Shown here: piece by piece, positions 1-64,000 of the stretch
Layout: each line of letters opens with the position of its first letter
How positions within the stretch are numbered: the stretch's first letter is position 1
DNA from: Trichoplax adhaerens
Lineage: Eukaryota; Animalia; Placozoa
Reading direction: 5' to 3'
Length of the DNA: 64,000 nucleotides
NCBI RefSeq assembly: GCF_000150275.1
Contig: NW_002060968.1
Span: 105,797 to 169,796 of the forward strand
Notes under the pieces: model-generated
Told to the model about the DNA's origin: nothing
The model's database searches: none
Seen by the model: only the letters and a program-made list of their open reading frames with translations
Translations under genes and position numbers: made by a program

Positions 1-145
1 TACAGTCAATGATCGAAGTTGCGCAACATTAGCTCTGATCGAATAAGCACAGTCCTACGGGGAAAGAGATTGAAAATGACAAGCTTTTATAATTTTAACG
101 ACTGTTACAGAGTGGCATACTAATATTATAATAAAATCGATATAG

Positions 146-1057
146 GGTAAATGGTTCAGTAATGTCGTCAGCGAGGATTGCGTATGGACAGTAGGTAAGG
201 GAAAAGTAGGGATACACCGTATTTGAAATCTTGTATATAACTGCTATCCTGTGATACCTTCAAAATATCGTAAAAATCTTGACTTGGATATGCATATCTT
301 TTGACTGTCCACTCCACGACTCCTAAAACAAAAAAATGGGCTCGTCAATGGCTATAGAGGATAGGAAGTTGTTAAGGATAATTTGCCAAAAATCCGTGCG
401 AGATCCTGGTAAAGGATGGAAGTCTTTAACAAAGGATAAGTACCAAGCTGATGTTTGGACAATGACAGAAATGGAAAAGAAATTAACTTTAGAAAGATTT
501 CAAAGAGAGGTTAACTTATAGTAAAAACAAAATTTTATTATTATGATAGCTGCTCTATAATACAACTTTCCTGACTTACTAATGAGGTAGATGGGTGCAT
601 GGTCTAAGCTAGTCCTGTAATACGATCCATTTTACTGAAAGGATTTTAGAGTAAAGTTAATCTGTAGATGACCGCGAATAAGAATTAGTATAGAGCTTGC
701 AACAAAGAAATCACGCTAAGGATGATTTACGTGTTGTAGCAGCAGTAATCTCAATAAGATTCATTAGAGATATCGAGTTGGAAATATCGTAGTGTAATTG
801 AGACCATGACATTAGTGAAAATAGATATCATTGCTATCGTAGTAAAATAACTGTGCTACTGCCGCATTACTAGCAGTATAAAGTACAATGTTATTTAATT
901 AGATACATAAACTTAACAATTCTTGCAAAGCTCTTTTATTTTATTGTCTTCTAATAGTGTGTTTTTGCCTATGGTATAGAATCCTGGCTTCGATTTTAGT
1001 GGAGCTGAAGTCACAGGAAATTTTGCAGATGGCGGACCTAAACTACCTGAACGATAA
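146..1057 (+). CDS. NUDCD2: NudC domain-containing protein 2, last three coding exons (146-194, 358-509, 980-1057); first exon lies left of the window
   Basis: Splicing at GT-AG sites gives GKWFSNVVSEDCVWTV|EDRKLLRIICQKSVRDPGKGWKSLTKDKYQADVWTMTEMEKKLTLERFQRE|NPGFDFSGAEVTGNFADGGPKLPER*. The KLTLERFQxENPGFDFSGAE signature is the recognised NUDCD2 C-terminus. Exon phases are consistent. Confidence 0.93.
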
Positions 1058-3064
1058 ACTCATAAAAAAATAGGATGTGTTTTATGTACACTAGTAGAAT
1101 TGCGTCTATGAAATATTATGGTAATATGATCAAACGTATTCGTCACATTACGGTACACAATTGACTTATTTAGTCTATCCAGGCAAAATATCGCTTTATT
1201 AAAACTACCTGTATACTAAAGATTGAAGTCAAATTCTACAGCGATACGGACATTCATAATTCATTTACTTAATCTACTTCTTACGGGTTGAAAATGGGTA
1301 ACTGAAGATTTAACGCCTAACGAATTTAAACTAAATATTTCAGGCATCTTTGACTAAGTTGTTCAAATTATATTATATTACATGCTATATAAAGCACAGT
1401 GTATTATACAGTAGATAGTAGTTCGGTAAATATATTCACAGCTACTTCAAGGTTGAATAAAGATTTACAAAAACCAATCACAACATTGGACTAAAATGTA
1501 GGATGAACTTTAAGCATAATGTAAATCATATTCGCGAAATAATTTACGCTAAATTGCTATGCATTATTTTAGACTATAGTAGGGCTAATATAAATTTTAG
1601 CAAATACCGAATTAATTGCATCTTAAACGATGCCAATTCAGTATTGTACTTAGAAATTATGCTAACTTTAATTATGTACTTTCAATTACCATAATATAAA
1701 CAACTCGACGTCAGGAATGCATTGATCAGGATATTGTCCATCTTTATTCTTTAGCTTGTAAATATTGGTTAACCTTATGAATAATTTGAAAGAAATTAAT
1801 TCTCTTAAACTACTGACCTGACCATATTGTATACGTACGTATATATCCACGTGCATTGTTATAAAAATTTTGTGTCGATCTGTTCTAAATTCCACTGTTA
1901 TTTGCAGCAAAGGTTTACTACCCTTCAAGTTATTACGTATCTTACCCTATAAACCCGACTTATTAGCAAATTAGATGAACTGTTTTTCTAATTAAATAGG
2001 AATGTATCAGCATCAAATAGGAATTGATACATTTCTTATCTATAATCGTCACATACTGCATGTCTGCTGAAATTTAAAAGTTATCTTTAAATGTCAATGT
2101 TTTGAATGTGATACGCTTCATTTCATTAAACTGCAAACTGAAATGTGTATAAGTATCATAGCCAATAAAGAACATGTTTATTGCAATTATCCAACTCATT
2201 TTGAACTGAACTAGTCAGTGCAATACAGCATTATAAAGGTTAAAATGGACTGATTAGGATCGATACGGAGAAGTTATTTAGATTACTAATGCACAATTGC
2301 TATAAAAACCTGAAGTGCTATGCTATAGCATATTTACGCAAATCATTTCACTTCAACAATACAACTAAATTAATCCAAATGAGGCTAAGCAAATGAAGTG
2401 ATTGTGATTCCCTAACTATTGGGGTATCAACAGATAAACGAAGCTTTAGTTTTGAGAATGGTTTGTGATCTCAGGGCAATCGAAACTAAATATGTATTTC
2501 TAGATTCTATAAATGCCTACAGGCTACAGTATAATAAAGCCTAGAATACAGCAATAGTGTTCATCTGATTTACAATTACAGTACTAATTATTGAATAAGA
2601 CTTAGACTTAGCATCCTTACTTCCGTAACATTTAACAATTTAATTTATTTGGTATTATAGAATTAAATCAATTCTATCATCTAGAACTCTCTGCTAGGGG
2701 TCCATTAATTGTATTCTTTTTATCATCTAGAATTCGCTGTTGAGTGTACATCAATTGTTACAAAGTATCAAAAATAAATTATACCAATTTTCATGCATTA
2801 CCATCGCATAAAAGTCGCTAGAATATGCCGGTCAACAATGAATTGAGAATTTATATACACACTCATATAATTTTAAATCCATATAAGATCCTATATTGCA
2901 TATCAGGATGAAATCGTAAGCATGACCTCTATTACAATACGATATATCTTCAAATTAACCGTATCTTCCTGTAACTTTAGCACTCACTCATCAAACATAT
3001 CTATAGTAACGCATGCACCATATAACTTATATAAATATACTGAATACTAAAGCATTTCACTGAT

Positions 3065-6000
3065 CTACTTAATATTTGAATATTTTCTTAAATAAAAGAC
3101 GTGCTCCTTTGTATAGCATTTCGGTAAAGCCCATTTGGAAATTTTTTCCCGTACTTCTGATAGACAATTTTTTCCTTCTTCGTCCGGCCAAAATTTACAC
3201 AGATGAGATATAATTAAAGCGCATTCGATTGGATCAGGGAAATAATTCATCTGCATAAGGCAATGCGTAATTTTATTCGTTAGTGATATATTTGGAGCTT
3301 GATACAATCATGCAATAAAACAATTAATAGGGTATTGGTCTATAATTTGATCATGACTAATGAAACTACTCAAATAAAATATCTCTTTTACCTTAATGAT
3401 TTTAGTTATGGAATCAAATTGTTCCATAATATTTTGTTCTTCTGACTTTAAGTATTCTAATGTCACAGATGGATAAAAGTATTTGATATCTGATGTCACA
3501 TCAAATTCAGGATCCATTCTTTCTTTTTGTGGTATGATGACCGGGTCATGCTGGATCTTACACATTTCTTGAAGGCCTTCATGATAATTTGCAGATTTTT
3601 GATCATTCAATTCCTCTACTAATATATCTACGGCAGTACCGCTACACTCACTTAGCTTATTAGCATCTTCAACAGCATTTTTGTTAGCTGTACCATCTGA
3701 TCCCTCAGGCGAATCAAGATTCTTGATAACATCTTGAGCTTCCAAATTGTCGTCAACTTGAGACAATAAATGTGCATTATTTATCCCTTCTTTACTGGTA
3801 CTTGCACGTATATCAATGTCCGATGCAATTGAATTCCTACTTGAATCCTCCTCTTCATTGATACTCTGCTTGATCTCAAACGTTCGTTTTGTTTTACCTG
3901 CTTGCTTAATGGAATCCAATCCTTGAGCACTTTCATGCCGTTCAACAGCGATCGCAACCTGCTCTAGTTTAAATTGGCAGCTTAAATAATTTACACGAGA
4001 CTCGACGAGCAACGCTGCCATTGCATCTGATAATATTCGAATAATTTCTCCCATCGTTAAAATATTATTACTGTTAACATCTAATTGTTGCGATACTGCT
4101 AAAGCAACTGGCTGCTCTCCTATTTTATTATTGCTGTCCTGCAGCAAGCTCTGAATTGCAACATCTTGTCGATTATCTACCTTATTACTGCTATTATTTT
4201 CCACATTCTGAGAAATACCAGATGGCATCCTATATTCTGTTGTATCGTCTTGTGTAACAGGAAATAAACTCGTATTATATTGTACGCTTGATTTAGGTAG
4301 TGCCCACCACAACCAAAGCAGTATGTAATAGTAATAATATTGAAGTGGTACACAATCTTCGCTATTTTGCTCAATCAAGTATACGGTTATGTAATTCTGA
4401 AAAGAATGAGGACCACTAGGAAAAAACGATAGCAAAGCATTTCCCATGATATCATAAGCTCCATAAGATAAACAAGTTTTAACTATATTCTGAATAGAGC
4501 TGAGTGCCCCAACACCATCTGATGCTAGTAGACAAAGTAAACAAATTGATAACTGATACGAAGTAGATAAAAGTACCTGCAAGATAAAACAAAACGAGAG
4601 ATTAAAGATTTAAATTTAAGACATTCCGCCAGGTTAAAATCCAAACTAATGTCAGAACTTGCAAAAAGAATTACTTACGTTAGTCAAGTTTCCTAATTTC
4701 CAATTCGAATTGCTTACGTGTTCAGATAAAACAATTTGATACTCTTTAACTTTATCCATATGAAAGTCAATATGTGACATCCACTTTTTCAAAATTGATA
4801 CGAAGATAGGTCCATTGATCAACTTTTTAGTACTTATTCGAGCATAAATGCTTTTGTCACTCTTCTTAAAATAGTTCAAGGCTGCTAAATCATGTTTTAA
4901 ATAAATGATTTACATCAGAGTGAGAGGTACAGGTAGCAAATACTAAACATTATATTATTATAATTCTCACCTTTAGCAATAGGTGGTGTATCATCGTCAG
5001 TTACAGCGTCCTTACTACTTGATGAATGTAGTAATTCGTGATCCAATTGCTTTACTTCTAGGTCTAGAGTACTAACTAACTCATACCATACAATAGCATT
5101 TAACTGGAAGGGCTACAATGAAATAAATAATAAAAATCCAAGAAATCTGAGAAAGAATGTTATTAAAACAAATATCGATGAATTAATAATTCCATTATAT
5201 GTTTGTTAACCGTTAGCTCGTTCGTTGTTGTACATAATGATAACGCATCATTAATTGAAAGGACTTGCAATGACGAATCGATACACGTCTTAATCCAAGC
5301 AGTGGATATTGGTATTCCACCCATCAGTCGAGCAACTTTAACAGCGGCTATAGCAGCAGTATGCTCTTTACTTCTGCTTAAAGCACTAACGGCTTCCGAA
5401 TGTAAACCTATGGCTAAATAACTAGCCGTAACACAAATGCATAACACTAAATTAAATTTGTATATTTATGCAAAAGTTCTTAATATTGAGATATGGCAAA
5501 TGTGTTACCAACCATTTAGCAGCTTGCTCAAAACGTGATTCTTTCTCTAGACTTCTGGCCCAGGCTAAATAAATATCTGATATTACCGGATCATTAGAAG
5601 ATAATCGACACTGGGCAAGGCCTATCGCTTCTCTAATTGAAGGAAAGAAAATTAATGACGTCCTGTCTCTGAAGAATCTATAAAAAATGACTATTCAAGC
5701 AGATGTTACACCAAATATTAAATTAACCTGTACATTCCATTTTCTTTGAAGCAATCTACTGCTTGATAAGTTTCATGGCAAGCTAAATAATAGACCGCAG
5801 CTTTCTGTGGATAGCCATTACTCATGAGTTGATTGGCATAATTCTTAGCAGTTTCTAGCCAAACATCGTAACCCCCTATGATAGAAAAACCATATCTCCG
5901 ATCAGCTAAATAATTAAGTAGCAATTATTCGATCATAATAATATTAAATTCTTATTTGCAACAAACTAATTCACCTGCAATGCTAATAGAAACGAGCCAA

Positions 6001-9000
6001 TCCGTTAGTTGGCCGTTTTCAGTTGCAAAGTGGAGAGCATTGCCTATATCACCAGTCCAAATGTTCAGTTGAAGTGATTGCTCCACATTTCCCAATGACA
6101 AATGCCTCTCTCCTAAATGTGATACGATCATAAAATCATTAACTAAATTGTAATAATTGCCATGTGTATCAGTTCAATCGCTAACATTCGTAGTACATAT
6201 GTATATCTTGTACATTACGTACGTTCAAAGTCAATGGCTCTCATAGCAGTATGACGATCCGAAAAGAGAGCGACACCGAGTGCAGATTCAAAATTATCAA
6301 AGGCAGTATCTACATGTTTACCTATAACAGCAACGAGATATCAGTAGCGGCCCTTCTGCTACATTGCAGCAGCTAGTCTAACACAGATAAGCAAGAAATG
6401 ATACCGTTGATGATTTCAGCTAATTCAACACATTCATTGCGTTGAATTATCTTTGGACGGGAATCTGCATTTGCACACGAGGGTAATAAGGACCTTTGTT
6501 TACCTTTTTTCTTCTTTCCAGAAGAATCTAATAAAACAAAAATATAAAGTGTATGCAGTAGTTAAAGCTAAATGAATACAATCACTCTGTATAGTCCCGT
6601 TATCAACAGTAATAAAAAATTGTTTACTTTTCATTTGCTCTTCTTTGACACTCAAATGTAAATCATTATTAGTACAGTCTGCAGATATCGACGGAGTTTC
6701 TGTTGTGTTAACAACAGATGCTTCAGGTAAACGATTTGGTAACTGTTCAATTTTGGGTAATACTGGCACTTCAGGAAGTTCGGGCTTATCCCATTTGGCA
6801 ATGGTTACGTTTTCATCTTTGACAGGGAATTTATTAGTGCTTTTGCGCTTTTTTTTGGAGCTTTTGCTGCTAGACTGTGATTGCTCTGTTAAAGCAATTA
6901 AAAAGGTTTCTACCGAATACTCAAGTTAACATCAATTACAAGCAGAGAAATCGCAATTCTTACCAGAGCCTGAAGCTGACACTCTGTCCCCTTTATGTTT
7001 GGAAACTTTCCAAAAATGCACAGAGTAATCCTGACTACCAGAATATATTAAATCCTGATCTCGAAAACTCCAAGCGACCGTTAGTATTCTTCCCAAGTGG
7101 CTAACGTAACTTGCGATAATTTGACAACTGGTAATATCCCAGACCTATACGTATAACAAAAATTTTATCACTTACTCACAAGCATAATGAATAGAAAATG
7201 TTTGAGAATTAACCTTAATCGACCAATCAAAAGACGCAGTAGCAATTTGATACGCGTTGTGAGGACTCCAACTGATGTCAGTAACGCGATGTTGATGACC
7301 TCGTAACTGTTTATAACTTGTTGTTACAACAGTCGATGATTGCACTATATATCAGCAGTAACACAAAAGTAAATATAATGTGAGTAACACTTTTTAACAA
7401 TATCAAAAGCACAGAAATGCTAACTAACGTTGTAATTGTTTAATATCATGGATATAAACGGTCATAGAGTTTGATCCGGAAGCCAACCAACACGTCACGT
7501 CTTGCTCTAACGAATAAAACAGTCTAGAATAAATTTTCTCTTCCTGCATTACCATCACCTCATCATTACCACTTAAATTGTGTAAGTCTGACAAATATTT
7601 ACTAACCAAGTTGTTCATCATTAGCAAAGTGTTGATGATGCCATTGCAAGCAGTTTACGATTCTACTCTGGCACTGTATTTTTAAAAGGCTTTCGAGATT
7701 GGGCGCTTGAAAAATTTCGATTAATCTGTCGAAATACAACATCCATCCTATATTAATGTCAGTTTTAAAATCGATCAAAAATTAAGATTTCACTCACCCA
7801 TCATCATTGCCAATAGCTAACAAAGTCAAGTCGGGTTTCCAAGCTAACTCGCTTCTTAAAGGAAATTTTTGCTATTGACATTGCGTTTTGAAGATATTAC
7901 ATTACGTTTCATTAATAAGAAAAGTTTTCAATAAAGAAAATATTAAATTTTAATAACTGTGTAATACCTGGATATCATTCGTTTTGGCAATAATATCATT
8001 AATATTAGAAGCATGACTTTCCATATGCTGCGTATTATGTTGTAGAGCTATACCATCTCCTCCAACACTATATAACATTAATTTAGTACTGGATGATGTC
8101 AATTCTTTGTCGCTAAAAGTACACTGTGGTCCCCAACTTAAGGAGTACACTGTGCCCTTGTGATATGACCAAGAAGCACTTGAACTGCAATACAGAAATA
8201 CGAAATTATATAGTATTTATTAGTGCATTAATTAATTTAATTAACATCTAAATTCAATTTTCAACAACTACAACAATTTGATCTATTTGTTATATCAATT
8301 CAGATATGTACCTTTGAGATAGTATATTGTAGATACCAACTTTGCCTTTATCAGTCCCAAAGGCTAGCAAGCCTTCTTTTTCAGGATGCCAGTTAATCTA
8401 TTGAATATGTTAGACGGTACAATCAAATCCATGTCCATCCTTAAAAAATTAACTTATAACAAGGACTGTAATCGATCTAGCTTCAATAATTGGTATGGAA
8501 GGTACGTAGAAAGGCTAATAGTTAACACTAGAAAGATTCAACTCTGGCTAAGCGCATTCGTTTAGCAACTAATGAAATGCTTACCACGGTAACTTTAGAG
8601 TCTATGCCTTGCCATAGTATGCGACTGTCGTAGCATGTTTCTTTATCTGATACTTTCCAAGTAATAATGCAATTATCGCCAAGACCACCAGCTATTAAAG
8701 ACGACGTCAGTGGACTTATTCGAACGCAATGCGCCCAGCCACCTAAGGTTGGTAGGACAGAAATGGGCTGCAATTTAATTGCATCCCAACAGATGATCTG
8801 AAAAAGATACAATTATTCCGCATAACTTTAAAGGGAAGATTGTTGTTTAGCCGCGGTAATGAAATTAAGAGTCTAAGAATGTAAAAGCAGATCCATCTCG
8901 AATATACTAAATAATAAAACGTGATCATTGATTTCAATATTAACCAGTGGCTATAGAGTAATCTCTGATGTGCAGTGATACATCAATCCTATAGCTCACC

Positions 9001-10994
9001 TGTCTGTCTAATGAGAACGTTACTAGATAGTTCTGTTGTTCAGATGAATAGTAAGAAATGTTGAATACTGGTCTGGTATGACAATGATTCACTTGATCGT
9101 CAAAGACAGTATGCTTTGGCTTTTTATAATGTGTCAAGTCCCATAGCAACACATTGCCTCTAAAGAATTTGAAGCATTTAATTCCGTCATCAAACCCATT
9201 TTAAAGGTGTCATGCAAAGGTGCCAAATAATTTATCAAATATTTTGGTAAGGTTCAAATTTTGACAATAAGTACAATAAAAAGGCAAGCATTGTTACACT
9301 TACGTATGATAATTGGATACAATATGATTCAAGTTCCAAGGTAACCATAGCAGACTTATCCAGTTCTTTGCTTGCTTTTCTAAATCAACCGTCTTTGACC
9401 AATTGCGTGCGCCACCATTAATTTTGTTGGGCATTTTAACAACTGTTATAACTTCTCTCTTATAAACATTCCATATCCGAAATAATCTATCTCTCGAAGC
9501 AGAGGCCAGTAATACGTCTACAGTGAGATGAATAAAGTAGAGTATTTCATAATGTGTTATTAACTTCAATATCACTTGTTCATAATAAGACAACCTTCCC
9601 TACACAGTCTACAACGATCTGAATTTTACCGTACAATATAAAAAGTTACCTCGATTTGAGCCGGTTTCGAAATGATCTCCAACCACAGGGCACCAATTTA
9701 AGCAAGTGATTTGCCTTTGATGTCCTTTCAGTTCTAGCTTGTGGGAAATGTGCCCACTTTCGGCATTAATGTTAGCAACGATGATAGTTCCATCGTTGTA
9801 ACCTAACGCAAAGTCGCTCTGATCGTGAGGTGACAACTGAATACAGCTAATTGAGTCTTTTCTTAGTGAACCAATGATAAATCGTTGCGCCGCTAATTCC
9901 CAGCAAACAATATTACCTTTTTCATCACCTATTAATTATAACATTAACCATTCGTTAGCACCCAAGCAGATGAAGCAAATAACAGGTAACTTAAGATGGT
10001 ATCAGTCGAGTATGTAAGCCATCAAGGCTAGTTAATGCAGTTTGCTAAAGTTTCAATCTGACAACACTAGTTAGCTAATGAACAACAGCAATACATCCTA
10101 AGAATGGTGCTTTATTTGCAATCCTGTTAGTGAAGTAATCCGCGTTGATTTAATTGGCTGCAGAGCAAGTATGGTAGCTCAACTTGCACAAAGGGTAAAG
10201 GGCTTTGCCGTTGCAAAGAGTAAACTCTGACCCCATTGCCAATATGCGCTGAATAGCCAACTTAATTACGCTAATCATTTTCCTTACAAGAGTATTTCGA
10301 TACCTGAAATGATCCATTTGCTGGTTGATTTTGAGACAGACAAGGATGTGATTTTAGCCTAATGAAAAATGATAAAATCCTTACGTTGATGCAGTGAACA
10401 ATACTTTATTTATATTTAACGCTTGCAAGTATTCGACTACCAGCCATGTACCGTTGTAACAACTAAAGGAGATTCCATGCAATGGAACGCCTGCTTAAGT
10501 GCATATAGTGTAATAAACATCAAATTGACTATTTGTTATTGTGCAGAAATTCAGGCAATCCTTTTTTCATCGATGGTTATCCACTCGTTGAAGATAAGGC
10601 AGTCGTTGCAACTGCCCTATCTCGCTAGACTTTTGCATAAGTATACCTGATGTTTTTCATGTTTTGCAATAAAATGGCGTGATTCTATATCCCATAGAAT
10701 AATTTTTTTGTCTTCTCCACCACTAACGCATAAACGCTGAGCACCATTTCGGCTAAGTTGCAAACAAGTAATACGACCAGTATGCAACGACATGATCCCA
10801 ATCCACTGAAATTGAGCTGGTCCTAATCGATCATCTCGTTGTGGAAGCCGATACAAATAAATATCGTTTCTACCTCCAAAAACATATATTCCGTTGTCCG
10901 TGCATTGGCTGACAGTAGTGCAATACCAATTTGCCGAAGCAGGTAGCATTCCTTCCTGAATTTTCCCATCGAATGTGTCCTCCTTGTTCTCCAT
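3065..10994 (-). CDS. GEMIN5: Gem-associated protein 5 (WD40 x2, TPR-like dimerisation region, C-terminal domain), about 20+ exons; first exon 10994-10647, large exon about 4577-3392, last exon 3250-3065
   Basis: N-terminus [15 protein letters not shown] matches Gemin5 LPPSPNWYC. WD40 repeats include [30 protein letters not shown] and [15 protein letters not shown]. Also [11 protein letters not shown] in the TPR-like region and C-terminal [10 protein letters not shown] (Gemin5 FPDVLEC). Many short GT-AG introns; not every internal junction was verified. Confidence 0.93.
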
Positions 10995-12224
10995 GGCTAC
11001 AACTGGATGAATTGCTGTGACTTTTCCTTGACTCCTATCACCTGCAGTTGCAATTTCGCCGAATGCAAAGCTCGAGCACCTTCGGAAGCTAGCTGTATAA
11101 CTGCAGACGCTCTGCTACGGTACAGTACAGACGGAAAGACAATGGTGCAGCTAGGCCTGGAGACTGGTGCTCTTTGGTTGTCACCCCTTTGCCGACTCGG
11201 TGGAATAGGCAAGTTGTCGAGTCAACCGATGTCGTCAACAGTTCAATTGCATGACTAGTATGACTTCTAGAGTATGTTTAAAGGTAGAGTACCCTGAACA
11301 CTATACAATATTGACAACAAAATCACACCTTACAAGGGTGACAATAAAAGGGCACTCGACTCGATCGTCTGTATGTCTATCTATCCGTATCGATCTGGAC
11401 CGGTTCCCTGGTACCAGTTCCGGATCGGACCGCGGATAGGTCTGATGTAGTACTCAACTAGTACCTACCGGGCTGGTTCTACTTCGGCAACATCACGTTG
11501 AGGGTAAGGTATTAAATAGCAGCACAAGATGATACAGAATACATCAATGATCTAGATAAATAGGCTGAGTATCGGAAAGAAGGAGAGCTTTTGGGTACCC
11601 AATAATGTGGGGACCGATCATTTTTCTGGTCAATTTATAATACGTTATCACTGAGACTGTACACTATACTGTATAAAACCAACCAAGCAGCTCATCTTCA
11701 GGACCAATGGTAGACCGCAAACTCGACACTCAAGTGTTTCATTTCAGACATACATTGCAGTTGATTTGACCAGTAGAATAGTAGGCCTACATTTGGAGTA
11801 TTGGAAGTAGCCGTTTTCTGTCCGTCTCTTTCTTCGGAGGAGGAGGATTACGATCACCATGGCGACCAGGTGGGTTGATACTCTTCAGAATCTTTTACTC
11901 TCGATGCTCCTGTCTTGGAAAAAGCAGAGGAAGTGCTCGACAAGTTATTTAAAGCGACATCCACCATCTCGTATCTAAATACCCTTCGATCCTATCTTTA
12001 AGCCTATGACTAATCCATAAGAAAGGCACTTATATCAACACAAGCACTCGAGAGCTTGGTAGCCCATTGGATATTGATCATCGGTCGGTTTCGCTCTATT
12101 GCAATCTGTTATTTTCGACTGGCTACCTTCCAGCCCTTGAAAAGAATCAAGGGAAATTAATAAAATGGAAGGCAAATTGCTAATTCAATTCGTAAAGGAC
12201 ACTCGATTTCAGGATTTACTTCAA

Positions 12225-13710
12225 TTGATCCAATAGGTCTATCCTCCAGTTCACATCACCATGGAATGCATTATGATATATCATGCAAATCACATTTCAT
12301 GATAATAACTTGGATACTGAAATAATCATCATTTAATTTGTTGATTCATCTTATGATGCACCTGTATGCCACACAGTGCATTAAAAATCAATCAGGAAAC
12401 GATATTTAATTTCCACTTTCATTTGACATGATCCAATATCTTTACCGTCTGTTTTTCATCACTGTGGCATCCACGATGACATCATAAAAAATTACGCTTC
12501 ATGATTATAATTTCCGCACTGAAGTAATCATCATTTTATTTATTCGTTTATTCATTCCATCTTTATGCTACACAGAAGATTAAAAATAATCAATCAGCAT
12601 ACTATATTCAATTTCAAGATTTATTCTACTTAATCCAATATCTGATCGTCTCATTTTCATTACTGTACCATCCACTATGACATCATAGAAATCACCTTTC
12701 ATAATTACAATTTCGACATTGAAATAATCATCATTTTATTTATTTAATTAAATCATCTCATACTACATCTTCTTTCTGCCACACGGTCGATTCAAAATAA
12801 TCAATTAACAAATTGCATCTAATTTCTACATTTATTTGACCCGATCCAATATCTATATCGTCTCATTTTTATCACTGTGGCATCCACTATGATATCATCC
12901 AAATCACATTTTAGGATTCAATTTCGACACTGAAGTGATCATCATTTTATTTCTTTATTCATCTCATCATTATGCCACACAGTCGATTAAAAATAATCAA
13001 TCAGTAAACTGCACTTAATTTCCACATTTATTTTACATGATCCAATATCTCTATCGTCTAATATGCGTCATGATATGCAGATCACATATCATAATTACAA
13101 TTCGGCATTAAAAATTACAATCATCTCTTTACTGTATTTATTCATCTCATCATCATGCGCCTTCTTTACCCCGCGTAGTAGACTAAAAATAATCAATCAG
13201 CAAACTGCATTCAATTTCAAGATTCACTTTACTTGATCCAATAATTCCATCATCTAATTTCCATCACTATAGTTCTCATCATGTTATCATGTAAATCACA
13301 CTTTGTTGTTACGATTTCGTCACTACAATAATAATAAGTAATCATCAACTTATTTATTTATTTATTTCATGATATGCGTACAACTGAGCTACGCCACTCT
13401 GTAGATCGAAAATAATCGATCAGCAAATTATATTCAATTTTAAGATTCATTTACATGATCCAATAATTCTAATGTATGCGCTGTGGTATGCATCTTAATA
13501 TCATCCAAACTCCAACTTCATGATTATAATTTGGACAATAAAATAATCATCTCATTACTGATTCATACCGTTATGCACCTTGTTCATGCTACACAACCAA
13601 TTTATAATAAACCACGTAAGAATTCTAAAAGGATAATGATGTATTCTTATCTTTGTTTATCTTTATTATTATTCTTGTATCGCATCATAGAGTAAATGAT
13701 CCAATTTATG
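12225..13710. repeat. Degenerate AT-rich tandem repeat, ~200-bp unit, ~7 copies
   Basis: Anchor (G/A)ATCCAAT recurs near 12227, 12430, 12632, 12843, 13039, 13236 and 13457, together with recurring AAATAATCAATCAG and ACTGAA(A/G)TAATCATC motifs. Confidence 0.85.
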
Positions 13711-14680
13711 CGGCATAAGCAGTATCCGTTATCAATAAGAAGAACAACCTATTTACCAAGTGCACCTAAGTAAGACGTTATTGAAATGAAATACAAAAGC
13801 GGAAAATAAAATAAACATAAAAGTGATTTATAGCCTCTTTACTGTCACATAAATTCAAATATTACGACATCAAGGTTTGTATAAAATTGCCGACCTAGCG
13901 TAGAACCTTATACTCACTTACAAGTTGCATCTACACGAACGATTGTTGTCCATTATACAATCAAATCAATCGATTGAACAAGAAAATTAAATCTTAATTA
14001 CACTATAGACTACTAGAATATAGGTGCATAGACTTTTTACTTCAATAACCATAGTTTAGTAAGTAGCAAGAAAATGATGCAAAAATAATAATCTTAGCTT
14101 AGCTTTCGCTCACAAATCATTTTATCACTTTAATAGAGCATTATCTCCATAAGTAATAAAAAATGTTTAAATTACAAATATCATTTTTATAGGAACATCA
14201 GAGCTCTTAAAGCGATCTTTTCATAAGATTAAAGCTGTCGACGATTGCCAGCTTAATGGAAATTTTGTCTGTTAAATAGAATTATATCTACGTATGTAAG
14301 CATTGAAAAATGTCTAACATGCAAAGCTAATTGAGTAGCAGCATCAGATAACTTAAAAACAAATTATCTATAGATTAAAACTACCTGCAATCGCCAGCTT
14401 AATGACTATAATGATATCATCTATGCCTTCATAAGCGTATTGATGATGAAGTAAAATGCGCCCTTTGTGGCCATTAGTAAAGCACATATGCAAAATGGGG
14501 TTAAAAAATTATTCATTGCAAAAAAAGTAAGTTGAAATTACAATTCATATTGATAGTATTTTACCTCTATCGTATACTTGATCTGCTTGTAGTGCATGCA
14601 TATGATACTTTAGGGATAAAACCAAAGTCTCAATTGAAATGATTTTCTAACGAATAAACGTATGATGCTCCAAACTTGAA

Positions 14681-16689
14681 TCAAATTGCCACTATATCGA
14701 TTTTACATTCAGGTGGAATATATTTCATTTTCTTTTTGTCTTGAATGAAAATTTTTCCTTGGCTGAAACAAACCAAGGCAGGATAGTTTTTTTGATGACG
14801 TGTTTTATAATTTATCAACACGAAAGAATCGTCGGAGTCGACAAATTCGAAATTATAGCTGCATATGAATGTGGGGGGAATTTTCTTTTCGATGTGACGA
14901 ATTTTTTCTTTTAGAGCCGTCGAGTTGTAATGGTTAGGGATTGCCTTGGCGCTGTCTCTCAGTAGTAAATCCTGCAACATAACAGATAAAATGCATTATT
15001 GTCATTAGCTTCTTTCAACCTGTAAAATTCTAGTAAAAAAGCCATGTTAAGTACGAATATAACTATACTTGTAGATGTGAATATTCCTATCATTCAGCAA
15101 GTAAATCCTACTTAGTTTAATAATTAAGAATTTTAACATAGACTAGCCATTAATCCTCAAATCACGGATTGATAAAGTTGTCAATAGCAAGTTCATGTTC
15201 ATCTCTATCACTAGTTGATTTTCTCTACCAACCATCGCTATCAGAAATAAATTTACTGGCATATCTTATGCTATGCTTACCACAAATACCAAATCGTAAT
15301 AATATGGATTTTGTCGCTGCTGAAGGCATAATAAAGAAGATGGCTTTCTATCAACCATATGCAATATCCAAATAATGCTTATAGCGCTACGTAGCATCGT
15401 GAAATGTCCTAGAATAATATGATAGGAATTTAAAAGCATAAAATCGATAAGAATCAGTCTTCTATTCGTATTGTATTGCACGATTGATATGCTCTAGCTT
15501 AGGTATTGACTGAATCATGATCAAAGAATAAACGTAAAGTATGCTAGCGTAGACTTTTCATCGAAGCAACAGTAGTTCATAATACGATTATGCAGAATCA
15601 AGTATAAAAATACAGACTACAATCGTGGAGCACCTCTCCATATTCCCGAGCTCTAATCTTAATTTCCTGATGATACCATAATTGAAGCGCTTTTACTCAT
15701 TTATGCTAGTAGAAATGATCAACTTACCAATATCAGGATTGAGAGAAACTTGAGGTAGATTTGTATCTGATTCACCTAAATAACCAGCCCTATTTCCAAT
15801 AACGAATGCTTGATCACTTTTACTTATATAGCCATCCATACTCCGGTACGCGAATTCATTATTGCGTAGAAGATCTGTAAAGATAAATATTTCATTGATC
15901 TTACTTGGCCATTAGCCAAAACTATTCCGATTAGCGGCGCATTTATATCAATTATTGTTAATACAATTAAGCAAGCATGAGATCAAGTAAAAGGAAGTAA
16001 TGTCATGGAAATAAAGGAGTAAAGTGAAAATAGATACCGTATCTTTAATTAATAACAGCCAAAATAGAGTGCTTATTATACACACAGCTTTCTATTAAAA
16101 GATTCATGAGCTACTTACGATTTTTATGAAGATGAGAACGCATTTTTTCTTCAATTTGCCGTGGATGCACCGTTGTAAACTTCCTGTTAAAGTGCTGATA
16201 TTTCAATACTTTATAAACACTATGATAGTTAAACGATTTTAGGGAAAAATGTATTTGAAATTTCTTTGTAACAATATAATCCGCTCAATAGTGTAAATTA
16301 AAACACCAATGCAAATAATAGAACTAATGGGCCTGATAATTTTATACTCCTACAAGGTGCTAAAATGCAATGGAACGATTTCGGCAGTAGTTCTGTTTAA
16401 AATTCTTTCTTAGCGATGTAATTCTCTCAATAACGCCAACAAAAACTAATCTAACGATCAGATTTATGAGCTTTACAGTTATCGCCTCATTGCTTTATAT
16501 AAGCTACTTAATATCTCAGTTTTAATTCCACTCTTGCTGTCTTCTCTATAAGGAAACGAAACTGTTGTTGTGTACCTAAAATGAAATAATTTATTAAGCG
16601 TATCCAAAAATTCATTCAATTATCACAATATTAGTTTAAACAATTGATGTTTACCGATGAGTTATCATCACTAATGTCTTCAGTAACAT
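14681..16689 (-). CDS. FGF/IL-1-like beta-trefoil family copy 1: exons 16183-16119, 15874-15728, 15408-15281, 14971-14681. Candidate first exon 16689-16655 (221 aa total); alternative ATG at 16143 gives 196 aa
   Basis: Spliced product ..KFTTVHPRQIEEKMRSHLHKN|HLLRNNEFAYRSMDGYISKSDQAFVIGNRAGYLGESDTNLPQVSLNPDI|GHFTMLRSAISIIWILHMVDRKPSSLLCLQQRQNPYYYDLVFV|DLLLRDS...FICSYNFEFVDSDDSFVLINYKTRHQKNYPALVCFSQGKIFIQDKKKMKYIPPECKIDIVAI*. Canonical splice sites; core exons 147/128/291 nt. 5' end uncertain. Confidence 0.8.
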
Positions 16690-19600
16690 ATAGATCCATA
16701 TAAAGAATAAGCAACCCTTCCAAACCAGTCCGGAATAAAAAAATATCTTGCTTTCTCATGGCCAATAAATTTCAAAACCGAAATGGCATTTATTCTCTAT
16801 GACAAAATAAAAAATGGTTCCAAGTTTGACTTCTTCCAAATTTGTCACATCTTTCACAACATGCAACGGAATGCAAACTATTTTGATGCCTATCTTGTAT
16901 CCCGGCTTATAAGTCAACAATGTTTAAATGTATTAGTATACAGAATACGTGGCGCTACTTCTCAAGTCATTTAAATAATTAATTCAATTTTAAAAATTGG
17001 GTCAATTCAACAAAAAAAGACGCCGGCAGTTTCATGACTTAATTAGCAATAGCAGATAATCTCTTGTTCACCCATTTTACTTAGCGTGGTTTTAAATTTG
17101 AGTTGACAACACAAACTTCAACTATAGTCATTTAAATAACTTCTACAAATTTAATATTCCATTACTGTCCGTATACTTGTAGCATAACAGGCAATAATGC
17201 AATACGTCTACGTGTTAGATTGTTTGTAAATTTAAAATTACGAAACTAATTCAGTTTCGGTTAAAGCCAAGTGAATTAGTTTAGATACCAAATTCGTAGG
17301 CAGCTCAAAGATTAGATCGTATGATTGTAATTAATCACTTGATCGGTGATGTTCTCATGCATTTTAAAGGAGAGCCTTAAGCGATACTCATATACTTTTA
17401 GATCTAAGAATGTACGATAGCTAAGATTTTTTATTAGTATAAAATTCCGTTTGCATATGCTCTGTAGCTGCTTGCGTAGATACCCGTAACATATAGATAG
17501 AAGATATAAATGCCAATGACTTTTAAAATAACAAGAATTCTAGATTTGACTCTAGTGAAGACTGGTGCTAGTGTTTAACCGACGTTGGAAACAGTTTCTT
17601 CGAGTATGTTACTATAGTAAAGCAACAATGGCATAGTTGTAATATATAATGAACTCATATTAAATGTTTTACAAAGAATTTAATAACAATAGAATTTAAA
17701 AGTGCTTACATCTAAAAAAAGTAAACAAAAGATTAATTGCGTCGCAGGAAAAAAATCATGCATTACCTACAAAAAATCTATGTTAAAAAAGAACTGAGGT
17801 AACAATTAATTGTAATAGGATCTAAAATTTAATTGGTAGCGAAATAAATAACTGACACTTGTGCTAATAAGATTATAAATAAGAAATCTATGTCTAAAGA
17901 TAGCGGTATCAAACTTGATCATATCTTTAATAAGATTTAAACCTGCATTTAAGTGACAATAAAATAAATAAAAAATTATCATGTCAGCAAAAATTAAACA
18001 GATAGAATTTACGTTCATGGCTTTGACTTCAGAATTGTAATCAAACTTTTACCCTATCTATAATAAGATTTAAAGCTACATCCAGCTAAGAATAAAAAAA
18101 CAAATCATAACCATTTTCCGACAAAAATTATAAATAAGGAATCTATATTTTTGAACTATGATGTCAAAATTTTCATATCATAGCCACAAGATAAATGCTA
18201 TTTGTTTAACCCTATTAAGTTGCGTTTCATCAGTTATTATACAATTAAATTTACCTGTATTCAACTTCTATAGTTAAAGTGATCACAAACACAAATACAG
18301 CTCCTTCTCTCGAAAATGGTTCTATGAACGTTACCCTACCTAAAAAAGTAAAATATGAAATTTATGATAAAATTACGTTACGTACATCATCATCCAAGTT
18401 CTAGAACACTAGAAAACAAATAGATCACGCTAGTACATAACTTATCTAATCAGGCCCAGTACTTCCTGTACCTAAATTGATATAAAACGGCCTAAAAACA
18501 ATTTTTGGAGATGTTATCCAAAAATTTTTTCTTACTTTACTATTAGTAGATAGCATAGTTAAAGTAGCTGCAAATTTTGAAAGCATGCAGGAAAAACACT
18601 AATCACTTTCTTCTTATACTGCATTGCCTATTTAGCTGTATAAACAAAAACATTATCTAATCATGGTGTATGTATTACAGATTGCATCATTCATTGCTTC
18701 GTTCGTTTATAATCTATCATGATCAACTTAATAGTTGATAATTATCTAGAAGTTTAGGTACATGGTCTTGCGCATCCAGTTATACTTTGCAATTCTAGAC
18801 ATATCCTGCAATCCTGTTTTCCTTCTATTAATAGATACTACTGTTACAATAGATCTTGCTTTGGCAGCTTGCTGAGAACCACTAGCTTTTTTCTGTTACT
18901 ACAGTAACTATCAAGTTATATAGTCAACAACATTATCCGATCATAGTTTGTATCTCAGATAGGTTTCATCGTTCATTACTTCATTCGTTTGCAATTCATC
19001 ATGATCAACTTAATAGTTTGCAATTAAGAACTACATGATCTTGATTGCTTAGCTATAGGTTGCAAACAGATATATAAATATAAATCATTGCATGTATACT
19101 GTTTACCTATTATCTGCTCTCTGCAAAATATGCATAATTTATAATATCCAATCAGAATTAACTTTATCATCATGCTTAAAATTAACGATAAGCAAATGCC
19201 GTGATATAGTGCGAAATATATCTTAAACTTCCTTTATTTTACTGTAAACGGATAATAAGGTTAAAGCAGCTCCGTCCTTATCATCTTGCTAATAAAATAC
19301 TAACTCTTTTCTTCTTGGACCGTAAACAAAAGAATAGACATAAAAACGTTATTAATTATTAGTTTATGTCATAAACTGTTTTACATCATTCGTTACTTGA
19401 CGTATTGGCAATTAAAAAAGACCTGCTTACAAAAAATTCACTTTAATGGCTGCCAACTGTCGATTACATTTTACAATATTGCTAACTACTTTTAGAATCT
19501 GCTTACATGGCGCTGTTTGGCAAACAAATTCAAAGATATGCTTTATTCATTTGAAATTGAATAAAAAATAGCAATATCTGTAGTTTCTAAATAGAATATT

Positions 19601-19859
19601 CTCAATACTTATACGCAGTCTAATAATATACTGTGCCATACTGTATGAATGCAAAACGGATTGGCAGCAAAATATAAAATATATTAATTAAGCTGATGAG
19701 AGCGAATGATGAAGGTTTCAGCAATCAAGCATTTCTGTTACTATATAATCCTAACTTTTTTCCTTTTGTACCCTTTTCAACTTGAAAATTATATATTAAA
19801 AAGGAAACTTAATTATGGGATTTATTTTACCCGTCCGAATAACTGCACTGCCAATAATG

Positions 19860-19950
19860 CAATTTAAATCACTGTAGTATACATTATTAAATCATGTAAA
19901 TCATAGCCATTATTACAATTTCGACATGGAAATAATAATCTTTTTCTTAG
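19860..19950. repeat. Isolated partial unit of the 12.2-13.7 kb repeat
   Basis: ATCACTGTAGTATAC...CATGTAAATCA...TTACAATTTCGACAT.GAAATAAT matches the repeat unit. Confidence 0.6.
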
Positions 19951-20799
19951 TTTAATTTTCATATTATACACTCATTTTATTGGCTGTAATTCTAAGTTAA
20001 GCTCAGGGTAGCCTAACAATATGTAAGATAAGAGGTATAGGCGTGAATTGACTGGAAAATTTAGTATCTTAAGAGATAATTCCAAGAAGTCGTCTAGAAG
20101 AGTTGAAATTCGATAAATTCTAAATAAAAAGTCAGAATAAATTTAACAGGAGAACGATGTGTTTTATTACTTTTGATTCTTCTTCTTTAGTAATAGGAGA
20201 ATGGTTATGTACTATGGCTATCGTGGAGTAATTATTTATGGCTATCGTGGAGTAATTATTTAATTCATGTAGAGCAGCTTTCTTTTAAAAATAATGAAAA
20301 CAATCCATTTTATTAGGAAATAGTAGACATTGAAGTCATTACAAAAAACATTTACAAATTCAGCACGGTTATCAATTATCTTGACATCAAAAATGCATAA
20401 GACTATCTTCTGGATGGAATATGGTAAATTTTTGCAATAAGTATAACAAGTAAAAGAATAGAAATGCGTTTAGGTGACTAAGTATGTATCAAAATTCCTA
20501 ATACGATATTTCTATATCGCTAAATGTAGTAATAGCTGGCTACAATTGGCAACTTAGACGGCATTATAGCTAAAATATGTGCTGTCAAAAAAAATATTGA
20601 TTATAAAACAAAGTATATTGCTGTAGTCAGTAAAGCACTTGAGGTAAGTGCGGTCAAGAATGGTTCATAGCAATTAAATCAAATGCAATTTCCAATTTAT
20701 AATAAGAGCCTTGTACATTTATCGCAAGCATGATAGTTTAAAGGTTGAATTAAAGTCTTGGATAACGTAATTTAAAAGGCAAAACAGCCAGAACTTGAA

Positions 20800-22560
20800 C
20801 TAAGTATTCACCAAAAGTATTCTGCATTCAGAAAGAATGGAGTTATATACGTATTTTATTCCATCAAGCTTTATAATCATTCTACTATTAAAACAGACTG
20901 CTTTAAATTGATATTGGTTAGGTCCATGAATCCTGCAAATACTCTAGACCAAGATATTTGCCGATTCGGGCAAATAGTAATCGCATTCAAAGCTACAGAA
21001 GTATTTGGATTCAATTTCCTCTTCGATACGTTGTATTTTATTACATAGTTGATTCTCGATTATATTTACGCTATGATTCAGATACAAATCCTATATAGTA
21101 CAAAATGATGACATTTAATTATTAACCCTAACAAATTTTAAAATCGCTAAGTTTAGTAAAACCTCATCAAATGTTATACAAGCACAGTATATTAATTTTT
21201 GTCAATTTTTTTAGGAATTCAGCATGTGGCACGCTAGCGAAGAAATATCAACATCGCGTTGCAATCCATAATCAAATTAAGGTTTAATAAATTTCCTAGT
21301 AGCAAGCTCAGCTTTACTGTCAATCATTAATGGATTCCTATCTAGTTAGCCAAATTATTAATAATCTTGTTATCAAAGAGAATGAAATTCTTACCTCAAA
21401 TACCATCTCATAATGAAAATGATCTTGACGCTGATGGAGGCATAAAAAGAAGATGGTCGTTTCCCAACCACTTGCAATATACAAAAGAGTGTCATATTGC
21501 TAAGTATCAATATAAAATGCTCTGCAGAAAGGATATGGGAATGATGAAGGATGAAATGGTTAGCTCTTACTCCTATTGATGAATGGTAATGACTAACTTA
21601 CTTGTATCAGGCACTTGAGTTAGATTGGCATCGATTCTACCTACGAAACCATTATTACTTCCAATATTTATCGCTTGAATAGTTCTTTGAATATATCCAT
21701 CACTACCGCGATAAGCAAATATTTCTCCAATTATGTCATCTATAACATACGAGATGGAACATTAACGTATACTGTTTATTCCTGACCATAAACCCAAAAA
21801 TTAGAAACCAATTTATTCAATCCCAATCCTTTCTATGCAGTCGCTGTTCTTATCAAAGTCAATTCTTGACCGATACTATATAACTGTCCATGCTAACTTA
21901 CAAATTATCTGGATATCAAGTATGAACTCGCTACCATAGTGATATATTGTGCTAATGATGAGATTAAAGCGGGAGAGAAAAAAGATCGAATAAAAAATAA
22001 TTTAAGTCCTCCTACAGAGATGAAGCAGTAAAGGAGCAAGGTAATAAAGAATAAATATTAAAGATCGATTTTAAGCTGATCAAGTGCTCATTGAAAAGAT
22101 TAAAGAGCAACTTACTATTCCTAACAGTATCATATTCTCCATTATGCCAAGGATATACAGTAATTTTCTTACTACTTGAATACTGATATCTTAATCACTT
22201 TAATTGTGAAAGCAGTAATTTTTATTTAATATCGTGATTATGTAACTCGCTCAGGGACGACAATTAAAGCTAACGGAATTATCAGCCCTTGTGAGTCTTA
22301 TAGTTTCTCTCGGCAGTTCTAGAAAATATTGCTTTATATTCCATGCCTATCTCCTCTCTTATTGTCTTATTTAATAGAAATAAAACTGTTTCAATACAGC
22401 AAATAAAGGAAAATTTATTAAAAAAGCCTTAGAGAGCTGATTAAATAATGGCTTATACTTAGAATAAGTCGTCACAACATTCTACTGTAATATATAATCA
22501 CTCCTAATATGTTTACCAAGATGCTACCTTAGCAGTCTTCTTTTCTATTATGTCAATCAT
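20800..22560 (-). pseudogene. FGF/IL-1-like family copy 2 (closest to copy 1), disrupted: exons 22560-22517 (candidate), 22171-22116, 21739-21602, 21521-21395, 21090-20800
   Basis: Exon DIIGEIFAYRGSDGYIQRTIQAINIGSNNGFVGRIDANLTQV aligns to copy 1. The middle exon is 127 nt instead of 128 (1-nt deletion in the A-run at 21444-21448, just before LCL). In-frame TAG at 20946-20944 in a 291-nt last exon. Confidence 0.85.
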
Positions 22561-24338
22561 TCATAAAATAAAATAGAAACTGTTTTAATTTATCATATTG
22601 CGACAGGTACTTCAACAGTATCTAAATTGCTTAACGAGAATCATATGCCAAATTAGACACGTTATTTAAATTAACTCTGTGCTAAAACTAGACCATTGAT
22701 AAGAATAATAGCTCGCCTGCAGTGAACGACGCCAAGTATCAGTTAGTATTTCAATCTCTTAAGGATTTTATGTTAACTTTGTGTTCTTCTAAATTATAGC
22801 CTATGGCACAATGTAATTCCTCAGTGATATAAATAATTTTACAAGTAAAGAAGATCTTATTCTATAGTAATCTAATAGAGACTTGCAATATTCTATAAAG
22901 AATAAGGTTTAAAAGGCACTTGCAACCGAAAATAAAATAAACAAATGCTGTAGTTGTTCCAGATCATTACATTGCAGTGCAAAATTGCGAACATACGAGC
23001 GTATAAATATATGTCTTCAATCAAGATAGAGTTAAGGATTACTTTTATCCATGTGTAATAAAGATACTGAACCTCTGCTACATAGCGTTTTGTATGAAAT
23101 TATGGCTACTTTACAATAGAAATCATCTAAGAAGTGAGGGTGTTCTTTAGATTTACCTCGTTAAGGCGAGATATCGACACCTTTTCTTCTTCACTACCGT
23201 ACAAAATTTTATATAGATTACTACAGAAATGATCTATGAGCAATTGCCTAATCTAAAGAAAGGAAGTTAGATAGTCTATCGAGATTGAAAAAATCTTTTG
23301 ATGCTACTATCCTCAGCTTTGACATAATATTTCAATATTATAATTTAAAATAGCGCTATCACAACCTACGCTTGCTATTAATTTACTGCTCATATTTTCC
23401 TACGGCGAAGACAAGTTGGAATTGCATAAATGATAATTTTTCATCGGTATAAATTATCAAAGATTGAAGAACTAAAGTTAAAACGGATTCATTTCGGATT
23501 TGAAGTCTGGCCATAGAAATTATCATATCTCTCTATTATCAAGAACTGCAATAAAATGAAACTCAGCATATGTGTAAGGGCTTTTCAATAGATTTACATC
23601 GATAATAATTAGTTGCTGCCCTATCTACAGAATCAATCTTTTAGAAAGCCCAATAACTTTCGTCGTTAATTATTAGTCTAAAATATCATCACATCCAATG
23701 ACTGCTCATTTAATAATTCATATGGCAGTTATTCTGTAATTATATCAAATTCTTCATTATTTTGAGAACAAGAATGGATATTATTTTTGGACAAGTTAAA
23801 CAATCAGAGTACTTTATTGATTACATTGTTGATTTGCATAAATGTAAGGATTCTGTTATTGGGTGAAAATGAACGATGATATTGCTAATTATAAAGTCTA
23901 ACAGACAACATTGATTATTCAAACAGATTCCAAGCTTGAGCAATGGGTTGATATAGGTTAAATAACGTAAATAAACATTACAACAACGGATCTGGCTCAC
24001 TGTAATAGGATTTCAGTTTTCATTTCTATAATGTCTATCACATACTTGACTAATTTTAGTGTCAATTCTATTTCTTTTCGTTTCTCTTATCGTAATATAC
24101 AGCATTTTTGCCATACATCAGAAAGCTATGCATAAAATTGATATTTGAAACTTTGATTTAGGTGATAAGATAGATAATCAGCACCAATATATCTTAATTA
24201 TATTATTTCTTACTGTCATATTCGTCAGACTCCATCTAGCAGGTATCGATTAGCCGTTTTATAAATTGGTTTGGGTTGTAATTGGTAAATCGATAGGGGT
24301 AAGCTTATTATTATTCATCCTTACATATATTCCATCCA

Positions 24339-27300
24339 TTAATTATCGTACTTTGTGACAGGTAAGATTGAAAAGATGCAGTCTCGTGGAATGTAGTCAC
24401 TAGGTCTTTTGAATAAAGTTGCAGTACCTTGCGCAAAGAAGAAAATGGTATCATTCGGGTGATAATCGCCATCAACAAGTTGGAATGCCATTTGCGGCTC
24501 CCCCATAAAAGGCTTAAGCATGAGCATAGAAAATTTCCAGATGACATCATAGCTTGTTAATGTCTTTATCCTATCCACTATTCGTGTGATTATATCTCTA
24601 GTATCGTCTTCTTCTATGGCAGGAACACTCTAAATATGTGAAGAAGATTTAGCTAATACTATCAACTGCCTATTTGTAAGTACTAATGAGACTGAAAATA
24701 TCCATCGCACGCAAGTACAAAAGATAAAAATGAAGCCAAACTGTAAGCTTGGATAGAAATGAGTGGCTTCAATACCTTTACTTAACAAGACAATACAAAA
24801 TAATTTGGATAGAAATAATAAGATAATAATTGATTTAAATTAGCCCTTAGTAAATAACTTTTAGGGTTAAGTGTAATCATGCGTAGACCAGGGAAAAAGG
24901 GAATAGGGTAAAATAATGTCTTAAATCATGGTGTTATATTAATAAAATTAGTATTAGGATTTATGATTATTTTTTCTCGTTCTTGTATGGACGACTATTT
25001 ACTCTTTCGAATTCGAATACTACCGGTAAAGAAAAATATTGTGTGTATTGAGCTAAATTTGGAAAATATTGTAAGCCGTGATAACATATTATGCAGAAAA
25101 CAGTTCTATTCTAATGATGCTCAAATCTTAATAGAATGGACTTCACTATTTCATATAACTTTTTCGACAGGGAAACACTCTTTAATGTATAATTGGCATT
25201 CCTTTTGACGAGAGTACAGGTTCGGAAAGTTAAGAATTATGAGTATGTTCGTAAAATGCTATGCTGATAAAAATTATAATCTACAATGGTATTACAATTT
25301 CTTATAATTTTTCTGTACGAAAGAATTCGGTATTACACCAGAATCAATCTGATCGGGACTGGAAAGTTTTAAAGAATAAAGAAGCCTTTATGATGACGGT
25401 TAATTTTTAGAATTCTCTCTCAAGATTTTCTTATTTTAATAAGTACTATAGCTTTAAAAATAACTTAATTTGGTTTAATTATAGTAGGTTTAACTTAATA
25501 TCGTAACACATTGTTAACCTGACTACTTTATTCAGGTTAGAGCGTAAGAATATTCTGTAGCATAATTTTGATAAGAGTATCACGATGTTAGATTGTAATT
25601 TATGTGATATAATTAGTTAGTATAATACTCCTGCTTTAATTATGATAAAAACTAGTAGCCAATTTTGATTACAAAGTGCAGTAAAGATAATGTTACTTCG
25701 TTATTGAATACTGTGTAAACCCAAATATTTCGATCTGGGTTCTAATTTAAGATTGTTAGTGAGCCTTAGTCTTTTTTGTATATGTCTTAGACCGTAGGGA
25801 AGTAAAATTTGTAGATTTAGTAATTTTGAGAATCTAGGGTACAATTTATCTGATCATATGTGTTTAATGGCTAATTTTATTTAAAATAATTTAGAATAAT
25901 AATTTGATAGCCTAATGCCACCAACTGCCCTAAATTCGTGAGTAAATTGTATTTTTCGTTGATAGTTTGACTTGTTAAGGCAGCAATTCTGCCCTTATTG
26001 TAATTTTTAATTGGTTTTTATAAGTTGTTTGCTAAATTTATAAATTATTGGTGGTTTCTCCTAATTTTCCTTGAGTTAGAATTAAAAATTTGTTAGATTT
26101 ACTTGAACTTTTGCGTCCATTCTTACTCTTAGATGAAACTACTATTTAACTCTGAAAAAGAATGAAATCTTATAAAGCAACTCAAGTACAGTACATTTAA
26201 TTGCAAGTAGCTTATCGATAGGGGAAAGTTCATTGCAACAAAAATGATACAGTATGTTATAAAGTGTAAAATCACAGAATATTTAAAATAATCTTGCTAA
26301 CTGCGCTACAGTCTCGTATTAAAAGTGCTTATTACAATTATTTATGCAGATTAATGTTTGAATGTAATACTCATTCTTACGTAATTTATTGCAAGATCAT
26401 GTATAAAAGACTGGAAATTACTTGCATTCTTATAGTATATTTATCATTTATTTCTTTAACTTACTAAGTAGGCAACTTCGTAGTTTTTGCTTCTATGGTG
26501 TCGAACTAAGCACAATACAGCTTCTGGTCTATTCTTAGTTATAGAAAGAAAAGCAGTTTTCTCTTCATCCATAGGTCGCATTTCAAGATGTACTAGAAAT
26601 GGAAGGAAGTAACTTTAATAATTTCAAAAATATCGGAAATAAGGAATACCGTAATCTACAATTCTTTAAACATAAGCCTGTCGTAAATTTATCTAATAAT
26701 ACACTATCATTTTCCCTACATTAAATTCTTATACATGATAAAATTATAAGATCAAACATTATTCATAGCCGGATAGGAAGGAATTATCTATAATTCTAAA
26801 AACTTTAAGTCTGTCATAACTATCTTATATTAAATTTTCCTGCGGTATGTTCATTTTCGTTATAAATTATGTCATCGTACGTTAATGCCTGGATGAGACG
26901 AATTATTTTTAATTTTATCACTTTTAAGCTCTTAGTGTGTAGTGGTTTTACGAATACAAGCCTTATATTAAATTAATAATGACAGAAGCAAATGCGAGAT
27001 CAAATATTAGTGTTAAATTAACTTGCAGTAAAGTTAGTTTTTACCGCATGGCATAAAATGGCAAGATACTGCTGCTTACAACTCTACAAATTCATTAGCT
27101 TAAAATCCTTTTTTTTACTAAGTGTTGTTTAGGATTTTATTCATTTATTTAGAAACAAATTATTATGATATATATTTAGCTCGTAATAATTGCACTTGAC
27201 GGTATGCTAGCCTGCCATTTGCCAAACATCATGGCTGAAGTAGTAAATCGAATACCCGTGATCGGTATCAGTAGTGAAGTACTACGGCTCATAACTCTGC

Positions 27301-28214
27301 AACTTCGTTACCTTATAATTATTATTTTGACTTTATGTTAACTTGTAAGAAAGTTAACTGTTATCTTATGTAAGAAATGGTGAAAAGCTACTGTTTACAA
27401 GTCTTTAAATTTACTAGTCTATAAATATTATTCTGATTATAGGTTAACTTGTAGTAAAATTAATGGTTATGTCATAGAATAATGAAATGCTGCTGTCTAG
27501 ATTATCTTAATGATGGATAACAGTTTTTATAAATGGAAAGGCTGCATCGCTAATAGAATATTAGTTCCATATAGCATAAAATCAAAATAATTTGCTTGCA
27601 GATAACTAGTTAAAAAGCTATACCATCGCTAAGGTATATATATATGTTACGGCGTAACATATATACTCCTTAGCTGTAACTGGCATAGTTTAAGTTATAA
27701 TGACATAGATATTGGGTAGAATACCAACATCGAAAAGAAAGCTTAATCATACCAGCTTCAGGATCCAATTTATCTATTATGCTTGAAAAAACGGCTTCAA
27801 AACCAATACTGGATCCATATGGTATAATTTCTGTACTGCGAATCAAATATTGATCATTCCACAGTAACATAACTGTTCGGGCACTAGATGCCTCAGAAAC
27901 TTTCGCATGTTCATCTGCTAAAAGCCGAAATCAGAAGATGAATCTTAACAATTCCATCTTAGAATCGAAAGTATCTATAAGTAATTTCATTACTGCCATG
28001 GATACGGGTAATAATACTAGTGTAAATTTCGTCATATAACTAATTGAATTTCCCATCTAACTAGCCAATTTATATTTTTAAGACAACAAAATCAGTGTTT
28101 GGAATTTGAGTTCTATCTCACTAATCCTACTCGAATATAGATTTTTTAAGCATAAATTGCTGGTTGGAAAATTTTGTAACAGTTCCTAGTAAGTCTCGTC
28201 AATTTACCCGACAT
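24339..28214 (-). CDS. FGF/IL-1-like family copy 3, 196 aa: exons 28214-28208, 27917-27753, 26592-26465, 24629-24339
   Basis: MS|ADEHAKVSEASSARTVMLLWNDQYLIRSTEIIPYGSSIGFEAVFSSIIDKLDPEA|VHLEMRPMDEEKTAFLSITKNRPEAVLCLVRHHRSKNYEVAYL|SVPAIEEDD...VIWKFSMLML...IFFFAQGTATLFKRPSDYIPRDCIFSILPVTKYDN*. Exons 7/165/128/291 nt, intron phases 1,1,0. An upstream in-frame stop precedes the ATG. Confidence 0.88.
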
Positions 28215-28594
28215 ATTGAATTGTATTATAAGTATGCACAAGTACGGGCTTGAAATGGAAAAGGTTTAAAGTATTTTTGAATTTTTAGTTCTTTCCAAAG
28301 TTTTCACCTGAAAAGAATTTTACGATTTTTTTATATTCTTTAAACTAGATTGGCAGCAATTTATAGTTACAATTATATATAGTTGAGCAAATTGTAGCCT
28401 AATATTTCAAAATCAAATCGACTTTATAAAAGTAGAAATTTATATGTCTTTATGGTCTTACCGCGATATGTTTACTGACTAAAATTCAAAGCTTATCAGG
28501 CAATATGCAGCCTAAAATTGAGATTTTCCTTGATCAAGTAGATGTCTTCGGCTTGATTGACAACAAGTTATAGTAGAAAAACTTACGTCCTCAT

Positions 28595-28602
28595 TATTTA
28601 TA
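28595..28602 (-). promoter_or_regulatory. Candidate TATA box of copy 3 (homologous TATAAATA at 35215-35223 for copy 4)
   Basis: TATAAATA on the - strand at equivalent positions in both paralogues, upstream of a conserved non-coding exon donor (~28460 / ~35080). Confidence 0.45.
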
Positions 28603-30392
28603 AAGGTCGAAAAATTTTATTTTTATTACGATACTCACTGCAGTTAAATCTCTATAATATTAATAATTAGCCTTTCATATCAATTAACCATAGCTTTTAA
28701 TATCTTTTTATTCTCACTTCTCCCAGAATTATGGTTTGTGATTTATCTAGAATATTGATTATTATAACATTACGGCAATATGAATAAGTTATAAGTCATT
28801 GGTAAAGATAGCGGTAAGCCCAAATTTTTTTAGTTTTTTAATTAATTTTTTAACTAATCTAACGCCCGGATATCTGATGAAGGAAAAGTTTAATGATGTG
28901 GATTTTATTGTAATTTCCTTCATTAATTAATCAGTCTACGAGATCATAACAATAAAGTTAAAATTAAAGCTACGAGAAGTGTATAAAATCTCACGTAATA
29001 AATAAACTATAAATTAGAACGTGAATGTCCAGCAAGGAAACCTGTTTTCTATACGAGCTGCCTTTGCTTTGATGAAGTATCAGTCCTAAGGTCATTTTGG
29101 TGACTTAAGAATGAAAAAAAAATTAATTATGCTTAAGGCCGCTGTACACAAGAAAGTGTTTACTGCATGATAACCTTCGTTAATAATCTGAGATACCAGT
29201 TGGCAAATCACTGCAATACGCCATTCTACAATGAAGATACGTAGACTACAATTCAAGGCGGTATCGGTCGGTAGATATCCTTTTGCAAGGCATTTCTCAT
29301 CTCGTTAGGCAACATGGATAGCTTAATCACCCATCTGTAACTGGTCTTTTCCACTGCTTTATTATACAGTAAGTGATCCAATTTAGAATCATTCCAATTT
29401 TGTTAATTGGCGTTGGGCTATAGGTAGATTGTGTCCATTGAGTATTATTGGATATAGGGGAATAAATTGTCCTTCAAAAGGCAATGTTAGACGGGAAGTA
29501 CTTTATTGAAAACATTTTAAATAATTAATGATTGCATTCTGCTTTATTAGCTAATCGCTAGCCGAAATAGATATTGTTGACTTAGCTCCGTATTTCAATT
29601 CATCCATTCCATGAGAACTATCAAATATTCAAATGGTGAAAGAACAATCTTAATCTGCCACTTAAAGTTTTTCAATAGAATTTTTCGAATAGATAAAAGT
29701 AAAGCATCAATAATCTGTTATTATTACCTTCAATTTGCGATAATATGTTTGTTTAGCCATATATATAAGTAGATTATAAACATCGTCATCATGATGATCA
29801 AAAATGTCTCGAACATTCCTAAATGAATCGCCAATTACCTTAACATCTAGGGTAATAAAATTTTCTAGTATATAGTTGAAATAAAAGTCATTAAGGCAGT
29901 CAGAAATCAACGGGATAATTTGTCCTCGAACTCTTCTTTATTATTAGTCAAAACTGTTTAGATCGCTATTTCTTTGTAACGTTTACATTTCGAATCTGAT
30001 TTAAATTTGATAATAGCCCTTTAGCTAATGTGAATGCTAACTCAATTTGGCTTTGCTTGGTGGCTTATAAAATTTTTAGCGCAGATCTTTAAGTTGCAAT
30101 TTTAAAAGCAATATAAAAGTGATTATCAGTAAAAGAATGCGGACTTCAAAATTTAGAAATAGATTTCAAACGATATTGGTCTTTTTTGTTAAAATGGAGA
30201 TTGCATTTTCTTTTTTTGGCGCTTTTATAAATTAATAACACAACAGAAGTAATGTGAATTGCAGAAAATTGGCTAAAAATTTAATCTCAAGCTAACATAT
30301 CAAATATTAGACGATAAAACAGGACTGAAACTTAAGTATTCAGTCATTGCATAAGAAATTGAAGCGGAAAGTTAATAAAATGCATTTGGCTT

Positions 30393-30669
30393 TGCGATGG
30401 AGGGTTCGAAGAGTCGGATAATATGGTTTTAGTAGCCATGCAGAGAATTGCACAAGGAGCCTAAGAAAAGAGGATACTTTATTGTAGATAGTAGTTAGGT
30501 ACAGTGTGATAATTACGGTAGGTCAGCGTGGTAGCTGCTGTGAGTAAAATGTGAATACTAACTGTAACTAATAATGCAACTTAAGAAATCTAAGGTAGAA
30601 AACGGCAGTATTTATAGCTATGGCATTAGAACACATGCAGAGAACATGATTGTAGGATTAGATACAACA
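30393..30669 (+). mobile_element. Interspersed repeat R1 (~275 bp, TG...CA ends), second copy at 56411-56686
   Basis: Near-identical direct copy of 56411-56686 (GATGGAGGGTTCGAAGAG...GGATTAGATACAACA) with unrelated flanks. Confidence 0.7.
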
Positions 30670-31169
30670 TATACCATAACAGGTTATTGAATAACAGATG
30701 ATTGTAGAAAATAGCGAGGACTGTAATAACTAAATGTAGTAAGCCAAATTTGAATGTAGAGCGAACAGACTGTAGATATGTCTAAATATAAGATCAATAC
30801 AACATGTCTATAGAGTAGAATATAATTACAGTATATTCTAAATACACTACATTAGTACTCTTAGTTATGCGTTCATAGTTGTTCACTTTGAGTTATTCTT
30901 TGGAGGTAGCTAATCTTGAATCATTAGGCAGTTGTTTAGGATCTATATGTACTAGGTTATCCTTAAGTCTTCATTACATCTAGTGTCTTGAGGCCGCCAA
31001 TAAAGTATTTGCTAACCTAGGGGTGCTAAGTCTGTCCGTGAGTTAGTGAAGCAATTAATCAGGCTAACCCAATAGTCGGTGTACTTTGTGAACTATATAG
31101 TTCTATCTTGGTCAATATATTCCGAACGATAACAGGTATGTGTTGGACTAAGTGCTAGAAAAGTAAGAA

Positions 31170-32370
31170 ATGTTTTCACTCATTCTTTATATGAAATTTA
31201 ATTCGTCTTATTTCAAAAAGTCTCCACATATTCCTATATAATGTCTCTACAAGTCTGCAATTTAATAAGACTTTACTAGCCTATACAATGCAAGTATAAT
31301 AAACTTACGAGCCATTTTTTTCTAATCCGATTATATGAGATATTCATTTATTGATATCCATTTTCACTCATTCTTTAAAAGATTTTTAGTCGTCTTATTT
31401 CAAAAAATCTCCACATGTTTATATAAAATGCCTCTATAAGTCTGCAATTTAATGAGACTTTACTAACCTACAGTATACCATGCAATGATAACAAATCTAC
31501 GAGCCATTCTTTTCTAATTCGATTATCGTAGCTTTCTTACTGATTTATAACTGAAAAGCGTTATAAGTGGTAGCCATAGCTAGAGAAGCAGTCAAAAATA
31601 ATTATTAGTCAAACTATTTCTTTTCTAAAGCGATTACCAAAGCTTTCCTACTAAACTAATACTGATAAGAAGTATCAAGAGGAGAAATTGCTAGAGAGGC
31701 AATCGTAGTCACATTTCACTCATTGTTTCGAAGATTTTAGGCCATTTTATTTCCGAAAAGTTACCGCATGCTTCTATATAAACTATATGCTTAGTACAAG
31801 TCTGCAATTAAATATATGTTTCGTAATGCAGTTCCATGTAATTGTCATCTATACTGCACCTACGGATCATTACTTTTCTAAAGTAATTGCCGTAGCTTCT
31901 TTAATAAATTAATACTAGCAAAAGGTATTAGTAGGAACAATTGCTTGGGAAGCAACCAAGAATAAGTTTTACTGCAGCTATCCCTTTTTAAAATGCTTAC
32001 CGTAGCTTTCTTACTAAATTAATACTAGCGAAAGGTATCAACGGGAGCAATTGCTAGAGAAGCAATCAAGAATAATTTTCATTCGAACTATTCCTTTTCT
32101 AAAGCGATTACCACAGCTTTCTTGCTAAATTAATACTGATAAAAAGTATCGGTAGGAATGATTGCTAGAGAAGCAATCAAGAATAATATTACTTTTCTAA
32201 CGCGATTAACGTAGCTTTCTCTCCAAATTATTGCTATCAAGAGGTATCGGCGGGAGTAATCGCTAAAGAAGCAATCAAGAATAATTTTCACTCATTCTTT
32301 AAAATACTTTTACCCGCCTAATTTCAAAAAAATTTCATATGTTTATATAAAACACCTCTGCAAATGTACA
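31170..32370. repeat. Compound tandem repeat (~190-bp and ~110-bp units)
   Basis: TTTCACTCATT recurs near 31175, 31362, 31714 and 32286. GCTAGAGAAGCAATCAAGAATA-like motif recurs about every 110 bp between ~31580 and ~32285. Confidence 0.8.
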
Positions 32371-32717
32371 ATTCTATAAAATCTCGATTTCAGGAATTTT
32401 GCAAGGGAAGAGATTTTTTAATTGGTGTAGCTTGTGCTTTTTATTCTATCAAATATACCATTTAAAGATTTCTTATCATAACACGAAACATGGACTACGC
32501 GTCTATTTGAAATCTGAAAGCACCAGTAAAATTAGGAATTAGTATCTTATGTGCTACGTCATGTTCTTCTTCTCTAGCTTATCTTCTGGACTATATCTAA
32601 AAGTAACAATTAGCTGCATTATAAATTGTTGTTTAGGCAGCAAAAGGATCGATCTTAGCCAATCCGGTATAATTTATCCTTACCTACGTAACTGTATCTC
32701 TTTAATGAATCAACTTG

Positions 32718-34836
32718 TTACTTTACAGCTGGTAAGATCGAAAAGATGCTGTCTCGTGGAATGTAGTTTCTAGGTCTTTTGAACAAAGCTGCAGTCCCAT
32801 GAGCAAAGAAGAAAATGGTATCATTAGGGTAATAAGCGCGATCAACGACTTGAAATGCCATTTGCTGTTCTCCCATATAGGGCTCAAGCATGAGCATGGA
32901 AAATTTCCAAATGACATCATGGTCTGTCAGTGACTTTATCGCATCCTCCATTCGTGTGCTTATGTCTCTGGTATCGTCTTCTTCAATGATTGGAACACTC
33001 TAAATAGACGAAAGAGAATTGAGCTGATATTAGCAGCAAGCTATTTTTAATCCTAAAGACTCTAAAAATACTCAATACGTCAATTTTTGGCATGATAAAA
33101 TTTAATATGACATTGTGAATTAGTCCGATTAAGAATAGGGTATCGAAAGATTTTAAAGTATAAATAATGTAGCTAAAATTATTATTTTAGTATGGTAATG
33201 ACTTGGATTTCATAAAGTATGGGCATTACAACTTTACGTAGCTTGCAAACAGCTGGAAATCATTATTATTTAAGTAATCCAATAGAATGAAGGTATAAAG
33301 TTATGAAACTTCGAAATAATCTAGCTAATGGTCCAAAAAATTATATTTCCGCAATGAACTTTGCGATTTTAAGCAAGTTTACATGTATAAAAATCTTCAT
33401 TCTCACGTAAGTAATGTGTCATCTAGGAAATGATTAGAAATTTATTGGATTCCAATAAAACTCTATCAGCTATTTTTGAATCTTACTAGGAATATAACTT
33501 CATAATTTTTGCTTTTGTGGTGTCGAATTAAGCACAGTGCAGCCTCTGGCCTATTCTTAGTTAGAGAGAGGAAAGCGACTTTTTCTTTATCCATGGGTCG
33601 CATTTGGAAATGAACTAGAAAGGAAAATTTTGTTCATTCGCAATATATGAAAATAAGAGATTTATCTACGATTATACAAAACATAGGCCTGTCACAATTA
33701 CATCTAATGCTTGGAAATTCCAGTAGTATGACTACTTTCATGATACAATTTTACGATTGAATATTAATGTCAAGATAAATAGGAATTATTTAATTTTCTT
33801 TAATATTGATTAAGCTTATAGAGTGCAGTTACCAGAAAAAAGCATTTTAATCATACCAATAATCGCGATAAAAATTGTATTATCGAATCTAGTGCCCATA
33901 AAGATAGGAATGAGCTACAATGTGACAGTTATAGAATGTTATCATTACACTTGACGATATAATAGGCAGTAGTTTGGTAATAATCATGGTAAAAACTGCA
34001 AGATTAAGTGGCAGGGGCTTTAAAAATTACTCGGGTAGTAATTATTTACAACTTTCCAATTTTAGCTTGCAACTATTCTGCTTGACGATAGGTTAGCATG
34101 TAGCAGAATTAATGGTTGAGGTAAAAATGAATAGAAAACCGCTGCTTAAATTTTTCTAATTACACCAACGGCAATCACTAATGGTAAGGTTGAAATATTG
34201 ATGTAATATTAATTCCACTTAGTATTAAATAAAAAATTACTATTTAGAGATAACTAGTTCAAAAAGATTATAGCGTTCTTGAAAGATGTCATACCCTTTA
34301 ATAGCAACTATCAAAGTCTCAATCATCACGTAAAGATGATGAATGAGTAGCAACATCTAAATAGAGCTAAATCATACCAGCTTCAGGATCCACTTTCTCT
34401 AAAATACTAGAAAATGTGACTTCAAAACCAGCATTGGATCCATAATTCGACATTTGTCTGGTACGATTCACGTATTGATCGTTCCATAGCAGCATAACTG
34501 TTCGGCTAGCAGCTGCTTCAGAAGCTTTCGAACTTTTATCTCCTATAAGTCAAGATTAAATTAATCAATTTTGACAGCTATAACATAGAATTGAAGGTAT
34601 TTATAGTGCAATTTTATTGCAGTCATGGAGACGATTGATGGTTCTCTTGCAAATTTTTCATATAATTTAAACTGTCCATCGAACAAATCATGTATAATTG
34701 CACGATATCGAAATGAACGTTTGAATCTGAGCTTTATCTTATTAACTCTATGCAAATATAGCGGTCTTAGGCTCAGTTTTGAAAATAAAATTTTGCAGCA
34801 TATATATGGAGTAAAATCCATTAACTTACCTGACAT
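32718..34836 (-). CDS. FGF/IL-1-like family copy 4 (recent paralogue of copy 3), 193 aa: exons 34836-34830, 34542-34378, 33614-33487, 32999-32718
   Basis: MS|GDKSSKASEAAASRTVMLLWNDQYVNRTRQMSNYGSNAGFEVTFSSILEKVDPEA|VHFQMRPMDKEKVAFLSLTKNRPEAALCLIRHHKSKNYEVIFL|SVPIIEEDD...VIWKFSMLML...YIPRDSIFSILPAVK*. Exons 7/165/128/282 nt, open frame. Confidence 0.88.
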
Positions 34837-37507
34837 GTTGGACTGTAATAAAGGATTGCTCAAGCACAGACTTGAAATGTTAAAGGGTTAAAGTATTCTT
34901 CAGCTTGTAGGAGAATTTAAAATTTTAACCTAAAAGAAAAGATAGAATTGTTCCTCATATTCTTAAACTAAGTAAGCAAAGTCTTTAGCTTTAGATTAGG
35001 TGCAGCTAGACAAATTTTGCAGATTGTATAAAAATCAAACCCACTTGATAAAAGAAGCAGCTTAAATATCTATTTATCTTACCACAATATGGCAACAGGC
35101 TGTAATTCAAAGTTTACTATGGTAAACGTGAAATGAAATCTAGATTTTTCTTGACCAAGTAGAACGCTTTTGCTTGCTTGTCTGCAAGTAATGGCAAAAT
35201 TTTTTGCGTCTTTACTATTTATATAGATCTAAATACTGAAGCTATTGCTTCAGTTGCGATTACTTATTGCCGCTAATCTATCTATGATATTCATCATGGC
35301 TTTTGTATTTCCTATCAATTAGTCATCGTACGAACATCTCTGCATTTTCACTTCTCTTGGAAAGAGTATTTATCCTTCATAAGTAAAGGTCAATATTACT
35401 CGACATTATAATATTCAAAAGCTGCAGTAATTTGATCTTGAATCATTGCCGAAGAAAGCGGTAATTTAAACGGTTTTAGTTTATTCCATGATTTTTAACA
35501 GGTCAAGCGGTAGAATATCTAATTATAGTCAATTTCCACAACTTGACATTATTATAATTATCTTCACTAATCTACATTTAATATATCGATCTTCGAGATT
35601 CCAATTATTTAAATTTAAAATTTATGTAATGGAAACTCAGTAAAATCTCATGTAGTAAATGAATGGTGCATAAAGTGTCGATATTACACAATCGAAACCT
35701 TCACCGCTGTATTAGTTTTAATCCACTGATATAATCAAGCTCAACAGATCTTTGGATAATATAAAAATCAATAAAGTTATCTACTTATTCTTCTAGATGC
35801 TGTTGTCAACATCGACTATTACTCAATAGAATTCGTCGGTATTCCAATCACTAATGGATAGATAGGGTCCTACTAGATATATTTTCATGGCGATAGAGAA
35901 CATAAACAATTTAACTACTGGCATCAATTAAGCGCTACATGTTACCCCATTTTACTAAATGTTATCAAAGTCAAATTATTCCAAGTTTACTAATAATACA
36001 GGATAACGTATCTATTATGTCCAGTTAGTATTATTATTCGATATTGGAGAAAAAGTTACGCTTACAAAATAGAGTAGGAAGCTAGATGGGAATTGCTTTA
36101 ATTCTAATATTTTATGAAACTGATGATATGTCACCATGACTATAAGTAGTTGAGCACCTAGAGAAATAGACATTGTCTAACTTAATAATTCAATTCATAC
36201 GTTCATTAAGAATTATTTAATATCAAAATCATGAAATAACAATGTTATCTAATGAGAGAAATGTTTAAATGGATTTATAACAAAACAGTTTAACGGTCTA
36301 TTGTAAATGTCTTCAATGTCTGACAATGCCGTTTATTTCAATGCCAAAGATTATAAATTAAAAACCTAATTATGATGCCTGAAACGTCCAGAATATTCCA
36401 AGGTAATAGGTCCACTAATTGCCTGGACAATCATAATAACAGAATTTCCAGCGTAAAGTTGAAGACATCCAGCCTTAACTATAGCTTAAATTTAGATACA
36501 TAACTCATATTTAATGACATATGATAAATTTTCAATGAAAGCTATACAACTAGTAATAACGGAGCAACTTGGAGTAGAAGGTAGCAAAAACATATGTAGT
36601 CAAGAAATGGCTATCTTAAATAACATGTAGGGTATAACGCCGAATGTTGATGGATAGAATTATCACAATACAATTCTTAATTATCTAATGGTGGATTAAA
36701 GCCGAATGCACTAATCCACGCCCAAGCTCTTTCTTAAAAATACGTTCAACGCCCAATGCTTACGGAAGATAAGAGCTAGCAAACTATAGATAGACTTTTA
36801 TTTGTATATATTGTTAAATATAAATGGTAAAAATATCTTTAGCCAGCTTACATGTATCAATTACTTTCTAATGGTGTAGTAAGGGGCGATTTTTGACACC
36901 AATATACCGTATGTTATTTTCTACTTGAATCTGTGAGGCATAAATAATAACTGTTATCTTATTCAACTAGTTTTATAGTCCGTAGCTTGATCACAGCCAT
37001 AAAGGTATATACAGTATAGCTCTTAAAATAGGATCTCTTTTAATGGCATTGATAGCTATCTGAGTTAGTTAGTCTTGTTTATGCTACATTTCATATTCAT
37101 AATTTTGTAAATGTATGAGCAATTTAATAGACGTTAACTTATGATTGAGAATCTACACCTACAAGATGTGAGATACGGTAAATCGATCAGAATCAGTCTC
37201 TGCTGTCTCAAAGTTGCAGAAGTTTCTGAGCTTTTATCGTTAGTATACAAGGCACATGAATAGAATAATGTTCTGGTAGTTTAGTTAACAAATATTTCAC
37301 ATAAAAAAACTTCGTAGCTTGTTATTGTTCATTTTATTTACTATGATAATTGTTACCATAAAGTATATTGCTGTATTGTTTTATTAGCTCTATTTCATGC
37401 CAAGATCCCTGTAGTTTTAAGTCAGATCAAGATTTCAATACATTCATATGAACTTTATTCTGAATCGATTTTCCTTTCTATCCTTTACTTATTAGGCAAG
37501 GGTGTTT

Positions 37508-40500
37508 TTATGTAGGAGCGTAGACACCACAAAACTCAGTCGATATTCGGAATATTATTGTCAATAGTATCAACAAAGGTTACGGTTTTATCGAGATTGA
37601 AAACGGCAATTTGCAGTTTTGTTTTGTTAGCAGTGCCCTTAATAGGTACATATTGATAAAGAATATCCAACCGTTGCCAACGGGTTTGTGTGAAAAAGCC
37701 TGATATCTACCTTGTAAATGATATCTATATGATAATAATTGTTCAACTTTTCGGCTTCCAATTGAAAAGTATCGATAGATGAATAAAGAGAATTCAGTTT
37801 CTAAATAAAGGCATTAAATTTTAGTGAGCTTCAAACTAATGGCGTTATTATTCTAAAGAAAAAGATCTATGTTAATATAAATGGGGAAATATCACTAGAT
37901 AGGCATTAAAATATTCTTACTAGTGCTTAACATTATGGAGAACAGGCACAACGATTTGAATACAAGTACGTAACAACTTATGGCTTTCTATACTAGCTGT
38001 TAAATAGTGCTATGCATTGCAATGGCGCTCTTTCCACGTGCTATTTAATTAATCACGATTATTGGAGTATGGATGGCGGCAAATTAGAAACGAAAGTAAT
38101 TTATAATTTCATGAAGAAAAGTGTTCACTTTCCATTTAAATGTAAAATATTTACAGACTTTAAGTCTAGCATATTAGGCTCCAAAATATCATCCACTGCT
38201 AGCAAGCAAATCCATATAGAAAAGGCTTAAATTCGTATAAAATTGCATACTATCATGCAATTTAAGAGTTTTGGTAACTTCTAACAACACTTGCAACATC
38301 TTTACTAATAAATTTGTATATAAATTCAAAATGAACACTGCCAATGACATCAGAATGATTAAAATCATATTAAATTTTACGATCATGGAATAAATACTAA
38401 TAGCTTATACATTAAAGATTAGGAAATAGTTATAATATGCTCTAATTCCGTTTAGTTCTACATTCCTTAGAATTCTACCTTTGAATTACATCGCTACTGG
38501 TATAATATCTAGACAAGAAGTAGAATGTTATTTCTGAGGTAAATTTATTACTTACCAATATTAAGAACTTGTAGGTATCAGTACATTTTAGTCTATTTAG
38601 ACACAGTAGATACGACTTTTCAGATGAGGTCATGAAAAGTCCAAATGTACTATCGGTTAAAATTAAGCAAAAATGGGCTAAAAAAAAGAAAAAACATCGA
38701 AAGAGAGGGTATTAGTCCTAACTGAAAATTGTTTCGCTGCCAACAAATACCGATTCTGTTCTATAGATTTCTATGCAATTTGTACTTTATTGCAGTGTAG
38801 GCAGGACAATCGGATGGTATTATCTTATACGAGTATATAGCATATATTAATAATGGCATAGGCTAGACTGGACTCTTGGTTACTACTGTTCGATTTAGAC
38901 TATGCGGCAAATTTATCAGAACATTAGATGTCTTAATAAGATCGAAGTTACATGACTAAATATGTCACAATTATTACTTCTTTCACTAGGCTCTTTTTGG
39001 AGAGAAATATTTGATAGGCGGAGATGGTTACATAATTATACTCGCTGGTGTCAAGTCATACTCTTCATCAACTCAAAGCATTATGGAGTATAAGCTTTAA
39101 TAGAGTTTAGGAATTGCATCTCCTCTTGCCGCCTGTTTTAAGCTAAAAATAGCCCTGACTTCCACAACGATTAAGAGAGTAATTTCTATCTTAAGCTACT
39201 GTTATTTAAAAATGCCAGTCAATTGGTATTCCAAGGCAGACTTTTGAGACAAAGTCTTACTCAAAGGTCAGATAGAACTTTGAATAAAACAAAATTTTTA
39301 TGTTAGCGTGGAAAAATTTATCGATCACATGTCAATACAATACTTTCCACCACAGTTGATTGACACACTACCAACATGGTAGACGTTAAGATTGTCAAAT
39401 ATATTGATAAATTTCCTTATTATGATAAAACATAAGAATGATAGATATATTTGATTACTGATTGTGATCAAGCAAACATTAGTCATGCAGAGTACAATAT
39501 GATTGGGATTTGAAATAATCTTATTTTATAAATAGCAAGATCTAAAGCAGCGGTAAGAAATTCCCACAACCTCTTGATAATTGGACAATACTCATGCTTC
39601 ATAAGTTTAAGCTCAAAAGAGTTCCACGATTATTCGATACTAGGATGGTCAATAATATAAAATATGATGGACTTTAATTTTCGTATTCTTTACCTTATGT
39701 ACCATTCAAACTAGGTAATATGTGCCTGCAAGACAGTGTAATATTGTATTCTAAGTTGATGATATATTTAGTAATGTCAACCGTAGATGTTGCGTTCAGC
39801 ATGTGATAGATATTGTCGTTAGAGGCTTAAGTATTAAATACAGCTATCTTAGTAACTGTAATCCTTTTCAAGAGGAGCACTACGAAGCTCACACTAGAGC
39901 TTCACATGAAAGGTGTAAACTATCCTGTATTTGAGATGCTAATACTGAAGTGTGTAGTAAGTAAGGTGCTAAGACTTTAAATACGGAAAAGTATATAAGC
40001 GAGTAGTTTAGTATAGTAAGATAGTTCTTTCTCGTTAGAGGTCCTCCGCTAATCGATTACGTTGTATCTTCGTAAACGAGGTTTTGTTCGATAAATCTTA
40101 ATTTTCGAAAGTTTTGAAGATTCTTGATCTATCAACCTCACAGTGCCTGTTCTAAGCTTATACGAAGCAATCTAATACTTCTATTGGATGCCAGTAATAC
40201 ATATGCAATCAATACTATAAGATGCTTTGATTCGCAGACCCTTTACATTATATTATATAGTACAAAAATTGTGGTAGCAATCATCTATTCCTATACTTAA
40301 CAGAAAAAATGAATACAATCTTGTTATGCTTTGAGCACACTTAGTGATGAATAACTATAAGACCCTTTAATAAGTGAACATAGTGTTCTTAACAATGAAC
40401 AATCCTAAATTAAAATTACTTTAGCTTGATCTAGTTGTAGAATTCATTAATAGAATTATTTAGTAGCTGAACTGGGTAACAATACTGATAATTATCTTCC

Positions 40501-41028
40501 TCATCGGCTGAAATTAGGTTATAAAGTTTAAACTAGGAAGGAAATGTGGTGGAAAACTGAAACAGTAAATCATGAAATCTATTTCCTCTTAATAGATCCT
40601 GGATCAACATTACATTATTTAACGTACTACATTAACTAAATAATGATTTAACTTGATTATTAGGTTTAATTGAAGGAGGCATATATCTTATGGAATCACT
40701 ACAATTTAGTCATACTGTCGAAGGATAGAGAAAATAGCCTCAAACTACGTAGGAAGAAAGCTAGTTTCTAATACTAAATACAATTACCCTTTTCGATTAT
40801 GTTATCATAGTGATAAATATAGGCGTTTGAAAAGATAAATTTCACTTGTAGAGCATATCTTACTATCATCAAAATTTTCTTTCTTCCTGATTTTACGAAT
40901 ACCGTCATCAAATTTTACTTCACAAAGTTAGTTCGGTAACTTGTCGTATTTAAGACGGTCATTGAAAGACGCATTGAAGATCTCCTCACCTCGACAGAAA
41001 TAGTAATAGCCAAATTGTATAGCAACAT
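37508..41028 (-). pseudogene. FGF/IL-1-like family copy 5, disrupted: exons 41028-40864, 38677-38556, 37800-37508; first exon not identified
   Basis: 165-nt exon VAIQFGYYYFCRGEEIF...PN*LCEVKFDDGIRKI (TAA at 40930-40928) aligns to copy 6. 122-nt exon HFCLILTDSTFGLFMTSSEKSYLLCLNRLKCTDTYKFLIL carries the LCL motif. The last exon (DIIYKVDIRLF ... KTKLQIAVFNLDKTVTFVD..NIP) is frameshifted. Confidence 0.8.
39728..40144 (-). mobile_element. Interspersed repeat R2 (~415 bp) inside an intron of copy 5; second copy in opposite orientation at 55871-56287
   Basis: Reverse complement is near-identical to 55871-56287 (CTGTGAGGTTGATAGATCAAG...TATTACACTGTCTT). Confidence 0.75.
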
Positions 41029-43707
41029 CTGTAAGGAGTTTCTAAACTGCAGTATAATAGAATTGCGAAGTACTAAATATTAAATTCGTTTTAAAACAGT
41101 AAAATTATCTCCAATATATGCTGCATAGTTTATTATACCAACATGCCAAATTATTATTTCCATAGAGAATAAAAGAATTGAAAATAGTCTTATATGATAA
41201 AAATTGAACTCATTCTAAAGCTTGTACAGTATCTGGTAGATGAGACTTTATTTCATTGATTCCTACAATTATGTCAACGTATTAAATACAAAATTTGCTA
41301 AATGGAATACAGCATACTCAAGTACCGCATCATTGATTTTACTTGAACAAGGTCAATTCTTTTTTCTAGTTTCAATTCAATATACGAGTGGGATAATGAA
41401 ATTATTTTTAATAATTATAAGCATTGTAGACTTTATTAGGATACACAGAATTTGAAATCATTTCATGCGAAGCAAATAATTTATACGGCTTCTAATTAAG
41501 ATGAATAAAATTCCGTAATTTACCAGATTTAACATATTCCCTATATTCGTCAATTATTTTTACGCTTCAAGTTCTAACTTGAAATCAATGGACGCAAGCA
41601 ACGTATTAACTACAATTTCTCTCCATCACAAGTGCCGGCGATAGCATAGCAATTATTACTAAACTTTGAATCTATAATTCATGTAATTTTTAAAGATCTC
41701 TTGCTTGTGTGGAGGATATCAGAAGATAATAGTATTTAACTTGATATCAGCAACATTTATGTTCATACAGTACTATTATTAATGACTATACAGTACCATA
41801 CTTGTCTAAAGAAGAGCAAATAACTCTCCAACAATGTAATGATATCTTAGGCCATTTAAAATCATTTTAATTTCCATTCTATTACTTTGGTATACCGCTT
41901 CTTAAAGTTAATTAGTAAATTGCAGGTAAAAGAATAAAAACCAAGATTATTTATAGTTATGGTTATAGTATGCTTAAATTTAATCATCATAACTTACAAT
42001 ACAATTTTTAAGAGGAAAAATGAATAAAAACCATACAACTATACAAAACATACATTATAGTAAGTAATTAGTTTAATAGCGTTACCAAGAATCAATTATT
42101 GAATCAGACATTTGTGGACTTACAAGAGATTGTCAGTAGTGAACAACTGTATAGAAATATTTGATGAATCAGTAGTAGCAAACTTAGCTGCCATTTAGAG
42201 AATTACACTAAGATTTGGTAGAATATAGATCTTTTATTATAGGCTATAGTGCGGATACGATCTTGTCGTTACTGTAGAGTTTGTAAGCTGTCTGGAAGTG
42301 ACTTGAGATAATTCTAGCACTTTCTCTCGATCACAAATGGTACCGAAAATATAACGATCATTACTAACGTTTTAATTTGTTATTCATGTTATTTTTCAAA
42401 GATCTGTTTCGTATTTTAGAGAGTAACAGAAGACAATGATATCTAATTTGATATATAGATAGTGTTTACATTTCTTTTGTTGTCAATAAAGATAGTATGA
42501 TATTTCTAAAAATTAACCTTTAACCTAAATTATAATGGTGGTACGTCAGATGAAGACAATCATAACGACTGTCAGAAGTATACACTACGCTATTTTATGC
42601 TCTACTTTTTAAAGAAAAGCATATGAATATCCATTATCGTGATAATATTTTAGGCCATTTAAAGACCACAGTAATCGCCAATAAATTGCCTTACCCTCTC
42701 ATATAATATTAATCAGTGAATACTTAGTATAAAAGCTACAAATTAGGGCTACTTACGCAACTTTATAGTTAAAGTATGTTTAGTTTTAATCATCAAGGTT
42801 TACAATCATTTTTCAGAGGAAAAGTGAATAAAACCCGTACAACTATAAGTAACTAATAATAGCTAGCTATTAATAAGCATACGTGTATTAGCCGAGATCG
42901 GATTTTAGCCGTGTCATATGCAGTATACGTGTATGCTACACAAAAAATTACATGAAACTGTGGGTTTTAATATTTTACATAGTAACATATTTCGTAGTCA
43001 CTATAATTCAACATACTACCAATCCAAAAAATATATCCTTTAAAGAGTGTTTGTTACGTTTGTATAACTTCTACATTACGATAATTATAAGATATCACTG
43101 GTATGAGTACTTGTTGTTCTAGGACATGTTGTACGCATTGATGCTATATTGCATAAACATAAGGAGAGTATGTGTATAGAATAGGATTAGCGTATAAATA
43201 AGTTGCAGAGTTAAGAATATAGTTCGTTACGAATTATGGGTAACGAGTACTCTTTGATATCTACGCCTTGAACCAGCATATGCGAAAAGACTGGTAGAAC
43301 TTTTACCAAGTCGCAACAGTGTCTATAAATATTAGGGTTAAATTATGCTAAATAAGAAAAGAGAATTTTAAGTTTGCAATTTTAGTAAATACTTGAAGCA
43401 TTGCTGATACTACTCTGTTATCATTGCCCTAGACACAATTACTTTATATACTTTTTTAGGAATTATCAAAGTACTTTATTTTAATATCGAATATAGATAG
43501 CCATCATTGACGGCATTTAAGTATACGTAGACATACACCACCAGTATTATTGTTCATGAAGTTTCTTACTGAGTATTTCGATTATTTCATTATGAAATGC
43601 TAAAACTCTATCATATCAATTTATGTTTATCAGCTATAGCAAAGAGCTGAGAAGGGTTGATAATCATTTCCTAATCGTTCCTCGATGAATTATATGATCG
43701 ATCGTTA

Positions 43708-45151
43708 TTAGTCCATGACCAATCTTATATCACTTTCAGGTGGTGTAAAACCCATCACACGATCTACCAATCGAACTTTTCCATCAGCATCGAAGGCTAC
43801 CAATTTGATAGTTTTGTCACTGCTACTTTCGTTGCTATTACTTTCCTTACTAGCGGCTATCAATTGGACTATAGTCGATCGTGCGTCTTTATTTTTACAA
43901 GTATTGTAAGATCGGTAAAATAACCAGACAATCTTATCTGACTCTTTCTTATTCCATTCTTTAAATATTTTCGTGATTTCCGATATATCTCTGTCTATTT
44001 TCTATAGCATGTAAGAATTATTTTAAATCAGAAAATAACAGTAGGTAATGATGGAAATACTTTACTGCGGTACTTATTCGTAGATTATTATTATCATGGC
44101 TAAATAATACTAAAGTCAAACAACTATGAAATACTTTAAATGCATTTCATTTTTTTATGATACTATTCTATTAAACTTTACCGAACCCTGTTACATTCAA
44201 TCTGTGATAGAAAAATTTATTAAGATTAGCTGATGTCTTATTATAAATGAAAAAACCACGAAAGGATCTGATTCTAAATATCAAATTAATCATATTACTT
44301 TTTCTAAATAACTTCGAAAATTTTATTACGGTATACAATCGTAAGGTTATACAGAAAACTAAAATTCAGTCATTTTTTAGACATACACCTCGTACTGTGT
44401 TTTAAGTTGATTCATAAAATACAGTAAATATAGCTAGCAATCAACATTGTAAGCATAAGTGAACTGCTTAAGTATGTATATTGCACCATTGTGCAGGATT
44501 GCCTAACAGAGGTATTTCCATCACAGACTTACCACAAAGATCGGATCATAACTACTCGTATTTTCTTTGATTTTAATCAAGCATAGCAGATATTCAGGAT
44601 CAGATTCAAGGATGATACGTGAATTAGCAATATTGACTTGTTGAAATACGAATTCAGCTATAGTAAATTGATTATCAATGAAAATATATTTTTAAATTGG
44701 TTTTAAAGTTTACAATAAAAATAATTTGACCAATTAAATGGAATAATTGATCGATCTAAGAAGAGACATTTACCATGGTCGGGATTTTCATCAACCTCAT
44801 CTAATCCGTCAGCAAAAGAAGCAGAACAGGCAGTAAGAGGATTGAGATCATACAATTCATCACTTCGTTCGAAGTAATGTCCATCTACTTCAAAGTATGC
44901 TTCTTTCGGGACAGTGACCAATTCTAGAGTAGAATATCAAATTGAGTTTGTTAGTGTCAAATTAGATGTTCTATTTCTGTTCCACGATTGTTTTTAATAG
45001 TAGCCAATTAATTCTACGTAAATAAATGCTGACAACTTTAAACCATTAACAAATCAATTATTTACTCGTGTCGCCATAAATCACATATTAATACTTTTTG
45101 TGGACTGAAAAATTAGCAAATAACCAAATCACCTGTAGAAGTAGCTTCCAT
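43708..45151 (-). CDS. FGF/IL-1-like family copy 6, 195 aa: exons 45151-45133, 44923-44774, 44657-44533, 44001-43708
   Basis: MEATST|ELVTVPKEAYFEVDGHYFERSDELYDLNPLTACSASFADGLDEVDENPDH|AEFVFQQVNIANSRIILESDPEYLLCLIKIKENTSSYDPIFV|KIDRDISEITKIFKEWNKKESDKIVWLFYRSYN...KLVAFDADGKVRLVDRVMGFTPPESDIRLVMD*. Exons 19/150/125/294 nt, phases 1,1,0. Confidence 0.88.
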
Positions 45152-45298
45152 CTTGTTCAAGTATGCGAAGATTGTAAATTGATATCAAATGAAATAGAAC
45201 TCATCAATCGAAAAGGACAAACCAGTTGAGAAAATTTTCTATGTGATCCGCTATTTATATTCTTTACGAATTTGGTAAAGTTAGGGAGCTAAGTTCAG

Positions 45299-45307
45299 CT
45301 ATTTATA
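45299..45307 (-). promoter_or_regulatory. Candidate TATA box of copy 6 (conserved at 51522-51530 for copy 7)
   Basis: GTATAAATAGC on the - strand about 150 nt upstream of the ATG in both copies 6 and 7. Confidence 0.55.
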
Positions 45308-47027
45308 CTGTCGCAATCGAGTAAATTATGTACTGTACATGACTCAATAAGGCAATATAAATAGGATAGTCGACAATCATCAAATAGCTTCTGTAAACTG
45401 CATTGTATTTTCAGAGACTAATTAATCCATTACCTAAATGTCTGTTATTAAATATTCACTTGATAAAACCTCGTGATAAGCTCACGATCTCCACTTTTAA
45501 TAATACTCAGAAATTAATTAATTAGGTACATGATTCTTCCATTGAAACTCTTATTTGCTGTTGAATTTGATTGATGACTTAAAATAATATTATTGTTCTT
45601 TCAAATTAAAGGGCCTTGCTTGAAAATTAAACGATATGATAATAAATCACGGTGAAACCAATAAATATTGATCCATTTCTACAACCTTATAGGTTTCCAG
45701 GTAACAATTATTCAATTATTTTTATTGTTAATTACATTCATTCAAGCTTATTCATAACGCTCCTTAATTGAATACCTCTTACTCTATCATTACCTGACAA
45801 CAGATCAGCTAGAACATATATGGATTAGTTTTAATTAAACTTCTATAAATTTATCATAAAAAGTATGACAAACTAAGCAAAATCAACTAACTTCTATCAA
45901 GATCGCACCAGTACCTGCAGATAGAGCTACGAAGGATAAATTTATAAATGCTGCATGACATAGGTTGAAAACTAATTAAGTTCTTTAAATGTTTGCAAAA
46001 TTAGGTCAATTACTAGAATCGGCTGCAGAAAAGCTAGAATAAGCATAACCTGTTTGTAAAATAAACGAAAGAATAGCAACGAAAACCATGTCCGCAAGTT
46101 ATTAAAGTAATCAAATATGACTGAAGGTTAAGAAGATAAAATCGCTATTAAAGTAGCTTAGTTACACCAAACGATAATTATATTGAGGTCATTGAAAGTT
46201 TCTTAATTTAAATTAAAATAAATATGAAGAAATTATTATTAAACAACATCAATTCGGCCACGCTTTATTGTATTCATGAATGCTTTTGGAGAAGGAATAG
46301 TTAGAGAAATCTTTATTAAAGTAACCAAGTGATAATCAATTCTATGCATCTATTTTATCGTTATCCTGTCCTGTAGACTAGAGCTATGCTTATACAATAA
46401 ATTACTATGCGCACATAAGTAATTACTGTATATCACACTATCATTGGTGATAGTTTTTAACATTTAATTAAGCTGAACTAATCGGGAAGTATTAACCGTT
46501 AGGTATTGAGCAATAATAGAAACTGAAAGCTACACCTGCACTTTTTCATAAAATAATCAAGTAGTTTCAGCTATCATGAACAAAGACAATCTTTAGAGTA
46601 ACTATCATTAAAGTAATAAATTTGGGCGTATTTCATTGTTAACAAAACTTCTAATTTAAAGGTAATTTAAAAGAATCAATAAGTAATTGAATCAAATGCA
46701 ATGGAAGCTACATATTCGCTATAACTGATAATGCCTATAAATTATGTTAGTTAACATGTACATTAGGTGTTGTAATAACATCATTTACCACTATTCTGTC
46801 CATTCTAAATCATATTCTCACAAAGTAATCATCTTAGGCAGATCAAATTTGAAAATAGTTTTATTACAGAGTTAAAAATGAGTAGAGCAATCATTAATTA
46901 GTACAAGAATTTGATGTACACTTAAGAGTATCTTGCGTTAAAAAACTGGCATAAGATTTATGTGACTTACTATACTGTGAAGATACCCAACATCTACTGC
47001 ATTTGTTACGGTAAAAGTGAGCATTAG

Positions 47028-47232
47028 GCGAATGCGCGCCTTCGACGTAAGGTGCGCGCATTCTCCATAATCATGGTAAATGCGCGCTTTAGCTGGAAAT
47101 GTGCACTTTCTCCAACATATTGGTTAATGCGCGCTTTCTGCAGATAAAGCGCGCATTACATGAAATAATGCGCACTTTCACCTATTATTCTGGTAAAAGC
47201 GTGCATTACCCGAAATATTTGCGCACTTTCAC
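47028..47232. repeat. Cluster of AATGCGCGCTTT / AAAGCGCGCATT motifs in both orientations
   Basis: About 9 copies of a (T/A)GCGC(G/A)C core in both orientations within ~200 bp of otherwise AT-rich DNA. Confidence 0.75.
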
Positions 47233-48395
47233 TTATATACTATTCGAAATTAATAGAAGAGTCTTGATATTTTACGCAACTGATTCGTACTGTAAAACAT
47301 ATTGATGAACTGTTTGAGGAAAGTTCTACAGTTTGATGACTCAAGCATGATAGTAGGCAGCGAAATTGCCGTAATTAGATTACTGCAGAAATGAGCTTTG
47401 ACTACAATAACCTTCAAATAGGCAATATCGAATCTAGGTACAGCATAGCACAGACAAGCCTAACTATAGTTTGCAATACAAAATAATATATTACGCGGAC
47501 TGCATAATGCGAAAGAGGACTAATAATTATATATAAGCTGACTCATAATGGGTAAGTCAAAAGTCGCCTTACTCAAAATTAGGAACAGAAAGTGTAAGGT
47601 AATTGTCCCCAAAAATCTAGCAGATTGATCACAATTGATGGCAACAGGTTTCTTAAATCAAAAGCAAAATCTTGAGATAAACAGCCACAGAAGCTGGGCC
47701 AACAATTTATTGATAATACAACTAAATCACACTGAAAGCTAGAGCAGTTATAGTCACCTAATCAGTAAATGATAGAATTGCTACGTTATTCGTAAGCAGT
47801 CTTAGTCTTAATGTTAAGTTTTATGGATAGTCAAATAGTTAATAACAAAGCCCTACTTCATCGTCAATAAGATCTGCACTTCGAACATAGAAAATATGCA
47901 AGAAAAATTATCTCTAAGGAAGTATAATAACACTAAATAAAACGCACAATGGTGCATTTCAGCATTAATTTTGCTCTTGGAATTGACAGATGAATGATAA
48001 ATAATTATCAGTGTAAAAATGACCAATAGTTCATTTAAGTCCTATAAACTCTCGCTACATAAACTATAATTATCAAGCAAATTTAACATCAATACGATTG
48101 ATCTCGTTAAGTGGAAATCAAAGAATGTTACATTCATGTACATAACACTAAAGTAGATTTCAAAGCTGGTCCATTACTAATCAGAACGATCGAAATCTTG
48201 CGTATCAATAATTATTTTTTGAATAATTTATTCAAAATTATACGACCAGCGTATTACTAATTTAGGGTATTTTATGAAGTAAAGATAATTAAGATGCTCT
48301 AATTAGATCCAGAATTGTATATATCTACAACCAAAGTGCGATCTTTAACAGTTTTAATAACTGTTTGTCACGATATCATAATCAAGACGTAAATA

Positions 48396-48555
48396 TAGGA
48401 TGTTTTGTGTCAAGATATTGTGATAATCGATATTTAATATTAAAGTTTAGCGATAATGGATGCCGTGGGTTAAGATATTGTGATAATTTATTGATACTTA
48501 ACTTTAAATTTTAGTGATAATGGATATTTTGTGTTAAGAAATTGTGATAATTGAT
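48396..48555. repeat. Short tandem repeat, ~60-70 bp x3
   Basis: AAGA(T/A)ATTGTGATAAT recurs at ~48412, ~48472 and ~48536. Confidence 0.7.
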
Positions 48556-50320
48556 GTTGTAGATATGTTCTTGTAGTTTATTTGTAAATTTTAGAAAGCA
48601 TATAAATATATAGTAGATAGGCAAAAGAGAGAGAAGAATAAATTAATTCTTTCTACTTATCTTCTATACTGGGTTCTTGTAGACTTTGCTTCGGAATACG
48701 AATAGGGAATAACTACTAAGTATAGTGAAGTTAATTGAGTAGAAGCGCCTAACGTACAATTATTGATAGTGTATATAGTAGTTATATTATGTTAGCAGTA
48801 GAGCCGGGAAAGTTTACATAGAGAAAGAATTTTTAAGTTTCAATTGTGTTTGTAACAACTTTAAATACTGTGAGCTAGGTAGAGAGTTTATTTATACCTT
48901 TTGACTATAGCAGAGTAGTATGGAGTTGTTAGCTAATAGGCGTTTCATCACTGTAACCGTTTCCATCATGTGAAAGCAATCTTTATGGGTGCTTCAAAAA
49001 AGACTTGAAATTTAATTTTAAGCGCCAGAATCAAAGACCTTGCAAGAAATGATAAATACTTAGTGTTTTATTTGCTCACGCAAATTATCTGTAGATGAAC
49101 TGGCAATAAAGAATTGACAAATAAGAACCATTGAAACAGTTGCATTTATTGCATTTTTAGATTGCGTAGACAAGCTTACTTTACAAAATGGCTAATAACT
49201 TTTTAGAAAAAATACGAAGTAATTTTACATAATGTCGTGTTTGGAAATATCCACACACTTTGTTTAACCGTGCAATAATATAGAAGGAAGAATAAATTCC
49301 TAATTTAATATTCTGTCTCTACTGGATTCGTCTTAGGATATCACACTAATCTTCCTGGTTACGAATAGACGATTTTTGAAAAGTTAAGAATGTAATCACT
49401 GGTACAATCAGGCATTCGCGGACTTTAGATGATAATCAATAATTCAAAGCTGAGTATTATCTAAAATAAGCCGAACAGTATTAGCTTATAATTTGACCGA
49501 TCCATCTTATTAATTCTTAACCATAATTATCTAGTTCTGTCTTATAAGGTAGAATGATTGTCCATACACAGCACGACTTCGAACTATTCCATTTCAAAAC
49601 TAATTGCTATGGCTTTCTTCTAGTTATTAAATGACTACTAGCAGCAGCTGTCAGTAGAAACAGTTGCTAAATTAGCAATCAAGAATAAATTTTATTCGTT
49701 TTTTAAAAGATTATTGGTCATATTTGTAATAATTGCAACAAACATTCTATTAAATGTCTCCAAAGTTTACAAACCGCATATACGCGTATATCACGTAAAT
49801 AAAAACAATTTTGACTTTAAATGATTGCAAGTAACAGTTTCCGTAGTCACTGTATATAAAATTACTTTTATTTTATGAGCTATATATTCTAAAGAACATA
49901 AATACATATTAGGTTAAATTAAGCTTGATAATAAATTGAATTTTGTCTCTCAAGAATATATATAGATAATAATTTGAAATTATGCTTGTAAAATTCAAAT
50001 TGTGATTTAGATAATATTATGGACATTACTGATACCACATTACTGTCGCTTTCCAAGACATAATTATCTTTATGCTTCATTAAGAATTAACATCATACTT
50101 TAACTTAATATCTAAGAAATAAACCATCGTTCGAGGTATTCTATCACGCAGATATCCACTTTCGCTATTAACAACGGTGCTTGAAGAGCAATTTGATTAC
50201 TACGTTATTGAAATACTAAATCTTAATTATTATAGTTTACGTTTGTTAGCTATAGCAAGTAGCTGAGAAGAAATAAATAAATTTTCTCTTGATTGTTCTT
50301 CAATGGAATATCGACTATGA

Positions 50321-51373
50321 TTATCGTACGACTAATCTTAGGTCACTTTCAGCCGGCATAAAATCTATAATACGATTTACCAATCGAACTTTCCCATCAG
50401 TATCAAAGGACACTAATTTAGTTCTATTTTGTCCAATAGTTAAGTGGACTATCGTCGATCGTGAATCCAGATCATAGTATTGTAGATTGAATAACCAGAT
50501 AATAGTCTCCGGATCTTTCTTATTCCATTTTTTAAATATTTTTGTAATATTCTCAATATCTCTATCTATTTCCTATAACATTCACGAATCAATGCAAATC
50601 AGAAAATGGCAATAGATAGTAGCAGAAGTACTTTGCTGCTTGTACTGTATTTTAACTTCATCAATAAAATGCTGTAAACACAAGTATAGCTAGAAATGAA
50701 TATTGTAGGCAAGTAGAACTTCCTACGTATACTTATTATTCAGTATTTTCATCACAAACTTACCACAAAGATTGCATCATATTTACTCTCTTCAATTTTT
50801 TTTAGGCATAGCAGAAGTTTAGGTTCAGATTGTAGAATGATGCGTGAGTAAGTATTATCCACTAATTTAAATTCGAATTCAGCTATAATTAATTGATAAT
50901 AAATGAAAGCACATATTTTAAATTGATTGTACAGTTTATAATGATAAAATTTGAGGAATTAAATTGAATAATCGATCGATGTAAGAATCGATATTTTACC
51001 AGGAGAGGAAAGACTATTAACTTCCTCCAGTCCGTTAACACGAGTAGAATAATATCCTTTTAAGCACCCCAGATTATATGGTTTATTGCTCCTTATTAAG
51101 TAACTGGAATTATGTCCTGTTTCAATTAGCATTTTTTTACAAGAGCCTATTGAATCTAGAATAGGATACCAAACAGAGTTTATTAGTATCGGATTAGCGC
51201 TGTCCTATTTTCATTTCAATACGGAGACATTTAAATCTACACAAATACCGGTAATGTTGAGCATTACCAAACAAGAATGCACTTTTACAGCTATATATTA
51301 TATAACAGGTTGATACATTTTTGTAAATTAGAAATTAGCCATTAAACAGTTTACCAGCAGAGATAAGCTTCAT
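50321..51373 (-). CDS. FGF/IL-1-like family copy 7 (paralogue of copy 6), 181 aa: exons 51373-51355, 51155-51000, 50882-50764, 50572-50321
   Basis: MKLISA|DSIGSCKKMLIETGHNSSYLIRSNKPYNLGCLKGYYSTRVNGLEEVNSLSSP|AEFEFKLVDNTYSRIILQSEPKLLLCLKKIEESKYDAIFV|EIDRDIENITKIFKKWNKKDPETIIWLFNLQYYDLDSRSTIVHLTIGQNRTKLVSFDTDGKVRLVNRIIDFMPAESDLRLVVR*. Exons 19/156/119/252 nt. Confidence 0.88.
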
Positions 51374-54300
51374 CTTGTTCAAGTATAAGTAGAGAATAAA
51401 TTGAAATCAAATGAAATAACGCTCGGCAATCGAAATGGACAAGATAGGCCAGAAAATTGTATGTATGATCCACTATTTGTATCCTCGATTAAATTTGATG
51501 AAGTTAGACTGCTAAGATTCGCTATTTATACAGTCGGAGATTTCCCAATTCACGCATTTTACTTACTGTCAATCTAGTGCATGACCTAATAAGGTAAAAT
51601 TAGTATCAATAAGCTTACTTATTGTTATATTTTTAGAAACTTGTTCTTCAACCAATTAAATGTTTAATCCTTTCAAAATTCACATGATAAAGATATGGCA
51701 GATACGTATGTGGTTTACTTGATTTAAAGCTACTATATTCCCTTATAATCGCCGCTTACAATGATCTACAATAGAAAAAAACCTCATGATAAGCTTAAGA
51801 TCTTTACTCTTAATAATTCTCAGAAATCAATAAAGCAGGCACATGACACTTCCATTTAAACTATTTTTAATTTTCAAACTGATTGGTAGCTTCAAATTAT
51901 TGTTCCATTAAACTAAAAAGGTTAACTCGACAGTTAAATAATAAGGTAAATTCACGGTGATCATCAATAAATATTGCTTCATTTCCACGATCTTATAGGT
52001 TAACATAGAATAAACATTAAATCTCTTTATCGTTTTATTGTATCAGCATAAGCTCTTTTGTGACTCCTTTTAATTAAAGAATTCTTACTCAATCTTTATC
52101 TTGCAGTTGATAAATTCGAGCATACACGCATGGAATCGTGATATTTAATTTCTACGCATTTATCAAAGATAACGTAAATTTTCTTAAATGAGATAAAAGA
52201 AAGCGAGAATAAGCATGACCTGCATATGAAATAGGATTAATAATAGCTAACAAAGTCACATTTCATTAACGTAAATCAACTGTGACAGAAAGCAATTAAG
52301 ATAAAATCGGTATTAAAGTAGCCTAATAAGAGCAAATGATGCTTATACTAATGTAGTAAAGAAAGTTCCTAATTTAATTTAAATAAATTTAATGATATTA
52401 TTATAAAATAATATGTAATAAATGAGTCTCACAATAACTAGCTCAGTCAAATTGCATTTCGAATAGGCTTTTACTACAAGGTATTAGAAATAGTAGAGCA
52501 ATAATTAATTACTACAAGAATCTAGTCTAAAATCTAAAGTATTCCGAGCTCAAAGCAAAGTGACGTCTCTTTCCTCTGTGAGCTCATCTCTGCAGTTCTA
52601 ATAAACATTTCGTTAAATCAGTTTATGACAACTTGATTTATCTACAATCAGATATGAGTTATCAAACAAAATATTTTTTTCTAATAGTACATCATTACTT
52701 TCTACAATCTAAATCATTCTGCTTAAGATGTCACTACTCTTCTATTAACGTCTAGGCTCTTTCTTCGAAGGACATCTTAACAACTACAGTGTTTCTAGCT
52801 ACATAAATCTTGTACCATAATTAGTCAACTGGTTAATATTAGGTCATCAACAATTTCTAATATAGTAATTAGCAGTCATCTAATATTAGCTTCACGGTAA
52901 TATCTATTCAAGGCGACCTAACTATATCAAATATAACTATCAGTATAATCAACTACGGATGCATCACTACAATAACCAGACACACTTTATTGTAATTACG
53001 TCTACAGTCATTACGTAAAAATGCCCTACTTGATAGACAGTGTGAGCTATTAGCTCTTACTCTCCCTTTAAGGTATTGAAAATGACGGCTTATATACGTA
53101 TGCTATTCACACTTGCTATGCAATATAATTATAAATTGTAGGACATTAGATTAATGAATATAAATATTACAATCTCCAATTAAAATTTAGATTGAGGAAG
53201 TGTAAAATGACACATTTTTTAGAATCCTGTAAATAATTAAAATCAGTCGCTATTATTATGTAACCAGCCACAACAGCAACTTTGCAATATACAAAATTTA
53301 GGCAATATCTAATTAATGTAAACATACAATAAAAATTTATCTAACACTAAAATAATGTATAGTAATGCATCATATTAATGCATCGCAAGTTAACAAATAT
53401 ATCGCTACATATGATTGAAAACTGTAAGAGTGTTTTATTATCTTGAGCAATTTGATTCGAAAGATAGCTATAAGGATTACTAGCTTATCGCATAACAAAG
53501 CGGTACTTTATCGAAAACGTGATTAATATACCGATGATAGAAAGTACGCAAAAGGAATCTTTATAAACAAAAAGGAAGCATAACCGTATTAAATTAAATC
53601 CGCAAATGTGCTTTTTATTGTTTCCTAACTTCCATTGGAATCAATAAGAGATTGCAATAATCCTACAATCAAAAATTAAAAGTAGATTTCATGCTGATCC
53701 ATTGGCGATAAATATAAGTTGAAATCTTATAATAATAATTCACTCAAAAATTACCAGATCAGTCTGCTATGAATTAAGGGTATCTTATTCAAAGTAAGAC
53801 AAGTTCGGTGTTGAAAATAAGATCTAATTTTAGATTTGTCTGCTATTTAAATTATATAATCATAATCACTGATAATTTTAATGCAATTCTTTATTTAAGT
53901 CCTCTAGAATGTAAATCTATTCGATTTTGACTATAATAAAGTAGTTTGGTGACTGGAGTATGCGTATGCTTGAGATTATTAATTAGGTTATAGATTCCAT
54001 TGATTATTATTTGGTATGTTCCCAATGTTATTGGTGATAAATTATCGGCCTTTATGCTATTTGTGAGAAGTTATAACTTTGATAGGTAGTTATAGAACGG
54101 CATTAATAATCAATAAATTGTTTACTGTTTTAATTATGCAACAGTACAGAAATAGGAGTAAAGTCGTAATATAATATTTTACCTCTATTGAAGTCAACTG
54201 AGGATGTTTCACTTATCTTATGGTTATAAAACAGATGGTTTTGAAAAAATAATAATATCTATGATATTTTTATTATGCTATATGCCGCAGAAGTTAGGCA

Positions 54301-55870
54301 TATTTTGATTAAAAGATTGCTTCAGAAATAGGACTGAATAAGGTTTGACGTTAATCAGTAAAGAGTTTGAATAGTAAAATACTTGCGATAGCTATAATAG
54401 TAGCTGTTTTCTACTTTTTTAGCTGTTCTCTTACTCTATATACTTATTTTATAAATATTCTAAAGGAATAAATACTGTTCATTATTTGCATCATAATTTA
54501 GTATTATTAGATGCGAGTATTGCAGCAGATAAATATCAATTAGTGAATCCGTAATAAATATTAAATTTCTTTCGCCAATTTATCAGACTCTATCACAGAT
54601 GCTAACATTGAATCATTAATATGAAGGCTTATTTTGAAATTAAGTTAAAGAAATAGCCAAGTATCATCTCAAAGCAGGCCATAAAATACTGTTTTTTGTG
54701 AGTTGGAATAAACAGTAGTGCTTTATTTGAACATCGAGCATATATAAGGAAGATATTCATAGACTAGAAATATTAGTTAGAACTTAGAAATAGATCTACT
54801 TATTATATCGCTTTCTTATTTTAAACTAGCTTATTTAAACTTGAAAATTTTATAAACTGTAATGAAGCGGACTTTTATCTCTATTCAGTTTGTCTAGCTT
54901 TATTGTGAGATGTAGAAGTAGGATGGAATAAGATGCAGTCCATTTTATTACACTGCTACTATGGCAATCTTTTATTGTTGGAAAGGCGGTTGAAAGTAAT
55001 AGATCATGTCATACTATACTGTGGTATACTAGAAGATAGTGTTCCGTGCACATGATGAATAATGATGTAATATAACTGCTAACGAAAATTTGTAGCATTC
55101 ATCTGAGATTTTATTAGCTGAGAAGAATTATTTCTTAGGTATAGAGTTATAACAGAAATCGAAATTGTAGTGTTTACTTCTAAATATGGCTTAGTCAATT
55201 CTTTATAAAAGGCTATTTCCACGACACTGTAGCATAAATACCGATACTTTAGTAATTTACTCTGTAGAAATTATTTTATACTCTAGTTATATCGTGTCGT
55301 AAAATTACCAAAATAGAAGTAAGCTATTCTCATTACTCAATCGCATTTATGAATAATTTTCACTTGCTATACTTTCATTATAAAAGGTATCTTGATGCAT
55401 CTCTCTCTTTAATTCGCTCTGTTTGTCATATGGTAAGCTTGCATGCGTTATCTTTTCTACTTTCGGATAGCTCTTAGACTCACTTATGGGCAGTTTGCAA
55501 AATGACCGACTTCGCATACGGTCACGTTCATATATACAATATAGCATTATGTGGCTTTTCTTCTCAAAACAACTGCAATAAAAACTACTTTTCACTTATT
55601 TAAATCTATTGTAATTCCTCCAAGTATAATATATACGTTATAATATCTTCACCAAATATCACACAGACTATACTGGCACTTTATTATTGTAACTAAGACT
55701 GAAAGCTAGAAGAGTTATCAGTAGGACCATAAAGTAAATCGGCATTTATAGTCAACATGATTTTAGTTGGAAAATAGCCAAGAAAAATTATGCAGTACTT
55801 TTGAAACTAAGAATAATTGCTGGTGAAACTTCATAATAACGTATCAATGATGTAATTAAGTAATATTCAA

Positions 55871-56287
55871 CTGTGAGGTTGATAGATCAAGCATCTTCAA
55901 AACTTTCGAAAATTAAGATTTATTGAACAAAACCTCCTTTACGAAGATACAACGTAATCGATTAGCTGAGGACCTCTAACGAGAAAGAACTATCTTACTA
56001 TACTAAACTACTCGCTTATATACTTTTCCGTGTTTACAGTCTTAGCACCTTACTTAATACACACTTCAGTATTAGCATCTCAAATACACGATAGTTTACA
56101 CCTTTCATGTGAAGCTCTAGTGTGAGCACTGTAGCGCTGCTCTTCAGAAGGATTACAGTTACTAAGCTAGCTATATTTAATACTCAAGCTTCGAACGAGA
56201 ATATCTATCACATGTTGAACACAACACCTACGGTAGACATTACTAAATATACCACCAACTTAGAATTCAATATTACACTGTCTTACA
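55871..56287 (+). mobile_element. Interspersed repeat R2, second copy
   Basis: Inverted near-identical copy of 39728-40144. Confidence 0.75.
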
Positions 56288-56410
56288 TGAACGCTCGAGA
56301 AAGTTTCATCGGAACAGTAAAAGATGCAGTTTTTTATCTATAGAAATAATCTGGAGTTAGAAAATAGTTATGTAGAATCATTCCTTATGAATTTAAAATT
56401 ATAGCCAAAC

Positions 56411-56686
56411 TGTGATGGAGGGTTCGAAGAGGCAGATAATGTGGTTTTAGTTGCCATGCAGAGAATTGCACAAGGAGCTTAAGAAGAGAGGATACTAAAT
56501 TGTAGATAGTAGTTAGGTACAATGTGATAATTACGGTAGATCAGCGTGGTAGCTGCCGTGAGTAAAGTGTGAATACTAACTGTGACTAATAATGCAACTT
56601 AAAATTCTAAGGTAGAAAACGGCGGTATTTATAGCTATGGCATCAGAACACATTTAGAGAACATGATTGTAGGATTAGATACAACA
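56411..56686 (+). mobile_element. Interspersed repeat R1, second copy
   Basis: Direct near-identical copy of 30393-30669; begins TGTGATGG and ends ACAACA. Confidence 0.7.
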
Positions 56687-58948
56687 CTAGTGCAAACTCC
56701 CGTCGCTTTGCTGACGGTTTACATGTAAATGTATCTGTATTTAATAGCAATACAAAATGTCTATATTTAAGAGTACATTACAGTTACAGTACAATCGAAA
56801 TACACTACACAAACAAACTAAACTTACACTTTATTAATAATACTAGTAAAATTCCAGTTCAAATGAACAGGTAAATATTCAACACAAAGCAAGACATTAA
56901 AAGAAAATTTACAGCAAAATTATTTCTTACTACTGTACAAGTGTACATATGTTTGCTCTATAAGAGTAATTAAACTTATTTCAGTATACGCATTATATTA
57001 CCTCTAATCGAGCACACTGGTCATGGTACGTCGCTTACTTGCTTACTGGGTTTAACATGTTTCCTTATATGATCTAGATTGAGACTATAGTATACAAAAT
57101 TTGTTGCCATTTTTTATGTCAGAGTTTTTTTCTTACAAAGTCCGAATGTTAGAAAACATTCTTATAGGCAGTTTATTATAAGTGCATTCTATCCATAAAG
57201 TAGTTCATGATTCGAAAATAACCAAGCAGAATTATTCGTTAAACTGAACTAATATCAGTAAAATTAAGTAGCAATCTTCATCAATGCTAAGATTAAGCTA
57301 GGAGAATTATTGATAAAGCCTTACATTAAACTGATATTTATGTATTAGGTGCAATTTTTGTAGTAGTAAGAATGAAACCGAAAATAATCATGCCATAAGA
57401 ATAGAAAGTAATAGCTAGAGAGACTATGCCACCATTCTATCATCAATATAACTGCCTGAGTACTAGATATTCTGGATGTTGGTAATGATTTCTATTGGCA
57501 ACAGAATTTATTAACCCTTCTTCCATTAACAAGCTGGTAGATATCATAAGCTACTTGTAATCGGTTATATGTACAATTATGGTAATTTAGCGACTATAAG
57601 TTTGTAGAGATTGAATCATGTTATGATCATTATATGTTCTGTAATAAGGAACCAACAGAACAACTATCTTCTATAGAAATGTTGTAGCTTCTTGACGTGA
57701 CAAAAATGGGGCTGCTACGTCGTCACATCTTCAATAATAAATTGTTAACGAATGAAATATATCGATGGTTCATTTTTTTAAAATCGTTCGCATGCTCGCA
57801 AATAGCTTTCAAATCCATAAAAGTAATATAAATTCCGCCATTGTCAATCATACAGTATAGTAAGAAGACATCGATTACAACCATCATTATATCCTCGTAC
57901 GGAAAATATGCCGTCTTACTAATTACGATAGAGAAATGAAGACAAAATATTACAGTTTCTCATCATCAAATATATTGAAAGTAATTTTTAATAGCCTCGA
58001 GTCACAATTATGATTTTGTTAGATGTTGTTATATATTGTACTAGCATACTCAGTCTAGATGTTTGAGAATTCGTTAACGCGTTGTTAAAGCGCCAAGTGA
58101 TGCATTAGTTGGCGGTTAAATTTCATGCTTTATTTTATGAGTTTACTTCATACTGAACGTGATTGAGTCAGTAATTCCATCATCATTTTATATCTACAAA
58201 TATTCTTATAATTTATTTTTGTGCATGTTATATTTTAAATAGCATACGATACAGCTTTATAAAGTCCCTATGCACTGCATAGTCAAAGAAAGATATAAGT
58301 GCCCAGCATACACTATTTTCTTTGATTCGATAACGTATAAAATAAAAGTTATTGGCTGATTGCAATTACAATAAAGTTTGGTCCATGTTTTCCTACAATA
58401 TACTTGACAATAAAGAATAAATAATGATAAAAACAAGTTACTAAAACCACAAAAAGCAAAATAAAGAGTTTAAAACAAAAGGAAAATTATAATTAAAACT
58501 ATTCACCGACATTCTAGAAAATAGAGAGGATAAGCTGACTGTATGCTGTGCTTAATTAATCTAATGTTTAGTATGCGAAATAACTAAGCACTTGTACTAG
58601 TTCACCATTTTTTAATACATTATACACGCAAGTTTAAGTAGCCTAAAAACATATAATTTCATTAAAGTTGCGATAGCACAATGAAAATCAGATAGCCTAT
58701 TGCTGTTGCTTAGGCAATAAATAAATATAGTTAAAACAGGAACTCTTATAAAAATTCAGCGGGAGGACTTAATTGTTGTATCAAAGCCCTCGATAAAATA
58801 ACAACGTGTACACCATTGCTACGAGAATATACTTTTACAGCCACTCCAGTTGCTATAATATCATAAAAATTAGAAATTTAGCCTTTTGTATCAGCTTTTA
58901 CATAACACGACCTAAATTTATGTTTGTTCTGCTTAATGAATTGAAATT

Positions 58949-60085
58949 TTAAGCCGTAGATAGAAATATTGTGCTTTCGGGAGGCAAATATTTATTACGC
59001 TTCAAAGATTTGAGACAGACATTTCCGTTAGCTCTAAAGCAGACTATCTTCATTGAATCGTTGCGGCATACGAGCAGACGGATTGGAGTTAATCCATCAT
59101 GTCTTGATAAGTATTCGATATTAAATTTCCAAATTATAACAATACCATTTCGCTCTTCAATTTCACTGAACTTCTACAACAGTGAAGGCAAGACCTCGTG
59201 TATATCCTATATGACGACAGTGGAGTCAAAATAAACCACTTTACTTCTAAGCAATCTACGTATATATATATACATTGATTACAAAGTATTCCATATTGTA
59301 GAAACGTCTAATTAATCATTTCTCATCTACAAATTACTACGTAAATCCATCGATATTCGTTTTTCTTGTGACTCACTTTCCTTAAGCAAAGCAGCTGTGT
59401 AGGGACCAATTTTGAATTTACTGCTTCAATGCAATGGCTGATATTATCGTCGATACTTTTAGACGTGAATCGTACTATAAATTGAAACGGCAAATTTTTT
59501 TGAAAATTTAGGCAACGACTAATCAGCAATAATTTTAGCTTTCTACTGAAGTGCATTAGAGACCGATAGAATTTGCGGTGTGGTATACAATAGTCTACGT
59601 AGACATGCATTGATAAAATTAGAATATCAATAAATTAAATGCATGATGTGCTAGTGTGAGATAAATGTTTCTTCATATATTTATTATGATAATGTGAATA
59701 AAGTAAGTGAATATTATAATATTAAGCAATGTAGTACATTCTGGACACTTGCGCTTCCATAAATCTCGAAAAGCTAAAATTACTAAAAGTTTTAAAGTGG
59801 AGTATGTTACAATCCACCTAAGGGATAAATATTTCGCTGAAATACTATAACTGCCTCTTAATTAAACAAGAATAAAACGTTCAATCTGAGATAGTTACCA
59901 GTAGTTGTTTCTTCACCGTATTTATATATTCCCGCAAATGTGCAACCATGAGCTGTCAGTGATCCAAGGTCATGCATATAGTAATTATCACACCATGTCA
60001 AGTAACTTCTTAACCGTTGACTGTAAATGTAACAGCCGCAGAAGTCTGATGTAGATGATCTATCAAGTGTATCTCTATTACACAT
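58949..60085 (-). CDS. FGF/IL-1-like family copy 8, ~182 aa: exons 60085-59899, 59474-59338, 59173-58949
   Basis: MCNRDTLDRSSTSDFCGCYIYSQRLRSYLTWCDNYYMHDLGSLTAHGCTFAGIYKYGEETTT|VRFTSKSIDDNISHCIEAVNSKLVPTQLLCLRKVSHKKNEYRWIYV|KFSEIEERNGIVIIWKFNIEYLSRHDGLTPIRLLVCRNDSMKIVCFRANGNVCLKSLKRNKYLPPESTIFLSTA*. DLxxLTAxxxxFA is shared with copy 6. Intact only if the acceptor at 59174-59175 is used. Confidence 0.75.
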
Positions 60086-62085
60086 TAAGCTTGTTTATTG
60101 AACAGATTTTGCAGACTTCTGGCTTCTAAAGTGATACTTTTTAATGAATTTTAAGCTAATAAGAAGCAGACAGCAGAAGGTAACGACACCTAGCGAAGTT
60201 TCTGAGGTTCTGATAAGAGTACCTACGTTGGAAACGAATAATAATGATGATTAAGCAACTAACAAATGAAAAAATTATCTCTTCAATAATTAGAGGAAAA
60301 ACCAAAATGAAAAACGACTACAGGTAAGTCTTTTTTATCGATTACTTTACACAGTTACTTTGACGTAAGGTAAGCATTAAAACTACGTGGTATTAATTAC
60401 AATCTAATTCTAGCAAGCAATCTGTTATCGCATCAGCAGAAATTTTAACCTTAACATCTATTTAAAGCTATTTCATGTAAGCTACACAGCTGTATACTAG
60501 AAAGGGTAATATATGCTACGAAGTCAATAAGCAATGGACTTAATCTGAATACAATTTAATTTAATTTAAAAATATGTTAATAAACTCTATAAATTGAGAA
60601 ATAGCAGTTGATCAATGCTACTTTACCTTGGCTGATCGTATCATTACTATTCGTTAACACGTCAAGAATTCGATATGCAGACATTTAACTACTTTAGCCT
60701 CGATGAAGTTCAGTTTTCGTATAAGAGAGGAAAAAGCTATAGGTTTAAGTGAGCTTGGAAAAAGACTGCACTGCAGTAGCGGTTGCCAGACTAAGATTGA
60801 GATTAAGCACTCAGATTAGTTATCTTGATCTATTAACAAGAAGGGGAAACATAGAGGTTTGAATGAACTAGGACAAAGATTTACACTGTAATAGAGCTTA
60901 CTAGACTAAAGATAAACCTACATCGATCATCATTCATTTATACTCTACTACCACTTTAATCCGTTATAGTTATGCTAATTAATCAATCAACATAATTTGC
61001 ATAGTTTGACAACTTTGATGGATGAGTCATAACGGAAATTAAGAGAAAATCTAGCTAAGAGAATTTTTTCTAGTCACACAGCCTGATGTGAGTTCACGAT
61101 CTTTTGGATGCCTGTTTAAGGCGTCCTCAATTTTGAATTTTGATTGCTAGCTCAAGTTATGGCAAGCTGTTAGAAGACTATGATGCTGAGATACATGCAG
61201 TACAGTTACTTTCGTTAGGAAAACTTTGGCGAAAGTCTGCAACTTAACTCTTCAAACAGACATAGGATTACTATATACGTACATGCAGAAGGTCTATAAT
61301 AACGAACGTTTGCATTCAATTTGCATAATTTATATTAAATAATAAAATATTAATCAGTAAGCGTTGAAGTATCAGTACCTCTGTCTTCGTGCTAGATCAA
61401 GAACTTTGATGACCCAATGGACATAAAGTAAAAGTATAGCTTTAGTATGGGAAAGAAGAGGTTAAATAAACAAAATTATGGAGAAAATTTGCATATAGTG
61501 TCATATAATGCGAGTCCAAACTATCAGATATCCTGATGGGCCTAATGTCTCAGTATGAGAAGAAATATTTCAATATCAGCCTGATCACTCCAAGAAAAGA
61601 TAAGTAGGAAAATCTTGGCAATCAGGTCTTTGAGGTAACTTTTTCGCCTAATACTGAAATATTGACCATCTCACTGTAGTGATTTTCGTTGCAGATACTT
61701 AAGCTGGAAAAATACGTAACGAAATCTAACTTACATACTACTTCAAGCCAGCATGTGATAAGTGAGCTGGATTTTACGTAGGAAAATAGAATCACGTTTT
61801 TAAAGATATCCACGATAAATTATCGATTCATAGACCAAATTTGTTACGGTATAAAGTAAAATTAAAGTTCAGCTATGTGAAATGAATATTTAATGTTTTG
61901 GAAAATACATTATCATAAACTAAGGTTACTCACTCCTTTATAAAATATTTGAATCGAAAGTAAATAAACTGTACGTGCGTGAATGATGTGATATTAGTTA
62001 TACAATAAGCTCTTCAATACCAGATAACATATCCTTACAACAAGAGAATTTAAAGTACTATTATGCCACTTTTGCGGAAGATTGT

Positions 62086-62865
62086 GTAGTAAAAGGACTA
62101 AAAGTAGAGTCCTTTGTAGTTTTTAGTATGTAATTAGTATTATTTTACTATACAAAATACCTAGAAAGTGATAGTGTCTTTAAGTTTTACCCTGCCAAAT
62201 CATCATGTCGCCATCTTTTCTTCTTCATTATTTTACAAGGTATTATATAGATTACTATAGAAGTAGCCCTATAGAGCAAATGCCTAATCTAAAGAAAGGG
62301 CGTTTGATCGTCTATTCAAATTGTAAAGAAATTTGACTTAGTAGCAAAACCCTATCCTTAGAGTAAGGGAATTTATAACATGACGATAAAGTACTGTAAT
62401 GTAGTCTATACTCGTACAGTTACAGTACAATCTGACGCTAAAACATCAACTGTCAATACTCGCGAATACTAAGCGATACTAATGTCAGAAAAGTAGTCGT
62501 AATAGTNNNNNNNNNNNNNNNNNNNNNNNNNNNNNNNNNNNNNNNNNNNNNNNNNNGTACTTTACCGTCATATTATAAATCCCNCTTTCTCTAAGGATAG
62601 GGTTTTGCTACTAAGTCAAATTCCTTTACAACTTGAATAGACGATCAAACGCCCTTTCTTTAGGTTAGGCAATTGCTCTCGGGTTACTTTTATAGTAATC
62701 TATATAATACCTTGTAAAATAATGAAGAAGAAAAGATAGCGACATGATGATTTGGCAGGGTAAAACTTAAAACACTCTCACTTTCTAGGTATTTTCTATA
62801 GTAAAATAGTACTAGTTACGTACTAAAAGCTATAAAGTACTCTACTTTTAGTCCTTTACTACAAT
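62086..62865. repeat. ~310-bp inverted repeat (62086-62394 / 62557-62865) flanking a scaffold gap; a diverged related segment lies at ~23140-23300
   Basis: The right arm is the reverse complement of the left arm with scattered substitutions. TGCCTAATCTAAAGAAAGG and CTTTTCTTCTTCA also occur at ~23180-23262. Confidence 0.8.
62507..62556. other. Assembly gap (50 N)
   Basis: Run of n characters. Confidence 0.99.
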
Positions 62866-64000
62866 AGCTTGTCCAACTTTTAGACTAGAAGAATATTTAC
62901 AGCCATACTATATCTACTTTGAAAGGTAGAACTTTACATACTTCTCATATTTAAAGAAAATTCAAACGCTTATGTAATTTTTATTATGGCGAGGTGGCTG
63001 TTTAATTAGTCGATTTGATTACACTCTCTTTAATAAGAGCAGATATGTCTACAGAATCAAGTGGGACAAATACTTGTCCTATTCTTACAAATATGAAATA
63101 TTTCCTATGGTAGACGATTTATTATTTTTTTCTCTTTTATCTTCATTATATAAATCGTTTTTGCTTGGATTAAGATCTCATTTACCGACTTACATTGCAC
63201 TTTTATGGATTAAACAAGAATATCTGATTATGCAGAGTGCGCTATATTCGCCTTCATCATATCAAACTAATTGACTAACTAGCAATACATTTTAACATTT
63301 TGCTGCTATTAAAAGATGAACTTAGTGTAATTGTTACTAGGTTAGCATAGTAACAACTAGTCATATAAGAATTCGATTCTCTCATCAAAATAGAATTAAA
63401 ATACAACATTCACTAATAGCATAACAAAAGTAAGATTTTATTATTGAATTTGAAGAAAATAATTAGAGCAAACTCTACAAACGTACACCCTATTGATATA
63501 AAACTTTGTATAGTGTAGATCAGTAATTAGATTTTCAGATCGAAATTATGTTAAAAAAGGCAACTGGTATTAAAAATATAAACAGCAATCAGGATTCAAA
63601 AGTTTTTCATTTAAGGTATCAGACTCGTAAGCTAGAATAATATCCACCATTTTATACTTTGCTATGAAAAAACGAGCAAAGAATTAAAAAGTGGGTAAGA
63701 TAATTATCATTTTTACAAACATTTTAGATATCTAGACTTGTACAATAGTTGATCATACTGTTATGATCTATTTCCATTGCCCATTAAGATGAACCATAAT
63801 TGTTACAGTTTGTATTTCAGGATTATCCGTACAATTTATTCTTAATAATAGACTTACGGACTTTATTACTCATTATATTGATTATGATGCTTCTGCAGAT
63901 TGCGAGTGTAGTGTAACATTGAGGGGAAAAAAGATAAATACGAGAAAAAATGGTCATTAGCATAGTTTTGATTAAGAAACCGGGTTATAACATCCCAAAA

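Follow-up and report, generated by a model that had tools for sequence, protein, structure and literature searches.

Genes at the locus

The window, a stretch of 64,000 nucleotides from Trichoplax adhaerens, contains eight trefoil genes (here c1 to c8), all on the minus strand, of which six are apparently intact and two broken. They belong to a family of at least 13 members, namely 12 in a cluster flanked by a Gemin5 homologue and one unlinked copy. The family is Trichoplax-specific and tandemly expanded, and its proteins, about 180-200 residues long, are predicted 12-strand beta-trefoils. No signal peptide is present, the N-termini being leaderless as read directly from the database proteins P0001-P0003. 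Copy c4 corresponds to TRIADDRAFT_61700; most copies are unannotated, so that the family is missing from current placozoan gene sets. The exons are as follows.

14681..14971, minus: c1 last exon including stop, helix and strands 8-12
15281..15408, minus: c1 penultimate exon, strands 4-7, 128 nt, phase 1/0; matches database protein P0004
15728..15874, minus: c1 preceding exon, strands 1-3, 147 nt, phase 1-1; joined frame open
21395..21521, minus: c2 penultimate exon, pseudogene, 127 nt, 1-nt deletion relative to c1
21602..21739, minus: c2 preceding exon, 138 nt, phase 1-1
24339..24629, minus: c3 last exon including stop
26465..26592, minus: c3 penultimate exon, 128 nt, phase 1/0; spliced CDS equals P0002
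27753..27917, minus: c3 preceding exon, 165 nt, phase 1-1
28208..28214, minus: c3 exon 1, coding part, ATG plus 4 nt, phase-1 donor
32684..32999, minus: c4 last exon and 3'UTR, stop at 32718-32720; RNA contigs
33487..33614, minus: c4 (TRIADDRAFT_61700) penultimate exon, 128 nt, phase 1/0; RNA contigs from three studies
34378..34542, minus: c4 preceding exon, 165 nt, phase 1-1; RNA contigs
34830..34927, minus: c4 exon 1, 5'UTR and the first 7 coding nt from the ATG at 34836, phase-1 donor
35081..35176, minus: c4, further upstream, a non-coding exon of the 5'UTR; seen in the X7 and X8 contigs
37539..37800, minus: c5 putative last exon, frameshifted, truncated before strand 12
38556..38677, minus: c5 penultimate exon, 122 nt, phase 1/0; no other c5 exon is clearly recognisable
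43708..44001, minus: c6 last exon including stop
44533..44657, minus: c6 penultimate exon, 125 nt, phase 1/0
44774..44923, minus: c6 preceding exon, 150 nt, phase 1-1; joined frame open
50321..50572, minus: c7 last exon including stop
50764..50882, minus: c7 penultimate exon, 119 nt, phase 1/0
51000..51155, minus: c7 preceding exon, 156 nt, phase 1-1; joined frame open
58949..59173, minus: c8 last exon including stop
59338..59474, minus: c8 penultimate exon, 137 nt, phase 1/0
59899..60085, minus: c8 first coding exon, strands 1-3, ATG at 60085, phase-1 donor

Exon sizes, phases and expression

From c1 to c8, the penultimate exons measure 128, 127 (frameshifted), 128, 128, 122, 125, 119 and 137 nt, and in every copy a pyrimidine-rich stretch leads into the AG acceptor and the donor reads GTAAG or GTAAT. 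In all intact copies their length is 2 modulo 3 and the terminal codon is complete, which means phase 1 on entry and phase 0 on exit. The initial annotation had described penultimate exons of 119-137 nt with these phases, and the pattern was re-derived at all eight coordinates, as was the pseudogene status of c2, which is frameshifted by its 1-nt deletion. A preceding exon of 138-165 nt in phase 1-1, proposed for copies 1-7, can be found in six of the seven (c1, 147 nt; c2, 138; c3, 165; c4, 165; c6, 150; c7, 156), while no credible phase 1-1 exon lies upstream of the c5 penultimate exon. Since its last exon is frameshifted and truncated, c5 looks like a probable second pseudogene. The preceding exon of c8 appears, as described, to be fused to the initiation codon, the in-frame ATG at 60085 running to the phase-1 donor at 59899; if the weak acceptor at 60072 were used instead, the exon would be 174 nt long and in phase 1-1.

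The same exon and phase pattern is found in four further copies past the window end, and again in the unlinked paralogue, whose two exons on contig C1414 measure 147 and 140 nt. Across the family the preceding exon ranges from 138 to 171 nt, and in all copies the middle (penultimate) exon is 119-143 nt long. As the copies are paralogues, their eight phase fingerprints amount to a single evolutionary observation.

The c4 splice junctions (32999 to 33487, 33614 to 34378 and 34541/2 to 34829/30), and with them the expression of this copy, are confirmed by RNA-derived contigs of three independent studies, and the predicted exons of c4 and c3 translate exactly to P0001 and P0002, respectively. In the data that showed c4 splicing, the putative last exon of c5 has no RNA contig match. 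Joined exon frames are open in c1, c3, c4, c6, c7, c9, c11 and c12, and the family is under purifying selection, with dN/dS between paralogues of 0.29-0.58.

Predicted fold and position of the introns

AlphaFold2 models of c9 (pLDDT 78.8, pTM 0.73) and c4 (pLDDT 63.9) agree on a 12-strand beta-trefoil with identical strand order, in which strand 1 begins at about residue 15. Strands 1-3 come from exon 2, strands 4-7 from exon 3, and strands 8-12, preceded by a helix, from exon 4. In c9, the phase-1 intron splits codon 57 (strand 4 starting at about 58) and the phase-0 intron follows residue 96 (strand 7 spanning 90-97); in c4, codon 58 is split, with strand 4 at 60-66, and the second intron follows residue 100, with strand 7 at 94-101. 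In both models the phase-1 intron thus lies 1-2 residues ahead of strand 4, and the phase-0 one where strand 7 ends; strands 4 and 5, which adjoin the phase-1 intron, are the lowest-confidence part of both models (pLDDT 44-70).

In human IL1B, a phase-1 intron interrupts the codon for mature residue 40, where strand 4 begins, and a phase-0 intron comes after residue 83, where strand 7 ends, the middle exon being 131 nt long. In human FGF2, the introns interrupt codon 60 (phase 1) and follow codon 94 (phase 0), again where strand 4 begins and where strand 7 ends; the FGF middle exon is about 104 nt. The Trichoplax introns were mapped by strand order on the predicted models, against the layouts of IL-1beta and FGF2. 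At the level of strand order the outcome is favourable, the introns falling at strands equivalent to those of IL-1 and probably of FGF. The earlier claim that the intron fingerprint gives sequence-independent support for homology with FGF and IL-1 is partly supported, in strand order and phases.

Sequence, profile and structure searches

With HMMER, an exhaustive search through 1.8 billion representatives returned nothing beyond the gene itself, and word-indexed searches with profiles returned Trichoplax proteins only. The family proteins have no match in Pfam, whether to IL1 (PF00340, at E up to 10) or to FGF (PF00167), and the family profile has none among PDB sequences. Searched against the genome, the Pfam IL1 and FGF models gave no exon-wise match, the IL1 search being run without a positive control. 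Structure searches give ties across all trefoil superfamilies. IL-18 and IL-33 are among the top ties, and near-full-length VIA alignments are obtained to IL-18, IL-33 and IL-1alpha, in a fold common to many other superfamilies. FGF-1-derived Symfoil designs and FGF12 are also among the top Foldseek and VIA matches, and the IL-1s are not singled out by Foldseek. When the exons are compared with one another, hhalign detects no internal sequence repeat (probability below 1 percent).

Comparison with the IL-1 and FGF families

IL-1beta genes have intron phases II, 0, I, I, 0, and their last three exons carry all 12 strands (PMC4880838). From cnidarians to humans, the two central trefoil introns of IL-1 genes keep their phasing, and IL-1-type genes have been traced to cnidarians partly by this means (Fontenla-Iglesias et al., 2026; PMC13736523). 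In that study, no IL-1-type genes were found in sponges or ctenophores, placozoans are unmentioned, and a subset of the IL-1anc proteins lacks a PDZ domain (PMC13736523).

Like members of the IL-1 family, the Trichoplax proteins are leaderless 12-strand beta-trefoils, with the IL-1 strand order in the predicted models. They are encoded in the last three exons, and the last three introns have phases 1, 1, 0, so that the conserved central intron phasing is present, with the central introns placed before strand 4 and after strand 7; the genes are likewise tandemly duplicated, fast-evolving paralogues. Unlike the IL-1 family, they have no Pfam IL1 match and carry a helix of 12-15 residues between strands 7 and 8. 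The (F/L)ES motif is absent from the strand-9 columns of the last-exon alignments, c3 and c4 having only an aromatic residue at the comparable place. Neither a PDZ domain nor an IL-1 pro-domain precedes the trefoil, coding exon 1 being 7 nt long in c3 and c4. The IL-1 neighbourhood is also lacking: no GCC2, ESD or TIR-receptor gene is present on the 800-kb contig (GRIP, Esterase and TIR exon matches are on other contigs only), and no IL-1R or FGFR partner gene was found near the locus. The family further differs from the IL-1anc set in that its host phylum is absent from that study (PMC13736523).

With FGF1/2 and FHF/FGF11-14 the family shares a leaderless beta-trefoil of similar size and probably two core introns in phases 1 and 0 at the boundaries between strands 3 and 4 and between strands 7 and 8. 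Unlike FGFs, it has neither the Pfam FGF match nor, by eye, an FGF signature in the strand-8 region; its middle exon of 119-143 nt compares with about 104 nt in FGFs, and an additional phase-1 intron lies upstream of strand 1. A statement in PMC7260276, citing Bertrand (2014), gives FGFR as absent from placozoans and eumetazoan in origin.

The initial annotation regarded the family as more IL-1-like than FGF-like. Only the extra phase-1 intron, which lies in the unstructured N-terminus, and the exon sizes speak for this view, and they support it weakly; Pfam IL1, (F/L)ES, the PDZ or pro-domain and synteny do not bear it out. That the 165-nt preceding exon has the same length as in IL1B (165 nt) is probably a coincidence, because this exon ranges so widely across the family.

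Origin of the gene architecture

Homology with FGF and IL-1 at the superfamily level is on balance likely. Intron positions and phases are the only clue, and a fairly specific one, to an ancestry shared with these cytokines. The Trichoplax genes share one architecture: a very short initial coding exon ends at a phase-1 intron; the exon of strands 1-3 follows, up to a second phase-1 intron just ahead of strand 4; next come the exon of strands 4-7 and, where strand 7 ends, a phase-0 intron; the last exon carries the helix and strands 8-12. According to this scenario, the family would have inherited the architecture from the ancestral gene that also gave rise to the FGF and IL-1 cytokine-type trefoils, and all detectable sequence similarity to FGF and IL-1 would have been lost since. 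More tentatively, the family may be a placozoan representative of the ancestral leaderless FGF/IL-1 lineage, either as the earliest-branching IL-1-type family or as a lineage that predates the FGF/IL-1 split.

The alternative of coincidence or convergence, i.e., an unrelated lineage-specific trefoil (lectin-like or inhibitor-like, for example) whose introns fell between strands 3 and 4 and between strands 7 and 8 by chance, is unlikely. It would accord with the lack of any sequence, profile, motif or synteny tie to FGF or IL-1, with structural ties that extend to all trefoil superfamilies, and with paralogues that provide a single independent observation. However, both positions and both phases match; by a rough estimate, the probability that two introns would each land by chance no more than two residues from a set site, and in the set phase, is about 1e-4 to 1e-3. 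Simple module duplication would not be expected to leave an asymmetric 1/0 pair, and a third intron, before strand 1, is also in the IL-1beta phase.

As a specificity control, one other family was used, the ricin-type lectin trefoil of a Trichoplax GalNAc-transferase (G000:C1412, about 626.6-627.2 kb). Like the family studied here, it is a beta-trefoil divided among three exons, of which the middle one (135 nt) is module-sized, and its first intron, here in phase 0, lies in the gap between strands 3 and 4; that gap may therefore be a favoured intron site, and intron sites in trefoils may be non-uniform, which lends coincidence some weight. In contrast, the control has phases 0/0, its second intron comes after strand 8, and it carries QxW-type motifs and a Pfam PF00652 match, so that this same-genome control (n = 1) departs from the family in both phases and in where its second intron lies. 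No QxW triplet occurs in the family alignments, and a genome-wide PF00652 scan gave matches on other contigs only.

Two narrower versions of homology can be considered. Membership of the IL-1 family proper, as a placozoan IL-1anc-type gene that lost its PDZ domain, with an IL-1 lineage predating the placozoan split, is quite unlikely. The three consecutive phases 1, 1, 0 and a trefoil carried, as for IL-1beta, by the last three exons, the leaderless and short N-terminal extension, a middle exon nearer the 131 nt of IL1B than the 104 nt of FGFs, the top structural ties with IL-18 and IL-33, and the existence of IL-1anc proteins that also lack PDZ would fit such a placement, but the motif, domain, profile and contig gene content described above do not, nor does Foldseek favour the IL-1s.

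It is improbable that the pattern is a generic one, dating from the origin of eukaryotic beta-trefoils or marking modules, and showing nothing beyond the trefoil itself. The introns do lie at symmetry-related gaps and the middle exon approximates one trefoil-sized module, as does that of the GalNAc-transferase lectin, which starts in the same gap; yet the unequal phases (1 vs 0) are at odds with exon triplication, no internal exon repeat is found, and the lectin control has equal phases and its second intron one strand later. The second narrower version, a divergent intracellular lineage of the FGF-homologous-factor type, despite two introns that probably match those of FGF genes, the leaderless design of FGF1/2 and FGF11-14 and the Symfoil and FGF12 matches, is highly improbable given the unmatched Pfam FGF model and strand-8 signature, a middle exon 15-39 nt longer than the 104 nt of FGFs, the extra intron before strand 1 and the reported absence of FGFR from placozoans.

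Significance

IL-1 and FGF sequences are too diverged to be compared, and their origin and mutual relatedness are an open question. With its trefoil fold, leaderless design and matching intron positions and phases, this 13-gene placozoan family offers a concrete test case for cytokine origins. As a guess, the proteins could be cytosolic, with a binding or signalling role, and either released non-classically or retained in the cell as FHF-type FGFs are; fast-diversifying paralogues would be typical, again as a guess, of defence or communication genes.

If homology holds, cytokine-type trefoils would predate their known receptors, and gene structure would become a usable character for tracing them. 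Should the family be the earliest-branching IL-1 type, it would lie in a phylum missing from the 2026 IL-1anc survey. Were it a representative of the ancestral FGF/IL-1 lineage, in either form, cytokine-type trefoils would be placed in an animal without a reported FGFR, and the three-exon 1/0 architecture would be the first sequence-independent character uniting FGFs, IL-1s and a family from an animal that is neither bilaterian nor cnidarian.

Exon structure of the copies in the window

The window (G000:C1389:105797-169796) is AT-rich eukaryotic DNA (29-36% GC across most of it), and all genes of the family lie on its minus strand. Eight penultimate exons, one for each of the tandem copies c1 to c8, were found by tblastn, the best-conserved copy supplying the query exons. 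Enumeration of splice sites, in which each copy shows one acceptor/donor pair that combines a pyrimidine tract with a GTAAG-type donor, gives lengths of 128 nt in c1, c3, and c4, and of 122, 125, 119, and 137 nt in c5 to c8, respectively, while the corresponding exon of c2 measures 127 nt and carries a 1-base deletion relative to c1. Since the intact penultimate exons all have a length of 2 modulo 3 and their last codon is complete, they are entered in phase 1 and left in phase 0; the sizes and phases reported in the initial annotation are thus reproduced, with c2 frameshifted. A preceding exon of phase 1-1 had been ascribed to copies 1 to 7 and was found in six of them, namely c1 to c4, c6, and c7 (147, 138, 165, 165, 150, and 156 nt, respectively); upstream of c5, the search yielded none but implausible candidates, which lie within a repeated element.

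The 122-nt exon is the only intact one at the c5 locus (window 37539-38677), the last exon being frameshifted and ending before strand 12. Because no acceptable preceding exon was found for it and its last exon is frameshifted and shortened, c5 is, like c2, a probable pseudogene, a status absent from the initial annotation. No contig over this copy was found in any of three transcript-type runs. In c8, the preceding exon had been described as joined to the ATG, and an in-frame ATG does continue into an exon homologous to the preceding exons of the other copies:

window 59899-60085, minus strand: putative first coding exon of c8, in-frame ATG at 60085

This ATG may be the start of c8; alternatively, a weak acceptor at 60072 may define a 174-nt phase 1-1 exon, which would then be preceded by a mini exon 1.

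Exon coordinates of c4 and c3 give translations exactly equal to the database proteins P0001 and P0002, the c4 protein being identical to TRIADDRAFT_61700 of Trichoplax adhaerens, and c9 and c1 match P0003 (TRIADDRAFT_61702) and P0004 (TrispH2_008885), respectively. The c4 junctions (32999 to 33487, 33614 to 34378, and 34541/2 to 34829/30) are carried by exon-only contigs from three different studies, two of these contigs adding a 5'UTR exon at 35081-35176. The runs being labelled "RNA?", the contigs were taken as transcript-derived because of their exon-only coverage and GT..AG joints. Unannotated copies were searched exon by exon, and exons were joined only for the frame check and for dN/dS.

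The gene that flanks the array on its side within the window is homologous to Gemin5:

window 300-10994, minus strand: multi-exon Gemin5 homologue, WD40 repeats in the first exon, GEMI5 TPR and GEMI5 RBS domains

Self-comparison, with periods read by eye, reveals tandem-repeat blocks between Gemin5 and c1 (12184-13570, period ~200 nt) and between c3 and c4 (31283-32374, ~110 nt). An inverted repeat pairs 39694-40199 with 55815-56320, and a palindrome (62092-62394 versus 62557-62857) surrounds an N run at 62507-62556, the same 62.1-62.8 kb element being matched by 23074-23298. These repeated elements scattered among the trefoil genes are probably transposon-derived, and one of them holds all the candidates for a c5 preceding exon that are open and of phase 1-1.

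Extent of the family

Four further copies (c9 to c12) lie directly past the window end. The same architecture is found in three of them, with exons of 150/119, 147/119, and 144/143 nt, and in c10 a preceding exon of 171 nt is the sole exon defined. A last-exon profile recovers every intact copy of the cluster, a duplicate on a small contig, and one unlinked member:

G000:C1414:11809001-11819000, locus 4527-5447, minus strand: thirteenth family member, unlinked and unannotated-looking, last exon starting at 4820

The duplicate (G000:C977:412-654) has the same score against the family profile as the last exon of c7, 109.7 bits, the contig probably reflecting a duplication in the assembly or a haplotype left unmerged. 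A family-profile match on contig C1412 (E 0.19) falls outside the neighbouring lectin gene and was rejected as noise. As the distant paralogue on C1414 (with exons of 147 nt in phase 1-1 and of 140 nt in phase 1-0) and the copies past the window end share it, the exon architecture is ancestral to the whole family. Between paralogue pairs, dN/dS amounts to 0.29-0.58, and these are therefore constrained, fast-evolving coding genes.

Predicted fold and intron positions

AlphaFold2 models, built from an alignment of the four database proteins and exon-wise translations of the other copies, reach a mean pLDDT of 78.8 and a pTM of 0.73 for c9, and a pLDDT of 63.9 and a pTM of 0.56 for c4. The two models agree in the order of their twelve strands, and in both a helix separates strand 7 from strand 8, strands 4-5 being their lowest-confidence part. 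The leading Foldseek and VIA matches are all beta-trefoils, aligned across nearly the whole model. As a prediction, the beta-trefoil fold is well supported; the superfamily is not readable from the predicted fold.

In the c9 model, strands 1 to 6 span residues 15-19, 22-33, 36-44, about 58-62, 70-75, and 79-87, and strands 7 to 12 span 90-97, 120-128, 141-150, 153-159, 164-169, and 180-185; the introns fall in codons 7 and 57 (both phase 1) and after residue 96 (phase 0). In c4, whose strands 4 and 7 are modelled at 60-66 and 94-101, two introns interrupt codons 3 and 58, and the third follows residue 100. Both models assign strands 1-3 to exon 2, strands 4-7 to exon 3, and the helix together with strands 8-12 to exon 4. 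In human IL1B, the coding exon sizes of 47, 52, 202, 165, 131, and 213 nt place the phase-1 intron at the beginning of strand 4, within the codon for mature residue 40, and the phase-0 intron where strand 7 ends, behind residue 83. The breaks in human FGF2, one inside codon 60 and one following codon 94, coincide with these strand boundaries. Compared by strand order with these vertebrate codons, the Trichoplax introns would be equivalent in position and phase to those of IL-1 and FGF genes, within 1-2 residues. The expectation that the introns fall at equivalent strands finds support in strand order in the c9 and c4 models, strands 4-5 being the part modelled with least confidence. The published intron phases of IL-1beta genes are II,0,I,I,0, and their last three exons carry the twelve strands (PMC4880838); from cnidarians through to humans, the two central trefoil introns of IL-1 genes retain their phasing (PMC13736523).

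Homology had been proposed from this fingerprint. Strand boundaries and phases agree with the proposal, but no Pfam, motif, PDZ, or synteny link accompanies them, and the balance tilts slightly toward common ancestry with FGF/IL-1 at the superfamily level. Chance or convergence is an unlikely source of the pattern: for two introns to match by chance in both site and phase, the probability is roughly estimated at 1e-4 to 1e-3, although the architecture of the paralogues counts as one evolutionary observation and the gap between strands 3 and 4 may be a favoured intron site. It is more improbable still that the architecture is one common to trefoil genes in general, as can be judged from a Trichoplax GalNAc-transferase whose ricin-type lectin domain, examined as a control, is also encoded by three exons:

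G000:C1412:622001-632000, locus 4634-5158, minus strand: lectin domain of GalNAc-transferase, exons of 96 and 135 nt plus the last, all introns phase 0

Its first intron lies in the gap between strands 3 and 4, but its phases are 0/0 and its second intron is placed behind strand 8, so that the fingerprint is not a general property of this genome's trefoils. Further PF00652 exons cluster on C1412 at 634-656 kb and 371-382 kb, and a search for fascin as a control gave no match in the genome. Origin by simple triplication of a module is argued against by the unequal phases and by hhalign, which detected no internal repeat among the three exons.

Relation to IL-1 and FGF

No relatives beyond Trichoplax H1 and H2 were found by any sequence method used. 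Exhaustive HMMER with the last exon of c4 returned only itself, and word-indexed protein searches (single protein, last-exon profile, and full profile) returned only H1/H2 proteins. No Pfam family matched, and PDB sequences and the ESM Atlas gave nothing usable, the Atlas's own model having a pLDDT of 0.35. The Pfam IL1 and FGF models had no match genome-wide, the IL1 scan being run without a positive control. TRIADDRAFT_61700, TRIADDRAFT_61702, and their H2 orthologues are named in none of the papers searched, and our literature search met no description of a cytokine-like family of trefoils in placozoans. Placozoans go unmentioned in the 2026 IL-1anc paper, according to which homologues were found in neither sponges nor ctenophores (PMC13736523).

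The view of the initial annotation that the family is more IL-1-like than FGF-like is weakly supported. The gene structure and the leaderless, predicted trefoil are shared with IL-1, but the proteins show no match to the Pfam IL1 model, no (F/L)ES motif in strand 9, and no PDZ domain or pro-domain. The GCC2/ESD/IL-1R neighbourhood was not found around the array, and Gemin5 is not among the genes reported adjacent to IL-1anc loci. The 165 nt that c3 and c4 share with IL1B exon 5 is probably coincidental, since this exon ranges from 138 to 171 nt in the family. With regard to FGF, the Pfam model match is absent and the ~104-nt exon size is not matched. The family is therefore assigned to neither IL-1 nor FGF.

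The family proteins have no signal peptides. The paralogues diverge fast under moderate constraint, and transcript contigs of c4 occur in runs of three studies. Our guess is that these proteins are synthesized in the cytosol and may have a binding or signalling role, either intracellularly or after non-classical release.

Follow-up and report, generated by a model that had tools for sequence, protein, structure and literature searches.

We found that the 64,000-nucleotide stretch of Trichoplax adhaerens DNA analysed here (the window) holds most of a tandem gene array of placozoans, whose proteins are approximately 180–200 residues long and lack a signal peptide. The genes are real, spliced (G4, by RNA contigs) and under purifying selection. 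Their products are probably beta-trefoils, judging from a structural model, and their exon plan resembles that of the IL-1 and FGF genes. We put the chances at about even that this leaderless array shares an ancestral trefoil gene with the IL-1/FGF cytokines.

A tandem array of paralogous multi-exon genes

Self-comparison, together with profile searches of every stop-to-stop frame, identified eight co-oriented paralogues, G1 to G8, on the minus strand of the window between 14681, at the G1 stop codon, and 60085, at the G8 ATG. These are exactly the limits given in the original prediction, whose claim that an early-branching invertebrate carries such a family in tandem, each gene with several exons, was borne out. 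Six copies (G1, G3, G4, G6, G7 and G8) have open frames and look intact, while G2 and G5 are pseudogenes. The penultimate exon of each copy carries L-C-L followed by Y-x-x-x-(F/Y/I)-x and ends at a phase-0 donor, which reads GTAAG in seven of the eight and GTAATT in G8. The open reading frames that contain it lie at 15269-15493 (G1), 21341-21499 (G2), 26459-26614 (G3), 33469-33633 (G4), 38478-38711 (G5), 44524-44691 (G6), 50755-50958 (G7) and 59326-59634 (G8), all on the minus strand. Clear last exons begin right after a TAG or CAG acceptor and contain IIWKF, IVWLF or FICSY, then VxF..DG, and finally (Y/F)xP(P/R/A)(E/D) with a hydrophobic strand behind it. The motifs of both exons, as described earlier from the letters of the sequence, were thus recovered at splice-bounded exons.

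The whole family comprises 13 loci, namely a 12-locus array that includes the eight in the window and one solitary copy on another scaffold, and environmental contigs hold divergent copies built on the same pair of exons. The N-terminus of one paralogue beyond the window is extended by an acidic stretch of approximately 60 residues.

Gene models, transcription and selection

Intact copies share a common plan, in which a tiny ATG exon, present in most, is followed by three exons. The best documented is G4 (32718..35176, minus strand, like all models below), whose spliced message, joined at four GT-AG junctions, appears in contigs from three runs, each from a different study. Its 5'UTR occupies exons at 35081-35176 and 34830-34927, with the ATG at 34836 preceded by an in-frame stop; the coding exons are 34830-34836, 34378-34542 (165 nt), 33487-33614 (128 nt) and 32718-32999, and the 3'UTR extends below 32700. 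The joined message encodes 193 residues identical to XP_002117702 (TRIADDRAFT_61700).

The remaining intact copies were modelled from conserved splice sites. G1 (14681..15874) has coding exons at 15728-15874 (147 nt), 15281-15408 (128 nt) and 14681-14971 (last, with the stop), given here from the exon after the 5' ATG exon; it corresponds to TrispH2_008885 and to TRIADDRAFT_61699, the C-terminus of which is mis-spliced. G3 (24339..28214; 196 residues) is built from 28208-28214, 27753-27917 (165 nt), 26465-26592 (128 nt) and 24339-24629; it has no T. adhaerens protein among the public models, and its translation appears, by eye, to be the same as TrispH2_008886. G6 (43708..45151) joins 45133-45151, 44774-44923 (150 nt), 44533-44657 (125 nt) and 43708-44001 into 195 residues identical to XP_002117703 and TrispH2_008888. 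G7 (50321..51373; 181 residues) consists of 51355-51373, 51000-51155 (156 nt), 50764-50882 (119 nt) and 50321-50572. It too has no T. adhaerens protein among the public models; in the Trichoplax sp. H2 model, TrispH2_008889, the start is placed 14 residues too far downstream, and G7 occurs a second time, on the small contig C977. G8 (58949..60085) is an open three-exon model of 182 residues, with exons at 59899-60085 (187 nt, including the ATG), 59338-59474 (137 nt) and 58949-59173; its first coding exon is highly divergent (profile E = 3), and it has no public protein.

Of the two pseudogenes, G2 (20803..21761), a paralogue of G1, retains an exon 2-like part at 21576-21761, an exon 3-like part with a 1-nt deletion and an exon 4-like part at 20803-21090 with an in-frame TAG. 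G5 (37539..38677) has an intact exon 3-like part (38556-38677) and a last-exon-like part (37539-37800) that needs a frameshift and ends short of the last strand; it has no recognisable exon 2, and no contig covered the examined part in three RNA-like runs.

The T. adhaerens annotation includes G1, G4 and G6, so that three of the six intact window genes are missing from it; G3 and G7 have models in Trichoplax sp. H2 alone, and for G8 there is no model at all. The description of the cluster as hidden was therefore partly apt but overstated, since every intact gene but G8 has a public protein model.

Nearest paralogues are 49–72% identical, with dN/dS values of 0.29 (G3/G4) and 0.43 (G6/G7). As splice sites and intron phases are conserved and dN/dS is below 1, a chance origin of the eight-copy family is ruled out. 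It is also very improbable that the units are decaying duplicates or annotation artefacts and not functional genes: two of the eight copies are broken and G8 lacks a public model or RNA support, whereas the spliced G4 mRNA recurs in independent runs, six copies keep open frames with conserved splice sites under the constraint just given, and orthologues are retained in Trichoplax sp. H2 as well as, in divergent form, in environmental contigs.

An in-frame stop precedes each ATG, hydrophobic runs within the first 35 residues do not exceed 5 residues, and no hydrophobic N-terminal stretch was found in G3, G4, G6, G7 or G8. The proteins are thus leaderless, as originally proposed.

The predicted fold is a beta-trefoil

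An AlphaFold2 model of G6, built from a 12-sequence alignment, has 12 strands (pLDDT 81, pTM 0.80), and all five models reached a pLDDT of at least 70. All 50 matches listed for it by Foldseek, by VIA re-alignment and by an exhaustive VIA search are beta-trefoils. The last of these searches covered 48,161 chains, 143 of which scored Z of at least 8, and its listed 50 matches have Z of 11.2–13.4 and rmsd of 2.4–3.9 Å over 120–151 residues. The 12-stranded beta-trefoil that had been predicted was accordingly obtained in one confident model; the G4 model failed (pLDDT 44). In the G6 model the three large exons would encode the entire trefoil, exon 2 supplying strands 1–3 and a short helix, exon 3 strands 4–7, and exon 4 a family-specific helix followed by strands 8–12.

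We consider it unlikely that the G6 model is an artefact of its small alignment and that the proteins adopt another all-beta fold, such as a tubby/LOR-like barrel, or a new one. Such a reading could draw on the failed G4 model, on poor ESM Atlas models (pLDDT 0.32 and 0.37), on the lack of a detectable internal threefold sequence repeat, and on a language-model feature search with the solitary paralogue, which gave weak pointers (0.84–0.88) to fungal tubby/LOR-like clusters. However, feature scores below 0.9 are at chance level by the search tool's own calibration, the failed G4 model keeps the strand and helix order of G6, IL-1 and FGF likewise lack detectable internal repeats, and both the agreement of the five G6 models and the trefoil-only list of best matches argue for a trefoil.

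The ranking within that list was less discriminating. The top positions are mostly non-cytokine trefoils, including the 30K/ENF-binding protein, HA33, CBM13, ThreeFoil and fungal lectins, with Cry35/Tpp and amaranthin also among the best-ranked (Z 12–13.4 for this group). FGF1-derived Symfoil designs scored 13.2–13.4, IL-18 chains 12.3–12.6 over 136–140 residues, fungal trefoil inhibitors 11.6–11.9, and FGF4, FGF10 and FGF18 11.2. Because lectin-type, designed, IL-18 and FGF trefoils fall within about 2 Z units, the subfamily cannot be told from the fold. The original prediction had named a non-trefoil structure, non-cytokine best matches or a lack of spliced transcripts as evidence against itself. 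The G6 model is a trefoil and G4 is transcribed, but the top fold matches are mostly non-cytokine; as the top 50 span only about 2 Z, this last result neither cleanly contradicts the prediction nor leaves it untouched.

Searches for known families

No sequence or profile method linked the family to FGF or IL-1, and the profile membership that had been suggested was not found. Pfam IL1 (PF00340) gave no match at E up to 10 in the eight full-length proteins, nor in single exons; a six-frame scan of the whole genome also gave none, and its own control makes that scan uninformative. Pfam FGF (PF00167) matched neither single exons, full-length proteins nor the six-frame whole genome. A profile search of the PDB and a search of 1.84 billion proteins gave no link to a known family, and no member contains any Pfam domain, PDZ included.

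The array may instead consist of lineage-specific cytosolic binding or defence trefoils (lectin, protease inhibitor or toxin-like) with no special IL-1/FGF kinship, the intron match then being a coincidence; we regard this as possible, at well below an even chance. The structural ranks described above fit it, with the fungal inhibitors outscoring the FGFs, and tandem expansion, pseudogenes and fast divergence are typical of defence families. Ricin-B-like fungal lectins, amaranthin and cocaprins, together with insect 30K/ENF-binding trefoils, provide some of the best Z scores (up to 13.4), and many cytosolic trefoil lectins and inhibitors are, like the placozoan family, leaderless, multigene and fast-diverging. 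Placozoans, moreover, have no known cytokine receptor (PMC6321704, PMC7260276). In contrast to those proteins, the full-length placozoan sequences gave no match to Pfam ricin-B (PF00652, PF14200), Kunitz, agglutinin or other trefoil families, and they lack conserved disulfides and the threefold QxW motif, only strand 8 carrying (I/V)W; resemblance to the ricin-B type is purely structural, at Z 12–13. The dN/dS of the family lies well below 1 and shows no trace of an arms race.

Intron positions and phases agree with IL-1 and FGF

In every copy read, those outside the window included, the last three introns are in phase 1, 1 and 0 (read from joints with RNA support in G4 and, elsewhere, from splice-site conservation), and phase 0 of the last intron also holds in environmental contigs. 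On the G6 model the last two flank strands 4–7: one, in phase 1, falls immediately ahead of strand 4, and the other, in phase 0, where strand 7 ends. The first FGF2 intron interrupts codon 60 and the second falls between codons 94 and 95, giving likewise a phase-1 intron before strand 4 and a phase-0 intron after strand 7; G3 and G4 have exons of 165 and 128 nt, close to the 165 and 131 nt of the corresponding human IL1B exons. Comparing strand borders rather than superposing residues, we infer that the last two placozoan introns would be placed as in IL-1beta and FGF2. In IL-1 genes the last three exons encode the trefoil and the last three introns are in phase 1, 1 and 0 (PMC4880838), a plan that the placozoan genes share when positions are read from the G6 model. 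Conserved phasing of the two central trefoil introns has served as homology evidence for invertebrate IL-1 (PMC13736523). With two introns agreeing in position and phase and the third in phase, we judge chance unlikely, and a common ancestral trefoil gene is therefore the most economical reading.

Comparison with IL-1 and FGF

An ancestral IL-1 (IL-1anc) of cnidarians and bilaterians was traced in 2026 in a study whose search relied on the PDZ domain and in which placozoans are never mentioned (PMC13736523). Like IL-1, the placozoan proteins have no signal peptide and a predicted 12-stranded beta-trefoil of approximately 150 residues in the last three exons, with a phase-1 intron that follows a short helix before strand 4; their genes form tandem paralogue clusters, and IL-18 reaches Z 12.6 against the G6 model. 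Several IL-1 traits are missing. IL-1anc proteins mostly have an N-terminal PDZ domain, whereas the placozoan N-termini before strand 1 span 6–17 residues; the window copies have no pro-domain, and strands 7 and 8 are separated by an additional helix of 14 residues. The (F/L)ES motif of strand 9, an IL-1anc trait (PMC13736523), is absent: residues 140–147 of G6 read STIVQLIA (aligned columns xTxxxLxV), and the sole conserved (P)ES sits before strand 12. Linkage of GCC2 and ESD marks the inferred ancestral IL-1 locus (PMC13736523), but GRIP-domain and esterase-D-like matches lie on other scaffolds or 1–7 Mb from the solitary copy, with none on scaffold C1389. No Ig-TIR receptor is reported in placozoans, and published surveys found no transmembrane TIR protein in them (PMC6321704).

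With the FGFs, taken to include the intracellular FHFs (FGF11–14), the placozoan family shares the predicted fold, the two central introns, a Y-L-(C/A)-(L/M) strand 6 and, for some FGFs, the missing signal peptide. It differs in lacking the FGF core motifs, in a middle exon of 119–137 nt against 104 nt, and in an extra phase-1 intron near the N-terminus. Placozoans are reported to lack FGFR and its docking proteins, and the origin of FGFR has been placed in eumetazoans, that is, cnidarians and bilaterians (PMC7260276, PMC8662651).

The reading as FGF/IL-1-like cytokines is therefore partly supported: the exon plan, the missing signal peptide and the G6 trefoil model agree with it, but profile links, (F/L)ES, PDZ, GCC2/ESD synteny and reported receptors are all wanting. 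The array is a real new family of probable trefoils, for which we view IL-1/FGF kinship as plausible; a cytokine role is a candidate function. The proteins might act inside the cell as soluble cytosolic binding modules, or might leave it by a route other than the secretory pathway, for instance after damage, with the variable loops binding a partner. More than one origin of trefoil cytokines is considered possible by some authors (PMC5861070).

A more specific proposal, which we offer tentatively and do not favour, is that the family is a placozoan branch of the IL-1/FGF cytokine lineage that kept the ancestral exon plan and has no known IL-1R- or FGFR-type receptor. If kinship fails, it would still be an uncharacterised, expressed (G4), placozoan-specific protein family. 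If the proposal is true, the placozoan branch would date cytokine-type trefoils to before the cnidarian-bilaterian ancestor and would suggest a first role that was intracellular or alarmin-like and predated the classical receptors. The 13-locus family offers a test case for whether there was one ancestral IL-1/FGF gene, and for what its role was before receptors.

A tandem array of paralogous genes with shared exons

All-against-all comparison of stop-to-stop frames, combined with iterated profiles, revealed that the window, drawn from a 105.6-Mb genome of 31% G+C, holds one short exon in eight minus-strand copies. Each copy encodes L-C-L followed by Y-x-x-x-(F/Y/I)-x and ends at a phase-0 donor, /GTAAG in seven of the eight and /GTAATT in G8 (slashes mark exon borders), and its phase-1 acceptor lies at an identical codon in all copies read, the G2 border excluded. 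The exon preceding this penultimate one starts at a phase-1 acceptor and ends at a conserved phase-1 donor, G/GTAAG or G/GTATG. Six clear last exons each begin immediately 3' of an acceptor and contain the motifs IIWKF/FICSY, VxF..DG and YxPPE quoted in the original prediction. The eight-copy cluster that it had proposed is thus borne out by frame comparison and profiles, common motifs and splice phases, and its borders are exact, as 14681 belongs to the G1 stop codon and 60085 to the G8 ATG.

Six of the copies are intact, all on the minus strand. G1 comprises exons 15728-15874, 15281-15408 and 14681-14971, its first exon lying outside this model; G3, 28208-28214, 27753-27917, 26465-26592 and 24339-24629; G4, 34830-34836, 34378-34542, 33487-33614 and 32718-32999; G6, 45133-45151, 44774-44923, 44533-44657 and 43708-44001; G7, 51355-51373, 51000-51155, 50764-50882 and 50321-50572; and G8, 59899-60085, 59338-59474 and 58949-59173. 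The other two, on the same strand, are pseudogenes: exon 3 of G2 has lost 1 nt and its exon 4 carries an in-frame TAG, and G5 is without a recognisable exon 2 and has a frameshifted and truncated last exon.

The array continues past the window with four further loci, and a solitary copy lies on scaffold C1414. In the second gene past the window (L001:5513-5776; C1389:175309-175572), the last exon changes frame at an A7 run between its helix part and its strand part, which points to a pseudogene or to a mistake in the assembly. TrispH2_008893 (262 aa; L004:7104-8588, C1389:186900-188384) begins with an extension of ~60 residues, acidic and rich in serine, ahead of the trefoil, and is the sole copy with anything resembling a pro-domain. 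A small separate contig (G000:C977:412-971) duplicates the last two exons of G7, scores equal to the window copy and is probably an unmerged haplotype.

Adjoining the cluster is a multi-exon Gemin5-like gene (1-11000, minus strand) whose first exon (10617-10994) encodes WD40 sequence, with GEMI5 TPR and RBS domains at 5163-5447 and 3308-4582, respectively. It seems to be a housekeeping gene with no connection to the trefoil cluster. Internally repeated sequence occupies 12160-13500, a block with strong negative GC skew, and 31180-32320. Both give repetitive peptides when translated on either strand, and are therefore probably intergenic tandem repeats. Dispersed repeats between the trefoil genes (30340-30790 versus 56370-56880, direct; 39680-40170 versus 55860-56340, inverted; 23030-23240 versus 62060-62870) resemble the remains of transposons and may have aided expansion of the array.

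The genes are spliced, constrained and leaderless

Contigs from three RNA runs of three studies joined G4 at four GT-AG junctions (32999/33487, 33614/34378, 34541/34829 and 34927/35081), providing RNA support for the predicted splicing. Translating this spliced message reproduces XP_002117702 exactly, and its ATG is preceded by an in-frame stop. No such contig was found in the same runs for the pseudogene G5, over the part examined. A further run, X4, was rejected as expression evidence because it was DNA-like. The pairs G3/G4 and G6/G7 gave dN/dS values of 0.29 and 0.43, respectively, while the introns of these pairs are merely 55-82% identical. As G3, G4, G6, G7 and G8 each have a stop upstream of the ATG and lack a hydrophobic N-terminal stretch, their products are leaderless, in keeping with the predicted absence of a signal peptide. 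TRIADDRAFT identifiers were absent in a literature text search, and placozoan cell atlas supplements yielded a single number match, which was unrelated.

Sequence searches find the family in placozoan proteins

Queries to search and folding tools were single exons or database proteins, the joined G1, G3, G7 and G8 models being used only for lengths, frames and dN/dS. A profile of eleven last exons matched eight full-length proteins (167-262 aa) among 1.84 billion representative proteins. A cluster look-up, supplemented by a second profile search that used the family alignment, identified these proteins. In T. adhaerens they are XP_002117701 (G1, whose C-terminus is mis-spliced), XP_002117702 (G4) and XP_002117703 (G6); in Trichoplax sp. 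H2 they are TrispH2_008885 to 008889 (G1, G3, G4, G6 and G7). All are annotated as hypothetical or uncharacterised. The profile search and look-up found no T. adhaerens model for G3 or G7 and no model anywhere for G8. The cluster is therefore "hidden", as originally described, for G8 and, outside H2, for G3 and G7, but not for G1, G4 and G6, which are annotated in T. adhaerens.

The same last-exon profile gave no convincing match in other phyla. Four short matches are fragments, two of which were traced to metagenome and Logan contigs of 31-32% G+C in which the exon pair recurs together with its phase-0 donor. The long bacterial matches, P0007 among them, proved to be repeat proteins of Ig/cadherin and propeller type and were rejected as compositional. 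On the plus strand at 27747-27824, the antisense frame of G3 exon 2, PIYLLCLKKRLQNQYW, matched the penultimate-exon profile (E 1.5e-6), probably by chance, because the profile had taken up that sequence while iterating.

The proposed FGF or IL-1 affinity found no counterpart in Pfam, which returned no match for ten single exons or, at E up to 10, for the eight full-length proteins. Six-frame searches of the whole genome gave no match to PF00167 or to PF00340, although the PF00340 result carries no information, since the IL1 control was equally silent throughout. A PDB sequence-profile search returned nothing but a chance match (E 1.5), and a search with the 97-aa G6 last exon found no homologue among targets limited to 170 aa, a length that most full-length members (167-262 aa) exceed.

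G6 is predicted to adopt a beta-trefoil fold

AlphaFold2, run with a 12-row alignment of database proteins, modelled G6 with pLDDT 81 and pTM 0.80, all five models reaching at least 70. Its twelve strands are accompanied by a short helix (47-52) and another of 14 residues (104-117). All listed Foldseek matches were beta-trefoils (E 5.6e-4 to 1.2e-2), as were the best 50 of 48,161 chains in an exhaustive VIA search, with FGF4, FGF10 and FGF18 at Z 11.2. VIA re-alignment gave Z 12.3-13.4 for Symfoil, the 30K/ENF-binding protein, HA33, CWRC, ThreeFoil and IL-18 (12.6). Since the listed matches are exclusively trefoils with close Z values, the predicted beta-trefoil fold of G6, as originally proposed, is well supported, and no trefoil subfamily stands out for the model. 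The G4 model failed (pLDDT 44) and was left out of fold searches, which leaves G6 as the single paralogue supporting the fold. We consider a tubby/LOR-like fold, to which ESM Atlas feature matches (all under 0.9) pointed, a weak alternative to the trefoil returned by both structural searches. Stored ESM Atlas models were set aside, as their quality was too poor. With the family alignment cut into thirds, hhalign detected no internal repeat (E about 0.2-0.4).

D-E-V-D, the classical caspase-3/7 site, occurs exactly in three paralogues: G6 (residues 45-50, window about 44790-44810) and those in L002 and L004, beyond the window. Other paralogues have DELE, EEVN or EKVD at this position. The segment lies in the short helix that links strands 3 and 4, directly ahead of a phase-1 intron; cleavage here would fall within the fold, and the motif may be purely structural.

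Relationship to IL-1 and FGF

Strand 9 of the family has no (F/L)ES motif, its proteins lack the PDZ domain present in most IL-1anc, the "ancestral" IL-1 of cnidarians and bilaterians (PMC13736523), and no GCC2/ESD synteny was found for it. These differences speak against a cytokine reading and, together with the blank Pfam searches, leave the claimed IL-1/FGF membership unsubstantiated. The literature also weighs against a cytokine role: no transmembrane TIR protein has been reported in placozoans (PMC6321704), the origin of FGFR has been placed in eumetazoans (PMC7260276, PMC8662651), and trefoil cytokines may have more than one origin (PMC5861070).

The introns of G6 lie in codon 7 (phase 1), in codon 56 (phase 1; in the model two residues ahead of strand 4, just past the short helix) and, in phase 0, immediately 3' of codon 97, where the modelled strand 7 ends. 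In human IL1B, the corresponding introns fall ahead of strand 4, at mature residue 40, and where strand 7 ends, at residue 83; its exons of 165 and 131 nt compare with 165 and 128 nt in G3 and G4. In FGF2, one intron splits codon 60 and another lies between codons 94 and 95, in the same structural places as in IL1B. Conserved phasing of the two central trefoil introns has been taken as homology evidence for invertebrate IL-1 (PMC13736523). The 1,1,0 phases, with central introns near the start of strand 4 and the end of strand 7, lend support to the exon-plan part of the interpretation. The gene cluster is confirmed, its predicted fold, leaderless state and exon plan are supported, and the exon plan, comparing modelled G6 strands with IL1B and FGF2 intron positions, is the one test that appears to tie the family to the IL-1/FGF lineage.
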